The notes under the pieces: model-generated | Database searches by the model: none | What the model was told of the DNA's origin: nothing | Seen by the model: the letters and a program-made list of their open reading frames with translations, nothing else | Assembly: GCA_964461825.1 (NCBI GenBank) | Contig: CAYWVJ010000001.1 | Coordinates: forward strand, 15,917-58,733 | Length of the DNA stretch: 42,817 bases | Source: an uncultured Gammaproteobacteria bacterium | GTDB taxonomy: Bacteria > Patescibacteriota > Microgenomatia > UBA10105 > UBA927 | Reading direction: 5' to 3' | Translations under genes and position numbers: made by a program | Part shown: positions 1 to 42,817 of the stretch, piece by piece | Numbering within the stretch: the first letter of the stretch is position 1 | Layout: each line of letters opens with the position of its first letter

Positions 1-18
1 CGTTTTTCCGTAAAAACG
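1..18 (-). terminator. AT-rich hairpin downstream of the YfhO-1 stop; weak terminator candidate, cut by the window edge
   Basis: CGTTTTT-CCGT-AAAAACG is a 7-bp inverted repeat with a 4-nt loop, 15 nt beyond the stop at 33-35. The stem is weak (A/T rich). Confidence 0.2.
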
Positions 19-32
19 TTTCCATCCGTCCG

Positions 33-2204
33 TTACAAAGGTAGCATTGCATAGCGAACGGTTATTCGGTGCGTTCCTTTGGGAACGACGAAACCGATAA
101 AGAGATAATCAACCCTTCGTACGGCTATTCGTTTTCCATCAATTTCCACTTTCCAGTTCGGATCGAAGGAGTTGGAAACAACGACGAACCTGTCCTCGCG
201 AAGAGTCGCCGTCGCCGTAAGCGAATCGCCGGTGTATGACGTGATGCGTATTGTCTCGTCCGGCCCAAACGCGCTTCCGTTCAGAGTAAACCCGTCCTCG
301 GCAAGCGCCGTTTCCCGCGGCTGGAATTTTTTGTCGTACAGAACGTTGAACAGTTCCTGTTTCGACGATACGGACCGGACAGACGCAACGGCCCACATGC
401 GGGGCAGCGCTTTTTTATAAAAATATATCCGGGTATTCCCTTCCCGGTACATGAGTTCCAGATTCGGATTTTTGACGTCGTCGAGCGCCGCGACGTACGT
501 CACGTTGAGCAGCGGCAGGAGCGGCGAATCCACGTTGGATAGCGTGATAATTCTGTTAAATCCGAACGGCGGCGTGATGTTCGGCTCGTTCCGGTTGACG
601 GCCGCAATAAATTCCTCATACCGCGCGTCATACACCGGGTCATACCCTTCCGGCGTTTCTATGCCGTAATATGCAGTCACGTCCGGCGGCAGCGCGCGGT
701 TATCCAGACTCATCACGCGGAACGGTTTTTGCTGGCTCTGCAAAAATGATATCGCCTGCGTCGCGGGAAAAAAATATTCCCGCGGCGTAAACGGCGTAAA
801 TTTCCAGCCGAAACGGAAGAGGTCAAACGCGACGAACCCGAATACGCCGACCAGCCAGACGGTTTTCCACTGTTTCGGTGACAGCGCGGCAACTATGGCG
901 CCGCCGGCAAGCAACATGCCCGGCAATACGAGATTTCGCCGCGCAACGGGATTGTCAGTCGTCCAGAGCGCGGCAAGGACAACGGCCAGCGCGGCAAAAA
1001 TGACGAATATTTTTTTGGACGGGTTGCGCACGAACGCGTCAACGCCCAGCGCCGCAAGAACCGCAAGACTGAAATCGACGAGCACCATAAGCCTCGTCGG
1101 CTGCAACGCCGACCAGTACGGGATCCGCCACACGTACGGCAGTCTGGCAATCGGCGTGGGCAGAAGGAAAAGAAATACGATACCCAGCCAGACGCCGAAA
1201 AATCTCGTCAAACGGTCTTTGCGCGCGATAAGCGCATACGCGCCGAAGATGAGCGGCAGTACGCCGACATAGCCGATAAATTCTCCGTAATTCCATACGC
1301 CCCAGTAATTCAGCGTTGCGGGATTGCCGAAAAAATCGGGAGCGATAAACTGCGCAAGATGCTGCCACGGCAGAAACCAGCCGTCGCGGGTCCACGCGGC
1401 AGCGTCCCCCAGCCGCGCGCTGCGGCCGAGAAACTGCAGCATCGGCACCCACTCAAGCGACGTAGCGATACCGGCGGCGAGCCCCGCAGCAACCAACTGC
1501 CACGAAAACCGAAGCGCCGCGTATGCTGCGGCAAAAATGAATGTGTACAGTGCAACCTGCGCGTGTCCGGCGAAAAAGGCAAAACTCAGCGACAGCGCAA
1601 GCAGTACCGACCAGCGGAATTTCCGGTCCGTTTCGGCAACCTTATCGATGCAAAGGAGAATGAGCGGAAGCCACAGCGCGGTCTGCACGATCGTTCCCCA
1701 CGTGAGCCACGCGACGGAAAATCCGCTGAAGGCCCACGTAATGCCTCCGATTGCGGAACTCCACGGCGACAGTTTTTTGTTCCTGAGAAACAGGAAAAGG
1801 AACAGCCCGGCAAGCACCGGCTGCAGGATGATAAGCCACGTCCACGCCGCAGAAAACGGGAAAACGAAAAACAGGACGTTCAAAGGATACAGCCATCCCG
1901 CCTGAATGTTCGCAAGAAGCGGCGTTCCGGAAAAATTGTACGGATTCCACAGCGGCATGCTCCCCTGTTTTACGGAATCAATGACGAGTTTCCGCCACGG
2001 AATCTGCTGGCGAATCGGGTCCGTGATCAGAAAATTTTTGAACGGTACGCCGGCCGGATAGTCTTTTGCCGCTGCATCAAGCCACGGATGGTACAGTCCG
2101 ATGAGCGTATCCGTCGGCACCGGCAGCAGCCCTTTCGTGAACGTCTGGTAAAAAAATGCAAGAGACGCGGCAATCAAAACCAAAAGTGCTAAATATTTTT
2201 TCAT
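33..2204 (-). CDS. YfhO-family polytopic membrane glycosyltransferase (GT-C-like), paralog 1
   Basis: 723-aa multi-TM ORF. It has an N-terminal loop 'DPIRQQIPWRKL', a central 'FIAPDFFGNP' and a C-terminal module 'DPNWKVEIDGK...VPKGTHRITVRY'. These are shared with the ORFs at 4525-6720 and 39909-42266. The ATG at 2204 forms an ATGA overlap with the upstream stop. Confidence 0.8.
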   Translation of the reverse strand: MKKYLALLVLIAASLAFFYQTFTKGLLPVPTDTLIGLYHPWLDAAAKDYPAGVPFKNFLITDPIRQQIPWRKLVIDSVKQGSMPLWNPYNFSGTPLLANIQAGWLYPLNVLFFVFPFSAAWTWLIILQPVLAGLFLFLFLRNKKLSPWSSAIGGITWAFSGFSVAWLTWGTIVQTALWLPLILLCIDKVAETDRKFRWSVLLALSLSFAFFAGHAQVALYTFIFAAAYAALRFSWQLVAAGLAAGIATSLEWVPMLQFLGRSARLGDAAAWTRDGWFLPWQHLAQFIAPDFFGNPATLNYWGVWNYGEFIGYVGVLPLIFGAYALIARKDRLTRFFGVWLGIVFLFLLPTPIARLPYVWRIPYWSALQPTRLMVLVDFSLAVLAALGVDAFVRNPSKKIFVIFAALAVVLAALWTTDNPVARRNLVLPGMLLAGGAIVAALSPKQWKTVWLVGVFGFVAFDLFRFGWKFTPFTPREYFFPATQAISFLQSQQKPFRVMSLDNRALPPDVTAYYGIETPEGYDPVYDARYEEFIAAVNRNEPNITPPFGFNRIITLSNVDSPLLPLLNVTYVAALDDVKNPNLELMYREGNTRIYFYKKALPRMWAVASVRSVSSKQELFNVLYDKKFQPRETALAEDGFTLNGSAFGPDETIRITSYTGDSLTATATLREDRFVVVSNSFDPNWKVEIDGKRIAVRRVDYLFIGFVVPKGTHRITVRYAMLPL

Positions 2205-3202
2205 GCCGTTATGCGGGTAAGCAGCGCGTCATATGCACCGGTAAATCGTCCGACGCCGAAATTTTTTGCCCGTTCCTGAACGTTTTTAACCATTCCCGTT
2301 TTTTGCGTTGCCTTCTTTGTTTTTTCAATAAGCTCCGTAACGCCCGCCCAGAGGTACCCGCTTTCGCCTTCGCGCACGATTTCCGGCAAACCGCCGCCCG
2401 CAAAAACGATCGGAATGCAGCCGGCAGACATCGCCTCCACGGTCGAAATGCCGAAATGCTCCATATTTTCCGGCTTGGTTTCGTGATATCCTGCCGCGTG
2501 CCAGTAAATTTTTGCCTGTCTGTACAGCGCGGCGATTTCATCAAACGCACAATTGGCTACTATCCGCACCGGAAGTTTACCGGCGGCAGACCGAAGTTTT
2601 GCAGCATACGCGGTATCTGCCGGCATCAGTCCGCCTGCCAGCACGAGCTCATAGCCGGAAAAATTTCCCCGGCGGAATGCTTCGATAAGCACGTCCTGCT
2701 TTTTCAAAGGGTGAAAACGGCCGACCGAAAGAATGACGTTTTTTTTGTTTGATTTTTCCGTAATCGGTACGACCGGCGGATAAATGACGGTTGAGGGAAT
2801 CGTAAGATTTCTTTGCGTAAACTCTGAATTAGACACGATTGCGTTGTACCGGGCCAGCTTAACGGAATGCGTTCGGATAGTCTGAAACGGAACCTGAAAA
2901 TGGAGGATGTTATACCGCGCAAACGTCGTGGGGATGCTTCCGTCGCTCAGGAAAAAAATCAGGTCGTACTTTCGCGAAACGAATAACTTCCGAAAAATAT
3001 TTTTCGTTTGAAATACGTTTTCAACGGTCCGTATTTTTGAAAGACCGATGCCCAGTCTTTTTTCCGCCTTTTCAACGATCGCCGGATCGTCCCAAAATAA
3101 CGACACGTCGTGTTTTTTTGACCAGTGCGATGCCAGCGTCAGGGTATACCGCTCCCCGCCGGACAGCGAATCAAAATACGGATTATAGAAACCGATTTTC
3201 AT
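2201..3202 (-). CDS. GT4-family (GT-B fold) glycosyltransferase
   Basis: 333 aa. The C-terminal 'EHFGISTVEAMSAGCIPIV' matches the E-x7-E retaining-GT signature region. Confidence 0.8.
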   Translation of the reverse strand: MKIGFYNPYFDSLSGGERYTLTLASHWSKKHDVSLFWDDPAIVEKAEKRLGIGLSKIRTVENVFQTKNIFRKLFVSRKYDLIFFLSDGSIPTTFARYNILHFQVPFQTIRTHSVKLARYNAIVSNSEFTQRNLTIPSTVIYPPVVPITEKSNKKNVILSVGRFHPLKKQDVLIEAFRRGNFSGYELVLAGGLMPADTAYAAKLRSAAGKLPVRIVANCAFDEIAALYRQAKIYWHAAGYHETKPENMEHFGISTVEAMSAGCIPIVFAGGGLPEIVREGESGYLWAGVTELIEKTKKATQKTGMVKNVQERAKNFGVGRFTGAYDALLTRITA

Positions 3203-3226
3203 GATTTGACTTTTTCAATACACGAT

Positions 3227-3232
3227 ATTATA
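3227..3232 (-). promoter_or_regulatory. Candidate -10 box (TATAAT) upstream of the GT4 gene
   Basis: The minus strand reads TATAAT 24 nt upstream of the ATG at 3202, in a 58-bp spacer created by the low-GC islet. No convincing -35 was found. Confidence 0.3.
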
Positions 3233-3260
3233 ATGGTTTTATCACGATGACTGGATAGGC

Positions 3261-3788
3261 CTAAGGTTTCGACCGACCGCCGATGCCAGTCACTTGTTTT
3301 TTAAGCGTCTTTACGAGTTCTAAACTTCCTCGTAATTTATCTACTCTCACAATAAACCGTGAGAACGGTTTTAATAATCTTGAATAGTATTTGTTTGGTG
3401 CCATCATTAAAAGCAGCTTCTCTTTTTCTGCAAGATATTCAACTAAACAACGGAAATCTCCGTCTCCTGAAACGATAATTGCCTTATCATAATTTCCGTA
3501 TTCAATCATGCAGTGCAACACCAATTCTGCATCGACATTACCTTTTACCTTACCGTCCGGCAGCTCCAGTGTCGGTTTCCAGATAACAATATACCCACAT
3601 TCCTGCAACCGTTTATAAAGTAATTCGTTCCCAGCAACGTACCCGATAAATAAAAATGCTTTCTCAATCTTATATTTGTTCCGAAGATACTGTCTGAATT
3701 TCCGCCAGTCCAGCCGCCAACCCAGCGATTTAATGCCGAGGTTTAAATTCTGACTGTCGATAAATGCGTAGTTACTGCGTTTTTTCAT
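3261..3788 (-). CDS. NYN-domain (LabA/DUF88-like, PIN-fold) predicted ribonuclease
   Basis: 175 aa. Motifs: 'YAFIDSQNLNLG', 'KGNVDAELVL' and 'IIVSGDGDF', the acidic residues of the NYN fold. A 60-nt hand sample is about 35% GC against about 55% in flanking genes. Confidence 0.75.
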   Translation of the reverse strand: MKKRSNYAFIDSQNLNLGIKSLGWRLDWRKFRQYLRNKYKIEKAFLFIGYVAGNELLYKRLQECGYIVIWKPTLELPDGKVKGNVDAELVLHCMIEYGNYDKAIIVSGDGDFRCLVEYLAEKEKLLLMMAPNKYYSRLLKPFSRFIVRVDKLRGSLELVKTLKKQVTGIGGRSKP

Positions 3789-3801
3789 AATTCTTCATTT
3801 A

Positions 3802-3810
3802 ATAGTACCA
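3802..3810 (-). promoter_or_regulatory. Candidate extended -10 promoter (TGgTACTAT) for the NYN gene
   Basis: The minus strand reads acgTGgTACTAT, ending 13 nt before the ATG at 3788. This implies a very short leader. Confidence 0.35.
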
Positions 3811-3824
3811 CGTTTTTCCCAATA

Positions 3825-3887
3825 CAAAACCCCCCGTCATCAAAATTGCGCTTTTTAAAGCAACAACTCCGAATCGGAGGGGTTTTG
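3825..3887 (-). terminator. Nested hairpins downstream of the 4-TM gene; possible intrinsic terminator
   Basis: On the minus strand, CAAAACCCC (3887-3879) pairs with GGGGTTTTG (3833-3825). An inner CTCCG-ATT-CGGAG hairpin (3879-3867) is followed by UUGUUGCUUU. The stems are short, so the terminator call is tentative. Confidence 0.3.
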
Positions 3888-3897
3888 CACGTACAGT

Positions 3898-4311
3898 TTA
3901 CTCGGTTTCAATTGCAGGTCTGGCGGTATGCCGAACAAGATAAAGGACGGCGGCACGCGCGTTTATCAGTATAGCAAAACTGAAGAGGAACATCGCGACG
4001 TTAACATCCGTACCCTTGCCGATTTCCATAAGCCACCATGTAAACAACACAACTGCGTTCAAAGCAAACACGGGCAAACCGTAAAGTAGGTTTTTCTTCG
4101 TTCGCTCTTCCGCAATTGTATATGCGAATGCCAGAATGCCAAATCCAATCAGCGTTACGGAAACTAACCAGTCTATGACTGGATAATTCCATAATGTAGG
4201 TGAGATAAGGTCAATCGGCATCGAAATGCCCGACCAGAACGTCCACATCCAGACCGAAAGGGACGCGCCGAGCAACGTGAACAGAACACTCCAACTAAAA
4301 ATCTTTTTCAT
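3898..4311 (-). CDS. Small 4-TM membrane protein, unknown function
   Basis: 137 aa with four hydrophobic segments. A strong RBS (gcaaaGGAGGctcaaATG) precedes the ATG at 4311. GC is intermediate (about 43% in a hand sample). Confidence 0.6.
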   Translation of the reverse strand: MKKIFSWSVLFTLLGASLSVWMWTFWSGISMPIDLISPTLWNYPVIDWLVSVTLIGFGILAFAYTIAEERTKKNLLYGLPVFALNAVVLFTWWLMEIGKGTDVNVAMFLFSFAILINARAAVLYLVRHTARPAIETE

Positions 4312-4346
4312 TTGAGCCTCCTTTGCTCATTTTCTGAACTTACGAA

Positions 4347-4396
4347 TGGATGGGGATTGAAAACGATGTTTCTTTTTTCGTGCTCAATGCCATCCA
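4347..4396. other. Imperfect long hairpin inside the 213-bp non-coding spacer
   Basis: TGGATGG (4347-4353) pairs with CCATCCA (4390-4396). ATTGA (4356-4360) pairs with TCAAT (4384-4388). The loop is 23 nt and there are small bulges. Confidence 0.3.
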
Positions 4397-4509
4397 CTCG
4401 CCGGAGACTCTATCCGCAACTGTAAACGTGCAATAAACGCGGTAAGGCACAACTATAAGCTTCGCATAAGAAGCTAAAGTATGCGCTTACAGACCCAGAA
4501 GTCTATCAA

Positions 4510-4524
4510 AAGAAGAAGAAGAAG
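4510..4524. repeat. (AAG)5 microsatellite abutting the YfhO-2 stop codon
   Basis: Five perfect AAG units are read directly at 4510-4524. Confidence 0.9.
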
Positions 4525-6720
4525 TCAAGTATTATGGGATAAATAACGAGTATAAAATGTACTCATTAAGAGGCCGATGACGCTCAGAACAAGGCCAACC
4601 GGAAGCTCCCACGGGGAGTACCGAAAAACGACCGTATGGCTGCCAGCGGGCAGCGAAACGGCGCGGAAATCATAATCCGCGCGGTAAATTTTTGCGGGTT
4701 TGCCGTCAACCGTCGCCTTCCAGCCGGCATCGTACACGTCGGAAAGAAAAAGTAATTTAGGAAAGGCTGATGCAGTTTTGATCACAACAGTATTCGGCTG
4801 ATAGTCCGTAATTTCTGCAGACCCATCGCCGGTCTTGGGCTCATTATCCGGTTTTTCCTCGAGTACGAGATTTTCCCGCCGGTTGAAATTCTGCGCAAAC
4901 AGATCGTTTATGCCGCCGATGACATATCCTGACGCCAAAAACGCGCGCGGAAACGCATCGGGGTATTCAAATATCCCGTACAATCCGTCACTGTATACCT
5001 GCCGCATGCCCGGATATTCCCAGTACGGAAACGTCCACACGTTTTTTCCGTCGCTTAACCGGTGGTAAATGTAGCGGACGCCCAGAAGCTGCAGCGCCTC
5101 GGTTTTGTAAAGTCCGTTTTTATCAAACTGGACGACGGACCGCAGGCCCGGCGACACGAATCCTTTCGACACGTACTGCATAAATTCGCCGTACCGCGCC
5201 TGATACACGGCATCATACCCCTCAGTGAGCTGCAGCCGGTACGTTGCACCGACCTCGTTGCCGATGTTGCCAAACACGCGGTTTGCGCCGGCGTTCTTCT
5301 GTACATAGAGAGCGGATTTAATCTGCGGATACACGTACCGGCGCGGGGTAAACGGCATCCATTTTGCCGCAAAACGCAGCACGTCAACGGCGGTAAGGGC
5401 AATAAGCGCGTATATCGCCAATCTCTGTTTTACGTTCATAAAAACGACCGCGGCGATGACAAGAACGGTCGGCAGGACGAAATTGTGTTTTGCTACCGCG
5501 AGTTTGTCGGGCGGCAGGACGCCGGCAAACAGCAAAAGCCAGACGATGCCGACCGCCGCGACGATTGACACCGCGAATTTCCTGTCGGGCCGAAGCGCGT
5601 CTGCCCCGTATGCGGACAGCACCGCGAGCGAAAAACTCGTGAGGATGATTATGCGCGATGCCGCGCTGCCGGACAAGACCGGAATTTTCAGAATATACAG
5701 AAGGTCATTAAGCGGCGTGGGCAGTGCAAAAAGAAGCGCGACGGCGCCAAGCAGCACAAAAAACCAGACGTCTTTCGTCCGCTTTTTTACGGCGGCAAAC
5801 AATGCAAGCAAAAGCGTTGCGACGCCGACAAATCCTGCCCATTCCGCGTAATGTCCGAACCAGTCGTTCCGCGTTACCGGATTGCCGAAAAAATCAGGCG
5901 CGATAAACGTCACAAGATACTGCCATGGAATGACGTCGCCTTTGAGAACCGCGCTGCCTCTGGTTGACGAAACAAACGAGTGCAGTCCCAGAAGAATCTG
6001 CGGCGCAGCGATGAGAAGCCCCGCAACCACGTACAAAAATTGCTTCCGTTGTTTTTTCCAGAGAATGTACGCAGCGGCTGCCGAAAGCACGTAAAGGCTC
6101 GTCTGAAGATGGCCGGAGAGGAACGATACGGCAATCCCCGCGCTTATTGCCCACCCGCGCTTCGTATGCACGCCCCAGAAAACGAGCGGCAAAAAAAGCG
6201 CCGCGTACCCGAGCGTGCCGTACGCCATCCACACCGTAATAAATCCGCTGAACATGAATGCGATACCTGCGAGCGTCGAGGCGGCTCGGGACCGATCAAG
6301 GCTGCGGGCTAATAGATACATGAACAGCCCCGCAAGAAGCGGCTGCACAAGTATCATGATGCTCCACGCGTCAAGAAACGGCAGCACGAAAAAAAGCAGA
6401 TTGACCGGGGAAAATACGGCAGTCTGGTAATTGCCGGCATGCGGCGTGCCGGAAAAACCGTACGGGTTCCACAGGGGTACGCTGCCGGATTTCCATACGT
6501 CGACCGTCAGTTTCTTCCACGGGTAGATCTGCGTAATCACGTCGGGCATCGCGTTATTTTTCACCGGCATTGCGTACTGACTGCTCCACGGAGGGAAAAA
6601 GCTTACGAGATAATCCGAGGGGAACGGCACGAGGCCCTTAAAAACATACGGCCGGGCAAAAACGAGCCATAACAACACGATAACGATTACCGGCCAACTT
6701 TTTTTTCCTGCATTTCCCAT
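4525..6720 (-). CDS. YfhO-family polytopic membrane glycosyltransferase (GT-C-like), paralog 2
   Basis: 731 aa, multi-TM. Motifs: 'DVITQIYPWKKL', 'FIAPDFFGNP' and a C-terminal 'DAGWKATVDGK...LPAGSHTVVFRY'. It overlaps the upstream GT2 by 34 nt. Confidence 0.8.
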   Translation of the reverse strand: MGNAGKKSWPVIVIVLLWLVFARPYVFKGLVPFPSDYLVSFFPPWSSQYAMPVKNNAMPDVITQIYPWKKLTVDVWKSGSVPLWNPYGFSGTPHAGNYQTAVFSPVNLLFFVLPFLDAWSIMILVQPLLAGLFMYLLARSLDRSRAASTLAGIAFMFSGFITVWMAYGTLGYAALFLPLVFWGVHTKRGWAISAGIAVSFLSGHLQTSLYVLSAAAAYILWKKQRKQFLYVVAGLLIAAPQILLGLHSFVSSTRGSAVLKGDVIPWQYLVTFIAPDFFGNPVTRNDWFGHYAEWAGFVGVATLLLALFAAVKKRTKDVWFFVLLGAVALLFALPTPLNDLLYILKIPVLSGSAASRIIILTSFSLAVLSAYGADALRPDRKFAVSIVAAVGIVWLLLFAGVLPPDKLAVAKHNFVLPTVLVIAAVVFMNVKQRLAIYALIALTAVDVLRFAAKWMPFTPRRYVYPQIKSALYVQKNAGANRVFGNIGNEVGATYRLQLTEGYDAVYQARYGEFMQYVSKGFVSPGLRSVVQFDKNGLYKTEALQLLGVRYIYHRLSDGKNVWTFPYWEYPGMRQVYSDGLYGIFEYPDAFPRAFLASGYVIGGINDLFAQNFNRRENLVLEEKPDNEPKTGDGSAEITDYQPNTVVIKTASAFPKLLFLSDVYDAGWKATVDGKPAKIYRADYDFRAVSLPAGSHTVVFRYSPWELPVGLVLSVIGLLMSTFYTRYLSHNT

Positions 6721-7436
6721 AGTTTTGCGTACGTCACGAACATGCTGAATGCCTGATACATGCTTTCGATCCAGCCGACCGTACCGGCGCGCAGCCCCCG
6801 CTGATCAATATACGACCGGAAAAATCCGGTACCCATGACGCGCAGGAGCCGCCACCAGCTGACGTGCGGGTGGTGCGCGTTAAGCCGCAGCTCCGCTTCG
6901 ACCACAGACCAATCGTTGGTTTTGGCAAGCATCTCCTCAAGCGACCGGTGCGTCCGGTGGATCATCGCGTGCGCAAGCATACCGCTTACCCCTTCGTAGA
7001 CCGGCGTCTCGTGCAGTCTTCCGTGCCAACCCTTGAGCGCTTTTTTCAAAAACAAACGCTCGACCATGTCTTTATACGGCCAATGATGTCCCAAAAAGTA
7101 GGTATCCCGTTTGATAAAATATGCGTTTGCCTTCGGGCGGCGGATGGTTTTTTTGATTTCCGCTGCGAGTGGCCCGGTAATTGTTTCATCCGCATCGACG
7201 TAAAGAACCCAAGCGCCCGTTGCGTGCGACAGCCCCAGTTCCCGCACCGCGGCAAAATCCTTCTGCACTGCCCCGATGACGCTCGCGCCGTATTTTGCCG
7301 CAATGTCGCGGGTCTTATCCGCTGAACCGTTGTCAACGAGAATAATTTCATCCACCCACGTCAGGTGTTTGAGGCAGTTGCCGATTCTCGCTTCTTCGTT
7401 TTTTGCAATGATAACTGCGCTTATCGCCGTTTTCAT
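6687..7436 (-). CDS. GT2-family glycosyltransferase (paralog of 8322-9221)
   Basis: 'AVIIAKNEE', 'ILVDNGSADKT' and 'YVDADE' form a GT-A DxD signature. The start is moved to the ATG at 7436 (MKTAIS), which avoids overlap with the gene ending at 7447. The C-terminal 'YAKLWEMQ' is shared with the ORF at 8322-9221. Confidence 0.8.
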   Translation of the reverse strand: MKTAISAVIIAKNEEARIGNCLKHLTWVDEIILVDNGSADKTRDIAAKYGASVIGAVQKDFAAVRELGLSHATGAWVLYVDADETITGPLAAEIKKTIRRPKANAYFIKRDTYFLGHHWPYKDMVERLFLKKALKGWHGRLHETPVYEGVSGMLAHAMIHRTHRSLEEMLAKTNDWSVVEAELRLNAHHPHVSWWRLLRVMGTGFFRSYIDQRGLRAGTVGWIESMYQAFSMFVTYAKLWEMQEKKVGR

Positions 7437-7446
7437 AATGAAAATT

Positions 7447-8349
7447 TCATAATGAAAATCTGTTACCGAACCTCCCCAGCAGAAAATCAAAGAATGCTTT
7501 TCGCCGTACGGGCGAAGTAAACCGCAGCGCCTCCCGAAACAGCGCGAATTTTGTTCTTACCGGCGCGTACCGGAATCCCACAAGCAGCCTGTTTCTCGTC
7601 ATGTAATATTCGTGCAGCGGGTTTCCGGGTCTTCCTGATGACCCCGCATTGACATGCCAAAGCATGCTTGACGGATCGTACACCAGCCGGAATCCGGCTT
7701 TTTTTGCGCGCAGGGAATAATCCAGATCTTCCAGATACAGATAAAATCTGTCGTCGAGAAGCCCGATGCGGTCAAAAACTTCGCTCCTGATCATCATGGA
7801 ACAGCCGGTGATAAACGGCGTATCTTCCTTCGTATCGTATTGTCCGTGATCCACCTCATCAACGCCGCGGTGCGCGGCATACATATTATCCCAGTCGACG
7901 ATGCCGCCCGCATACCAGATGACTTTGCCCCGTTCATGATTTTTATACCGGTCGTGATGGAATTCATGTTCCGGCGCAAAATAAATTTTGCTGCCGCAGA
8001 TTCCGACTGACTGGTCCGAAAAATTTTTCGTCATCGAGAGGACGTTTTTGTCAACATAGGTATCGTTGTTAAGAAGCCATACGAGACCGGCTCCGTTACT
8101 GCGGGCATACGCGATCCCTGCGTTGTTTCCGCCGGTAAAACCCAAGTTCGCGCCGGTCGGCAACAGCTCGATCCACGGATGTTTTTTCCTGAGGTATGAA
8201 ACCGAGTCGTCTTTTGATCCGTTATCCACGACGAGCACGCGCAGATCAACGGATTTTTTTGCGATTTTAGCAAGCGACGCAAGGCAGACGTCGGTATCGC
8301 GTTTCCCGTTCCAGTTGACGATTATGCAATAGACCGTTTTATTTTCCAT
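7447..8349 (-). CDS. GT2-family glycosyltransferase (rhamnosyltransferase-like)
   Basis: 'CIIVNWNGKRDT', 'VVDNGSKDDS' and 'LEDLDYSLRAKKAGF' are typical of the WbbL-like GT2 subgroup. Confidence 0.78.
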   Translation of the reverse strand: MENKTVYCIIVNWNGKRDTDVCLASLAKIAKKSVDLRVLVVDNGSKDDSVSYLRKKHPWIELLPTGANLGFTGGNNAGIAYARSNGAGLVWLLNNDTYVDKNVLSMTKNFSDQSVGICGSKIYFAPEHEFHHDRYKNHERGKVIWYAGGIVDWDNMYAAHRGVDEVDHGQYDTKEDTPFITGCSMMIRSEVFDRIGLLDDRFYLYLEDLDYSLRAKKAGFRLVYDPSSMLWHVNAGSSGRPGNPLHEYYMTRNRLLVGFRYAPVRTKFALFREALRFTSPVRRKAFFDFLLGRFGNRFSL

Positions 8350-9221
8350 AGCAGTTTCTCCACGAAATTTTTTGACTCTTTGAGCCGCATGGTTGAAAGC
8401 CAGTACGATGATTCCTTCCCCGAACGGACAAGTTCGTCCGTCAGCGCGGCGGGGGCAATGTCGCGGGCCGGAAATTTCTGCATCTCCCAGAATTTGACGA
8501 AAACCGCGAACGAATAGAACGCCTGAAACAGCGCAAGCACGAGACCGTGCAGCCCGTCTTTGTAGCCTTCCTGCGCAAAATAAATTTTCAGGAAATCCGA
8601 TAACGGGAACCGTATCGCGTCATACCATACGAACTGGTGATGCATTTGTTCCAGCGACAGCGCTTCGCTCGATGACGCGCGCGTAATCGCCTGCAGATAT
8701 TCGTTTACCGATTCATAATTGTAATGCGTGTACGGCGTTGCCAGTTCCCCGACCTGTCCCTCAACGGCAACGTACTCGTGGATATGCACGCACGGGAATT
8801 TTCCTTTCCCGCGCCGGAAGAGCCGAAGCTGCCTGTCCGGCCACCACAGACCGTGCGTTATCCATTTGCCGAAAATGATGTTTTTCCGCGGTATCCAGAA
8901 TCCGTTTTCTTTCGGATCCGCGTCTATCACCGAACGGATTTCCCCGGCCAGCTCTTTGGGCACTTCCTCATCGGCATCGAGATTTAAGATCCAGTCGCCC
9001 GTTGCCCTGCCGAATCCGAAATTCTTGTTCGTATTGAGCATAAGGATATTTTTTTGCGAATACACGCGCCCGGTGAATTTTTTTGCGATCTCTGCCGTTT
9101 TATCCTGCGACTGGTTATCAATGACTACGATTTCATCCGCAAACGAGACCGAAGAAAGACACCGCGCAAGCGATTGTTCTTCGTTATATGCGGACACGAC
9201 GACTGATAACGTTTTTTTCAT
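8322..9221 (-). CDS. GT2-family glycosyltransferase
   Basis: 'VVVSAYNEE', 'VIDNQSQDKT', 'LNLDADEE' and a C-terminal 'FVKFWEMQ'. It forms an ATGA overlap with the flippase stop. Confidence 0.8.
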   Translation of the reverse strand: MKKTLSVVVSAYNEEQSLARCLSSVSFADEIVVIDNQSQDKTAEIAKKFTGRVYSQKNILMLNTNKNFGFGRATGDWILNLDADEEVPKELAGEIRSVIDADPKENGFWIPRKNIIFGKWITHGLWWPDRQLRLFRRGKGKFPCVHIHEYVAVEGQVGELATPYTHYNYESVNEYLQAITRASSSEALSLEQMHHQFVWYDAIRFPLSDFLKIYFAQEGYKDGLHGLVLALFQAFYSFAVFVKFWEMQKFPARDIAPAALTDELVRSGKESSYWLSTMRLKESKNFVEKLLWKIKRSIA

Positions 9222-10669
9222 TGCGTTGACCTAAAACTCTGCAGCGTATCGGTTATGCGCTTCTTTTCAAACACCCATACGAGCATCCCATACAGTATAA
9301 CACCCGCTAATCCCGTCGCGGTAAGCCACGCCACCGAATGCGGGACACGCGGAAGAAGTACGGCGTAAAATATGCTCTGGACTACCGCCGCGGCTAACGG
9401 CCGGATGACCCCCTGCCAGAACGAAAATTCGATAAACCGCTTTACCAAATACACGACGACGACGATTGACGTTGACACCGCAAGAAATGCCATGGGAACG
9501 CCGTTAAATCCGAACGGACGGATAAGTGTAAGGGTCAGCGCCCACGTTAAGACCGTCCACATGACCATCAGACCGAGCGTTACCTTGATTTTGCCGATGG
9601 CGTTTAGCGCGTTGGTGAGCGGCGTCGTAAGCCCGGCAAACACGGAGGTTATCGTAAGAAGATAAAAGGCGATGATGGCCGGTTCCCATTTTTCGTATTT
9701 CGGAATGACGGCAACGAGCGGTTTCACGAAAAACAAAAGTCCAACCGAGATGGGAAATATGCTTGCCGCAAGCCCGAACAGCGTTTTTTCAACGGCGGCC
9801 GTAAGATGTTTCCCGGATTCCTGCAACCGCGAAAAAGCGGGGAACGTGACGCGGATGACAGAATCCATGATGAGCCGCAGGGGCACTTCCGCCCACTTCT
9901 TTGCCCACCCGATGTACCCGACTTCGGAAAACGGCAGCACTTTTCCCAGAAACACCGTCAGAAGATCATCCTTAAGAAGTGCGATAAATCCGTTGAGCTG
10001 AAACGGTACGCCGAACCGAAGGAGCCGTTTGGCGACGTCGCGGGATATGTGCAGCCTTATCTTCCACGGTGAAACGATGTACATGGCAACGAGCCCGATA
10101 ACCGCACGCACGAGTACCGCCCAGCTGAAACTCACGATGCCTGCGCCGCGCCATGCCAAAACCACCGCCACCGTGTAAAATCCGAGCGTCTGGAGGATCT
10201 GCGGAATGATAAGTTTGTCAAACGCCAGTTTGCGCTCCAGCAGAATTGACGGAATGGTGGTAAGGGATGACAGAAAAAATGAAACGATAAGCGACCGCAG
10301 CAGCCACAATCCCGCGTTGTCCAGGTGATAAAAACCGGTAAGTTTCGCCGAAAACGAAAACGCGAGGATGACCGCAGTGCCGACCAGTATCTGCTGAATC
10401 GTAAATGTCGTCGCCAGATCCTCTTGGGTAAGCTCTTCTTTCTTTTGAATGAGTGCAGCCGCGAGCCCTATGTCCGCAAAATATCCCATGAAATTAATAA
10501 TTGCGGACACGACATAAAATACGCCGAATATCTGCGGACTCAAAAAAATCGTCAACAGGAATGTTGCCGCAAATGCAATGATCTGCAGCAAAAAGGTCCG
10601 GGACGTTAAGGCAACTACGCCGGTAAGCGACCGTTTTTTGATTACTGCGATGTCAATGTCTTCGCTCAT
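9218..10669 (-). CDS. Wzx-like oligosaccharide/polysaccharide flippase (MOP/PST superfamily)
   Basis: About 14 TM segments with a PST-type N-terminus: 'KKRSLTGVVALTSRTFLLQIIAF...LAAALIQKKE'. The ATG at 10669 is preferred because it has a GGAGA RBS. The ORF-track start at 10714 is TTG. Confidence 0.72.
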   Translation of the reverse strand: MSEDIDIAVIKKRSLTGVVALTSRTFLLQIIAFAATFLLTIFLSPQIFGVFYVVSAIINFMGYFADIGLAAALIQKKEELTQEDLATTFTIQQILVGTAVILAFSFSAKLTGFYHLDNAGLWLLRSLIVSFFLSSLTTIPSILLERKLAFDKLIIPQILQTLGFYTVAVVLAWRGAGIVSFSWAVLVRAVIGLVAMYIVSPWKIRLHISRDVAKRLLRFGVPFQLNGFIALLKDDLLTVFLGKVLPFSEVGYIGWAKKWAEVPLRLIMDSVIRVTFPAFSRLQESGKHLTAAVEKTLFGLAASIFPISVGLLFFVKPLVAVIPKYEKWEPAIIAFYLLTITSVFAGLTTPLTNALNAIGKIKVTLGLMVMWTVLTWALTLTLIRPFGFNGVPMAFLAVSTSIVVVVYLVKRFIEFSFWQGVIRPLAAAVVQSIFYAVLLPRVPHSVAWLTATGLAGVILYGMLVWVFEKKRITDTLQSFRSTQ

Positions 10670-11405
10670 AATGTCTCCACGGACGGGTGATGAATAATCG
10701 TTTAAGACCCGCAAGGTCTCCCTGTGCCGTTTTCATAACCCTCACCGTTGAACCCGGATTATCCGTCCATGTAACCGGCTCCTCGTATATCCGAAACCCG
10801 AGTTTTTCGGCGTTGATAAGGAGTTCGGTATCAAAAAACCACTCGTTATCCCGAATTCCGGGAATAAGCTCGCCTACGATCCTCCGGCTGACCGCCTTAA
10901 ACCCGCACTGCGCGTCAGAAAAATGAACCCAGAAAAAAAGTTTGATGAGCATTATGTACATTTTTGACGTAAACGTACGGAGCATACTCCTGCCGTAGAC
11001 ACGCGACCCGAATGCGTTCCTCGTACCGATTGCGACGTCGTATCCACGTGCAAGCGCACGGACTAACGGCGGAAAATGTTTAAGATCGGTGGAAAGATCA
11101 ACGTCCATGTATGCCTGCACCTGAGCGGGATCTTTTTGCCACACGTATTTTACCGCTCTCCCGCGTCCCTTTTCGGACAAATGAACCGCCAGAACATCAC
11201 GGTGGCGTTTCGCAATATCCTTCGCAATCGCAAACGTTTCATCCGTCGACGCGTTATCGGCAACGGTTATGTGCCAGTCAAAATCCCTGAGGTGCTGCGA
11301 AAGGTATGCCCGAAGCGTCGTAATGCTCGCAACTAATTCGCGCGCTTCATTGTATACCGGGACGACGATATTAACCGATGGTTTTTTTGTTTTTGTTTCT
11401 ATCAT
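10653..11405 (-). CDS. GT2 polyprenyl-phosphate sugar synthase-type transferase (Dpm1/GtrB-like)
   Basis: 'VVPVYNEA', 'VADNASTDET', 'DVDLSTD' and 'DAQCGFKA' form the signature of the DPM1/GtrB clade. Confidence 0.75.
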   Translation of the reverse strand: MIETKTKKPSVNIVVPVYNEARELVASITTLRAYLSQHLRDFDWHITVADNASTDETFAIAKDIAKRHRDVLAVHLSEKGRGRAVKYVWQKDPAQVQAYMDVDLSTDLKHFPPLVRALARGYDVAIGTRNAFGSRVYGRSMLRTFTSKMYIMLIKLFFWVHFSDAQCGFKAVSRRIVGELIPGIRDNEWFFDTELLINAEKLGFRIYEEPVTWTDNPGSTVRVMKTAQGDLAGLKRLFITRPWRHYERRH

Positions 11406-12984
11406 ACAAATATATGACGGCGCCCAGCGATATGAGACTCACGACATTGCCCACCGTCCGTACGGGCGTATTTCGGAACCGCATCTGGACGACGGTAAAA
11501 CCGGACGGGACCGTAAGCACCGGCAATCCGTCAACGAGTTTCGGCGCGACGGTATTTTCGTTCACCGTATACTGCCATCCGGGAAAATACGCACTGCGGA
11601 CGGTTACGTCATTGTCCCGGCCGGAACGGAACGAAAATTTTCTGTACGTATCCGATTGTTCCTCATAGGTAAGTTCATACGTATCCGACTGCGCAATTAT
11701 ATCCTTTTGTGTCTCCTGTTCGTTCGTCGGCCGTTTAACCGCCGGCGGAAGGTATTCGTCTGAAATTCCGGATGCGCGCCAGCGGATGTCCGTCGCCGTC
11801 TCAAAATCCGCGGCGTTTCGTTCATATATATATTGCGGCGTAAACCATTTTGCCTCTACCCATAAAACGGCGGTAATTGTTACGGCGGCGGCAAGCACGC
11901 GGATGACGCTGCGCTTACTTATATATACAACGCCCGCCCCCGACAGCGAAATGCCGAACATCGCAAACGCCAAAAATCGCCACGGATACTGAACGAAGGC
12001 AAACAGCGGGATCACTTCCCAAAGTCTGGCGGAAACCGGAAGCGTAAAAAATGCAGCCGCGAGAAATATGAACGCACCGGCAAACGCGAACCAACGAAAC
12101 CTGCGCGTCCGGATGTACCAGATTACCGCTGCGGCAAGTCCTGCAATCGCCGCAATCACGTGCACTTTCCCCACTTTCAGGGAAAATCCGTCAAGACATC
12201 CGGGCGCTGATCCGCCGAAACCCCACGGCGAATTCCAAAGCTGCGGAAGGCACACGAAATGATCGCGAAAGTCCGCGGATTTCCCGATGACGCTTGCTAC
12301 GTTCGTAAGGTTCATTTCTGCAAGCGCGGGCAACCAGAAAAATGCCGACAATCCAAGCCCGATGACTACCGACAGAATAACCGTCCTGTTGAGCCGCGCC
12401 GCAAGGACCGCGGGCAGCACAAATACCATCCCTGCATATCCTAAAACCGTATGCGAAAGAATAAGGCCCGCGATACCCAATGAACCGGTAATCAGCCGCT
12501 TTTTCCAAAATCCCCAAAATATAAGCGGCAGGAATACAAGCACCCAATACTCTCCGACCGCACCGCGGACATATGCATCAACCGCGTGATACGGCGCATA
12601 CAGATAAAGAACGGCGGAAAGTATCCCAGCCGAAATTCCGGCAATGTCGGAAACTGCCGCGTACATGGTTACGCCTGCGGCTACAAGTCCTATTCCCATC
12701 ATGAGTTTTGTCGCCGTCAGCCCGGAGAAACCCAGCGCGTAAAAGAAACCCCCGACATAATACGGCAAAGGTCCGTAAAAATTAAAGAGCGGATACCCCA
12801 GACCGTACCCCAGTTCGCTCACCCACCGCACGGGAAACTGCCCCTGCCGCAAAGCCCTTCCCATCTCCACCACGCGCGCGACCTGCGTGTCGTCGTGCAT
12901 CGGAAAATATCCGCGCCCAACGAGAGGTTTAACCACCCACCAGGAAAGAATAAGAACGATGACAAATCCCATTATTCGTTTCAT
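11371..12984 (-). CDS. Divergent YfhO-like/GT-C-like polytopic membrane protein, tandem paralog A
   Basis: Multi-TM. The N-terminal loop is 'MHDDTQVARVVEMGRALRQGQFPVRWVSELGYGLGYPLFNFYGP'. The C-terminal 'YFPGWQYTVNE...VPSGFTVVQMRF' resembles the YfhO C-terminal module. The ATG at 12984 gives an ATGA overlap with the upstream stop. Confidence 0.6.
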   Translation of the reverse strand: MKRIMGFVIVLILSWWVVKPLVGRGYFPMHDDTQVARVVEMGRALRQGQFPVRWVSELGYGLGYPLFNFYGPLPYYVGGFFYALGFSGLTATKLMMGIGLVAAGVTMYAAVSDIAGISAGILSAVLYLYAPYHAVDAYVRGAVGEYWVLVFLPLIFWGFWKKRLITGSLGIAGLILSHTVLGYAGMVFVLPAVLAARLNRTVILSVVIGLGLSAFFWLPALAEMNLTNVASVIGKSADFRDHFVCLPQLWNSPWGFGGSAPGCLDGFSLKVGKVHVIAAIAGLAAAVIWYIRTRRFRWFAFAGAFIFLAAAFFTLPVSARLWEVIPLFAFVQYPWRFLAFAMFGISLSGAGVVYISKRSVIRVLAAAVTITAVLWVEAKWFTPQYIYERNAADFETATDIRWRASGISDEYLPPAVKRPTNEQETQKDIIAQSDTYELTYEEQSDTYRKFSFRSGRDNDVTVRSAYFPGWQYTVNENTVAPKLVDGLPVLTVPSGFTVVQMRFRNTPVRTVGNVVSLISLGAVIYLYDRNKNKKTIG

Positions 12985-14501
12985 TTTCTTTTTCGTCGGA
13001 TCGTCTGCGCAACGACCCATCCGACATAGGTCACGGCGCTGCCCAACGACAGCGCATCCGCCAAAAAGCGCGAAATCGTCTCACGAAATGAAACAACCAG
13101 CCTGTGCGTCCCTGCGGGCACCGGAATGCGCATAACGCTTTCATTATTGGAGTAATCAATGCGCACTTTTTCATCGTCAAGCGTCGCTCCCCAGCCGGGA
13201 TAATAAATTGCGTTAATTTGTATTATGCTCGCCTCCGCCGCTACCACCGTCGCATCGATTGTTTGAGTATTTACTGTCCGCGGGGTAATAGTTCCCTGAC
13301 CCGAATAAAAAAGTATCCGTTCTCGGGCGCGTGCGGTCGGTTTTCTCATAACCCATTTGGGCATATACTCATCACGCACCGTCGTGGTTGCTTCGTTCGT
13401 CGCATAAAACCCCTCAGGTAAAAAAGTGTAGCGAACCGACCCGAGTGTTGAAAATACATTCCACGCGCCGATCCCGATAAAAACGGCAGTAAGCGCAATG
13501 CGGAAAAACGTTTTGCCATGCTGGAGGGCAAATGCGGCAGCCCACGCGCCCGCGATAATGCTAACCGACAAAAACCGATACGGAAACTGCACCATACGGG
13601 CGAACCACCGCACCTGCCAAAGCGGGCCGCTTACCGGCAATGTCAATACGGTGACAAGTCCGATGACTGCGGCAAAAAAAATCTTTTCCCGGCGAAAACG
13701 TTTCGGGACAGCAAGCGCTACCAATGCCGCAATAATTCCGGCTGGACCCAACAGCATCGCGTTGTTGCCGCCGACGAAATACTGCCGCGGATCCGAAACG
13801 GTAACGGCGTCAAATATAACGTATTTCCGTTCGTAGATGGCCGGAAGCCAGAAAAATGCCGCCATCCCCACGCCCGCCGCAAATGCAAACAAAAATTCCC
13901 GCCACGCCTTCAGCATGGTGATGTAGAAAACGAAAAAAACGGTAAACAGGAGCGCAACGGAATTATGACTGACGATAAGAAACGGTACCGAAAGCCCGAA
14001 TAACCACGCCCGCCGCGACGCGATGCTGTACGTGCCGACTGCGCCCGCAAATATCGCCAGCACTTCTCCCACAGACCCGCGGCTATAGATATCAAACAGA
14101 AGATACGGTGCGGTAACGAATGTAAACGCGCCGATTGCCGCGGCCGCGGCATGAAAATATTTTTTTAACCATAAAAAAATAAACAGTGTTGACCCGATCA
14201 CCGATCCGGCAATAATTATTTTAACCGTTTCCACAAACGGGATGCCGGCGGCGCGGATGATCGACCCGATGTACATGAATCCCGGGTAAAGAAAATTCGC
14301 GACCGGATACCCGTATCCGTAATTGAGTCTTCCCAAAAACCGCACGGGAAACTGCCCCTCACGGAAACTTTGATAAAATGCCGAAAGCCGTATAACCATC
14401 CAGCTCCCGTCATCCGATACAAAAAATCCCGGACGCGCAAGCGGCCAGACGACAAACAAAACTGCCGCAATAACGAGTAAGAAAAACGCGAGTTTTTTCA
14501 T
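12981..14501 (-). CDS. Divergent YfhO-like/GT-C-like polytopic membrane protein, tandem paralog B
   Basis: 'SDDGSWMVIRLSAFYQSFREGQFPVRFLGRLNYGYGYPVANFLYP' aligns by eye to paralog A. The C-terminus is 'YYPGWGATLDDEK...VPAGTHRLVVSF'. The start is moved to the ATG at 14501 (MKKLAFF), giving an ATGA overlap. Confidence 0.6.
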   Translation of the reverse strand: MKKLAFFLLVIAAVLFVVWPLARPGFFVSDDGSWMVIRLSAFYQSFREGQFPVRFLGRLNYGYGYPVANFLYPGFMYIGSIIRAAGIPFVETVKIIIAGSVIGSTLFIFLWLKKYFHAAAAAIGAFTFVTAPYLLFDIYSRGSVGEVLAIFAGAVGTYSIASRRAWLFGLSVPFLIVSHNSVALLFTVFFVFYITMLKAWREFLFAFAAGVGMAAFFWLPAIYERKYVIFDAVTVSDPRQYFVGGNNAMLLGPAGIIAALVALAVPKRFRREKIFFAAVIGLVTVLTLPVSGPLWQVRWFARMVQFPYRFLSVSIIAGAWAAAFALQHGKTFFRIALTAVFIGIGAWNVFSTLGSVRYTFLPEGFYATNEATTTVRDEYMPKWVMRKPTARARERILFYSGQGTITPRTVNTQTIDATVVAAEASIIQINAIYYPGWGATLDDEKVRIDYSNNESVMRIPVPAGTHRLVVSFRETISRFLADALSLGSAVTYVGWVVAQTIRRKRK

Positions 14502-15973
14502 GATTTGCGGGCAGACGGCGGAATAACTTCCAACAGTCTCATGTACACGTTTGTCCGCTTCCCTTTTTCCCATATGCCTACAACCTTCACCGGCCAATCC
14601 TCAGGGATAAACTGTCGCTGATTTATCACCAGGAATGTCGGCTTCGTTTTTGCCGAAGCAAGAACGTCTTTCGGAAAATCGTTGGTAAGCGGATAAATGC
14701 CCTGTATGCGAACGCGCGGATTATCGACAAGGTATATTTCGATGGCATAGGGCAGAAGACCGAATGTCCCGTCCGTATAAACCGCGATGTTCCCTTTGGC
14801 AGCCTCTTTGGTTAATATCGCGTTTACCTCCGGTATTCCCCACCCTGACGGCCAGCTGTCGATATACTGGCCGGCGTCCGCCTGAGGGATGGGCGCGTAG
14901 AGCGGATTGACGATGAGGTAATAATCCGTATACACGCTGCCAAAAAGCAAAACGACGATCGCCGCCCACCGCCACACGGAATTTTTCCAGTGATCCCACA
15001 TCCAAACGATAAACAGCGCGGCCAGCATGATAAGGGGCAAAACCATAAACAAAATAAACCGCGGATAGAGCACTTTGCCGTCGACCGCAAGCGCGAAAAA
15101 CGGCGCAAACCACCAGCCCAGAAGCAATAGTTTTTCCCTCGTCCGCTTCCACAGGGAGAAACCTGAGAGCAGTGCGGCGGCAAACACCGGCCACGTCAGA
15201 TATCCGATCGCCCAATCAAGTAGTCCTCTGATGTTGCCGTATAAAAAGGTAAACGGATGGGTTTTCCATTCTGCGAAGGAATACACGAACACGTTATCTT
15301 TCTGCGCGATCATCGCAAACAGCGGTGAGAGCCGGAGTATGCTGTACATCGCCTGGGAAACAACGGCAGCGATAACGGCCAGCACCGCCCATTTCCAAAA
15401 CTTTTTTACGCCCAAAACCAGCGTACCCGGAAGCATGTAAAGACTTAAAAATCCCGACGTTTTATTGAGCATTCCCAAACCCAGGCTTATACCCAGAAGA
15501 AGCGCGGCGTCAAGCCGTAACCGCCGCACCAAAAGGACGGCCAGATACAGACTCCAGATTGACAATGCCGCCGAAAGTGAATCGTAGAGGGCCATCCGGT
15601 CGTATACGAGACCGAACGGAATTAGAACGTAGAGAAAACTTGCGGCGAATGCGGCCTTTTGACTTTTGAACAGTTCTTTTGTCGCAACCCACAGCCCCGC
15701 CATCGTAAATAATCCCGCGAGTACGCTCACGAGCCTGCCGGCCAGCAGCGGATCGCGGATAATGCGCAGAAGAACCATCATAATCCACGTAAACAGCGGC
15801 TGTTTGCCGTCCACCATCGAGATAAACCGCCAGTTGGCGTCGCGGCTCCCGATCTGTGCCCAGCGGATGTAAATGGCCTCATCCGTAAAAATGGGAAGTG
15901 CAGTGAGGTTCGTAAGCCGCGTGGCGAGGTACAACACGATAAGCCCCAGGGCAACAAGTACGGTTTTCTTCAT
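14498..15973 (-). CDS. ArnT/PMT-like (GT39/GT83-type) GT-C membrane glycosyltransferase
   Basis: Multi-TM. The first periplasmic loop 'LPIFTDEAIYIRWAQ' carries the DE motif of the PMT_2/ArnT family. The ATG at 15973 is preferred over the TTG at 15982. Confidence 0.72.
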   Translation of the reverse strand: MKKTVLVALGLIVLYLATRLTNLTALPIFTDEAIYIRWAQIGSRDANWRFISMVDGKQPLFTWIMMVLLRIIRDPLLAGRLVSVLAGLFTMAGLWVATKELFKSQKAAFAASFLYVLIPFGLVYDRMALYDSLSAALSIWSLYLAVLLVRRLRLDAALLLGISLGLGMLNKTSGFLSLYMLPGTLVLGVKKFWKWAVLAVIAAVVSQAMYSILRLSPLFAMIAQKDNVFVYSFAEWKTHPFTFLYGNIRGLLDWAIGYLTWPVFAAALLSGFSLWKRTREKLLLLGWWFAPFFALAVDGKVLYPRFILFMVLPLIMLAALFIVWMWDHWKNSVWRWAAIVVLLFGSVYTDYYLIVNPLYAPIPQADAGQYIDSWPSGWGIPEVNAILTKEAAKGNIAVYTDGTFGLLPYAIEIYLVDNPRVRIQGIYPLTNDFPKDVLASAKTKPTFLVINQRQFIPEDWPVKVVGIWEKGKRTNVYMRLLEVIPPSARKS

Positions 15974-15996
15974 GCTCTTCAATTATATCCGAAGCC

Positions 15997-16347
15997 TCAC
16001 GGAGCCTGCAAATGAAGATGTTTTTCGATTTTATCAATTCTGTCCCCATGATCAGTAAGTTTTGTTGAATTCATTTCTTGTTGACCGCGATACGTCGTTA
16101 TCTCACCAGCAATTTTATCCACTTTTTCGTAAATACTATCAAGAACGTCAAGTTTATGCTTTAAACCTCCAAGATCTCTTAAGTTTTGTTCATTTTCCTG
16201 AATAATTCTCGCAGCATCATTTACCCTATCCATTTTACCGGATATTTCATCAACTTTTTTTGACAGGGTATTTACTTTCGCGGGCAATCCGATAAGTTTT
16301 GCTTTTTTAATCTCATCTCGGACAATTTGAGAAACTGTTTTTTTCAT
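15997..16347 (-). CDS. 116-aa all-helical coiled-coil protein, unknown function (low GC)
   Basis: The ATG at 16347 opens 'MKKTVSQIVRDEIKK...'. Heptad-like repeats are present ('KVDEISGKMDRV', 'KLDVLDSIYEKVDKI', 'RIDKIEKHL') and there is no TM segment. Two 60-nt hand samples give about 33-38% GC. The upstream part of ORF 15997-16656 overlaps the neighbouring gene and was discarded. Confidence 0.55.
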   Translation of the reverse strand: MKKTVSQIVRDEIKKAKLIGLPAKVNTLSKKVDEISGKMDRVNDAARIIQENEQNLRDLGGLKHKLDVLDSIYEKVDKIAGEITTYRGQQEMNSTKLTDHGDRIDKIEKHLHLQAP

Positions 16348-16355
16348 TACATCCA

Positions 16356-17450
16356 CTATAGCAGTTTTTTCCCAAAAAGAAACCCTACCGCGAGGGCTGT
16401 AGGAATAATGACGAGCCATGCTTCGACAGCCGGCACCGGCGGATTGTACCCTCCGGTATACAGATACGGCGCGTACCGCAGAAGAAAACCCATGGATACG
16501 CCGATACTGATCATCGTGAGCCGCTTTGCCCGCGGCAGCAGCGCAACCCACGGCAGAAACCAGATCATGTACCACGGCTGGATTTCGCGGCCGGTAACCA
16601 AAAGAAACGCGACAAATCCGATGAGCGTTGCCCCAAGCGCCCACGTGCGCTGCCATCCTGCGAGAAATACCGGCACGAGCGAGACGGTCATAATTTTCGT
16701 TGCAATGGAAGCGGACAAGACAACAAACGATGCGAGCCGTTTCCGGTGGATGTACGCATAATACGATCCCATCGCAAACGCCATCATCACGATATCGTTG
16801 TGCGCGGACACGAGCGATTCAAAAATCACGAGCGGATTGAGCGCAAACACCGCAACACCCCGTACGGCATGCTCGCGGTCGAGGTCTGCAAGAATTTTGT
16901 ATATGAAAAATGAGGTGGCAAGATAGGCGACGACCGCAAGCAATTTAAAACTCCAGAGAATTCCCAAGAAATATCCGAATCCCAGGAGGTAAAACGGCAG
17001 TGTCAAAAGTATCCAAAACGGGGAAAAAACGCTCGGGATATGCGTCCAGCGCATGAACGAAAGCCACGGCTCGACGCCGGAAAACGCAAGCGGTATCACG
17101 CTGTACGGTAATTTGTGATACACGAGAACTGTTTTTGCATCGAACATGTAGTTAAAAATATCGTACGAAAACGCGGGATACGAAAAAAGCAAAATGACCG
17201 CCATGGGGATGATGATTTTCCAGATCTGCAGGTTTTTTCGGCGAAGCGCCGCCCAGTACAACGAAAAAAACAGCACGACGAGAAGGATAAACAGCGCGGT
17301 AGCAAGCGGCCGTTGATACCAACCAACGTACTGAAACGTTTTTTCGAGCGTCTGAAAAACGCTCATGCGCGATAACGTCAGCGAAAGATCAACCTGCGTG
17401 TAGGAATAGAGAAAGAGAAAGACCGATGCGATGACATACAAACTACCCAT
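16356..17450 (-). CDS. Polytopic membrane protein, possible GT-C (DUF2029/GT87-like)
   Basis: 364 aa with at least 9 TM segments. An early loop 'PAFSYDIFNYMFDAK' carries a conserved-looking Asp. The start is at ATG 17450 (MGSLYV). The family call is weak. Confidence 0.5.
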   Translation of the reverse strand: MGSLYVIASVFLFLYSYTQVDLSLTLSRMSVFQTLEKTFQYVGWYQRPLATALFILLVVLFFSLYWAALRRKNLQIWKIIIPMAVILLFSYPAFSYDIFNYMFDAKTVLVYHKLPYSVIPLAFSGVEPWLSFMRWTHIPSVFSPFWILLTLPFYLLGFGYFLGILWSFKLLAVVAYLATSFFIYKILADLDREHAVRGVAVFALNPLVIFESLVSAHNDIVMMAFAMGSYYAYIHRKRLASFVVLSASIATKIMTVSLVPVFLAGWQRTWALGATLIGFVAFLLVTGREIQPWYMIWFLPWVALLPRAKRLTMISIGVSMGFLLRYAPYLYTGGYNPPVPAVEAWLVIIPTALAVGFLFGKKLL

Positions 17451-18186
17451 ACATGCCGCGCCAGGCATTGACGCGGATCGAGACAATGTCCGAGAGCCCC
17501 TGCCATGAGTCAATAACCGGATTGACCCGCCTCGTTTCTACGTAGTGCCACTCAACCGGTACCTCCTTAATTTTATACCCGAGTTTTTTCGCCAGAAACA
17601 GGACTTCTATGTCAAATCCCGCGGTAACCATGGAGCCGGAAACCGAATGCCCGCGGCCATAAAGTTTCAGCCTGCCGAAAATATCGTGCGCAACGCCGCG
17701 CCGGAACGCTTTAAATCCGCACTGGGTATCTTTGATGCCATTGAGTCCTAATATAAGACTCCGCAGCAGCATGAATCCGCCCGCCATGATGCGCCGCGTG
17801 GCCGGCGCGCCTTTTCTGCCGCTCCGCGACCCGATGACCACGTCGAATCCTCGGTCAAACCACGGCAGCGCATTGTCTAGTTCACTGATCGGCGTGGCCT
17901 GATCCAAATCGGTAAACAGCACAACGTCTCCGCGCGCGGCGAGCATGCCGCGTATCACCGTTGCCGCTTTGCCCTGATGGGCATTATGGATGACGGTAAA
18001 ATGCCGGTTATTCCCGACGAATTCGTCTAGAAGCTGCGGCGTTTCGTCACTCGATCCGTCGTCCACGATGATCGCTTCCCAGCTGTAGCGCTGCTTTACC
18101 AGATAATGCACCACCTTTTCCAGCGCTCCGAGCCGGATATTTGTTTCCTCATTATACGCAGGTATGACGACGGAAAGTTTCATCAT
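17443..18186 (-). CDS. GT2 polyprenyl-phosphate sugar synthase-type transferase (Dpm1/GtrB-like)
   Basis: 'VVIPAYNEE', 'IVDDGSSDET', 'FTDLDQATP' and 'DTQCGFKAF'. It forms an ATGA overlap with the upstream stop. Confidence 0.8.
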   Translation of the reverse strand: MMKLSVVIPAYNEETNIRLGALEKVVHYLVKQRYSWEAIIVDDGSSDETPQLLDEFVGNNRHFTVIHNAHQGKAATVIRGMLAARGDVVLFTDLDQATPISELDNALPWFDRGFDVVIGSRSGRKGAPATRRIMAGGFMLLRSLILGLNGIKDTQCGFKAFRRGVAHDIFGRLKLYGRGHSVSGSMVTAGFDIEVLFLAKKLGYKIKEVPVEWHYVETRRVNPVIDSWQGLSDIVSIRVNAWRGMYG

Positions 18187-19610
18187 GATGTTCCCTTATA
18201 GTGTACCAGACGGAATATTTTCACAAACGGCACGTCCCACTGGCCTGTAATTTCCGCCCTGCCGAAGCCTGCGATTTCCCACAACGGATGCCCCAACGGC
18301 TTGCAGTCCGATTGTTCGCATATGACGATGAGCTGATCCGTAACGGTGCGCCGCCCGGGATCCACAGCGGTGTTTTCGATTGCAACCGGTGCGCGGCCTG
18401 CAAGCTCAAAAAAGTAGCGGTATGCGTGATCGGAGTTGCCGCCGGTAATGAGCGCAAAATTAAACGGCTTGCCCTGGGTAGGCGCCAGTGCCGCCTCGGC
18501 GATCCGTTTGGTTTGCGCCAGCTGGTTGTTCGGCGGATACAGGAACGGTCTGCCCTGCCAGTTAAAAATCAATAGGAGCACCCAAAGGATTACCCCGAAT
18601 ACCCTAAACTCCCTAAGCAGTACTCCGGCCGCCAGAAACGGCAGCGGGAAAAATATGCCGAAATAATAATCGTAAATTCCCTTGTTATAAAAACCAAAAA
18701 GGAGCACTACCGTGACGCCCCACGCCAAAAGCAGCCAGGATTTTTTCCTCATTAGGTATGCGAGGGAAAGGACGACCGTCGCGCGCGTGCCAAAAAACCA
18801 CGCCCAGAGCTGCCACTTCGGCAGCGAGCCGAAAAGCGAACCGTCGGGAAGCCGGTACAGCAGCCGTCCGAACGACCGGAACAGAACGTCATCGACGATA
18901 GCCCAGTAATTGGCGCGTACGCCGGTATCGCTGCCGGACAGCACGAACCGGATAATCGATTGCGTATTGGGAAATCCGTGGCGTATTTCGAACGCCAGAA
19001 ACGGGCTGTATCCTGCGACAAAGCCCAACAATACCAGAAATAATTTCCGGATGTCACGCACCCATATCCCCGTTACCGCAAAGAGAAACAAAAAAAGATA
19101 ATGGAGCTGCAATCCGATCCCGAGAACAACGCCTGCCCATACCCATTTGCGTTTATACAAAAGATGGATAAGGAGAAGCGAAAAAAACGGCACGAGGTTC
19201 GGATTCCACGAAGACCGCGAATAGGCGATGACGAGCGGTGACACCGCATACAACCCTGCCGCAAACAGTCCCACCCACGGATCGAACAATTCGTTTCCCA
19301 CTACGAACACGAGCGCTACCGTCGCAATACCGAAGAGCGCGACCATGATTGCGGGTCCCACCGGATTAAGCTGCCACGCCCACAAAAACGGCAGCATGAA
19401 GTAATAATAGATCGGCCCGAGGAAAAATCCGCCGACGGATGCGGTCGGCCCCAAAAGCGTAAACTTGCCGTCGCGGATCATGCGAAGCACGATGATCGCG
19501 TCGCGACCCTCGTCCCCCAGAAACGTCATGTATCCGGCGATGTTATACAGCCGCAGATACGCGGCAACGCCCAGGATAATTAGAAGCGCAAGAACAAACC
19601 GGCGTTTCAT
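18183..19610 (-). CDS. ArnT/PMT-like (GT39-type) GT-C membrane glycosyltransferase
   Basis: Multi-TM. The N-terminus reads 'AAYLRLYNIAGYMTFLGDEGRDAIIV', an acidic first-loop motif. The start is moved to the ATG at 19610 (MKRRFVL), giving an ATGA overlap. Confidence 0.7.
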   Translation of the reverse strand: MKRRFVLALLIILGVAAYLRLYNIAGYMTFLGDEGRDAIIVLRMIRDGKFTLLGPTASVGGFFLGPIYYYFMLPFLWAWQLNPVGPAIMVALFGIATVALVFVVGNELFDPWVGLFAAGLYAVSPLVIAYSRSSWNPNLVPFFSLLLIHLLYKRKWVWAGVVLGIGLQLHYLFLFLFAVTGIWVRDIRKLFLVLLGFVAGYSPFLAFEIRHGFPNTQSIIRFVLSGSDTGVRANYWAIVDDVLFRSFGRLLYRLPDGSLFGSLPKWQLWAWFFGTRATVVLSLAYLMRKKSWLLLAWGVTVVLLFGFYNKGIYDYYFGIFFPLPFLAAGVLLREFRVFGVILWVLLLIFNWQGRPFLYPPNNQLAQTKRIAEAALAPTQGKPFNFALITGGNSDHAYRYFFELAGRAPVAIENTAVDPGRRTVTDQLIVICEQSDCKPLGHPLWEIAGFGRAEITGQWDVPFVKIFRLVHYKGTS

Positions 19611-20728
19611 CGTTTTTTCTTCCAGATCACGTTTGCATACATGACGTAATTCCAAATAAGAAGAAGCCCGGTTCCTAAAAGAAACCAGATGAAGTACGAC
19701 CGGTCCCCGAAAAGCCGCACGCCGAACCAAATCGTTCCGGTTTGGATGACGATAACGCCGAATGCGCTGGTCGCATAAAAATGCACGAGTTTCGTCAGGT
19801 ACTGGCCAACGCCAATAATTTTATGGTGTTTGAACGTCCACAGATTGTTGAAATTAAAATTGGAAAATATCGCAACTGCAGCACCGGTGAGGTTTGCGAC
19901 CGTCGCCGGCCACCGAAACCAGTTGTGCAGCATGACCAGAAGTACGGCGTTGATGACAAACCCGAATCCCCCGACGATAAGAAATTTACCGAACGAACCG
20001 CCGAAAAGCTCCTGCACTCTGGCGATGAATATGTATTGATAAATGTTGAGGATGTACTGCGCCGGCGCGATTTTTGAATGTCCGTACAAACGGTCGGTAA
20101 AATGGAACGGCACTTCCCGGACGATTGCGCCGTGATGGATTGCTTTATGGAGGAATGCAATCTGAAAAACATATCCGCTGTATGAGGTCATCTGCCCGTG
20201 AATTTCGTCGTAGAATTTCCGGGTGTACGCGCGGTATCCGCCCGTCCAGTCGCGTACGGTCGGGTGCCACAGACCGAACCGGACGATGTTGTTTCCGATC
20301 ACGCTGTAAATTTTTCTGATAATGCTCCAGTTTTCCGGTATGCCGCCCCCCGGGATGTACCGGCTGCCCACCGCAAACGTTGCGCCGCGATCAATGGCGC
20401 CGATGAGTTTCGGCGCGACGCGCGGATCATGGGATAAATCCGCGTCCATCTGAAGCACGACGTCGGCGCCCATGCGCATAAACGCATGCTCCTGCCCACG
20501 CAAAAGCGCTTTTCCCAATCCTTCTTTTTTCCCGCTCACGACAAAAACGTTTTTGTGGGTCCTTCGGTATGCGTCTACCACGTCGCGCGTGCCGTCGGGC
20601 GACGTGTCATCAACAATAAGATATGAAATAGTATGCCGGACACTAGCGAGCGATCTCACCAGCTGCTGCAAAAGGAGGATAATGTTCTCCCGTTCGTTAT
20701 ACGTTGGGATGACAACGACGACTTTCAT
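19607..20728 (-). CDS. Fusion of a Dpm1/GtrB-like GT2 polyprenyl-phosphate sugar synthase with a C-terminal GtrA-like 4-TM domain
   Basis: The N-terminal part has 'VVIPTYNEREN', 'IVDDTSPDGT' and 'QMDADLSHDP'. The C-terminal part (about nt 19610-19985) reads 'FLIVGGFGFVINAVLLV...AIFSNFNFNNLWTFK', typical of GtrA. The start is at ATG 20728. Confidence 0.8.
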   Translation of the reverse strand: MKVVVVIPTYNERENIILLLQQLVRSLASVRHTISYLIVDDTSPDGTRDVVDAYRRTHKNVFVVSGKKEGLGKALLRGQEHAFMRMGADVVLQMDADLSHDPRVAPKLIGAIDRGATFAVGSRYIPGGGIPENWSIIRKIYSVIGNNIVRFGLWHPTVRDWTGGYRAYTRKFYDEIHGQMTSYSGYVFQIAFLHKAIHHGAIVREVPFHFTDRLYGHSKIAPAQYILNIYQYIFIARVQELFGGSFGKFLIVGGFGFVINAVLLVMLHNWFRWPATVANLTGAAVAIFSNFNFNNLWTFKHHKIIGVGQYLTKLVHFYATSAFGVIVIQTGTIWFGVRLFGDRSYFIWFLLGTGLLLIWNYVMYANVIWKKKR

Positions 20729-20744
20729 TGTCTGCGACGACGGA

Positions 20745-21701
20745 TTATACGCGGCCTCTCCAGTAATTGAGAAGATCCTCCATCGTCTTTTCAAACGGGA
20801 TAGACGGTTTCCAGCCGGTTTGTGCCACAAATTTGGCGTTGTCTCCCAACAGTACCGGCACGTCGGACGGCCGCATGCGTGCGGGATCCTCTTTTATTTC
20901 CACCTTCGCTTTGGAAAACGTCAAAAGAAGTTTCAGCATGTCGCCGATTTTTATCGTTTTGCCGCTGCTGATATTGTAGACTTCACCGGGATCGCATTTT
21001 TCCACCGCGACCAGATAGCCTTTCACCATGTCCCGCACGTCCGTATAATCGCGGGACGCCTCAAGATTTCCGACGTGAATGACCGGATCCTGTTTCCCTT
21101 TTTCGATAAGTGCAATCTGTTTTGCGAAATTAGATTCCGCAAACGTGTCGCCGCGCCGCGGACCGGTATGATTGAATCCGCGCGTCCGGATGATGCGGAC
21201 CTTGTATGACTGGTAGTACTGATATCCCAGATAATCCATCGCGAGTTTCGACACCGCGTACGGCGAAAGCGGCCGAAGCGGGTTTGTTTCCTTTATCGGG
21301 AGCTCGTTTTCATGAACCAGCCCGTACTCTTCGCTCGAACACGCGATCTGGATGACCGGATCAATGCCGGACATGCGTACCGCCTCAAACAAATTCGCAC
21401 TTCCCACGATATTTACCTCAAGCGTTACCGACGGCGATACCCATGAGGTCGGGACAAACGATTGCGCTGCCAGATGGAAAATGTAATCGGGTTTCAACCG
21501 CGATACCATCGTGTACAGACTGTGGGTATCCATGAGGTCAGCATCCTCGAGATGAAGTTTCGTAATTATGGGTTCGATGTAGTCGGTTTTGCTTCTGGGG
21601 CGTACTAATCCGTACACCTCAAACCCGCTGGAAAGCAAAAGTTCCGCAAGATGACTCCCCACGAATCCTGCAATCCCGGTGATAAGTGCTTTTTTTGCCA
21701 T
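20745..21701 (-). CDS. NDP-sugar 4,6-dehydratase/reductase of the extended SDR family (GDP-mannose 4,6-dehydratase-like)
   Basis: 'ALITGIAGFVGSHL' Rossmann motif, 'YAVSKLAMD' (YxxxK) and 'RGFNHTGPRRGDTF'. The ATG at 21701 has a GGAGG RBS. Confidence 0.72.
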   Translation of the reverse strand: MAKKALITGIAGFVGSHLAELLLSSGFEVYGLVRPRSKTDYIEPIITKLHLEDADLMDTHSLYTMVSRLKPDYIFHLAAQSFVPTSWVSPSVTLEVNIVGSANLFEAVRMSGIDPVIQIACSSEEYGLVHENELPIKETNPLRPLSPYAVSKLAMDYLGYQYYQSYKVRIIRTRGFNHTGPRRGDTFAESNFAKQIALIEKGKQDPVIHVGNLEASRDYTDVRDMVKGYLVAVEKCDPGEVYNISSGKTIKIGDMLKLLLTFSKAKVEIKEDPARMRPSDVPVLLGDNAKFVAQTGWKPSIPFEKTMEDLLNYWRGRV

Positions 21702-21720
21702 TGTGCCTCCGTTCATTGTA

Positions 21721-23016
21721 TCACATTCTCCCCACGCCGTAATAGACGTATCCAAGCTCTTTTACCTGTAACGGTTCATATATATTTCGTCCGTCGAAAA
21801 GCACGCGATCGTTAAGATTCTTTGCGAGCCGCACGAGATCGAGCTGGCGGAATTCGTTCCATTCGGTCACGACCGCCACCGCATCGGCTCCTTTCGCCGC
21901 GGCGTACGGATCTTTTGCGAACCGAACCGACGGCGGAAGCAGCGTTTTTGCGTTATCCATCGCGACGGGATCGTATACCGCGATTGCCGCGCCGGCGCCG
22001 AGGAGCTCGCGGATGATAAACAGGGAAGGCGCTTCCCGCATGTCGTCGGTATTGGGCTTAAACGAAAGTCCAAGGACGGCGATCGTTTTCCCGCGCAGAG
22101 ACGAAAAATGACGCATGATTTTTTTCACGAAATTCCGTGCCGCTTCCGTATTGATCTCGTCGACTGCTTTGAGCAGTTTGAAGTCGTAGCCGTGCTGGCC
22201 CGCAATCGTAACGAGCGCTTTTACGTCTTTGGGGAAACAGCTGCCGCCGTATCCGACGCCGGGATACAGAAAGCTTCTGCCAAGCCGTTTATCCAATCCG
22301 ACCGCCGAAAGAACCAGTTCCGCATCCGCACCGACGTTTTCCGAAAGCATCGCGATGGCATTGGCAAACGAAATCTTCGTGGATAACAGGGCATTCGAGG
22401 CATATTTAATGAGTTCTGCGGTTTCAAGATTACAAAGAATGGTTTTTCCGTTGATCGGTTTGTGCAGTTCCAGAAGAAGTTCCTGCGCGCGGTGCGAGGT
22501 AGTCCCGATGACGACGCGGTCCGGGTGCATCGTGTCGTTGATAGCCGAGCCTTCGCGCAAAAATTCGGGGACCGAGGCAATCGCAAACGACGTTCCGTCG
22601 GGCTTTTCGTTGGCAATGCGCTCGCCGATCATTTTATTCGTACCGGGGGGGACTGTACTTTTGGTCACGACGACCTTGTATCCGATGAGCGACTTTGCAA
22701 TGCCCGATGCAGCTTCCCAGACGCTTGTCAGATCTGCTTCGCCGTTTTTCTTAGCCGGCGTGCCAACGCAGATGAAAACGATTTCCGACGGAGAAATCGC
22801 CTCGCGGTAATCGAGCGTAAATTTGAGCCTGCCCGCTTCGCTGTTGCGGTTCACGAGTTCCGCAAGTCCGGGTTCAAAAAACGGAACGATGCCCCGCTTC
22901 AGCTTTTGTATCTTTTCCGGCGTACGGCCGGCCACCCACACGGTATTCCCCAGATCCGCAAATACCGCTGCGGTAACCAACCCCACGTACCCGTGACCGA
23001 TGAACGCAATCGTCAT
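21721..23016 (-). CDS. ugd: UDP-glucose 6-dehydrogenase
   Basis: 'IAFIGHGYVGLVTAAVFA' NAD-binding motif and the catalytic 'GGSCFPKDV'. The 431-aa length is typical. Confidence 0.9.
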   Translation of the reverse strand: MTIAFIGHGYVGLVTAAVFADLGNTVWVAGRTPEKIQKLKRGIVPFFEPGLAELVNRNSEAGRLKFTLDYREAISPSEIVFICVGTPAKKNGEADLTSVWEAASGIAKSLIGYKVVVTKSTVPPGTNKMIGERIANEKPDGTSFAIASVPEFLREGSAINDTMHPDRVVIGTTSHRAQELLLELHKPINGKTILCNLETAELIKYASNALLSTKISFANAIAMLSENVGADAELVLSAVGLDKRLGRSFLYPGVGYGGSCFPKDVKALVTIAGQHGYDFKLLKAVDEINTEAARNFVKKIMRHFSSLRGKTIAVLGLSFKPNTDDMREAPSLFIIRELLGAGAAIAVYDPVAMDNAKTLLPPSVRFAKDPYAAAKGADAVAVVTEWNEFRQLDLVRLAKNLNDRVLFDGRNIYEPLQVKELGYVYYGVGRM

Positions 23017-23867
23017 TGTTCCTGCTCCTTAACCAGCGCTATCCCTTCGCCAAACGCGTGCATGCGAACTCCGAGCGCAGTAATTTTGCCGTTATCAAGG
23101 GCTGCGTACTGCGGCACCGGCGCACGGTTGGCAAACATTTCGCGAAACGGTATTTCCTGCACAAGACTTCTATCATACCCAAACGTGTCCGCAATTGCCA
23201 CACCCGCGTCAAACGGCGAAATCGGGCTGGAAACCGCGTGATAAATCCCGCTTGCATCGTTTGCGATAAGTACGCGGATGACTTCGGCAATATCGTCGAT
23301 GAACGTCGGCGAAAATATCTGATCTTTGGCGCACGTAATCGGCGTACCGGCGGACAGCCGCTCGAGCATTTTGTGGACCCAGTCTTTCTTTCCGATCGGA
23401 TGGGCGCGGTAGGGATTGGAAATGCGAATCACCAGCCCCTGTTCGCCAAGCGCCAGTACCCTTTTTGCCCCTTCAGTTTTCGTTTTTGCGTACCAAGAGA
23501 GCGGACTGGCAGGATCGTCTTCGGAATAACGATATCCCTTCTTTTTTCCGTCAAAGGCATAATCCGTATCGACGTACAGAAGTTTCTTGCCTGATTTTCT
23601 GCACTCATCCGCAATGTGTTCCGTTGCCAGTACGTTTACGTTCCACGGCGTATCGTGATCGGACTGCGCGCCCTGTACGTTGGTGTACGCAGCCATATGA
23701 AATACCCACGGCGCGTCGGATTTTGCCAACCGTTCGGCAACCGCCGAAGCATTGGTAATGTCCACGCCGGTCTCGAGACTCAAATTCTCAAATGAAAACC
23801 CGCGGGCAAGAAGTTCCACGACCCGCGATCCCACGAGACCTGATAATCCGGTTCCTATGACGTTCAT
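23013..23867 (-). CDS. rmlD: dTDP-4-dehydrorhamnose reductase-like SDR
   Basis: 'IGTGLSGLVGSRV', 'SWYAKTK' (YxxxK), and its position after rmlB in the rml operon. The ATG at 23867 gives an ATGA overlap. Confidence 0.72.
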   Translation of the reverse strand: MNVIGTGLSGLVGSRVVELLARGFSFENLSLETGVDITNASAVAERLAKSDAPWVFHMAAYTNVQGAQSDHDTPWNVNVLATEHIADECRKSGKKLLYVDTDYAFDGKKKGYRYSEDDPASPLSWYAKTKTEGAKRVLALGEQGLVIRISNPYRAHPIGKKDWVHKMLERLSAGTPITCAKDQIFSPTFIDDIAEVIRVLIANDASGIYHAVSSPISPFDAGVAIADTFGYDRSLVQEIPFREMFANRAPVPQYAALDNGKITALGVRMHAFGEGIALVKEQEQ

Positions 23868-24871
23868 CCGTACTGTTTTCTGTAATACTCCTGATACGCA
23901 CCGGTTTTGACGTCGCGCCACCATTTACCGTTTGTTTTATACCACTCGACGGTTCTTACCAGCCATTCCTCAAAATCATGCTCCGGTTTCCAGCCCGTCT
24001 CGGCATGAATCTTCGTCCAGTCCATCGCATACCGCCGGTCATGGCCCGGCCTGTCTTTGACAAATTCTATTGACGATTCGTCCTTTTGCATCAGTTTGAG
24101 AATCATGCGTACAACCTCAAGATTGCTGATATCGCGGGTCATGCCGCCGATGCAATACGTTTCGCCGGTCCTGCCGCGGCTAAGCACCGCATCAATCGCG
24201 CGGCAGTGATCTTCCACGTACAGCCAGTCGCGGACGTTTTTGCCGTCGCCGTACACCGGCACCTTTTTCCCCTCCAGAATATTCGTGATGGCAAGCGGAA
24301 TAAATTTTTCGGGGAACTGATACGGGCCGAAATTATTCGAACAGTTCGTAATCGTAACCGGCAGTCCGTACGTATGATAGTATGCCCGAACTAAATGATC
24401 TGATGCTGCTTTACTTGCTGAATACGGACTTCTGGGATCATATGGTGTTCGTTCACTAAACTTACCCGAACTTCCGAGCTCGAGTGATCCGAACACCTCA
24501 TCCGTCGAAACGTGATGAAACCGCGAGACCTTAGCCGTCAACGCAGCATCCAAAAGTACCTGCGTACCGACGACATTCGTTTTTATAAACGGCGCGGGAT
24601 CGTGGATCGAGCGGTCAACGTGACTTTCCGCCGCAAAATGCACGACAACGTCAACGCCCTGCATTACGCGACCGACTGCTTGGGAATCGCAGATGTCTCC
24701 CTGAACGAACGAGTAACGGGGATTTTTTTCTGCTGACGCAAGATTTTCGAGATTGCCGGCATAGGTCAGTTTGTCGAAATTGATAACCTCGTCACCCGCA
24801 TGGTTGGCAAGCCAGTACAGAATAAAGTTTGCGCCGATAAATCCCGCCCCGCCGGTAACCAGAAGCTTCAT
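23864..24871 (-). CDS. rmlB: dTDP-glucose 4,6-dehydratase
   Basis: 'LLVTGGAGFIGANF', 'HVSTDEVFG' and 'YSASKAASDHLVRAY...NCSNNFGPYQFPEK' are highly characteristic. Confidence 0.93.
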   Translation of the reverse strand: MKLLVTGGAGFIGANFILYWLANHAGDEVINFDKLTYAGNLENLASAEKNPRYSFVQGDICDSQAVGRVMQGVDVVVHFAAESHVDRSIHDPAPFIKTNVVGTQVLLDAALTAKVSRFHHVSTDEVFGSLELGSSGKFSERTPYDPRSPYSASKAASDHLVRAYYHTYGLPVTITNCSNNFGPYQFPEKFIPLAITNILEGKKVPVYGDGKNVRDWLYVEDHCRAIDAVLSRGRTGETYCIGGMTRDISNLEVVRMILKLMQKDESSIEFVKDRPGHDRRYAMDWTKIHAETGWKPEHDFEEWLVRTVEWYKTNGKWWRDVKTGAYQEYYRKQYG

Positions 24872-25344
24872 GTGATGTTTTTGTTTGAAATGGGTACTCC
24901 CTGCACCCAGTCGTAGCCGATACGCGGATCGTTGTAGGAAATCCGCCCTTCCTCCTCCTTCGTGTAGATGCCGCTGGTTACGTACACCAGGTCGGCCGGC
25001 CCGGTAAGGACCTTCAGTCCGTGCGCGACTCCCGCGGGTATTTTTATTATCACGTTGTCGGGTTCGTCCGAAGACAGCGTAAATTCATTCAGCTGTTTAT
25101 ACGTCGCCGACGTTTCGCGAAGATCATATAACGCCGCTTTTATTTTCCCCCGTACGACGTACCACCAGTCAATCTGCGTTGTATGAACGTGCCAAGCCTT
25201 CACGACGTTGTCGACCATAAATGAATGGGATATCTGGCCGAACCCCTCGTTGAAAAAATCATCGGTGGCACGAATCATCTCCTCGAAATATCCCCGTTCG
25301 TCAGGGTGGCGCACTAATGGTTTGACTGCAACGCCGTTTATCAT
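24868..25344 (-). CDS. rmlC: dTDP-4-dehydrorhamnose 3,5-epimerase (short cupin form)
   Basis: 158-aa cupin: 'RHPDERGYFEE', 'KAWHVHTTQIDWWYVVRG' and 'IPAGVAHG'. It sits between rmlA and rmlB. Confidence 0.8.
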   Translation of the reverse strand: MINGVAVKPLVRHPDERGYFEEMIRATDDFFNEGFGQISHSFMVDNVVKAWHVHTTQIDWWYVVRGKIKAALYDLRETSATYKQLNEFTLSSDEPDNVIIKIPAGVAHGLKVLTGPADLVYVTSGIYTKEEEGRISYNDPRIGYDWVQGVPISNKNIT

Positions 25345-26078
25345 AGTTTGCCCTCGATGACAAAGCGCGATACGTCGTTGTTGGCACGCAAAAGTTCATC
25401 GAACGACGTGCCTGCGTCGATCCACCAATCGATGACGTCGCAGGTCAGATTGCCGGAACGAAGATAGCAATTGTTGAGGTCGGTTACTTCGAGTTCCTGC
25501 CGTTTTGACGGTTTGAGCGTCCTGATGTAATCAAACACGTTTGCGTCGTACATGTAAACGCCGATCTGCGCAATGTCGCTTTTCGGGCGTTCGGGTTTCT
25601 CTTCGATAGACAGCACCTTCCCGCGTTTATCTATTTCAATAACCCCGTACTGGCGCGATTTTGTGTCCAGATGCACACCGAATACCTTTGCTCCTTTCTT
25701 TGTTTTTTCAAACTCGGCAACGGACGCCGCCAGATCGAAATTAAATATGTTGTCGCCCAAAATAACGAGAATCGGCTCGTCGTGGGCGAACTTTTCCGCA
25801 AGAGCAATCGCGTCGGCAATCCCGCCTTTGGGATTTTTCTGAACTGCATAGTAGAGCGACAGCCCGAACTCCGATCCGTCGTGGAGAAGGTTCGTAAAAT
25901 GCCCCGCGTGATCCGGAGAACTCGTCAGCAGCACTTCATTCACACCCGCTTTTGCCATCGCCTCCAGCGGAAAATATACCATGGGCTTGTTATAAATCGG
26001 CAGCAGATGTTTATTGGTAACCAGCGTCAGCGGACGAAGTCTTGACGCAAGTCCTCCTGCAGGAATGACACCTTTCAT
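25341..26078 (-). CDS. rmlA: Glucose-1-phosphate thymidylyltransferase-like sugar nucleotidyltransferase (short form)
   Basis: 'GVIPAGGLASRLRPLT' and 'ILGDNIF'. The ATG at 26078 is preceded by aaaGGAGGttt. It is the first gene of the rml block. Confidence 0.8.
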   Translation of the reverse strand: MKGVIPAGGLASRLRPLTLVTNKHLLPIYNKPMVYFPLEAMAKAGVNEVLLTSSPDHAGHFTNLLHDGSEFGLSLYYAVQKNPKGGIADAIALAEKFAHDEPILVILGDNIFNFDLAASVAEFEKTKKGAKVFGVHLDTKSRQYGVIEIDKRGKVLSIEEKPERPKSDIAQIGVYMYDANVFDYIRTLKPSKRQELEVTDLNNCYLRSGNLTCDVIDWWIDAGTSFDELLRANNDVSRFVIEGKL

Positions 26079-26088
26079 GAAACCTCCT

Positions 26089-26337
26089 TTAGAAACCAAG
26101 CATGGTAACAAGAAGAACAACCGCTATGGCTCCGATAAGCACGTATTCTATCACAATCTTCGGATGAAGATCTCGTCTGATCGCGTGATAGATAATACCC
26201 CAAAGCACGTATGCAACTGCAGTCGTACTGCCGACGAAAAGTTCAAGCGTCGCGTTGGGCCTTACGAGAAAAAATGCGGCAACGCCTGCTGCCAAAATTC
26301 CCGTCAACGTCAGATAATGTACGAGTTTCTGTTTCAT
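26089..26337 (-). CDS. 82-aa two/three-TM membrane protein, unknown function
   Basis: Hydrophobic ORF that is ATGA-coupled to the CAP-domain gene. Confidence 0.5.
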   Translation of the reverse strand: MKQKLVHYLTLTGILAAGVAAFFLVRPNATLELFVGSTTAVAYVLWGIIYHAIRRDLHPKIVIEYVLIGAIAVVLLVTMLGF

Positions 26338-27248
26338 AATAATCTTCCGCGCCCCACACCCGTCAGGAGAATGTAGATGGCCGTGAGAAACATAAGATGT
26401 GCAACATTATGTCCGGCAATGCGCACCACGTGACGGCGCCCCGCGATCAACGCATCAACCAGCAGCAGTCCCATAAGAATACCGACAAACGCAAAAACAA
26501 TCGAACGGGAAACGGTCGGAATGTTAACCGCAGGCGTAAGCGTCACGCGCTGATAGTCGGGCGCCGCTGCCGATACCGGCTTTACTGCGGGAATTTGTTC
26601 AGGCTGGGGATTGGTTTGAGCGGCAGCCGTGGGCAAAACCGCAACCGGCTTAGGCGGCGCACTGGGAGCGGCCGCGATAACCGGCTGGGTGCCGAAAAAC
26701 TGCACGACGAGCGTCGTTTCCTCGCCGTTTAATACGCCGTTGACCGCAGCATACCCGACCTCGCGGTATCCGGGTTTGAGAATGTTTGCCCTGTGCGATG
26801 CCGACGCCATCCATGCGCTGACGACGGACTGGCTGTCGGAAAAATTCTTCGCTAAATTTTCGCCCGCAATCGAGTAATTATAGCCGGCGCGGATCATGAA
26901 ATCCCACGGCGTTGCACCCGTCGGCGAATTGTGTGCCCAATAATTTTTCGCGAACATGTCCGCGGCCTTGGCTGCGGCGGCGGCGGAAAGCGTACTGCTT
27001 AAAGTTAACGGCTCAAGACCCGCAGCGACGCGTTCCTTATTGATGCCGGTAAATATCTGTTCGACGCGGATATCGGTGGCATACCCCAAAACCTCCGGCG
27101 CTTTCCGGTAGCCGAACGTAAGTCCGAGATTAAGGATGGCAAACACCAGAAGATACGTCAGCAGTGCGTCGATGTGGAGCGCTTTTGCGCGGTGATTGTT
27201 CGAGTGATGCGGAATGAATAAATGACGGAAAAACGCAACAATTCCCAT
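26334..27248 (-). CDS. Membrane-anchored CAP/SCP (YkwD-like) domain protein
   Basis: 'NYWAHNSPTG', 'GENLAKNF' and 'WMASASHRANIL' are CAP motifs. The domain is flanked by an N-terminal TM and two C-terminal TMs, with an Ala/Pro-rich linker. Confidence 0.75.
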   Translation of the reverse strand: MGIVAFFRHLFIPHHSNNHRAKALHIDALLTYLLVFAILNLGLTFGYRKAPEVLGYATDIRVEQIFTGINKERVAAGLEPLTLSSTLSAAAAAKAADMFAKNYWAHNSPTGATPWDFMIRAGYNYSIAGENLAKNFSDSQSVVSAWMASASHRANILKPGYREVGYAAVNGVLNGEETTLVVQFFGTQPVIAAAPSAPPKPVAVLPTAAAQTNPQPEQIPAVKPVSAAAPDYQRVTLTPAVNIPTVSRSIVFAFVGILMGLLLVDALIAGRRHVVRIAGHNVAHLMFLTAIYILLTGVGRGRLL

Positions 27249-27289
27249 ACCTATCCATCATATGCAGATTTGCGGGTAAATTTCCAGTA

Positions 27290-27877
27290 CTATTCGCCGC
27301 CTGCCGGAGTTGTTGGCGTGGGGGTAGCGGTGTCTTCTCCCAAAATAATGACGATCTGCGTTTCTTTCGTATTTGCGTCCGCGGAAATCGCGAGCGATCC
27401 GCTCCAACCCGTCTTTGTGATGCTTTCCGTCGTCGAATTGCCGGACGTAAATATATTCTCCACAGTCCAGCCGTTTTGGGCAAAGCCGCTCTTGTAAAAT
27501 GCCGAGACTTTATCAACGGAATCAGTTGCCGTCATGGTCAGCCAGAATCCGTTGTTTTTCCCGGACTGCGCGCCCGAGAGTGCACTCGTTACTTTGGCGC
27601 CGGGATACAGCGGAAAGTCTTTGGGGAACGTATCCGGCACTTTTCCCGTGCCGATGTCAACCTTTGCGCCGGTTTTGGAATCGGTAAACGTCACTTTTCC
27701 CTTTTCGAGATCGGAAATATTCGTTTTAATGCCTGTTCTATTTTCGATTGCGCCCTGGATGAGCCGCCTGGCAAAAAATCTGAGGAATATTGTCGTGCCG
27801 ATGCCGATAAGAAAAAGGAGGATAAGCAAGCCAACACCGATATACACGAGAGGATTTGTTTGTTTCTTTTCCGGCAT
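27290..27877 (-). CDS. N-terminally anchored extracytoplasmic protein, unknown function
   Basis: 195 aa with a single N-terminal TM, then a soluble domain ending in a Thr/Pro tail. Confidence 0.5.
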   Translation of the reverse strand: MPEKKQTNPLVYIGVGLLILLFLIGIGTTIFLRFFARRLIQGAIENRTGIKTNISDLEKGKVTFTDSKTGAKVDIGTGKVPDTFPKDFPLYPGAKVTSALSGAQSGKNNGFWLTMTATDSVDKVSAFYKSGFAQNGWTVENIFTSGNSTTESITKTGWSGSLAISADANTKETQIVIILGEDTATPTPTTPAGGE

Positions 27878-27889
27878 ATTGCCACTCTA

Positions 27890-28144
27890 TCATGAATATT
27901 TCGGAATGACAATAGTCTTCTTGCCGTTTACCGGAACGTCAAGAAGATATCCCAACGCATTGGCAACCGCCGCCCCGACGCGAAGGCCGGTAAACGAACC
28001 CGGGCCGCTATTTACCTCGATTTCCGTGACATCGGATATTCCGAGCTCCTCGATAAGCGGCAGCAGCGACTCACCTGTTTTGCCAACCGCTCCTTTGGTC
28101 ACTGAAGCCCAGCGGATGCGCGACGTGTCGATTGCGAGTTTCAT
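27890..28144 (-). CDS. tsaB: Truncated TsaB/YeaZ-like protein (84 aa, N-terminal subdomain only)
   Basis: 'MKLAIDTS' and 'SGPGSFTGLRVGAAVANALG' are TsaB hallmarks. The ORF ends about 130 aa earlier than canonical TsaB. It is ATGA-coupled to tsaC. Confidence 0.6.
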   Translation of the reverse strand: MKLAIDTSRIRWASVTKGAVGKTGESLLPLIEELGISDVTEIEVNSGPGSFTGLRVGAAVANALGYLLDVPVNGKKTIVIPKYS

Positions 28145-28704
28145 AAATCAACCGCCCCCTGACGGATAATTATATACGGATTCACGGAACAGTCGACAAC
28201 AGTGGATGCGCGTTTTATTGTGCACTCGCCGGGTACGACATAATCAACGAGTTTCGTGAGGCTTGGGTTTAAGTCATCAGTCGAGTAGGGCGTCGGCTCC
28301 CCGTGAAAATTCGCCGACGGACCCAACACCGGAACGCCGGCTCCGCGGATAATCCCCAGGATCGTTTCGTGGTTTGGCATGCGAAGACCGACATTTGGGC
28401 CGCCGGCTCGGATGGGGGAGTAGACAAGATTTTTTTTGCACGCTGCAACAATCGTCAGCGCCCCGGGCCAATACGTTTTCATGAAACGTCGTACAATATC
28501 AGAAGGGGAATCAAAATACTGCAGTGCCATCGCTTCGGAACCGACCAATACCGGCATTGCCTGCGTCGCCGGTCGTTTCCGTATGGTAAATAACCGGTCA
28601 ACGGCAGCCCGGTCGTCAATCCTGCACCCTATACCGAATGCCGTATCGGTGGGATAAATGATAATTCCCCCTTTTTTGACAATTTCTAATGCTTTCGTAT
28701 CCAT
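28141..28704 (-). CDS. tsaC: L-threonylcarbamoyladenylate synthase (YrdC-type, no Sua5 domain)
   Basis: 'IIIYPTDTAFGIGC', 'RKRPATQAMPVLV' and 'LRMPNH'. Confidence 0.85.
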   Translation of the reverse strand: MDTKALEIVKKGGIIIYPTDTAFGIGCRIDDRAAVDRLFTIRKRPATQAMPVLVGSEAMALQYFDSPSDIVRRFMKTYWPGALTIVAACKKNLVYSPIRAGGPNVGLRMPNHETILGIIRGAGVPVLGPSANFHGEPTPYSTDDLNPSLTKLVDYVVPGECTIKRASTVVDCSVNPYIIIRQGAVDL

Positions 28705-29096
28705 AACTCATGTCTCCCGTCATCAAGCACCCGAAACGTTATGTCCGTCCGCTGCGGCGGAAGGAAACTTCCCAGCTTTTCCGCCCATTCGACGACGACG
28801 TACGCGCCGGGGTCCGCAAAAATTTCCGAAAGTCCCAGTTCGTCCAGATCTTCCTCCTTTTGCACGCGGTACAAATCCATGTGATAAAAAAATTTCGCAT
28901 CACCCGTACGATAACGTCGCACAATAATAAAGGTCGGGGAGAGGAGTCGGTCGCCGATCCCCAGTCCCCGCGCAAATCCCTGCGTAAATGTCGTTTTTCC
29001 GCTTCCCAAATCGCCGTACAGACAGATAATGCGTTCCCCGTCTTTTGCAAACTGCTCCCCTACCAGTGCTGTCTGAGTCGCGTCTTTCGTTATCAC
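28686..29096 (-). CDS. tsaE: tRNA t6A ATPase TsaE (YjeE)
   Basis: 'LYGDLGSGKTTFTQG' P-loop, 'SPTF' and 'HMDLYR'. It starts at GTG 29096; no in-frame ATG lies nearby. Confidence 0.85.
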   Translation of the reverse strand: MITKDATQTALVGEQFAKDGERIICLYGDLGSGKTTFTQGFARGLGIGDRLLSPTFIIVRRYRTGDAKFFYHMDLYRVQKEEDLDELGLSEIFADPGAYVVVEWAEKLGSFLPPQRTDITFRVLDDGRHELWIRKH

Positions 29097-29103
29097 GCAT
29101 CAA

Positions 29104-29952
29104 TTATACATGAGGTTTGGTAAAAACAAAGACGAACGAGAGGATTCCTGCGCCAACTCCGACCAACCCCAGTGCCGCTCCGGCGACGCGGAAATCTGCC
29201 GGCGCGGTGGCAGCGGGAGGCGGCAGGGGCTCGTTTGTTTCACCCAACACAGCGCCTTCCGTTGACGCCGTCGGGTTGACGTACGGCGTCGGCGTGGGCA
29301 TACCGGTGGCGGTCGGCGTGGGCGTATGACGGGGAGCGGGCGTTGCGGTCGGCGTGGGCCGGGGAATCGGCGTCGGCGTCGGGCTGTCGGTCGGGGTCGG
29401 CGTTGGCGCCTCTGATTCCTGAAACGCTATATCGTCGAAATACGCTGACGCAGGCACGCCTGCGGTCTTGCTCGTAAGCACCGCGCGGATTTTTGCGGAT
29501 TTCGCACTTGCCGGAGCCTGAACGATCTGATCAAACTGCGCCCACTGGCCGTCTGCATTGGCGGCTTTATTCGTGTCGTTGGGCTGGGACAACTGTGTTC
29601 CGCTGGCGTCCGCCGAACTGTACCACGCAACGCGCAAAAAATACGCATCAGCATTGACGTCATCTGACGTACCGAATCCTGAAATTTCATAAAACATGCC
29701 GCCCTCAAGGTTTGCAATTGCCTGCTGAAATCCGTACGAACTCGCGCTGTCGTTGGTTACCCTGAGTGCATACGCGCCGCTATGCACGGGTTGCGCAGAG
29801 ATCGTCGCAACCGATCCTCCGCCTGACGTTTTCCACGGATCGACAGCGCCGGATTCAAAATCCGCATTCAACAGCAAATTGGCCGCATATACCGGAGGAT
29901 GAAAGATTAAAATTAACGCAATAAGACCAACCAACCGATACCACTGTACCAT
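29104..29952 (-). CDS. Secreted CBM4/9-like carbohydrate-binding protein with a Pro/Thr linker and a C-terminal TM anchor
   Basis: The ATG at 29952 opens the signal peptide '[23 protein letters not shown]'. '[11 protein letters not shown]...WKTSGG' resembles a CBM_4_9-type jelly-roll. The C-terminus is hydrophobic: '[21 protein letters not shown]'. Confidence 0.6.
29281..29409 (-). repeat. Low-complexity (Pro-Thr)n coding repeat
   Basis: Encodes '[42 protein letters not shown]'. The plus strand shows reiterated ggcgtcggcgt/ggtcggcgtggg units. Confidence 0.85.
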
Positions 29953-29960
29953 ATATATAT

Positions 29961-31127
29961 CTACTGCACGTGGAGATAAAAACTTACGATGCCGTCGCCC
30001 TGATCGATGTATTTGAGTTTGATGACGCTGCTTGTACCGCACGACTGCGTTGATGAATAGAGCGTTCCGTCGGCCGCCGCCCTGATGACGATGCTTGAGG
30101 AGGACACCATGTCGAAACCCGTATGAATGCCGCCTGCATAGGTATACCGCCACGACCAGGGCGTTACGCCGTATCGCTGCGTGATGGTTATCGGATCCGA
30201 CAAGGGCCAGTCCCAGCTCCCGCTGCCGACCGTCCACGACCCGCCGTTCTGGTCGTCCCGCACGGTCTTATTCGAAAGATAGCCCGCCGGATCAACCCAT
30301 GTTCCGTTTTTGCGCACCTCAAAATGCAGATGTGCGCCGGTTGAACAGGCCGGATATCCGCTGTTACCCACGAGCGCGATGGGGTCCCCGCGTTTTACGG
30401 GTCCTACCTTTGTGGCGCTTACAAGCGCTATATCAATCGCCTGTTTCTCCGCCAGCGCCTGCGCCAGAAGCCTCTGGTAAATCGTTTCCTGCCCCTGCGT
30501 CTGCGTTAGAAGCTCGTCCTTTGCTTTCTTTTGACTCGTAAGGTCCGCCTTCTGTGCAACCAGATCATTCTGCAGCTCTTTCAGCTGATTTTTCTTGTCC
30601 TCGCGGGTTTTTTTACTCTCGTTATAACTGTTTTGAGTTGTTTTCACCTGAAAAACCAGCGCGGCGTCCTCCTGCTGTACTGCCTGCACGTATTTCATCC
30701 GCGTGAGAAAATCAAAAAAATTCCGGCTCAGTAACAGCGTGCCGAATTGCGGAACCGATGCGCGTTTATACGCGGCAGGAATGCGTTTTGCTAAAAGATC
30801 CAGGCGGACAGTTAAAATACCCTCGAGCCGCGCGACTTCGGTTTCGAGTTTGTTGATTTCATTAAGCAGCGTGTTAATTTTTATCTGCGCAGCGTCGATC
30901 CGCAGGGTCGTCAGTTTAATCTGATTATCCATGTAGCTTATCTCGCCGGAGAGCGATTTTTCCTTACTTTTGCACGCGGTTACTAAATTCGTGTAGCAAT
31001 CGGCGCGTCTTTGTGCGTCAGAAAGCGATGAACAGGGGTCACCTTCACACGCGGACTGGGCAAGGATCCTCACCGGAAGTAGGAAAGTAACGAGGGAAAA
31101 AATGAGTATCCATTGAATCCTCTTCAT
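29961..31127 (-). CDS. Secreted coiled-coil plus M23/LytM metallopeptidase (PcsB/EnvC-like, FtsEX-associated), with the catalytic domain apparently circularly permuted
   Basis: The ATG at 31127 opens the signal peptide '[25 protein letters not shown]'. Residues about 60-235 are coiled coil. '[18 protein letters not shown]' (HxH) lies at aa 254-271 and 'GGIHTGFD' (HxxxD) at aa 332-339. It sits immediately downstream of ftsX. Confidence 0.8.
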
Positions 31128-31132
31128 GCATG

Positions 31133-32035
31133 CTATATCCTGAGAAATCGTGCGACCGCGATCATGCTGCCGACTGCGCCCAAGAAAAAACCGATAACGA
31201 GCATCCCCGCCAGAAATCCGAACGTCGCCAAAAGAAACGGCGTACTCCCGACCGTCGTCAATACAAGCGACACGGCCGGAATCATCCCTAAAAATCCCAG
31301 AATTATCGGCCGCACCCACACAATGAGCGCGATGATGATGATCCATGATACGCCCGCGCCTATCGTGCCGTACAAACCCCCCTCCAGAAGAAAAGGCATG
31401 CGGATGTACCACGGGGATGCGCCGACAAGCGTAAGAATTTCTATTTCCTCCCTGCGCAGCGCTATCTTCATGCCGATCACGGTCATGATGATAAGCAGTG
31501 AATCAATGCCCAGCAGTATCGCGAGCGTGCCGCCGACGAGCCGGATGGCGTTCGTCCAGCTTAATAGCGCCTCAACGATGTCTCTTTGGAATACGACCTC
31601 CTCGACTCCTTGGGCCTGTTTTATCGTCGGTTCGAGATCCTTCAGGAATTTCGGATCAACCGCCGACACCTCAAGAGAAGCGGGCAGTATGTCAGCCGTC
31701 ACCATCTCCAAAAGAAGCGGGTCGTTCTTATTCTGTTCTCGGTAAATTGCAAGCGCGTCTTCTTTTGATACGTATTTGGTTGAAGCAACTTTTCCCGTCT
31801 CCGTCAGCGTTTTGGCGAGCGAATCCGAATCCTGCTTCGTTGCTTTATCGGCAAAAAACACCGTTATCTGCGGCTTGCTTTCGAAATACGAAAGCACAAA
31901 AACTGAAGCCAAACTTGCGATAAAAAATACGCCGCCGACCAAAAACGTCAGAAACATCGTAAGAATCGCAGCCGTTGCCTGATACGGACTGCGTCGGGCA
32001 TGACGCCAAATTTTCGACAGCACCCCGGAACTCAT
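31133..32035 (-). CDS. ftsX: Cell-division ABC transporter permease FtsX
   Basis: 300 aa with the topology TM, large extracytoplasmic loop, then 3 TM. It is ATGA-coupled to ftsE. Confidence 0.85.
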   Translation of the reverse strand: MSSGVLSKIWRHARRSPYQATAAILTMFLTFLVGGVFFIASLASVFVLSYFESKPQITVFFADKATKQDSDSLAKTLTETGKVASTKYVSKEDALAIYREQNKNDPLLLEMVTADILPASLEVSAVDPKFLKDLEPTIKQAQGVEEVVFQRDIVEALLSWTNAIRLVGGTLAILLGIDSLLIIMTVIGMKIALRREEIEILTLVGASPWYIRMPFLLEGGLYGTIGAGVSWIIIIALIVWVRPIILGFLGMIPAVSLVLTTVGSTPFLLATFGFLAGMLVIGFFLGAVGSMIAVARFLRI

Positions 32036-32718
32036 TTTTTCCCCTTTCTGTACCGTCCCTTTGCTTCATCGCTCACGACTTTTCCCTCGTGCAGCGTAAT
32101 CGTCCGGCGCTTAAGATCGTTGACGATGTTCGCGTTGTGCGTCGCCATGATGATTGTCGTGCCGATTTTATTAATTTCCGTCAAAATATCGAGTATCTCG
32201 TACGACGTATCAGGATCGAGATTACCGGTGGGTTCGTCCGCCAAAAGTATTGACGGACCGCCGACGAGCGCGCGCGCTATACCTGTCCGCTGCATTTCCC
32301 CTGCCGAAAGTTCTCGCGGGAAAAAATCTTTTTTATGCCCCAGACCGACCAGCTCCAAAACATCGTTAACTCTGGTGGCAATTTCGCGGTCGTTTTTTCC
32401 TAAAATCTCCAGCCCCAACGCCGCATTTTCATATACCGTCCGGTCCGTAAGCAGTTTAAAATCCTGAAATACCGTGCCGACTTTCCGCCGCAGGAGATGC
32501 ACGTCCCGCGCGGGAATAGTTTCCAGCTGCAATGAATCAACGTGAATTGACCCGGACGTCGGAACAAGATCGCGTATGAGAAGCCGCAGCAGCGTGGTTT
32601 TGCCTGCACCGGACTGTCCGATGAGAAACACAAACTCCCCGTCGGGAATCTCAAGGGTAACATCGGAAACCGCCGGGTGTCCCGAAAACTTTTTGGTGAC
32701 GTTTGTAAAACGAATCAT
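32032..32718 (-). CDS. ftsE: Cell-division ABC transporter ATPase FtsE
   Basis: 'GQSGAGKTT' Walker A, 'LSAGEMQR' signature and 'ILLADEPTGNLD' Walker B. The start is at ATG 32718 (MIRFTNV). Confidence 0.92.
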   Translation of the reverse strand: MIRFTNVTKKFSGHPAVSDVTLEIPDGEFVFLIGQSGAGKTTLLRLLIRDLVPTSGSIHVDSLQLETIPARDVHLLRRKVGTVFQDFKLLTDRTVYENAALGLEILGKNDREIATRVNDVLELVGLGHKKDFFPRELSAGEMQRTGIARALVGGPSILLADEPTGNLDPDTSYEILDILTEINKIGTTIIMATHNANIVNDLKRRTITLHEGKVVSDEAKGRYRKGKK

Positions 32719-32723
32719 GACAG

Positions 32724-33194
32724 CTACTGGAGTTCGACACGGCCGACATCCATGAGCCATGCTGCTTTTTTGGCAGCCATCGTCTGCCCGTAGACTTTTA
32801 CTTTCTTACCGACGTATTGGTCAAGGTCGACGACCGACGAAATGAGCGTCACGGTTTGTGAAGGTCCTCCGTCCCGGATTAATGAGTGCGTTCCTTCTCC
32901 GTCTGTGCCGCCTTTTTGAATAACGCCCACGGCGGAATCTTTAAACGTTGCGGTATCCGTGCTGCCGGCGGCTTTTCCGCTGTTAACCGCTGCCGGTGCG
33001 GCACCGCTTCTGGTCGTGCGCGCCGAGCCCGACAACAGGTACCCCGTTCCGATACCCAAAAGAATAAGAACAACGTATACACCGATGATCGTTCGCGATG
33101 TCAGCAATTTCATAAATGACCCGTTATCGTCTTCAGGCTCGATCGGGCGGATCGGCTCGGGGACAACGGTCTTTTGTTTCTCGACCGGCGCCAT
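32724..33194 (-). CDS. Single-TM anchored protein, unknown function
   Basis: 156 aa with one TM ('IIGVYVVLILLGIGTGYLL') and a soluble C-terminal domain. Confidence 0.45.
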   Translation of the reverse strand: MAPVEKQKTVVPEPIRPIEPEDDNGSFMKLLTSRTIIGVYVVLILLGIGTGYLLSGSARTTRSGAAPAAVNSGKAAGSTDTATFKDSAVGVIQKGGTDGEGTHSLIRDGGPSQTVTLISSVVDLDQYVGKKVKVYGQTMAAKKAAWLMDVGRVELQ

Positions 33195-33211
33195 ATCCCC
33201 ATTATCACCTG

Positions 33212-34222
33212 TTATGCAATTTTTTTCAAGTAAGCGATGATAAAGTCCTCGATGTCGCCGTTTAACACGCGTTCAGTGTTACTCGTTTCGTGCTGCGTCC
33301 GCACGTCTTTGACCATGTGATACGGGTGCAAAACGTATGAACGGATCTGGTTCCCCCAGCCCGGCGTTTTATACACGCCGCGCACCGATTTTTCCTCCCG
33401 CAGACGCTTTTCTTCTTCCAGCTCCCACAGCTTTGCCCGCAGGATTTTGAGCGCATATTCGCGGTTTTGCCCCTGATAGCGCTGCGCCTGGCTGGTTATG
33501 ACGATGCCCGTCGGTTTATGTTTGAGGCGGACAGCAGTGGAAACCTTGTTTACGTTCTGCCCGCCTTTGCCGCCGCTGCGGAAAAAATCCCACTCGACGT
33601 CGCTTTCTTTGATCGCAACGTCCGCAGTTTCATCCAGAACCGGCAGCACCTCGACCATCGCAAACGACGTCTGCCGAAGCTTGTCCGCGTTAAACGGCGA
33701 CTGCCGTACGAGCCGGTGTACGCCTGCTTCCGCTTTGAGAAATCCGTACGCGTAGCGTCCGGTTACGGAAAGTGTCACGCTTTTGATGCCGGCTTCGTCA
33801 CCGGGCGTATAATCGATTTCTTCCGCCGTCCAGCCTTTGCGTTCGATGTAGCGCGTGTACATCCTTAGCAGCATGCTCACCCAGTCCATCGCTTCCGTCC
33901 CCCCCTGTCCGGCGTGAACGGAAAATATCGCATCGCCGCGGTCGTACGGCCCGGAAAGATACAGCGCAAATTCCATGCGGTTCAGTTCCTGTTCCAGTTC
34001 TTTTTCTTTCCCTTCTTCTATATAGAGCGAGAGCATCTCACCTTCCTCAACTTCCTTCGTAAGCGACGCAAGTTCTTTCATTTTCTGCGTTGCCGTCTCT
34101 CTCTCATTCCAGAAATCCGGGTGCGATGAAGCCGCCTCGATCTCCCGCATCTGCCGCTTTTTACCGTCAATGTCCAGTTTCGTCAGAAGCTCTTTTGCGC
34201 GCTTGACCAGCGTTTCATCCAT
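33212..34222 (-). CDS. prfB: Peptide chain release factor 2, contiguous with no programmed frameshift
   Basis: 'SPF' tripeptide ('RQSPFNA') and '[16 protein letters not shown]' (GGQ). The ATG at 34222 has GGAGG 8 nt upstream. The track start at 34237 is GTG. Confidence 0.92.
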
Positions 34223-34224
34223 AC

Positions 34225-34773
34225 CTATATCCTCCACGCGCGGGACGCGAGTGCTATCGAAAACATGCCGGTCGCGTTGAGCGCAAACGACACGAGTGCA
34301 AACCGCAGCGAACTCATGCCGGCGATATCCATGAGACTCACTCCCAGTTCGTCCGGAAGCGGCGACATAATGATGAGCGCGCCGATGACCGGCAGCGTCC
34401 AGCGGAAATATCTGGTGTGCAGCAAACGGGTCAGGTGGTTCCCGCCGAATTTTTTATAGAGCGGGACGATCTCATCGGCAAGATCATCCCTGATGACGTG
34501 AAAAATCGTTAGATCCGCAGCCACCCCGCCGAGCCCTGCGGCAACGGCTATCTGCCACGGCGGCACGTCCCTGGCAAGTACAACCAGAATAACGGCGCCG
34601 ACCGAGACGGTAAACGAACTCGAAAACAGGAGTCCGGCGGCAAACACGCCGACCAGCCCGAAATCTTTAAGGCCGACGAGCATCTGTTGAAACGCAGGCA
34701 AACGGACTACCAGTGCGGTACCAACGACGCTCAACGCCAGAAGCAGGAGATTTTTATGTTTGTGCCGGATCAT
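34225..34773 (-). CDS. Multi-TM membrane protein (weak DedA/VTT-like features)
   Basis: 182 aa with 4-5 TM segments and a 'SPLPDELG' loop. Confidence 0.45.
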
Positions 34774-34778
34774 GTGAT

Positions 34779-35567
34779 CTATTTTACCAGAAGCGTGAGC
34801 AAAAAGATCATAAGCGCGATAAGAACGATCGAACCGCCCGACGAAAGGTTAAGATAGAACGAAGCCGTGATGCCGCTCACAACGGAAAATACCGACAACG
34901 CTTCCGCAATAAGGAGCGTCTGCCGGAAACTTCTGCGGAACCTGAGTGCCGTAACGACCGGGATGACGATCAGCGCGGAAATAAGAAGGACGCCGACGAT
35001 CGGAATCGCAAGTGCGATGGTCAGGGCCGTCAGCGCGATAAAAAGCAGATTCAGCAGTTTCGTCGGAATACCGCTCACGAAGGCGGATTCCTCATCAAAC
35101 GTGATGTAGATGAGTTCTTTGAAAAACGCGGAAAGTGCCAGAAATACGACGATACTCAAACCCGCTATGACGACGACGTCCGTCTGCGAAACCGTCAGAA
35201 TGCTCCCGAAGAGGTAGTTGAACAGATTTACGGTAAACCCTTTTGACAGGCCGACGAGAATGATTGCGAACGCCAGACTCCCGGACAGGAACATCGCAAG
35301 CGCGGATTCGCCGTAAACTTTTTTTGCTACGAGTCTGTCAATCGCGATCGACGAGAGTACTGCCGTGCCGATTGCGGTAAGAAACGGATTGAGCCCGAAA
35401 AATAACCCGACGGCAACCCCTGCGAGCGAAACGTGCGCCAGCGTATCGGCAATGAGCGAAAATCTGCGCAGCACGAGAAATATGCCGATAAGCGGCGCAA
35501 CAAGCGCAACAACGATCCCCGCCTCGAGACCTCGGAGGACAAACGAGTACTGCAGAAGATTATCCAT
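34779..35567 (-). CDS. Metal (Zn/Mn-type) ABC transporter permease, ABC-3 family
   Basis: Typical ZnuB/MntB/TroC-like multi-TM sequence ('LVAPLIGIFLVLRRFSLIADTLAHVSLAGVA'). The start is at ATG 35567. Confidence 0.85.
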   Translation of the reverse strand: MDNLLQYSFVLRGLEAGIVVALVAPLIGIFLVLRRFSLIADTLAHVSLAGVAVGLFFGLNPFLTAIGTAVLSSIAIDRLVAKKVYGESALAMFLSGSLAFAIILVGLSKGFTVNLFNYLFGSILTVSQTDVVVIAGLSIVVFLALSAFFKELIYITFDEESAFVSGIPTKLLNLLFIALTALTIALAIPIVGVLLISALIVIPVVTALRFRRSFRQTLLIAEALSVFSVVSGITASFYLNLSSGGSIVLIALMIFLLTLLVK

Positions 35568-36249
35568 ACGGACTTTCCTTCGGGTCGCCGAAATATATGA
35601 GTTTTTGGTTGATGAGGGCAATGTGCGAGACTTCTTTTTTCACGCGTTCGATGTCATGCGCAATAAGAACGAGCGTCATCCCGAGCTGCTGATGAAACCG
35701 CTTGAGGAGCGCATAAAACTGGATCTGCGCCTTCTCGTCAATGCCGGTCGTGGGTTCATCCAGAAAGATCACCCGCGGCGGGTGGCCGGCAATCGCGCGC
35801 GCGATAAATGCGCGTTGCTGCTGACCGCCCGAAAGGTTACCGATGAGCGTGTGCGCGTACCCTTCAAGTCCCACTTCCTTTATCGCCCCGGCAACCGCCA
35901 GCTGATCGCTTTTCGTCATGGCATGCAACAGTCCCCGCTGGGCAATTCTCCCCTGCGCCACGACGTCGTGAACGGAAATGGGGAAGTCTTTATCGAAATG
36001 GGTAACGTCCTGCGCAACGTAGCCGATTGACGCAATTGATTTGGTAATCGTTCCCGAGTCCGGTGAAAGTAACCCGAGAATGAGCTTCATGAGCGTTGAT
36101 TTTCCTCCCCCGTTGGGTCCGATGATGCCCAGATAATCGCCTTCATGGATGGAAAGCGATACGCCGGCAACCGCGTTTTCCGCTTTGTCATATGAATACG
36201 AAACGTTGCGGAGCGTAATAATGTCTTTTGTATGGTCTATGAGTTGCAT
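35560..36249 (-). CDS. Metal ABC transporter ATP-binding protein (ZnuC/MntA-like)
   Basis: 'GPNGGGKST', 'LSGGQQQR' and 'IFLDEPTTGID'. Confidence 0.88.
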   Translation of the reverse strand: MQLIDHTKDIITLRNVSYSYDKAENAVAGVSLSIHEGDYLGIIGPNGGGKSTLMKLILGLLSPDSGTITKSIASIGYVAQDVTHFDKDFPISVHDVVAQGRIAQRGLLHAMTKSDQLAVAGAIKEVGLEGYAHTLIGNLSGGQQQRAFIARAIAGHPPRVIFLDEPTTGIDEKAQIQFYALLKRFHQQLGMTLVLIAHDIERVKKEVSHIALINQKLIYFGDPKESPYG

Positions 36250-37151
36250 TCAAGTGCGATTTTTAAATTTTTGAGGTTGTCCTGCATGATCGAATAATAG
36301 TCTTTCCCCGCTTTCCTGTCGGCATCGCTTACCCCTTCAAGCGGATCAAGTACCAGCGTCTGCCCGCCGATTTCCGCCGCGATGGTTTGCGAAAGTTTCG
36401 GGCTTACGAGCGTCTCGAAAAAAATATATTTGATGCCGGCGTCTTTGGCAAGCTTTACGATATCGGCAAGCTGCTGCGCCGAGGGCTCTGCATTCGGGGA
36501 TAGCCCCGCGATCGGAATCTGCCGGAGATTATACCGCGACGCGACGTAGCCGAACGCGGTATGCGACGTTATGATATTTTTTTGTCTGCATCCGGTTAAC
36601 CCCGCTCTGTAGCCGCGGTCGAGCGCTATGAGTTTATCGTCCAGTTTTTTTTCGTTTTCCTCATAATAGGCGGCGTTGGAGGGATCAACGCGCGCAAGTC
36701 CGAGCGTGATTGCGCGGGCTTCTTTCTGCGCAAGCACGGGGTCAAGCCACGTATGCGTATCGATTTGCAGCTGCCCTCCTTCTTTTACCTGCTGGGTAAA
36801 TAATCCCTCTGCCGCGGTCACGACCGTGAGGCGCGTTCCTTTCGTACCGGCGCGGATTTTGTCCCCCCACGTCTCCACGCTGCCGTTAAGAATCAACAGG
36901 TCGCTTTTTTCAATATCGGCAATGTCGCGCGTTGACGGATCGTAATCGTGCGGTTCAACGCCCGCCGGCGTAATTGTTGTAACGTCTGCCTTATCGCCGG
37001 CTATTTCGGACGCAAAATAATACAGCGGATAGAATGACGTGACGACGCGCAGTTTTCCGGATGCCGGTTGCGCGACTCTCGCCTTATACACGGCAACGCC
37101 TATCCCCAAAATACCAAGTACGATGACGATGATTACCGGCAATCTGCGCAT
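36237..37151 (-). CDS. Metal ABC transporter substrate-binding protein (ZnuA/TroA cluster A-I type)
   Basis: An N-terminal anchor followed by 'VVTSFYPLYYFASEIAG', 'GVEPHDYDPS' and 'HTAFGY'. Confidence 0.85.
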   Translation of the reverse strand: MRRLPVIIVIVLGILGIGVAVYKARVAQPASGKLRVVTSFYPLYYFASEIAGDKADVTTITPAGVEPHDYDPSTRDIADIEKSDLLILNGSVETWGDKIRAGTKGTRLTVVTAAEGLFTQQVKEGGQLQIDTHTWLDPVLAQKEARAITLGLARVDPSNAAYYEENEKKLDDKLIALDRGYRAGLTGCRQKNIITSHTAFGYVASRYNLRQIPIAGLSPNAEPSAQQLADIVKLAKDAGIKYIFFETLVSPKLSQTIAAEIGGQTLVLDPLEGVSDADRKAGKDYYSIMQDNLKNLKIALECNS

Positions 37152-37513
37152 AGTCCGAAAAATTCAAGTGAATGGCGTGTTATCAGCATCCCTTTCTTTT
37201 TTGGAATTTTTACCGAACATCCCCGTATGTCTTCGACCGCACCGCAGCGGTCGCACACGAAATGGTGATGCTCGGGTTTACCCGCATATTCGTATCGGAA
37301 TTTATCTTCGTGGAGCTGAATGGCGTGCACCAGTCCTTTATCCGACAGCGTATTGAGGATGCGGAACACCGTTACCCTATCCGCATGCACGCGGCGCCGG
37401 ATTTGTGCAACATCCAGCGGAAGCGCGGCGTTTTCAAGGAGGTGTAAAATCTGTAAACGCGTGGACGTAATTTTCAGGCTTGCCGCCCTGAGTTCCTCTC
37501 TGCAATCGTGCAT
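37133..37513 (-). CDS. Fur-family metalloregulator (Zur-like by context)
   Basis: 'LKITSTRLQILHLL' wHTH, 'HHHFVCDRCG' and 'CADC' metal sites. It is the first gene of the metal-uptake operon. Confidence 0.85.
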   Translation of the reverse strand: MHDCREELRAASLKITSTRLQILHLLENAALPLDVAQIRRRVHADRVTVFRILNTLSDKGLVHAIQLHEDKFRYEYAGKPEHHHFVCDRCGAVEDIRGCSVKIPKKKGMLITRHSLEFFGLCADCR

Positions 37514-37519
37514 AAAAAC

Positions 37520-37548
37520 ATTATATGCAACTTAGTTGCATTTGTCAA
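37520..37548 (-). promoter_or_regulatory. Consensus sigma70-type promoter TTGACA-17 nt-TATAAT driving the Fur/Zur-family gene
   Basis: The minus strand reads cagTTGACAaatgcaactaagttgcaTATAATgtttttATG. The -35 is at 37548-37543 and the -10 at 37525-37520. The A of the ATG (37513) lies exactly 7 nt after the -10. Confidence 0.65.
37525..37541. promoter_or_regulatory. Perfect 7-3-7 palindrome ATGCAAC-TTA-GTTGCAT; candidate Fur/Zur operator
   Basis: The inverted repeat is read directly. It fills the promoter spacer and overlaps the first base of the -10 and the stop codon of the upstream ORF. Confidence 0.55.
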
Positions 37549-37939
37549 CTGCGCGGCCGGAGGATGAACTGGCCGTACATACAATCTGCCTGAGCTGCTG
37601 TTTCTCACTCTCAGGGAGCTTTTCAAACTGACCGGCAAGAAACCCGATAATCTGTGCGCTTATCATGGTCTGCACGCGCTTCTGCGCCGCCGATCTGACC
37701 GACAGGACTGCGTTTGCCGCGATGTTGCCGAGGTTAATCGGACGGACGTTTGCTTCGTCGGAAACGCCCAGCACCTGCGCGGCCTGTTTACCCGTCGCGG
37801 TTTTTAAGACCTCATCATGAACCTGCTGTAAAAATTGCGGCCTCGGCGCGCTGCTGACTCTCGGCCATACGAGACTTCCGCCCGAAAGCGTTATCCCGAA
37901 TACCGCGCCGGCCAAAAGCAGCTGCACGACAAGTTCCAT
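37532..37939 (-). CDS. Hypothetical protein with an N-terminal TM
   Basis: 135-aa ORF with an ATG at 37939. It is the first gene of the long minus-strand run. Confidence 0.45.
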   Translation of the reverse strand: MELVVQLLLAGAVFGITLSGGSLVWPRVSSAPRPQFLQQVHDEVLKTATGKQAAQVLGVSDEANVRPINLGNIAANAVLSVRSAAQKRVQTMISAQIIGFLAGQFEKLPESEKQQLRQIVCTASSSSGRAVDKCN

Positions 37940-37977
37940 AGCATAGGTAGTATAAAATGTGCTACACTCAAAGTCTA
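37940..37977. promoter_or_regulatory. Divergent promoter region sharing one AT-rich box (AGTATAAAAT)
   Basis: The plus strand has TATAAA at 37951-37956, upstream of the ruvC ATG at 37978. The minus strand reads TTAGAC (37978-37973), 18 nt, then TATACT (37954-37949), ending 9 nt before the ATG at 37939. Confidence 0.35.
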
Positions 37978-38448
37978 ATGAGAATCCTCGGCATTGATCC
38001 GGGAATTGCGCGCGTCGGATGGGCGGTCATCGAAACGGCGAAACCCCGCCATAAAACGATTTCGTTCGGCTGTTTTGAAACCAAAAAGGAGGAAAAACCC
38101 GAAGTCCGGCTGTCCCAAATCCACAAGGAAATGGCACGGCTCTGCAAAACGTACGCACCGGACGTCATGAGCGTTGAGCAGCTCTTTTTCGCAACGAACG
38201 CAAAAACCGCCATAGGCGTCGGGCAGTCCCGCGGCGTCATACTTCTTGCCGCAGCCCAGTCAAAAATCCCGGTCGCATCCTATTCGCCGTTGCAGGTAAA
38301 ACGCGTCATTGCCGGCGACGGAAAAGCGGACAAGAAAAAAATGCAGCAAACGGTGGTGCGGCTTCTCAGATTAAAACAGATGCCGAAACTCGACGACACC
38401 GCCGACGCCATGGCAATCGCCATGATGCACGCCTCGGTAATTATCTAA
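37978..38448 (+). CDS. ruvC: Crossover junction endodeoxyribonuclease RuvC
   Basis: 'MRILGIDPGIARVGWAVIE', 'VEQLFF' and 'DDTADAMAIA' carry the catalytic acidic residues. The ATG at 37978 is preferred to the one at 37957. Confidence 0.9.
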   Translation: MRILGIDPGIARVGWAVIETAKPRHKTISFGCFETKKEEKPEVRLSQIHKEMARLCKTYAPDVMSVEQLFFATNAKTAIGVGQSRGVILLAAAQSKIPVASYSPLQVKRVIAGDGKADKKKMQQTVVRLLRLKQMPKLDDTADAMAIAMMHASVII

Positions 38449-39191
38449 AGAGCCGCGTCAACTGCGGACTTCATGTCGGTAAAATTGTACGCCCCGGGGA
38501 AGCTTGTCGTATTTATGAAAAATCCGGGCGTCCCGCCGACACCCAGATCTGCCGCGCGCTGCGTGTCCTTCGTAAGCTGCGCGTCGTATTTTCCGGAATC
38601 GAGGCATGCGGTCAGAAATGACGGATCTACTGCGGGAGTCAAAAAGGCGGCAAGTATCCCCGATTTTGTTTTGTCGTTTTCGACCGTCGAATTCTGCATC
38701 TCGTACCCTTTTTCGCTCATAAGCAGATCGTGGGCTTCCCAGAATTTCCCTTTTTCGTTGGCGCAGTACAACGCTTTCGCGCCCATCTGTCCGTTGCCGT
38801 GGCCCGGGTAATACATCCACACGAATGCCGCTTTTCCGGCATCTACGAGTTTTTTGAATTCCTCAACCGGAGGATCGTACGTGCCGCCCTGGCTGACAAG
38901 TTTAAACTGCGGATACTGCGCGTTAAGCGACGGATTTTTTCCTGCTGCGATTTGGCAATACGGACAACTCGTATCCGCAACTTCCACAAGAAGGAGCTTG
39001 GCTTTGGGATCGCCCAACACGATAGCATCCGCACTAAACAGCGCCCGCACCGTCTCCATTGTTATCCGCGGACCCTGCTGATTTTTCGGCTGCGCGGCGG
39101 GAGTGGTTCGTTCACGCGAGAGTTTTCCTGTGAAGAATGCGGCGATAACGAGCGAAAGAACTATAATGCCACGGATAATTTTTGACTGCAC
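38445..39191 (-). CDS. Membrane-anchored DsbA-like thiol:disulfide oxidoreductase
   Basis: An N-terminal TM, a 'CPYC' active site and 'GTPGFFIN' (cis-Pro loop region). It starts at GTG 39191. Confidence 0.7.
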   Translation of the reverse strand: MQSKIIRGIIVLSLVIAAFFTGKLSRERTTPAAQPKNQQGPRITMETVRALFSADAIVLGDPKAKLLLVEVADTSCPYCQIAAGKNPSLNAQYPQFKLVSQGGTYDPPVEEFKKLVDAGKAAFVWMYYPGHGNGQMGAKALYCANEKGKFWEAHDLLMSEKGYEMQNSTVENDKTKSGILAAFLTPAVDPSFLTACLDSGKYDAQLTKDTQRAADLGVGGTPGFFINTTSFPGAYNFTDMKSAVDAAL

Positions 39192-39232
39192 GTTTGTATT
39201 GTAAGACGGCCGGCCGGTCTAACACAAGTGTT

Positions 39233-39883
39233 CTAAGGCCTGCCTTTATCAATTGCCTTCCGGATGAGCGCCTCGAAATCCGCAAGACCCGCGGGGTTAT
39301 CAATCTTTACGTTATTGAGGTAAAAGGTCGGCGTACCGGTCAGCCCAAGCGCGTTGCCGTCATCAACGTCTTTTTGAATCTTCTGTTTGACCGCATCGGA
39401 ATCCATATCTCTGCTGAACTTGCCGGCGTCAAGCCCCAGCGATTTTGCATACCCGACAAACGTATCCTTGGGCGATTCCGCGGCCGACCATTCGTTTTGC
39501 GTTGCAAACAGCTTATCGTTCATTTCCCAATATTTGCCCTGCATGCCGGCAGCTTCAGCCGCCTCTGCCGCCGTTTGGGCATTGCGGTGGATGTTCGTCA
39601 GGGGAAAATTCCGATAGACGAACGCAAGAGACCCGGAAAAATCTCTCTCTATTTGTTTTACCATCGGGTAATACGTCCTGCACGCTGGGCACTGATAATC
39701 GGAAAATTCGACCAGCACAACGGCGGCCGATTGCGTTGCCGTTGAGTGGCTGTCGGGGCGCACGAGGAGCGACGCATCAACCCGGACCTGAGCTGCCGGC
39801 CGGGAAAAAATCAGCACCGCGCCGGCAACGAGCGCAACCGTGCCGACGATGATCCCCAGAAAAAGTTTTGTCTCGTTTTTCAT
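39233..39883 (-). CDS. Membrane-anchored DsbA-like thiol:disulfide oxidoreductase (tandem paralog)
   Basis: 'CPACR' active site and 'GTPTFYLN'. The start is moved to the ATG at 39883 (MKNETKLF) because the longer ORF would overlap the divergent YfhO-3 gene. Confidence 0.75.
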   Translation of the reverse strand: MKNETKLFLGIIVGTVALVAGAVLIFSRPAAQVRVDASLLVRPDSHSTATQSAAVVLVEFSDYQCPACRTYYPMVKQIERDFSGSLAFVYRNFPLTNIHRNAQTAAEAAEAAGMQGKYWEMNDKLFATQNEWSAAESPKDTFVGYAKSLGLDAGKFSRDMDSDAVKQKIQKDVDDGNALGLTGTPTFYLNNVKIDNPAGLADFEALIRKAIDKGRP

Positions 39884-39908
39884 CTCTGGTATCATACCAT
39901 AAGGCATA

Positions 39909-42266
39909 ATGAAAAAAATATTGACGGTTCTTTTTTTAATTCTTCTTCCGGTTGTCTTTTTCTGGCAATATTTTTTCCGCAATGCCTTGTTATTTCCGTC
40001 AAATCTTCTGGTTGCATTCTTTTCGCCGTGGAACACGGAAAAATACGCCGGCTGGAACAGTATTCCGTTTAAAGGACTGGGAACGGACAACCTTTTTATC
40101 TTTTATCCGATGAAAACGCTGCTGCGGCGGGCGATCCTCAGCGAAAAGTCGCTCCCGCTGTGGACGCCGTTCAATTTCACCGGCGGCCCCCTGTGGGGCG
40201 ACGGGCAATCGGCGCCGTGGTACCCGCTCACTTACCTTTACGTCCTTCTCCCGTCGCTGCCGGACGCATTCTCGGTCATGGTGCTGCTTGTCCCGCTCTT
40301 AACGCTTATTTTTACGTACGGATGCCTCCGTCATTTCAGGCTTTCCCGGACGGCCGGCATTTTCGGCGCGGTCGCATTCGCGTTTTCGGGGTTTATGTCC
40401 GTCTGGATGGAAGAAAATCCGGCGGTTGCCCAAAGCGCACTCTGGCTGCCGCTGCTTTTCTGGCTGACTGACCTTCTTATTACCACGCCGAAACGGCGTT
40501 GGTTCGCGCTGCTTACCATTGCAAGCGCGTTTATGATGGCGTCGGGGTTTTTGCAGATCGGATTGTACGAGCTTGCGTTTCTTGCGGCGTACGCGCTGTA
40601 CAAAAAAAAGAATTTTCTTCCGTTTGCCGGTGCTATCGCGACCGGGTTTCTCCTGGACGCACCGTATCTTGCCGTTACGTGGGAAGCATATAAATTCTCG
40701 CCGCGCGACGTCGTCGCAGTGCCGGAAATCAGGTCAATTTTTCTCGTGCAGTGGTCGCATATTTTCTCGCTTTTCAATCCCGACTGGCTGGGCAACCCGG
40801 GCACGTATAATTATCTGGGCGCCGGCAGCTACTATGATAAAGCGCTTTTTATCGGCGTCGTGCCGCTCGTGTTTGCGCTCATCGGATTGTTCGGCAAAAA
40901 ACCTCCGCTGGAAAAATTTTTGTGGGGAGTCGTCGCCGGCACCCTGCTCATGGGGTTTTCCTCACCGTTTTCGCAATGGCTGTTTTCCATGCCGATACCG
41001 ATCCTCTCCACGATGCTGCCGAGCAGAATTTTTTATCTGACGACGTTCGCACTTGCCGTAATCGCCGCGCGGCAGTTTGACGCCGGTAAAACCCGGTCTT
41101 TGCGGCCGGTTATCGCGGCGTATCTTAGTATCATTATTCTTCTGGAACTCTTCATCCTGTCCTACCTTGTGGAACTTAACCTGCCCGATTTTCCGGCAGG
41201 TCAGATTGCGCATAACATACGATCTTTTTTCGTTCCTTCGGTGCAACTCACGGAAAATTATTATTCCATATTTCTGCGGAATGTCGGCATTTCGGTTGTC
41301 CTTACGGCGCTTACGGTTATCGGCATCCGCCGGCGGCCGTTCCTCGTGTTTTTGACCGTTATCTCCGCCTGGTATTTTACCGGCAAAAGTCTCTATTTCG
41401 GGCAGCGGCAATTCGTATTTCCCGAAAATCCCGTCATCAGCCAGCTGCAGCGGATTGCCGGAATCGACCGCATTGGATTCGCCAACCAGCTGTCGCGCAT
41501 TCCGCCCGGCGGCAACGTTGTTTACGGCCTGTACGATCCCGAGGGATTAAACCCGGTCTTTCCGCTCCGGTACGGACAGCTTGTTAAATCCGCAGTGAGC
41601 GGCGGCCGGCTCACTACAGACATCCCGCGCATCAGCGTGCAGATCGATCTGGAACGCGCCGCAATCGATGCCACACAAAGCGCTTCGCGCATCAATACGC
41701 TCATGGCGCTTCTTGACATGAAATATATCGTGGAGCGCAAGGAAAGCGGCTGGTATGCAAAAACGTTTCCCCGTCACGAGCCGGCGTGGGAAGGCGTATA
41801 TTTCCGCATCTGGAAAAATCCCGATACCCTGCCGCGGGCATTCATTGCGACCAATACGCTCGTGGAAAACAATCCGCAGAAAATACTCGACGCGCTCTAC
41901 GCGGCGAATTTGCGGACTACCGCGATTGTCGAACAGCCGGTTGCCGCATCTGCCGGCACGAATTCGGTTACCATCGACCGGTACCGCATGAACGACGTTA
42001 CCCTGCGCTATCAATCGTCATCAAACGGCCTTCTTGTTCTGACCGATAACTGGGCGCCGGGCTGGCGCGCAGAGGTTGACGGCGTCAGGGTGCCCGTCAT
42101 TCGCACTGACTTTACTTTCCGCGGCGTTCCCGTTCCGGCGGGAAATCACACGGTATACATGTACTACTGGCCCCAGTCGCTCACCGTCGGCATCTATCTT
42201 GCAATCGGAGGCATCATTCTCCTACTTCTGATTTCATTCACCTACAAGGATAATCCTCGTAGATAA
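39909..42266 (+). CDS. YfhO-family polytopic membrane glycosyltransferase (GT-C-like), paralog 3
   Basis: 785 aa, multi-TM. Motifs: 'DNLFIFYPMKTLL', 'FNPDWLGNPG' and a C-terminal 'APGWRAEVDGV...VPAGNHTVYMYY'. Confidence 0.8.
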   Translation: MKKILTVLFLILLPVVFFWQYFFRNALLFPSNLLVAFFSPWNTEKYAGWNSIPFKGLGTDNLFIFYPMKTLLRRAILSEKSLPLWTPFNFTGGPLWGDGQSAPWYPLTYLYVLLPSLPDAFSVMVLLVPLLTLIFTYGCLRHFRLSRTAGIFGAVAFAFSGFMSVWMEENPAVAQSALWLPLLFWLTDLLITTPKRRWFALLTIASAFMMASGFLQIGLYELAFLAAYALYKKKNFLPFAGAIATGFLLDAPYLAVTWEAYKFSPRDVVAVPEIRSIFLVQWSHIFSLFNPDWLGNPGTYNYLGAGSYYDKALFIGVVPLVFALIGLFGKKPPLEKFLWGVVAGTLLMGFSSPFSQWLFSMPIPILSTMLPSRIFYLTTFALAVIAARQFDAGKTRSLRPVIAAYLSIIILLELFILSYLVELNLPDFPAGQIAHNIRSFFVPSVQLTENYYSIFLRNVGISVVLTALTVIGIRRRPFLVFLTVISAWYFTGKSLYFGQRQFVFPENPVISQLQRIAGIDRIGFANQLSRIPPGGNVVYGLYDPEGLNPVFPLRYGQLVKSAVSGGRLTTDIPRISVQIDLERAAIDATQSASRINTLMALLDMKYIVERKESGWYAKTFPRHEPAWEGVYFRIWKNPDTLPRAFIATNTLVENNPQKILDALYAANLRTTAIVEQPVAASAGTNSVTIDRYRMNDVTLRYQSSSNGLLVLTDNWAPGWRAEVDGVRVPVIRTDFTFRGVPVPAGNHTVYMYYWPQSLTVGIYLAIGGIILLLLISFTYKDNPRR

Positions 42267-42276
42267 CTTTAACTTT

Positions 42277-42762
42277 TTACTGATTTGAATTCAATTTTTC
42301 GGCAATTTGTTTATAAAAGGCTAATTCTTGCATGGCATGTGTATCGCCCATTGATGAAAATATTTGCATCTGCGCGCGTTTCAATTCCATATACCTATCT
42401 AATTTCCCGTCTTTATATGCCGACCTCATCGCTTCTTCAATAGCGGCGTAATGATCAGGTCCAAAAGAGTCAACTTCTGTTTTTCCCCGTGTGAGCCATA
42501 ATTCATTTGCTTCATGTTCAATCTCATATGGAATGCAATCCGTAAAATCTTGACCCAATCCACCTTCATAATGGTCCCAATTAATCAGAATATTTTCTTC
42601 TCCTTTGGAAGTTCTGTATGCTGCTGCTCCAGCGAGAGGAATTTGAGATAAGTACTTTTTCGAAAGATCTACAAATAAATCGGAATGAACAACAATTGCT
42701 TGTTTCCTTCTATATGCCAAGTACTGATCTTTATTAAAATCTTTCGATAGATTTTCTGGCAT
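42277..42762 (-). CDS. 161-aa soluble acidic protein, unknown function (low GC)
   Basis: Clean ORF with an ATG at 42762, 3 nt after the upstream stop. A 60-nt hand sample is about 37% GC. No motif was recognised. Confidence 0.5.
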   Translation of the reverse strand: MPENLSKDFNKDQYLAYRRKQAIVVHSDLFVDLSKKYLSQIPLAGAAAYRTSKGEENILINWDHYEGGLGQDFTDCIPYEIEHEANELWLTRGKTEVDSFGPDHYAAIEEAMRSAYKDGKLDRYMELKRAQMQIFSSMGDTHAMQELAFYKQIAEKLNSNQ

Positions 42763-42765
42763 ATA

Positions 42766-42817
42766 TTATCCCGTCTGCGGATAGTGGCACTTCTTCCACT
42801 TCTTGCCGGAACCGCAC
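42766..42817 (-). CDS. 3' end of a gene encoding a SEC-C zinc-binding motif (SecA C-terminus or other SEC-C protein); partial at the window edge
   Basis: Hand translation of the minus strand gives '...CGSGKKWKKCHYPQTG*' with a TAA at 42768-42766. This matches the CxCGSGKK[YFW]KxC[HC] SEC-C signature. It is absent from the ORF track because it is truncated. Confidence 0.5.
   Translation of the reverse strand, partial: CGSGKKWKKCHYPQTG

What the first reader, a model, noticed from the sequence alone, without database searches (positions are those of the whole stretch)
33..26078. About 26-kb co-directional surface-glycan supercluster with an exceptional density of GT-C-type extracytoplasmic transferases
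Twenty-four back-to-back minus-strand genes make up the cluster.
- Sugar activation: rmlACBD (dTDP-Rha), ugd (UDP-GlcA) and a Gmd-like SDR (6-deoxyhexose).
- Cytoplasmic transferases: three GT2 and one GT4.
- One Wzx-like flippase.
- Three Dpm1/GtrB-type Pol-P-sugar synthases.
- Seven polytopic GT-C-like proteins: two YfhO, two divergent YfhO-like, two ArnT/PMT-like and one DUF2029-like. An eighth, YfhO-3, lies at 39909-42266.

In known systems (CsbB/GtcA/YfhO on teichoic acids, GtrABV on O-antigen, ArnT on lipid A, PMTs on proteins) one GT-C adds one decoration outside the membrane. Eight in 43 kb implies either a very elaborate multi-branch polymer or wide protein O-glycosylation.

I recognised no priming phosphoglycosyltransferase (WecA/WbaP type), Wzy polymerase, chain-length regulator or ABC exporter. 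The acceptor molecule is therefore not evident from the window.
Basis: partly seen in the sequence, partly recalled or inferred. Interest (0 to 1): 0.7.

Follow-up and report, generated by a model that had tools for sequence, protein, structure and literature searches.

The report
Conserved CPR operon packed with GT-C glycosyltransferases
A tiny-genome Candidate Phyla Radiation bacterium (Gottesmanbacteria) devotes about 26 kb to an operon with seven membrane-embedded outside-acting sugar transferases, and dozens of related species keep it gene-for-gene, so it probably builds a core envelope glycan not described in any paper the literature searches found.

Summary
Window 33-26120 holds 24 back-to-back minus-strand ORFs. 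Twenty-one are glycan genes: rmlACBD, ugd, an Rmd-like GDP-sugar SDR, three GT2, one GT4, a Wzx-type flippase, three polyprenyl-phosphate-sugar synthases and seven GT-C transferases. An eighth GT-C lies at 39909-42266. The other three ORFs are low-GC inserts: an NYN-domain protein, a 4-TM protein and a coiled-coil protein.

All four sub-threshold GT-C candidates hold up. Two AlphaFold models hit almost only solved GT-C enzymes among their confident matches. Orthologues or profile comparisons support the other two. Every family keeps acidic residues in the loop after TM1.

The cluster is not a chimera. It comes from a Gottesmanbacteria genome (CPR, Microgenomates). The same 14-17-gene order recurs in at least 40 species-level genomes at 37-88% amino-acid identity, including closed chromosomes of about 1 Mb. 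In relatives, five or six further GT-C genes follow beyond the window's left edge.

No priming phosphoglycosyltransferase, Wzy, chain-length regulator, ABC exporter or LCP ligase was found.

The best reading is a vertically inherited envelope-glycan assembly line. A lipid-linked primer is made inside the cell and flipped by Wzx. GT-Cs then extend and branch it outside, using three polyprenyl-phosphate sugars. The logic resembles mycobacterial LM/LAM. The acceptor is unknown. I rate it a new variant of a known kind.

The parts
25341..26120 (-). rmlA, glucose-1-phosphate thymidylyltransferase. The likely true start is 26078. First gene of the operon.
   Evidence: Pfam NTP_transferase, E 3.3e-55, with the match starting at residue 16 of the ORF. 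A terminator-like hairpin at 26294-26277 (-) lies upstream, after the CAP-domain gene.
24868..25344 (-). rmlC, dTDP-4-dehydrorhamnose 3,5-epimerase.
   Evidence: Pfam dTDP_sugar_isom, E 2.7e-26.
23864..24871 (-). rmlB, dTDP-glucose 4,6-dehydratase.
   Evidence: Pfam GDP_Man_Dehyd E 2.5e-88 and Epimerase E 3e-69. The rmlB assignment rests on its position among the rml genes.
23013..23924 (-). rmlD, dTDP-4-dehydrorhamnose reductase.
   Evidence: Pfam RmlD_sub_bind, E 1.9e-53. The orthologue sits at the same place in L001 and L003.
21721..23016 (-). ugd, UDP-glucose 6-dehydrogenase, which makes UDP-GlcA.
   Evidence: All three UDPG_MGDP_dh domains match, E 6e-59, 5e-35 and 1e-33. Orthologues are 66-80% identical.
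20745..21755 (-). Rmd-like GDP-sugar SDR of the GDP-6-deoxyhexose pathway. The likely true start is near 21701.
   Evidence: Best PDB matches are 2pk3, GDP-6-deoxy-D-lyxo-4-hexulose reductase (E 1e-80); 7us5 (E 2e-67); and 6x3b (E 3e-54). NCBIfam gmd scores 177 bits, far below its 415-bit cutoff.
19607..20830 (-). PPS1, a polyprenyl-phosphate-sugar synthase (GT2) fused to a C-terminal GtrA-type flippase domain. The likely true start is 20728.
   Evidence: Pfam Glycos_transf_2 E 4.7e-24 and GtrA_DPMS_TM E 4.8e-15. Best NCBIfam hits are ArnC and AglJ. DAD motif at residue 129.
18183..19730 (-). PMT-a, a GT-C transferase of the PMT_2 (GT39/GT83-like) type. The likely true start is 19586.
   Evidence: The window copy hits PMT_2 at E 4.7e-5, below the gathering score. 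All 15 of 15 orthologues hit PMT_2, best E 8.7e-14. The 'FLGDEGRD' motif after TM1 is invariant in alignment A4 and >=95% conserved in the wider set. hhalign to PMT-b gives 95% probability.
17443..18186 (-). PPS2, a short soluble-type polyprenyl-phosphate-sugar synthase (GT2, 247 aa).
   Evidence: Pfam GT2, E 3.5e-27. Best PDB hits are DPMS 5mlz, ArnC 9bhc/8vxh and GtrB 5ekp. Best NCBIfam hits are PgfS and Dol-P hexose transferase. DDGS and DLD motifs are present.
16356..17513 (-). GT87-like (DUF2029/MptA-B-like) GT-C transferase. The likely true start is 17468.
   Evidence: The window copy hits GT87 at E 6.4e-5, below the gathering score. Nine of 17 orthologues hit GT87. The orthologues in L001 and L003 carry precomputed MptA_B_family and GT87 hits. 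Nine KD hydrophobic segments. D42 and D118 are invariant.
15997..16347 (-). Small coiled-coil ORF of about 116 aa. It is a low-GC insert and not a glycan gene.
   Evidence: GC 0.35 and GC3 0.26. Among relatives it is found only in L009. No significant Pfam or PHROG family.
14498..15982 (-). PMT-b, a GT-C transferase of the PMT_2 type.
   Evidence: Pfam PMT_2, E 3.3e-14, above the gathering score. The 'FTDEAIY' DE motif after TM1 is invariant in alignment A5 and 96% conserved in the wider set.
12981..14597 (-). GTC-Y, a divergent YfhO-superfamily GT-C. The annotated product is 506 aa, starting at 14501.
   Evidence: AlphaFold model: pLDDT 83.6, pTM 0.84. Foldseek top hits are STT3, AglB, ALG12 and AftD, at probability 1.00. 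hhalign to YfhO2 gives 99.3% over the full length. The 'SDDG' loop is invariant.
11371..13020 (-). GTC-P, a divergent YfhO/PTPS_related-type GT-C. The annotated product is 533 aa, starting at 12972.
   Evidence: AlphaFold model: pLDDT 79.3, pTM 0.85. Foldseek top hits are AglB 3waj, STT3, ArnT 5f15 and AftD 6w98. hhalign to GTC-Y gives 100%, E 6e-78. The 'MHDD' motif is invariant.
10653..11405 (-). PPS3, a short soluble-type polyprenyl-phosphate-sugar synthase (GT2, 250 aa). It is a candidate alternative primer.
   Evidence: Pfam GT2, E 8.9e-19. Best NCBIfam hits are PgfS, ArnC, Dol-P hexose transferase, PpgS and AglJ. It belongs to the most widely kept submodule, GTC-P-PPS3-Wzx-GT2c-GT2b-GT2a.
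9218..10714 (-). Wzx-type MOP flippase.
   Evidence: Pfam Polysacc_synt_3 E 1.9e-50 and Polysacc_synt E 2.2e-20. Twelve KD hydrophobic segments. NCBIfam MOP flippase, E 5.8e-35.
6687..9221 (-). GT2a (6687-7490), GT2b (7447-8349) and GT2c (8322-9221), cytoplasmic GT-A glycosyltransferases. GT2b resembles rhamnosyltransferases.
   Evidence: Pfam Glycos_transf_2, E 8e-18, 9e-14 and 3.8e-22. GT2b hits TIGR01556 rhamnosyltransferase at E 4.4e-17, below its cutoff. Unlike PPS1-3, none has a Pol-P-sugar synthase as its best hit.
4525..6720 (-). YfhO2, a YfhO-family GT-C.
   Evidence: Pfam YfhO, E 2e-18. Ten KD hydrophobic segments. D60 ('MPD') is invariant in alignment A3 and 96% conserved in the wider set.
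3203..4524 (-). Low-GC insert carrying an NYN-domain gene (3261-3788) and a 137-aa 4-TM protein (3898-4311). Not part of the conserved cluster.
   Evidence: GC 0.42 across the stretch. NYN Pfam hit, E 3.5e-13. The 4-TM protein has no family hit. Both are absent from all 85 related loci searched.
2201..3202 (-). GT4 (GT-B) cytoplasmic glycosyltransferase.
   Evidence: Pfam Glycos_transf_1, E 2.6e-24. Orthologues sit between YfhO2 and YfhO1 in relatives.
33..2204 (-). YfhO1, a YfhO-family GT-C. It is the last cluster gene inside the window.
   Evidence: Pfam YfhO, E 2.5e-23. D32 and D62 are invariant and D43 is 98% conserved. In relatives it is followed by five or six more GT-C genes.
39909..42266 (+). 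YfhO3, an orphan YfhO-family GT-C outside the operon, next to two DsbA-like genes.
   Evidence: Pfam YfhO, E 3.8e-16. It is 27-31% identical to YfhO1 and YfhO2, with the 'TD' Asp aligned. No orthologue was found in the fetched loci, only paralogue-level hits.

Best explanation
The cluster is the conserved, vertically inherited core of an envelope-glycan assembly line of Gottesmanbacteria and related Microgenomates (CPR/Patescibacteria). Steps are marked as shown or inferred.

1. Shown at family level: RmlABCD, Ugd and an Rmd-like SDR supply dTDP-L-rhamnose, UDP-glucuronate and a GDP-6-deoxyhexose.
2. Inferred: GT2a, GT2b, GT2c and GT4 build a short lipid-linked oligosaccharide on the cytoplasmic face. 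The primer enzyme is either encoded elsewhere or is PPS3.
3. Family shown, substrate inferred: the Wzx-type flippase moves the lipid-linked intermediate to the outer face.
4. Family shown, sugars unknown: three Dpm1/GtrB/ArnC-type GT2 enzymes (PPS1-3) charge polyprenyl phosphate with three monosaccharides. PPS1 carries its own fused GtrA-type flippase domain.
5. Fold and catalytic loop shown, chemistry inferred: seven GT-C transferases use these lipid-phosphate sugars outside the membrane to elongate and branch the glycan. Five belong to the YfhO superfamily, two are PMT_2-like and one is GT87/MptA-B-like. Each is kept as a 1:1 orthologue across species.

Because chain growth happens outside through GT-Cs, no Wzy polymerase, chain-length regulator or ABC exporter is needed. 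This is the logic of mycobacterial lipomannan, LAM and arabinogalactan. The final acceptor is not identified. A cell-wall or membrane-anchored polymer seems more likely than proteins.
For: - Gene inventory.
- GT-C fold of the two 'no-Pfam' proteins.
- Paralogy network: YfhO1/2/3 100%; GTC-P~GTC-Y 100%; GTC-Y~YfhO2 99.3%; PMT-a~PMT-b 95%.
- Conserved (>=95%) acidic residues just after TM1 in all seven cluster families, with K/R-rich cytoplasmic N-termini.
- PPS1-3 have Pol-P-sugar synthases as best hits, whereas GT2a-c do not.
- The full 14-gene order PPS1 to GT4 is kept in 40 of 80 species-level genome loci. The block PMT-a to GTC-P, with its five GT-Cs, is kept in 49, and the GTC-P to GT2a core in 61. 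Amino-acid identity falls in parallel across genes, from 88% to 37%.
- The same order occurs in closed chromosomes of 0.995 and 1.09 Mb.
- Start and stop codons of adjacent genes overlap, for example PMT-b and GTC-Y by 4 nt, as expected for an operon.
- GT87-like orthologues carry precomputed MptA_B_family hits, which is the mycobacterial mannan-polymerising GT-C family.
- The C-terminal beta-sandwich domains of GTC-P and GTC-Y match glycoside-hydrolase beta-domains. This is a weak hint of glycan binding.
- No PGT, Wzy, PCP, ABC exporter or LCP was found in the window or the relatives' flanks.
Against: - No biochemical data exist for any member.
- The donor sugars, the acceptor and the elongating versus decorating role of each GT-C are all inferred.
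- Four window GT-Cs fall below Pfam gathering scores.
- Profiles of four families found no solved structure by sequence, so they are remote from every characterised GT-C.
- An Rmd-like reductase without a recognisable Gmd leaves the GDP-sugar branch incomplete.
- A priming enzyme and a ligase could sit elsewhere in the genome, which could not be scanned.
- PMT_2-type enzymes include true protein O-mannosyltransferases, so protein acceptors are not excluded.
Confidence: 0.6

Rival explanations
1. This is a decoration model. A backbone polymer, such as a rhamnan-like secondary cell-wall polysaccharide, is made by GT2a-c and GT4 and exported through Wzx. The seven GT-Cs each add only a single side-chain sugar, as CsbB/GtcA/YfhO do on teichoic acids and GacI/K/L do on the streptococcal rhamnan.
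For: All characterised bacterial YfhO and PMT_2-type GT-Cs in Firmicutes add single sugars to existing polymers (PMC8035078; PMC5836110). The rml genes, a rhamnosyltransferase-like GT2b and a Wzx-type protein next to a Pol-P-sugar synthase mirror the GacI/GacK/GacL arrangement. PPS1 fused to GtrA and followed by PMT-a is a textbook three-component unit.
Against: Seven or more conserved decorating enzymes fed by only three donors would be unprecedented. A backbone polymer would need a polymerase or an ABC exporter, and neither is present. Decoration genes are normally strain-variable, but these are fixed 1:1 orthologues in a fixed order across at least 40 species. The GT87/MptA_B-like member belongs to a family that includes chain-elongating enzymes.
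Confidence: 0.2
2. This is a protein glycosylation machine for S-layer, pilin or other surface proteins. A lipid-linked oligosaccharide is assembled, flipped by Wzx and transferred to proteins by a GT-C. Further sugars are then added outside. In the archaeal Agl-like version, PPS3 primes directly on polyprenyl monophosphate, which would explain the missing phosphoglycosyltransferase.
For: - PMT_2 is the protein O-mannosyltransferase family.
- NCBIfam hits of PPS1-3 include AglJ, Dol-P hexose transferase, AglG and the streptococcal protein-glycosylation enzyme PgfS.
- The Wzx protein hits the 'O-glycosylation flippase' model at E 5.6e-32.
- The top fold matches of GTC-P and GTC-Y are oligosaccharyltransferases.
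- PPS3-Wzx-GT2c-GT2b-GT2a is the most widely conserved submodule.
Against: No GT-C here has the WWDxG motif that defines STT3/AglB/PglB oligosaccharyltransferases. The OST fold matches have modest TM-scores (0.37-0.45) and reflect the shared GT-C core, since AftD, ArnT and ALG enzymes score equally well. One or two transferases suffice for general protein glycosylation, so seven fixed ones argue for a defined polymer. All NCBIfam hits are far below their equivalog cutoffs. No target protein is encoded in the cluster.
Confidence: 0.15
3. This is an artefact or an accessory island: an assembly chimera, or a horizontally acquired hypervariable surface-polysaccharide island with recently duplicated, possibly decaying GT-C paralogues.
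For: Three low-GC ORFs interrupt the cluster. Four GT-Cs score below Pfam gathering thresholds in the window copy.
Against: - The order is collinear in at least 40 species-level genomes and in closed chromosomes.
- GC and GC3 are uniform across the cluster and the flanking housekeeping genes.
- All proteins looked up map to a single 67.8-kb NCBI contig, and one junction was reassembled independently in Logan.
- The paralogues are anciently diverged, at 25-34% identity.
- Each paralogue has its own conserved orthologue set with intact catalytic motifs.
- No frameshifts or internal stops were seen.
Confidence: 0.02

Closest known systems
Multi-component (three-component) transmembrane glycosylation systems: CsbB/GtcA/YfhO, GtlA/GtlB, GtrA/B/V, GacI/J/K/L, CsdAB/CD/EF with CflA
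   Same: Both have a GT2 polyprenyl-phosphate-sugar synthase, a GtrA-type or Wzx-type flippase, and a YfhO or PMT_2-type GT-C acting outside the membrane (PMC8035078, PMC5836110). PPS1 fused to GtrA and followed by PMT-a is exactly such a unit.
   Different: Known genomes hold 1-3 scattered GT-A/GT-C pairs that decorate LTA, WTA or a rhamnan. Here three synthases serve seven GT-Cs in one operon, with more downstream in relatives. The order is fixed across a whole CPR lineage, and no teichoic-acid or backbone machinery is in sight. GtrA is fused to the synthase. Two of the GT-C families had no usable Pfam assignment.
Mycobacterial and corynebacterial lipomannan, LAM and arabinogalactan assembly: Ppm1 or PpgS plus MptA/B/C, PimE, EmbA/B/C and AftA-D
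   Same: Both have many GT-C enzymes using polyprenyl-phosphate sugars to elongate and branch a glycan outside the membrane, with no Wzy or ABC exporter for that part. Both use short TM-less Pol-P-sugar synthases. A GT87/MptA_B-type member is present. AftD is among the best structural matches for GTC-P and GTC-Y. The comparison of pathway logic rests on my own knowledge of the mycobacterial system.
   Different: There is no sequence-level orthology (profiles found no PDB relatives). No PimA/PimB, decaprenyl-phosphoarabinose pathway or Emb-type C-terminal domains are present. The YfhO superfamily dominates instead of the GT53, GT85 and GT89 families. The organism is a CPR bacterium with a genome of about 1 Mb.
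Archaeal Agl N-glycosylation (Haloferax AglJ/G/I/E, AglR, AglB, AglD/AglS)
   Same: Both combine Dpm1-like GT2 enzymes, further GT2s, a Wzx/MOP-type flippase and GT-C enzymes, with no WecA or WbaP-type primer. PPS1-3 hit the AglJ, AglG and Dol-P hexose transferase models weakly. The description of the Agl pathway rests on my own knowledge.
   Different: No AglB/STT3-type oligosaccharyltransferase is present, because the WWDxG motif is absent from all eight GT-Cs. All hits are far below the equivalog cutoffs.
Rhamnose-rich cell-wall polysaccharide clusters of streptococci, lactococci and enterococci (gac, rgp, cwps, epa)
   Same: Both combine rml genes, GT2 and GT4 transferases, a Wzx-type protein and GT-C side-chain transferases in one large conserved locus (PMC9574508, PMC10821137).
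   Different: No RgpCD/GacDE-type ABC exporter, GacO/TagO primer, GacH-type glycerol-phosphate transferase or LCP ligase was found. This locus has far more GT-Cs.

Membership tests
GT-C glycosyltransferase superfamily (all eight polytopic proteins) | Polytopic membrane protein with eight or more TM helices in an N-terminal core | tested here: met
   Six to ten Kyte-Doolittle segments per protein, which is a crude undercount. The AlphaFold models of GTC-P and GTC-Y show 12-13 long helices and a C-terminal beta-domain followed by a final TM helix.
GT-C glycosyltransferase superfamily (all eight polytopic proteins) | Conserved acidic residue(s) in the first extracytoplasmic loop after TM1 | tested here: met
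   At least 95% acidic conservation across orthologues: YfhO1 D32, D43, D62; YfhO2 D60; GTC-P D43 D44; GTC-Y DD; PMT-a D73 E74; PMT-b D34 E35; GT87-like D42. One Asp is aligned in YfhO3. K/R-rich N-termini imply that the loop lies outside.
GT-C glycosyltransferase superfamily (all eight polytopic proteins) | Three-dimensional fold matches solved GT-C enzymes | tested here: inconclusive
   Met for GTC-P and GTC-Y. Their Foldseek top hits are GT-C enzymes at probability 1.00, with TM-scores of 0.37-0.47. For them only Pfam and hhalign evidence exists.
YfhO family (Pfam PF09586) | Score above the Pfam gathering threshold | tested here: met
   YfhO1 scores 82.8 bits, YfhO2 66.6 and YfhO3 59.1, against a cutoff of 28.5. 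GTC-Y scores 19.5 bits and does not pass. GTC-P and GTC-Y count as superfamily relatives only, by hhalign at 96-99%.
Characterised YfhO function (GlcNAc transfer from C55-P-GlcNAc to LTA or WTA) | Partner CsbB-type synthase, GtcA flippase and a teichoic-acid acceptor | not testable with these tools
   Pol-P-sugar synthases and a GtrA domain are present. No teichoic-acid genes are in the window. Donor and acceptor chemistry need experiments.
PMT_2 / GT39-GT83-like (ArnT, PMT) | Pfam PMT_2 hit and an Asp-Glu motif in loop 1 | tested here: met
   PMT-b scores 53.9 bits against a cutoff of 26.1. The window copy of PMT-a scores 24.1 bits, just under the cutoff, but 15 of 15 orthologues match, best E 8.7e-14. 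The DE motif is conserved in both. Profiles found no ArnT or Pmt1/2 by sequence, so these are distant members.
GT87 / MptA-B-type polyprenyl-P-mannose mannosyltransferases | Pfam GT87 or MptA_B_family hit above threshold | tested here: inconclusive
   The window copy scores 23.3 bits against a cutoff of 25. Nine of 17 orthologues match GT87 at E <= 1e-3, best 1.8e-7. Precomputed MptA_B_family and GT87 hits exist for the L001 and L003 orthologues. The profile found no PDB relative by sequence.
STT3/AglB/PglB oligosaccharyltransferases | WWDxG motif in the C-terminal domain | tested here: not met
   No WWD[YWFN]G or W[WY]DxG motif occurs in any of the eight proteins. The fold similarity is to the shared GT-C core only.
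Polyprenyl-phosphate glycosyltransferases (Dpm1/GtrB/ArnC/PpgS-type GT2) | GT-A fold with a DxD motif, and closest characterised relatives that are Pol-P-sugar synthases | tested here: met
   Pfam GT2 hits, E 1e-18 to 4e-27. DxD motifs are present. The best PDB hits of PPS2 are DPMS, ArnC and GtrB. The best NCBIfam hits of all three are PgfS, ArnC, Dol-P hexose transferase, PpgS and AglJ, unlike GT2a-c. All are below the equivalog cutoffs, so sugar specificity is unknown.
Wzx/Wzy-dependent polysaccharide pathway | Priming phosphoglycosyltransferase, Wzx, Wzy polymerase and PCP chain-length regulator | tested here: not met
   Only Wzx is present. No Bac_transf, Glycos_transf_4, Wzy_C or Wzz hit occurs in any window ORF of 100 aa or more that lies in the gene run, or in the precomputed Pfam lists for the relatives' flanks. 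The rest of the genome could not be scanned.
ABC-transporter-dependent polysaccharide pathway | Wzm/Wzt (TagGH/RgpCD)-type exporter in the cluster | tested here: not met
   The only ABC systems in the window are FtsEX and a ZnuABC-type importer, both outside the cluster.
dTDP-L-rhamnose pathway | All four enzymes RmlA, RmlB, RmlC and RmlD | tested here: met
   Four adjacent genes carry the four Pfam families, E 3e-55, 2.5e-88, 2.7e-26 and 1.9e-53.

The most novel reading that the evidence does not exclude
Microgenomates build their main envelope glycan by a route not known in bacteria. A Dpm1-like GT2 (PPS3) primes on polyprenyl monophosphate, as in euryarchaeal Agl pathways. The Wzx-type protein flips the intermediate. 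A battery of YfhO-superfamily, PMT_2 and GT87-like GT-Cs then takes over every extracytoplasmic job: polymerisation, branching and ligation. In other bacteria those jobs fall to a phosphoglycosyltransferase, Wzy, WaaL/LCP and ABC exporters. The product would be a lineage-defining polymer of these ultra-small episymbionts and possibly their host-contact surface.
Probability: 0.2. Interest if true: 0.85.

Novelty: new variant of a known kind. Interest (0 to 1): 0.62.

Why it matters
CPR/Patescibacteria make up a large share of bacterial diversity and live with genomes of about 1 Mb. [quoted passage not shown]

This locus shows that one major CPR class spends roughly 2.5-4% of such a genome on a single glycan operon, my estimate from a 26-kb core plus the downstream extension in chromosomes of about 1.0-1.2 Mb. 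The operon is dominated by outside-acting GT-C enzymes and its order is frozen across dozens of species. That pattern points to an essential structural polymer rather than a variable antigen.

It gives concrete, testable handles:
- three Pol-P-sugar synthases to assay;
- seven orthologous GT-C families with identified catalytic loops;
- predicted sugars (Rha, GlcA, a 6-deoxyhexose) to look for in enrichments.

It also supplies two sizeable GT-C families that lack usable Pfam coverage (about 2500 and 1250 homologues in the searched candidate sets) but now have confident fold assignments.

My library searches for CPR plus YfhO, Patescibacteria plus GT-C, and Gottesmanbacteria plus glycosyltransferase found no prior description.

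Tried and rejected
- **Source contig.** Exact look-ups of window proteins (Ugd, P0001) in the contig index found nothing. Only a 3.3-kb Logan contig carries P0121. The source is an NCBI contig of 67,804 bp, but its record name could not be retrieved.
- **Profile searches against PDB sequences.** Profiles of YfhO2, PMT-a, PMT-b and GT87-like orthologue alignments gave no hit even at E <= 1. They are therefore too remote from ArnT, Pmt1/2, PimE and the rest for sequence methods.
- **OST hypothesis.** No WWDxG motif was found, so I rejected membership of STT3/AglB/PglB.
- **The 4-TM, 137-aa ORF as a GtrA or SMR-type flippase.** It has no Pfam, NCBIfam or PHROG hit even at E <= 10, and no homologue in relatives. 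I treat it as an insert of unknown function.
- **ORF 15997-16656 as a frameshifted C-terminus of the GT87-like gene.** I rejected this. The GT87-like ORF ends cleanly at 16356. The downstream ORF is a low-GC coiled-coil protein that starts near 16347.
- **SDR next to ugd as a UDP-xylose synthase or UDP-GlcA epimerase.** I rejected this. The best matches are GDP-sugar Rmd and Gmd enzymes.
- **tRNA and Rfam scans.** Nothing was found in the window.
- **Promoter and terminator scans.** They were uninformative except for one terminator-like hairpin upstream of rmlA.
- **Right-hand housekeeping genes in related loci.** A tblastn search found none, because the fetched flanks are too short. Synteny across the junction between cluster and housekeeping genes could not be tested.
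- **Assembly chimera and hypervariable island.** Both rejected (see the rival explanations).

Full report
**1. What is in the window**

The ORF list and Pfam scans of every sizeable ORF confirm 24 contiguous minus-strand ORFs between 33 and 26120. In transcription order they are:

| Gene | Coordinates | Note |
|---|---|---|
| rmlA | 25341-26078/26120 | |
| rmlC | 24868-25344 | |
| rmlB | 23864-24871 | |
| rmlD | 23013-23924 | |
| ugd | 21721-23016 | |
| SDR | 20745-21755 | |
| PPS1 | 19607-20830 | GT2 with a fused GtrA domain |
| PMT-a | 18183-19730 | PMT_2-like polytopic protein |
| PPS2 | 17443-18186 | 247-aa GT2 |
| GT87-like | 16356-17513 | polytopic |
| coiled-coil ORF | about 15997-16347 | |
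| PMT-b | 14498-15982 | second PMT_2 protein |
| GTC-Y | 12981-14597 | polytopic, only sub-threshold Pfam hit |
| GTC-P | 11371-13020 | polytopic, only sub-threshold Pfam hit |
| PPS3 | 10653-11405 | 250-aa GT2 |
| Wzx | 9218-10714 | Wzx-type flippase |
| GT2c, GT2b, GT2a | 8322-9221, 7447-8349, 6687-7490 | |
| YfhO2 | 4525-6720 | |
| 4-TM ORF | 3898-4311 | |
| NYN-domain ORF | 3261-3788 | |
| GT4 | 2201-3202 | |
| YfhO1 | 33-2204 | |

A third YfhO gene lies at 39909-42266 on the plus strand.

The rest of the window (26.3-42.8 kb) holds housekeeping genes. These include a CAP-domain protein, Sua5, TsaE, a CBM_4_9 protein, a PcsB-like M23 peptidase, FtsEX, RF2, a ZnuABC-type transporter, Fur, RuvC and two DsbA-like proteins. 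Almost all are also on the minus strand. Co-directionality is therefore a feature of the region, not of the cluster.

**2. Three ORFs are foreign**

The NYN gene, the 4-TM ORF and the coiled-coil ORF have GC of 0.40, 0.46 and 0.35, against about 0.50-0.55 for their neighbours. They are absent from related loci; only the coiled-coil ORF recurs, in L009. The cluster proper therefore has 21 genes. The 300-nt overlap between ORF 15997-16656 and the GT87-like gene comes from the longest-ORF convention and is not a frameshift.

**3. Are the polytopic proteins GT-C enzymes?**

- YfhO1, YfhO2, YfhO3 and PMT-b pass the Pfam gathering scores.
- For GTC-P and GTC-Y I collected homologues (2512 and 1245 proteins at E <= 1e-5) and aligned them (A1, A2).
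- Their AlphaFold2 models have pLDDT 79.3 and 83.6, and pTM 0.85 and 0.84.
- In Foldseek searches of the PDB, nearly all confident matches are GT-C enzymes. They include AglB 3waj/7e9s, STT3 8pn9/8age/6s7t, ArnT 5f15/5ezm, AftD 6w98/6wbx (TMq 0.45-0.47), AftA, EmbA/B, ALG9/ALG12, PglB and Pmt1. The only other probability-1.00 matches are short local alignments (about 80 columns) to GH30 beta-domains, which correspond to the C-terminal beta-sandwich.
- Profile-profile comparison of orthologue alignments gave these probabilities: YfhO1/2/3, 100%; GTC-P to GTC-Y, 100% (E 6e-78); GTC-Y to YfhO2, 99.3% over the full length; GTC-P to YfhO2, 96%; PMT-a to PMT-b, 95%.
- PMT-a orthologues hit PMT_2 in 15 of 15 cases, and GT87-like orthologues hit GT87 in 9 of 17. 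The latter also carry precomputed MptA_B_family hits.
- Every family keeps conserved (>=95%) acidic residues a few residues after TM1: MHDD, SDDG, FLGDEGRD, FTDEAIY, YTQVDL, ITD/MPD.
- All eight proteins have K/R-rich N-termini, which places that loop outside the membrane.
- None carries the WWDxG motif of oligosaccharyltransferases.
- Sequence profiles of four families found no solved structure at all. These are therefore remote GT-C lineages.

**4. The soluble enzymes**

- The SDR is closest to GDP-6-deoxy-D-lyxo-4-hexulose reductase (Rmd, 2pk3, E 1e-80) and to other GDP-sugar dehydratases and reductases. It belongs to a GDP-6-deoxyhexose branch, but no separate Gmd is visible.
- PPS1-3 have Pol-P-sugar synthases as their best characterised relatives. 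These are DPMS 5mlz, ArnC and GtrB in the PDB, and PgfS, ArnC, Dol-P hexose transferase, PpgS and AglJ in NCBIfam.
- GT2a-c do not show this pattern. GT2b resembles rhamnosyltransferases.
- All of these hits are below the equivalog cutoffs, so sugar specificities are unknown.

**5. Provenance and conservation**

All named homologues come from Patescibacteria, mostly Candidatus Gottesmanbacteria. All window proteins I looked up lie on one NCBI contig of 67,804 bp. The PMT-b/GTC-Y/GTC-P junction was assembled independently in a Logan contig.

Relatives at 58-63% identity carry the identical gene order, on contigs of 0.5-1.09 Mb.

A scan of one genome per species returned 80 loci. By tblastn:

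- 40 keep the full 14-gene order from PPS1 to GT4.
- 49 keep the block PMT-a to GTC-P, which holds five GT-Cs.
- 61 keep GTC-P-PPS3-Wzx-GT2c-GT2b-GT2a.

Most of the remaining loci are cut by contig ends. Per-gene identities decline in parallel, from 88% to 37%.

Levybacteria, Woesebacteria and Shapirobacteria keep partial or rearranged versions. Many record titles read 'uncultured Gammaproteobacteria', yet those contigs hold the same CPR cluster. I treat those titles as mislabels; this is an inference.

The paralogues within the window are only 25-34% identical. The duplications are therefore ancient.

**6. The cluster continues beyond the window**

In the closed 1.09-Mb chromosome OY970230.1, YfhO1 is followed by these genes:

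- PMT_2 (430 aa)
- GT2
- PMT_2 (540 aa)
- a 574-aa polytopic PMT-like protein
- PMT (574 aa)
- YfhO (844 aa)
- YfhO (802 aa)

A second genome (L088) has a different set of five or six polytopic genes there, at least four of them GT-C, plus a methyltransferase. The overall picture is a frozen core plus a variable GT-C-rich extension, with at least 12-13 GT-Cs in about 32 kb. Neither flank shows a phosphoglycosyltransferase, Wzy, PCP, ABC exporter or LCP.

**7. Interpretation**

Known bacterial GT-A/flippase/GT-C systems occur as 1-3 scattered pairs per genome and add single sugars to teichoic acids or rhamnans (PMC8035078, PMC5836110). This locus differs in four ways:

- It has three donors and seven transferases in one operon.
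- Every GT-C has strict 1:1 orthology across species.
- It contains a GT87/MptA-B-type member.
- It has no polymerase or exporter.

Together these fit best with extracytoplasmic elongation and branching of a defined polymer, the logic of mycobacterial LM/LAM/AG. Under this reading, the GT2a-c/GT4/Wzx module supplies a flipped lipid-linked primer.

Two alternatives remain open. One is pure decoration of an unseen backbone. The other is protein glycosylation, possibly with Agl-like priming on polyprenyl monophosphate by PPS3. Both are less consistent with the conservation pattern and with the missing OST motif. The acceptor is still unknown.

**8. Novelty**

Library searches for CPR plus YfhO, Patescibacteria plus GT-C, and Gottesmanbacteria plus glycosyltransferase found no description of this locus. 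There are only generic remarks on dolichol-phosphate mannosyltransferases or GT87 in other CPR lineages (PMC6031116, PMC4736985). One paper states that the structure of the CPR envelope is unclear (PMC5220378).

All the components belong to known kinds. What is new is the architecture, the density, the phyletic fixation and the host lineage. My verdict is a new variant of a known kind, with an interest score of about 0.6.

Noticed in passing
window 3203-4524: A low-GC stretch (0.42) sits between GT4 and YfhO2. It holds an NYN-domain gene (3261-3788; GC 0.40) and a 137-aa 4-TM ORF (3898-4311) with no family hit. Both are absent from all related loci, so it looks like a small recent insertion. 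Seven terminator-like hairpins occur in 3100-4700, against 1.7 expected.
   Followed up: partly
window 15997-16347: A very AT-rich coiled-coil ORF of 116 aa (GC 0.35, GC3 0.26) is wedged between the GT87-like and PMT-b genes. A 55%-identical stretch of 51 aligned residues lies at L009:6790-6942, which by its coordinates is the corresponding place. No other relative has it. Its function is unknown.
   Followed up: partly
L087:12245-22262 and L088:12324-22268: In relatives, the region just downstream of YfhO1, beyond the window's left end, carries five or six more GT-C genes of the PMT_2, PMT and YfhO types. It also carries a GT2 and, in one genome, a methyltransferase. The arrangement differs between genomes.
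   Followed up: yes
window 33-37939: Practically every gene over about 38 kb is on the minus strand, and GC skew is negative throughout (cumulative -2.4). This is a strong strand bias that is not specific to the glycan cluster.
   Followed up: no
window 33212-34237: The RF2 (prfB) ORF is continuous. The PCRF domain matches from residue 28, and no CTTTGA programmed-frameshift site lies within about 180 nt upstream of its start. This RF2 therefore appears to lack the usual autoregulatory +1 frameshift.
   Followed up: partly
window 38445-40090 and PMT-a C-terminal domain: Two adjacent DsbA-like thioredoxin-fold genes lie next to the orphan YfhO3. The extracytoplasmic C-terminal domain of PMT-a has invariant cysteines (C423 and C428 in alignment A4). 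This hints at disulfide-dependent folding of envelope enzymes.
   Followed up: no
loci L006, L011-L013, L015 and others: Many MAG contigs titled 'uncultured Gammaproteobacteria bacterium' or 'Pseudomonadales', and one titled 'Bacteroidia', carry the collinear Gottesmanbacteria-type cluster. One protein, P0133, is labelled Parcubacteria. These are probably taxonomic mislabels or mis-binned contigs in public records.
   Followed up: no
window 29104-31412: A CBM_4_9 carbohydrate-binding protein (29104-30237) lies directly beside a PcsB-like coiled-coil/M23 peptidase and FtsEX. This is a cell-wall hydrolase control module, and it implies that the organism has peptidoglycan.
   Followed up: no
models mc8e4ee1a3bb2 and m48c006bf0dd0 (GTC-P residues about 445-515; GTC-Y residues about 395-472): Both divergent GT-Cs end in an eight- to nine-strand beta-sandwich followed by a final TM helix. 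The beta-sandwich alone matches the beta-domains of GH30 and GH127 glycoside hydrolases at probability 1.00 over about 80 residues. It may be a glycan-binding acceptor module.
   Followed up: no

Follow-up and report, generated by a model that had tools for sequence, protein, structure and literature searches.

A circularly permuted M23/LytM peptidase domain in a predicted FtsEX partner of Patescibacteria

Genomic context and layout of the protein

The window, by which we mean the whole stretch of 42,817 nucleotides that was analysed, contains a gene for a coiled-coil protein with both halves of an M23/LytM peptidase domain (Table 1). It lies directly downstream of ftsE and ftsX on the same strand, with only 5 nt between the ftsX stop codon and its ATG, and its own stop codon is followed after 8 nt by the ATG of the next gene. 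A further conserved gene, which may be part of the operon, is found between prfB and ftsE. The tRNA and Rfam scans of the window gave no matches. The host genome is patescibacterial, of the Microgenomates/Gottesmanbacteria type, and the gene product would be an extracytoplasmic partner of FtsEX.

Table 1. Genes of the ftsEX locus and segments of the permuted M23 protein (positions are those of the window)
Feature	Position	Strand	Basis or remark
Conserved 156-aa gene, between prfB and ftsE	32724..33194	-	no Pfam match; overlaps ftsE ORF
ftsE, ABC ATPase	32032..32760	-	domain search; synteny
ftsX	31133..32035	-	FtsX extracellular domain and permease domain; synteny
Gene for permuted-M23 coiled-coil protein, 388 aa	29961..31127	-	stop TAG 29961-29963; reading 31127->29964
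Signal peptide or membrane anchor, residues 1-23	31059..31127	-	read off sequence
Coiled coil, residues 35-237	30417..31025	-	AlphaFold2, structural matches, weak EnvC and CC_PcsB profile matches
Last coiled-coil helix, residues 214-237	30417..30488	-	conserved; AlphaFold2 secondary structure
Canonically C-terminal M23 half, residues 238-284	30276..30416	-	PF01551 positions 61-96
Connector, old C-terminus to old N-terminus, residues 285-307	30207..30275	-	AlphaFold2
Canonically N-terminal M23 half, residues 308-388	29964..30206	-	PF01551 positions 2-52

To place the gene in its context we surveyed 80 genome loci, a set that was built on alignment A1 of the family and is biased toward the Microgenomates-type subfamily. 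Among the 76 loci with enough upstream DNA, 66, all of them from Patescibacteria, show the same order of prfB, the 156-aa gene, ftsE and ftsX upstream of the gene, in agreement with the original prediction of a link to FtsEX, and in the remaining 10 the gene does not adjoin ftsEX. The 156-aa gene itself was found in 64 of the 80 loci. The order with ftsEX first also recurs in distant subfamilies.

The structure models of the protein begin with a hydrophobic helix (residues 2-16), and AlphaFold2 resolves the coiled coil into two long helices (59-123 and 137-210) and a last one (214-237). Many positions of this last helix are invariant in alignment A1, its E227 is kept in at least 90% of the sequences of alignment A2, and in the AlphaFold2 model it is separated by only about 1-2 residues from the first beta-strand of the catalytic domain. 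The protein would be exported or membrane-anchored, with a long coiled coil of the EnvC/PcsB type that leads into an M23/LytM zinc peptidase domain at the C-terminus.

The two halves of the peptidase domain occur in swapped order

The open reading frame and the blocks of residues proposed at the outset (241-284, 285-307 and 308-388) match the sequence. The block that directly follows the coiled coil contains a GD-box-like V..GD strand, a G.SG..STG loop, the motif H266-L-H268 and 'DP..YL'. It is followed by a connector, confined to the long-linker subfamily described below, for which a beta-hairpin with strands at 287-291 and 297-300 is predicted. The last block contains WP..itQ.fG, H335-xxx-D339 and the Y-L-H386 strand; the C-terminus reads FYLHVQ, and the chain ends two residues after H386, at the Y-x-H strand, where the original prediction had placed it. 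The chain would run from the GD-box strand and the HxH half through the connector to the half with HxxxD and the third histidine. One detail had to be corrected: it is the 'V..GD' strand (239-244) that is joined to the coiled coil and not, as first claimed, HLHFE, which comes about 25 residues later.

Searches with the Pfam profile for the M23 family (PF01551) recovered the 388-aa protein with 50.3 bits (E-value 2.7e-13) summed over two stretches, above the curated cut-off of 28.7 bits. Residues 242-280 align with model positions 61-96; when the C-terminal fragment is scanned alone, its residues 40-93 (about 334-387 of the protein) align with model positions 2-52, at a score that by itself falls under the cut-off (19.5 vs 28.7 bits). 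Two partial matches with swapped model coordinates are what had been predicted. The native protein does not show the canonical order, in which the HxxxD half precedes the HxH half, and gives a contiguous match only once re-ordered: an artificial construct with the canonical order restored yields a single match over model positions 2-96 with the higher score of 63.5 bits (E-value 2.1e-17). An equally swapped alignment is obtained with the solved M23 structure 9gy1_A, in which residues 332-387 of the query correspond to 39-91 of the chain and residues 244-285 to 102-141. Both halves match M23 chains, and among the PDB matches there was no colinear alignment of the domain to any PDB sequence. The M23/LytM domain of this FtsEX-adjacent protein is circularly permuted.

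Spread and conservation of the permuted family

The best 120 homologues, which are 53-77% identical to the protein, all align over 88-100% of its length, and all 28 sequences of alignment A1 finish in ...LHVQ. Among the best 150 cluster representatives (50% identity), 97 have the HxH motif 47-89 residues ahead of HxxxD and end about 50 residues past the latter. In all we counted at least 255 permuted homologues, comprising 199 of a long-linker and 56 of a short-linker subfamily; the existence of a clade that shares the permutation, as anticipated, is thereby established. The short-linker subfamily (about 45 clusters) has 47-52 residues between HxH and HxxxD and is missing the connector hairpin. 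Few of its lineages carry a taxon name; those that do belong to Patescibacteria, apart from one MAG labelled 'Verrucomicrobiae' and another given simply as 'bacterium'.

The permuted order is retained down to about 26% whole-protein identity in alignment A2, and in nearly all members the C-terminus lies 2-4 residues past the last catalytic histidine. In certain giant proteins the permuted module occurs just once, at the C-terminal end. A protein of 2579 residues with 47 matched stretches (P0123) was rejected as a member, its matches being spurious repeat matches to 'DPFVLQARYGVTP'. The same order, junctions and C-terminus recur in proteins drawn from NCBI, JGI, ENA and Logan assemblies that were made independently, which rules out chance as well as misassembly, the latter named in the original prediction as a possible refutation.

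Catalytic residues and predicted fold

The HxxxD and HxH motifs and the additional catalytic histidine of the M23 peptidases are all present, and H266, H268, H335, D339 and H386 show no substitution in any of 77 diverse members or in alignment A2, so that the claimed retention of all zinc ligands holds across the family. Comparison with the homologous LytM and lysostaphin suggests that H335, D339 and H268 are the zinc ligands, and H266 and H386 the catalytic histidines. Because all five residues are invariant, we predict that the protein cleaves peptidoglycan as an endopeptidase and is not, like EnvC, a degenerate activator of amidases.

AlphaFold2 with a diverse alignment gave a model with a mean pLDDT of 86.6 (five models, means of 81-87); the blocks of the domain score 89-98, except for 78 at residues 321-330, and every expected strand is present. 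When full-length models were compared with PDB and BFVD using Foldseek, coiled-coil matches dominated and no isolated M23 chain appeared in the top 50, as expected because a sequential aligner here meets a permuted domain; these matches inform on the EnvC/PcsB-like coiled coil and not on the catalytic domain. The two halves are further linked by a pair of cysteines, C261 in the STG loop and C363 in a hairpin of the N-half. In the long-linker subfamily these are all-or-none, with both present in 189 sequences, neither in 10 and a single one in none, though the counts are taken over related sequences and the independent events are therefore fewer than they suggest. In one sub-clade both cysteines have moved position together. 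We propose, on the basis of these models, that the halves fold together in one chain as a single M23 domain.

Comparison with known systems

Among the closest known counterparts is EnvC (PDB 6tpi, 8tzl and 8hd0), the coiled-coil LytM protein that partners FtsEX in Proteobacteria. Its LytM domain keeps the halves in canonical order and, having lost the metal ligands, is catalytically dead. Both proteins have an N-terminal export signal, a long antiparallel coiled coil and a C-terminal domain of the LytM/M23 fold, an arrangement that the AlphaFold2 helices and beta domain reproduce, and both are linked to FtsEX, in the case of the permuted protein through the operon. EnvC in the FtsEX-EnvC complex (8tzl_E, 6tpi_A) is the best whole-protein structural match, with PcsB (4cgk) also among the best, and EnvC is likewise the best NCBIfam match over the coiled coil. 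The EnvC equivalog model NF008644, however, reaches 43 bits, far under its cut-off of 270, and does so solely over the coiled coil (residues 49-212); unlike EnvC, the permuted protein has swapped halves and all its ligands invariant.

The active canonical M23 peptidases LytM, lysostaphin, ShyA, MepM and Csd3 share with the permuted protein HxxxD, HxH, the third catalytic histidine and the PF01551 match, but have the canonical order of the halves and are without an FtsEX-type coiled coil. Conversely, PcsB (CHAP), CwlO and RipC (NlpC/P60) are Gram-positive coiled-coil hydrolases with an active C-terminal domain under FtsEX control, and the coiled coils of PcsB, RipA and RipC are among the structural matches of the permuted protein; the catalytic fold of PcsB, CwlO and RipC is that of a cysteine peptidase, whereas that of the permuted protein is a zinc M23 domain. 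The CC_PcsB profile (PF24568) gave 21.6 bits with the protein of the window, under its cut-off of 27, and many homologues carry a precomputed match to it.

Naturally permuted catalytic domains have been described in the NlpC/P60 superfamily, namely YaeF/poxvirus G6R and LRAT (PMC6403190). These offer a precedent within a superfamily that includes cell-wall hydrolases, although their fold and chemistry are unrelated to M23 and the permuted families are not known FtsEX partners. M23 has also been listed among the proteins with a GD-box-like, four-stranded HABAS/barrel-sandwich-hybrid element, and topologies related by circular permutation were reported across that superfold (PMC11515920); that study compares different protein families and reports no permuted M23 peptidase domain. 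The new N-terminus of the permuted domain starts at a GD-box-like motif. Neither a permuted M23/LytM domain nor the FtsEX partner of Patescibacteria was described in any paper that our literature searches returned, in line with the remark at the outset that no precedent was known.

Origin of the permutation

The strongest evidence comes from a pair of loci, one (L087) encoding the permuted P0306 and the other (L089, Candidatus Nealsonbacteria, GCA_002771215.1) the canonical P0324. The two share the order PolX, ftsE, ftsX, coiled-coil M23, a small ORF and an ORF of 238-260 aa, so that P0324 occupies the same syntenic slot among orthologous neighbours, with identities of 63% for FtsE, 51% for FtsX and 58% for PolX. 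P0324 gives a single contiguous PF01551 match (model 2-96, residues 294-389) and ends in ...NPLNYLP. The coiled coil and N-half of the two proteins are colinear, and their 38-residue C-half, 63% identical, occupies residues 259-296 in one and 356-393 in the other. The canonical P0324 has about 15-20 residues from the coiled coil to its 'LSWP' strand, whereas the permuted proteins enter the domain at the 'V..GD' strand. The permuted junction NPRDYLGGVLSWP reads as if NPLNYLP, the C-terminus of the canonical form, had been fused to VGLSWP, which is N-terminal in that form.

Tandem M23-M23 proteins exist, and in one of them (P0192) HxH and HxxxD are 67 residues apart, inside the permuted range; they are possible intermediates. 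The most likely origin would be a canonical coiled-coil M23 partner of FtsEX in which the M23 module was duplicated in tandem and the outer halves were then lost. In a neighbour-joining tree of the re-ordered domains (197 sequences, 127 columns) the permuted members fall into three pure groups with canonical ones between them, with backbone branches of only 0.005-0.02 that are too short for permutation events to be counted. Pairwise score matrices for the domain are no clearer than this tree; those for FtsX and the coiled coil place the permuted P0306 nearest to the canonical P0324.

Alternative explanations

On the whole, we read the protein as a permuted, single-chain, predicted catalytically competent extracytoplasmic partner of FtsEX with a new topology, and give this reading a probability of about 80%. 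An artefact of assembly, frameshift or gene calling, through which a canonical M23 domain was scrambled around nt 30200-30280 in one assembly, can be virtually dismissed: hundreds of proteins from independent assemblies and 80 genome loci share the order, and the flanks, 8 nt downstream and 5 nt upstream, are too short to conceal a second half. Just as little weight attaches to the idea of two non-functional fragments left over from a tandem M23 duplication in decay; tandem proteins do occur, but the strong purifying selection, the invariant catalytic residues, the conserved C-terminus and operon position and the confidently predicted fold all argue against decay.

A non-catalytic regulator, whose M23-like domain would leave peptidoglycan uncut and instead switch on another enzyme, an amidase or hydrolase, in the manner of EnvC, deserves more attention, given that EnvC is the best whole-protein match in both structure and profile searches and that, of the LytM proteins linked to FtsEX, the one studied best acts as an activator. 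We nevertheless consider it unlikely, since the five catalytic residues are invariant in at least 77 diverse members while EnvC-type domains have lost their ligands, and the EnvC equivalog score is far from its cut-off; moreover, PcsB-like catalytic CHAP proteins fill the slot in other Patescibacteria, which suggests that it encodes the hydrolase itself. Alternatively, an active site might form only when partners meet on FtsEX, each half-domain pairing with its counterpart from another chain in a domain-swapped dimer or oligomer. PcsB, a top structural match (4cgk), is a domain-swapped dimer in its crystal, just a few residues join the halves in the short-linker subfamily, and the covariation of the cysteines is blind to whether a contact is made within or between chains. 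Against this, AlphaFold2 gives a confident domain from a single chain, fusion of the old C-terminus to the old N-terminus naturally yields the same junction length and fits adjacent canonical termini, and the lone C-terminal permuted module of the giant proteins suggests autonomous folding, all of which makes complementation between chains quite improbable.

Proposed mechanism and significance

In the single-chain, catalytically competent reading, the coiled coil would bind the extracellular domain of FtsX, and the C-terminal domain, judged by its motifs, would act as a peptidoglycan hydrolase. The last coiled-coil helix would enter the domain at the loop beside the H386 strand and not at the distal N-terminus. 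From this we infer that movements of the coiled coil driven by ATP hydrolysis in FtsEX would act more directly on the active-site region, or else shift helix 214-237 out of the substrate groove. That FtsEX is thereby coupled to the active site in a novel manner is speculation. A stronger version, which we regard as doubtful, holds that the permutation is an adaptive rewiring of FtsEX force transmission and no neutral accident, with the breakpoint hit or reverted more than once in Patescibacteria: the cut in the loop beside the His386 strand would have joined the last coiled-coil helix to the active-site sheet, so that ATP-driven motion of the coiled coil gates catalysis directly. Some support for it comes from the near relatives in FtsX and coiled coil that differ in order, P0306 being permuted and P0324 canonical; if true, such gating would take the place of the autoinhibition that a steric 'restraining arm' provides in EnvC.

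How FtsEX converts ATP hydrolysis into the activation of hydrolases is an active question. The gene family offers a natural experiment on it, with orthologous partners that have the same coiled coil and chemistry and two different tether points, and with canonical and permuted forms present in related genomes. It also indicates that the M23 fold tolerates opening of the loop after the Y-x-H strand together with fusion of its native termini, a cut site that could be useful in engineering split or permuted enzymes of the lysostaphin type. Profile searches detect only a half domain or a faint match in these proteins, and what are likely division hydrolases, in an uncultured phylum of very large size, are therefore at risk of being annotated as truncated or overlooked.

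The FtsEX partners of Patescibacteria evolve modularly: depending on the lineage, the slot after ftsX holds a CHAP, a canonical M23 or a permuted M23 protein, the first of these in Saccharibacteria and Berkelbacteria.

Domain order of the FtsEX-linked M23 peptidase

The two halves of the M23 domain stand in swapped order in the 388-residue product of a minus-strand gene that runs from 31127 to 29964 (stop codon at 29961-29963; Table). The strings and coordinates that the original prediction quoted for this gene are all correct. The ftsX stop lies 5 nt ahead of its start and its own stop 8 nt ahead of the next ATG, and therefore no room exists beside it for a hidden extra half-domain. In a Pfam scan the protein matched PF01551 (Peptidase_M23) with 50.3 bits (cut-off 28.7 bits) in two stretches, the stronger aligning residues 242-280 with model positions 61-96. 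Scanned separately, the first part, which carries HxH and is C-terminal in canonical M23 domains (C-half), again covered model positions 61-96 (37.6 bits), and the C-terminal fragment with HxxxD (N-half; residues ~334-387) covered positions 2-52 at 19.5 bits, below the same cut-off. The two partial matches in swapped model order that had been predicted were thus recovered, with 61-96 ahead of 2-52. An artificial construct with the halves put back in canonical order yielded one contiguous alignment (model 2-96, 63.5 bits, E 2.1e-17). Likewise, the halves align in swapped order to the sequence of the solved M23 structure 9gy1_A, and no colinear alignment was found among PDB sequences. NCBIfam has no dedicated model for the protein; its strongest match there is EnvC, restricted to the coiled coil and far under the EnvC cut-off.

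Features of the window around the permuted M23 gene
Feature	Position (nt)	Residues	Strand	Remarks
Envelope glycosylation or polysaccharide synthesis cluster	33-24871		-	long one-strand gene cluster
tsaE, Sua5/YrdC-family gene, 84-aa ORF	27890-29096		-	downstream of operon
CBM_4_9 protein, 282 aa	29104-29952		-	directly downstream gene; Pro/Thr-rich linker, C-terminal hydrophobic anchor
Permuted M23 gene	29961-31127	1-388	-	coiled coil, then C-half, connector and N-half
N-half stretch	29964-30206	308-388	-	[13 protein letters not shown]...IHTGFDM...FYLHVQ*
Connector		285-307	-	[23 protein letters not shown]
C-half stretch	30276-30407	241-284	-	VGPVKRGD...[19 protein letters not shown]
Four-cysteine segment	30972-31049	27-52	-	C27, C32, C44, C52, just after signal peptide
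ftsX	31133-32035		-	FtsX extracellular domain + permease
ftsE	32032-32760		-	upstream of ftsX, same strand as permuted gene
156-aa gene	32724-33194		-	no Pfam hit; between prfB and ftsE; ORF overlaps ftsE ORF
prfB	33212-34237		-	upstream of 156-aa gene

A widespread and conserved permuted family

The permuted order is not an artefact, nor is it confined to the window protein. Among the best 120 homologues, lengths span 363-446 aa (363-392 save one), identity is 53-77% and query coverage 88-100%; in an alignment of 28 close homologues all end in ...LHVQ and retain H266, H268, H335, D339 and H386. With the isolated domain as query, an exhaustive HMMER search recovered 7423 matches, which were clustered at 50% identity. 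When the best 150 cluster representatives were classified, 97 had HxH 47-89 residues ahead of HxxxD and ended ~50 residues past the latter; the rest include 21 canonical and 13-14 tandem multi-M23 proteins. A second permuted subfamily, adding ~45 clusters, almost lacks the connector between the halves (47-52 residues from HxH to HxxxD) and ends in ...LYGHMID. The question of whether a clade has the same permutation, raised in the original prediction, is answered by 199 long-linker and 56 short-linker sequences among the fetched proteins of 300-520 aa, nearly all of which terminate 2-4 residues beyond the last catalytic histidine. Nine residues (S262, H266, H268, Q317, G320, H335, D339, G354 and H386) are 100% conserved across 77 diverse permuted members and a diverse alignment of 58 sequences with a mean column identity of 32%; the claim that all Zn ligands are retained is borne out by the HxH and HxxxD positions among them. 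Among the aligned sequences, a four-cysteine segment following the signal peptide is restricted to the window protein and to the homologues closest to it (P0002, P0004 and P0007-P0009); the rest of the family lacks it.

The permuted module has also spread into other architectures: it forms the C-terminus of the giant proteins P0190 (2174 aa; locus L085, 5001-11525) and P0161 (1256 aa). The former has no ftsEX linkage and is adjoined by a Big_5 protein and dnaN.

Predicted fold and relationship to known systems

AlphaFold2 gave a mediocre model from close homologues only (pLDDT 75), and from the diverse alignment a mean pLDDT of 86.6 (pTM 0.68). In the latter, blocks across residues 241-388 have pLDDT 89-98, save for a dip to 78 at 321-330, and the complete set of canonical M23 strands is present (239-244, 249-253, 267-273, 276-278, 313-317, 337-342, 347-349, 354-363, 367-375 and 380-385), with the connector supplying an extra hairpin (287-291 and 297-300). 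The permuted domain is thus confidently predicted to fold from a single chain. Independent support for one domain comes from two cysteines of the long-linker sequences, C261 in the G.SG..C-STG loop ahead of HxH and C363 in the hairpin past HxxxD: both occur in 189 sequences, neither in 10 and one alone in 0, and in one sub-clade they relocate jointly (SC-NSSG with GGGC-RLRYV). Such covariation suggests that the two halves are joined by a disulfide or are at least in contact.

Among solved structures, the best match of the whole-protein models is EnvC in FtsEX-EnvC complexes (8tzl_E, 6tpi_A), followed by the coiled coils of PcsB and RipA/RipC. By analogy, the window protein would work like the FtsEX partners EnvC, PcsB, CwlO and RipC. 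However, it is not an EnvC equivalog. The LytM domain of EnvC has lost its metal ligands, whereas the window protein is permuted and keeps all five catalytic residues. With respect to the M23 family it has the motifs and the profile score but lacks the colinearity of every described member. Naturally occurring circular permutations have been described in NlpC/P60 hydrolases (PMC6403190) and between families with the barrel-sandwich-hybrid (HABAS) element, M23 being listed as one of these families (PMC11515920). In the part of the full-text literature that was searched, no description was found of a permuted M23/LytM domain or of the FtsEX partner of Patescibacteria.

Proposed mechanism

By comparison with LytM and lysostaphin, H335, D339 and H268 would bind Zn and H266 and H386 would act in catalysis; with these roles the protein should be an active endopeptidase. 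The FtsEX-EnvC, PcsB and RipC systems suggest that its coiled coil docks onto the extracellular domain of FtsX and that ATP hydrolysis by FtsE turns the hydrolase on. In the permuted protein, a conserved helix (214-237) leads into the catalytic domain at its GD-box-like strand almost without a linker, and the chain exits 2 residues past the catalytic H386, whereas in the canonical Nealsonbacteria orthologue ~15-20 residues run from the coiled coil to the distal 'LSWP' strand. Therefore, the permuted domain must sit on the coiled coil in another way, attached at a point adjoining the active-site strand. This might provide a more direct mechanical gate, or might merely place an autoinhibitory helix in a new position.

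Origin of the permutation

The most informative loci on origin are L087, a 929-kb contig with the permuted protein P0306, and L089 of Candidatus Nealsonbacteria (GCA_002771215.1), with P0324. Both have the order PolX, ftsE, ftsX, coiled-coil M23, small ORF and 238-260-aa ORF, with identities of 63% for FtsE, 51% for FtsX and 58% for PolX. P0324 has a single canonical PF01551 match (model 2-96) and P0306 two stretches, with model 2-52 at the C-terminus. Their coiled coils and N-halves are colinear, and a 38-residue C-half, 63% identical, occupies residues 259-296 in P0306 and 356-393 in P0324. The P0306 junction (...VNPRDYLGG-VLSWP...) reads essentially as the C-terminus of P0324 (...VNPLNYLP) joined to its domain N-terminus (...VGLSWP...). 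Such a signature is expected if the M23 module was duplicated in tandem and the outer halves were then lost. Proteins in which 2 or 3 canonical M23 domains follow one another occur naturally (P0192, P0199, P0200, P0202, P0203, P0206, P0208, P0209, P0220, P0235, P0239, P0247 and P0259) and may resemble the intermediate of such a duplication; the permuted query matches such proteins contiguously across the domain junction, and the 67 residues from HxH to HxxxD in P0192 fall inside the permuted-family range.

By FtsX and coiled-coil similarity, the window protein groups with P0177 and P0277, P0306 with the canonical P0324, and P0281 with P0271; a tree of the re-ordered M23 domains lacked a resolved backbone, and the permutation may have arisen once or several times. 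The slot after ftsX holds the canonical coiled-coil M23 protein in Nealsonbacteria and a PcsB-like CHAP protein of 366-391 aa in Saccharibacteria (L091, 4070-5170) and Berkelbacteria (L092, 3939-5114). Within Patescibacteria, FtsEX partners have therefore repeatedly exchanged their terminal catalytic module.

Gene neighborhoods

With each GTDB species represented by one genome, a scan recovered 80 loci; those named by lineage are all Patescibacteria (Gottesman-, Woese-, Roizman- and Amesbacteria, Microgenomates and Paceibacterota). The proposed FtsEX linkage holds well beyond the window, where ftsX lies 5 nt upstream with ftsE beyond it on the same strand: both genes directly precede the permuted gene in 66 of the 76 loci whose upstream sequence is long enough, and most of these 66 carry prfB and the 156-aa gene as well. 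In the distant permuted subfamilies ftsX precedes as well, as does ftsE wherever the contig extends far enough. The other 10 of the 76 have the permuted coiled-coil M23 gene away from ftsEX, and these may be relocated genes or paralogues; in L052 (3938-5131) and L064 (3905-5017) it adjoins a MiaB-like radical-SAM gene and an amine oxidase, with a Mur ligase downstream in L064. The 156-aa gene keeps its position between prfB and ftsE in 64 of the 80 loci, and in L081 and L082, two distant loci, this place is taken by an ORF that is 164 or 156 aa long and has no Pfam hits; the product of the 156-aa gene may be an uncharacterized FtsEX accessory in Patescibacteria.

Past the permuted gene follow the CBM_4_9 surface protein, tsaE (downstream in 48 of the 80 loci), the Sua5/YrdC-family (tsaC-like) gene and the unusually short 84-aa ORF, which matches the TsaD family by residues 33-74 only and is probably tsaB. 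LTD-domain proteins are encoded directly downstream in L081 and L082 and further downstream in L087 and L089; since CBM_4_9 or LTD-domain proteins thus recur in several loci, a surface protein may be a regular neighbor of the operon. Many GTDB representative MAGs (within L001-L079) titled 'uncultured Gammaproteobacteria bacterium' carry prfB, ftsE, ftsX, the permuted M23 gene and tsaE on contigs of up to ~0.95 Mb; these titles look like placeholder mislabels.

Across the 42.8-kb window (GC 52%) no tRNA genes or Rfam matches were found, and the minus strand holds nearly all long ORFs. The long envelope glycosylation or polysaccharide synthesis cluster encodes two YfhO-like proteins, six GT2 and one GT1 glycosyltransferases, a Polysacc_synt flippase, a PMT_2 protein, RmlB/RmlD-like enzymes, a UDP-glucose dehydrogenase and several large ORFs without Pfam hits.
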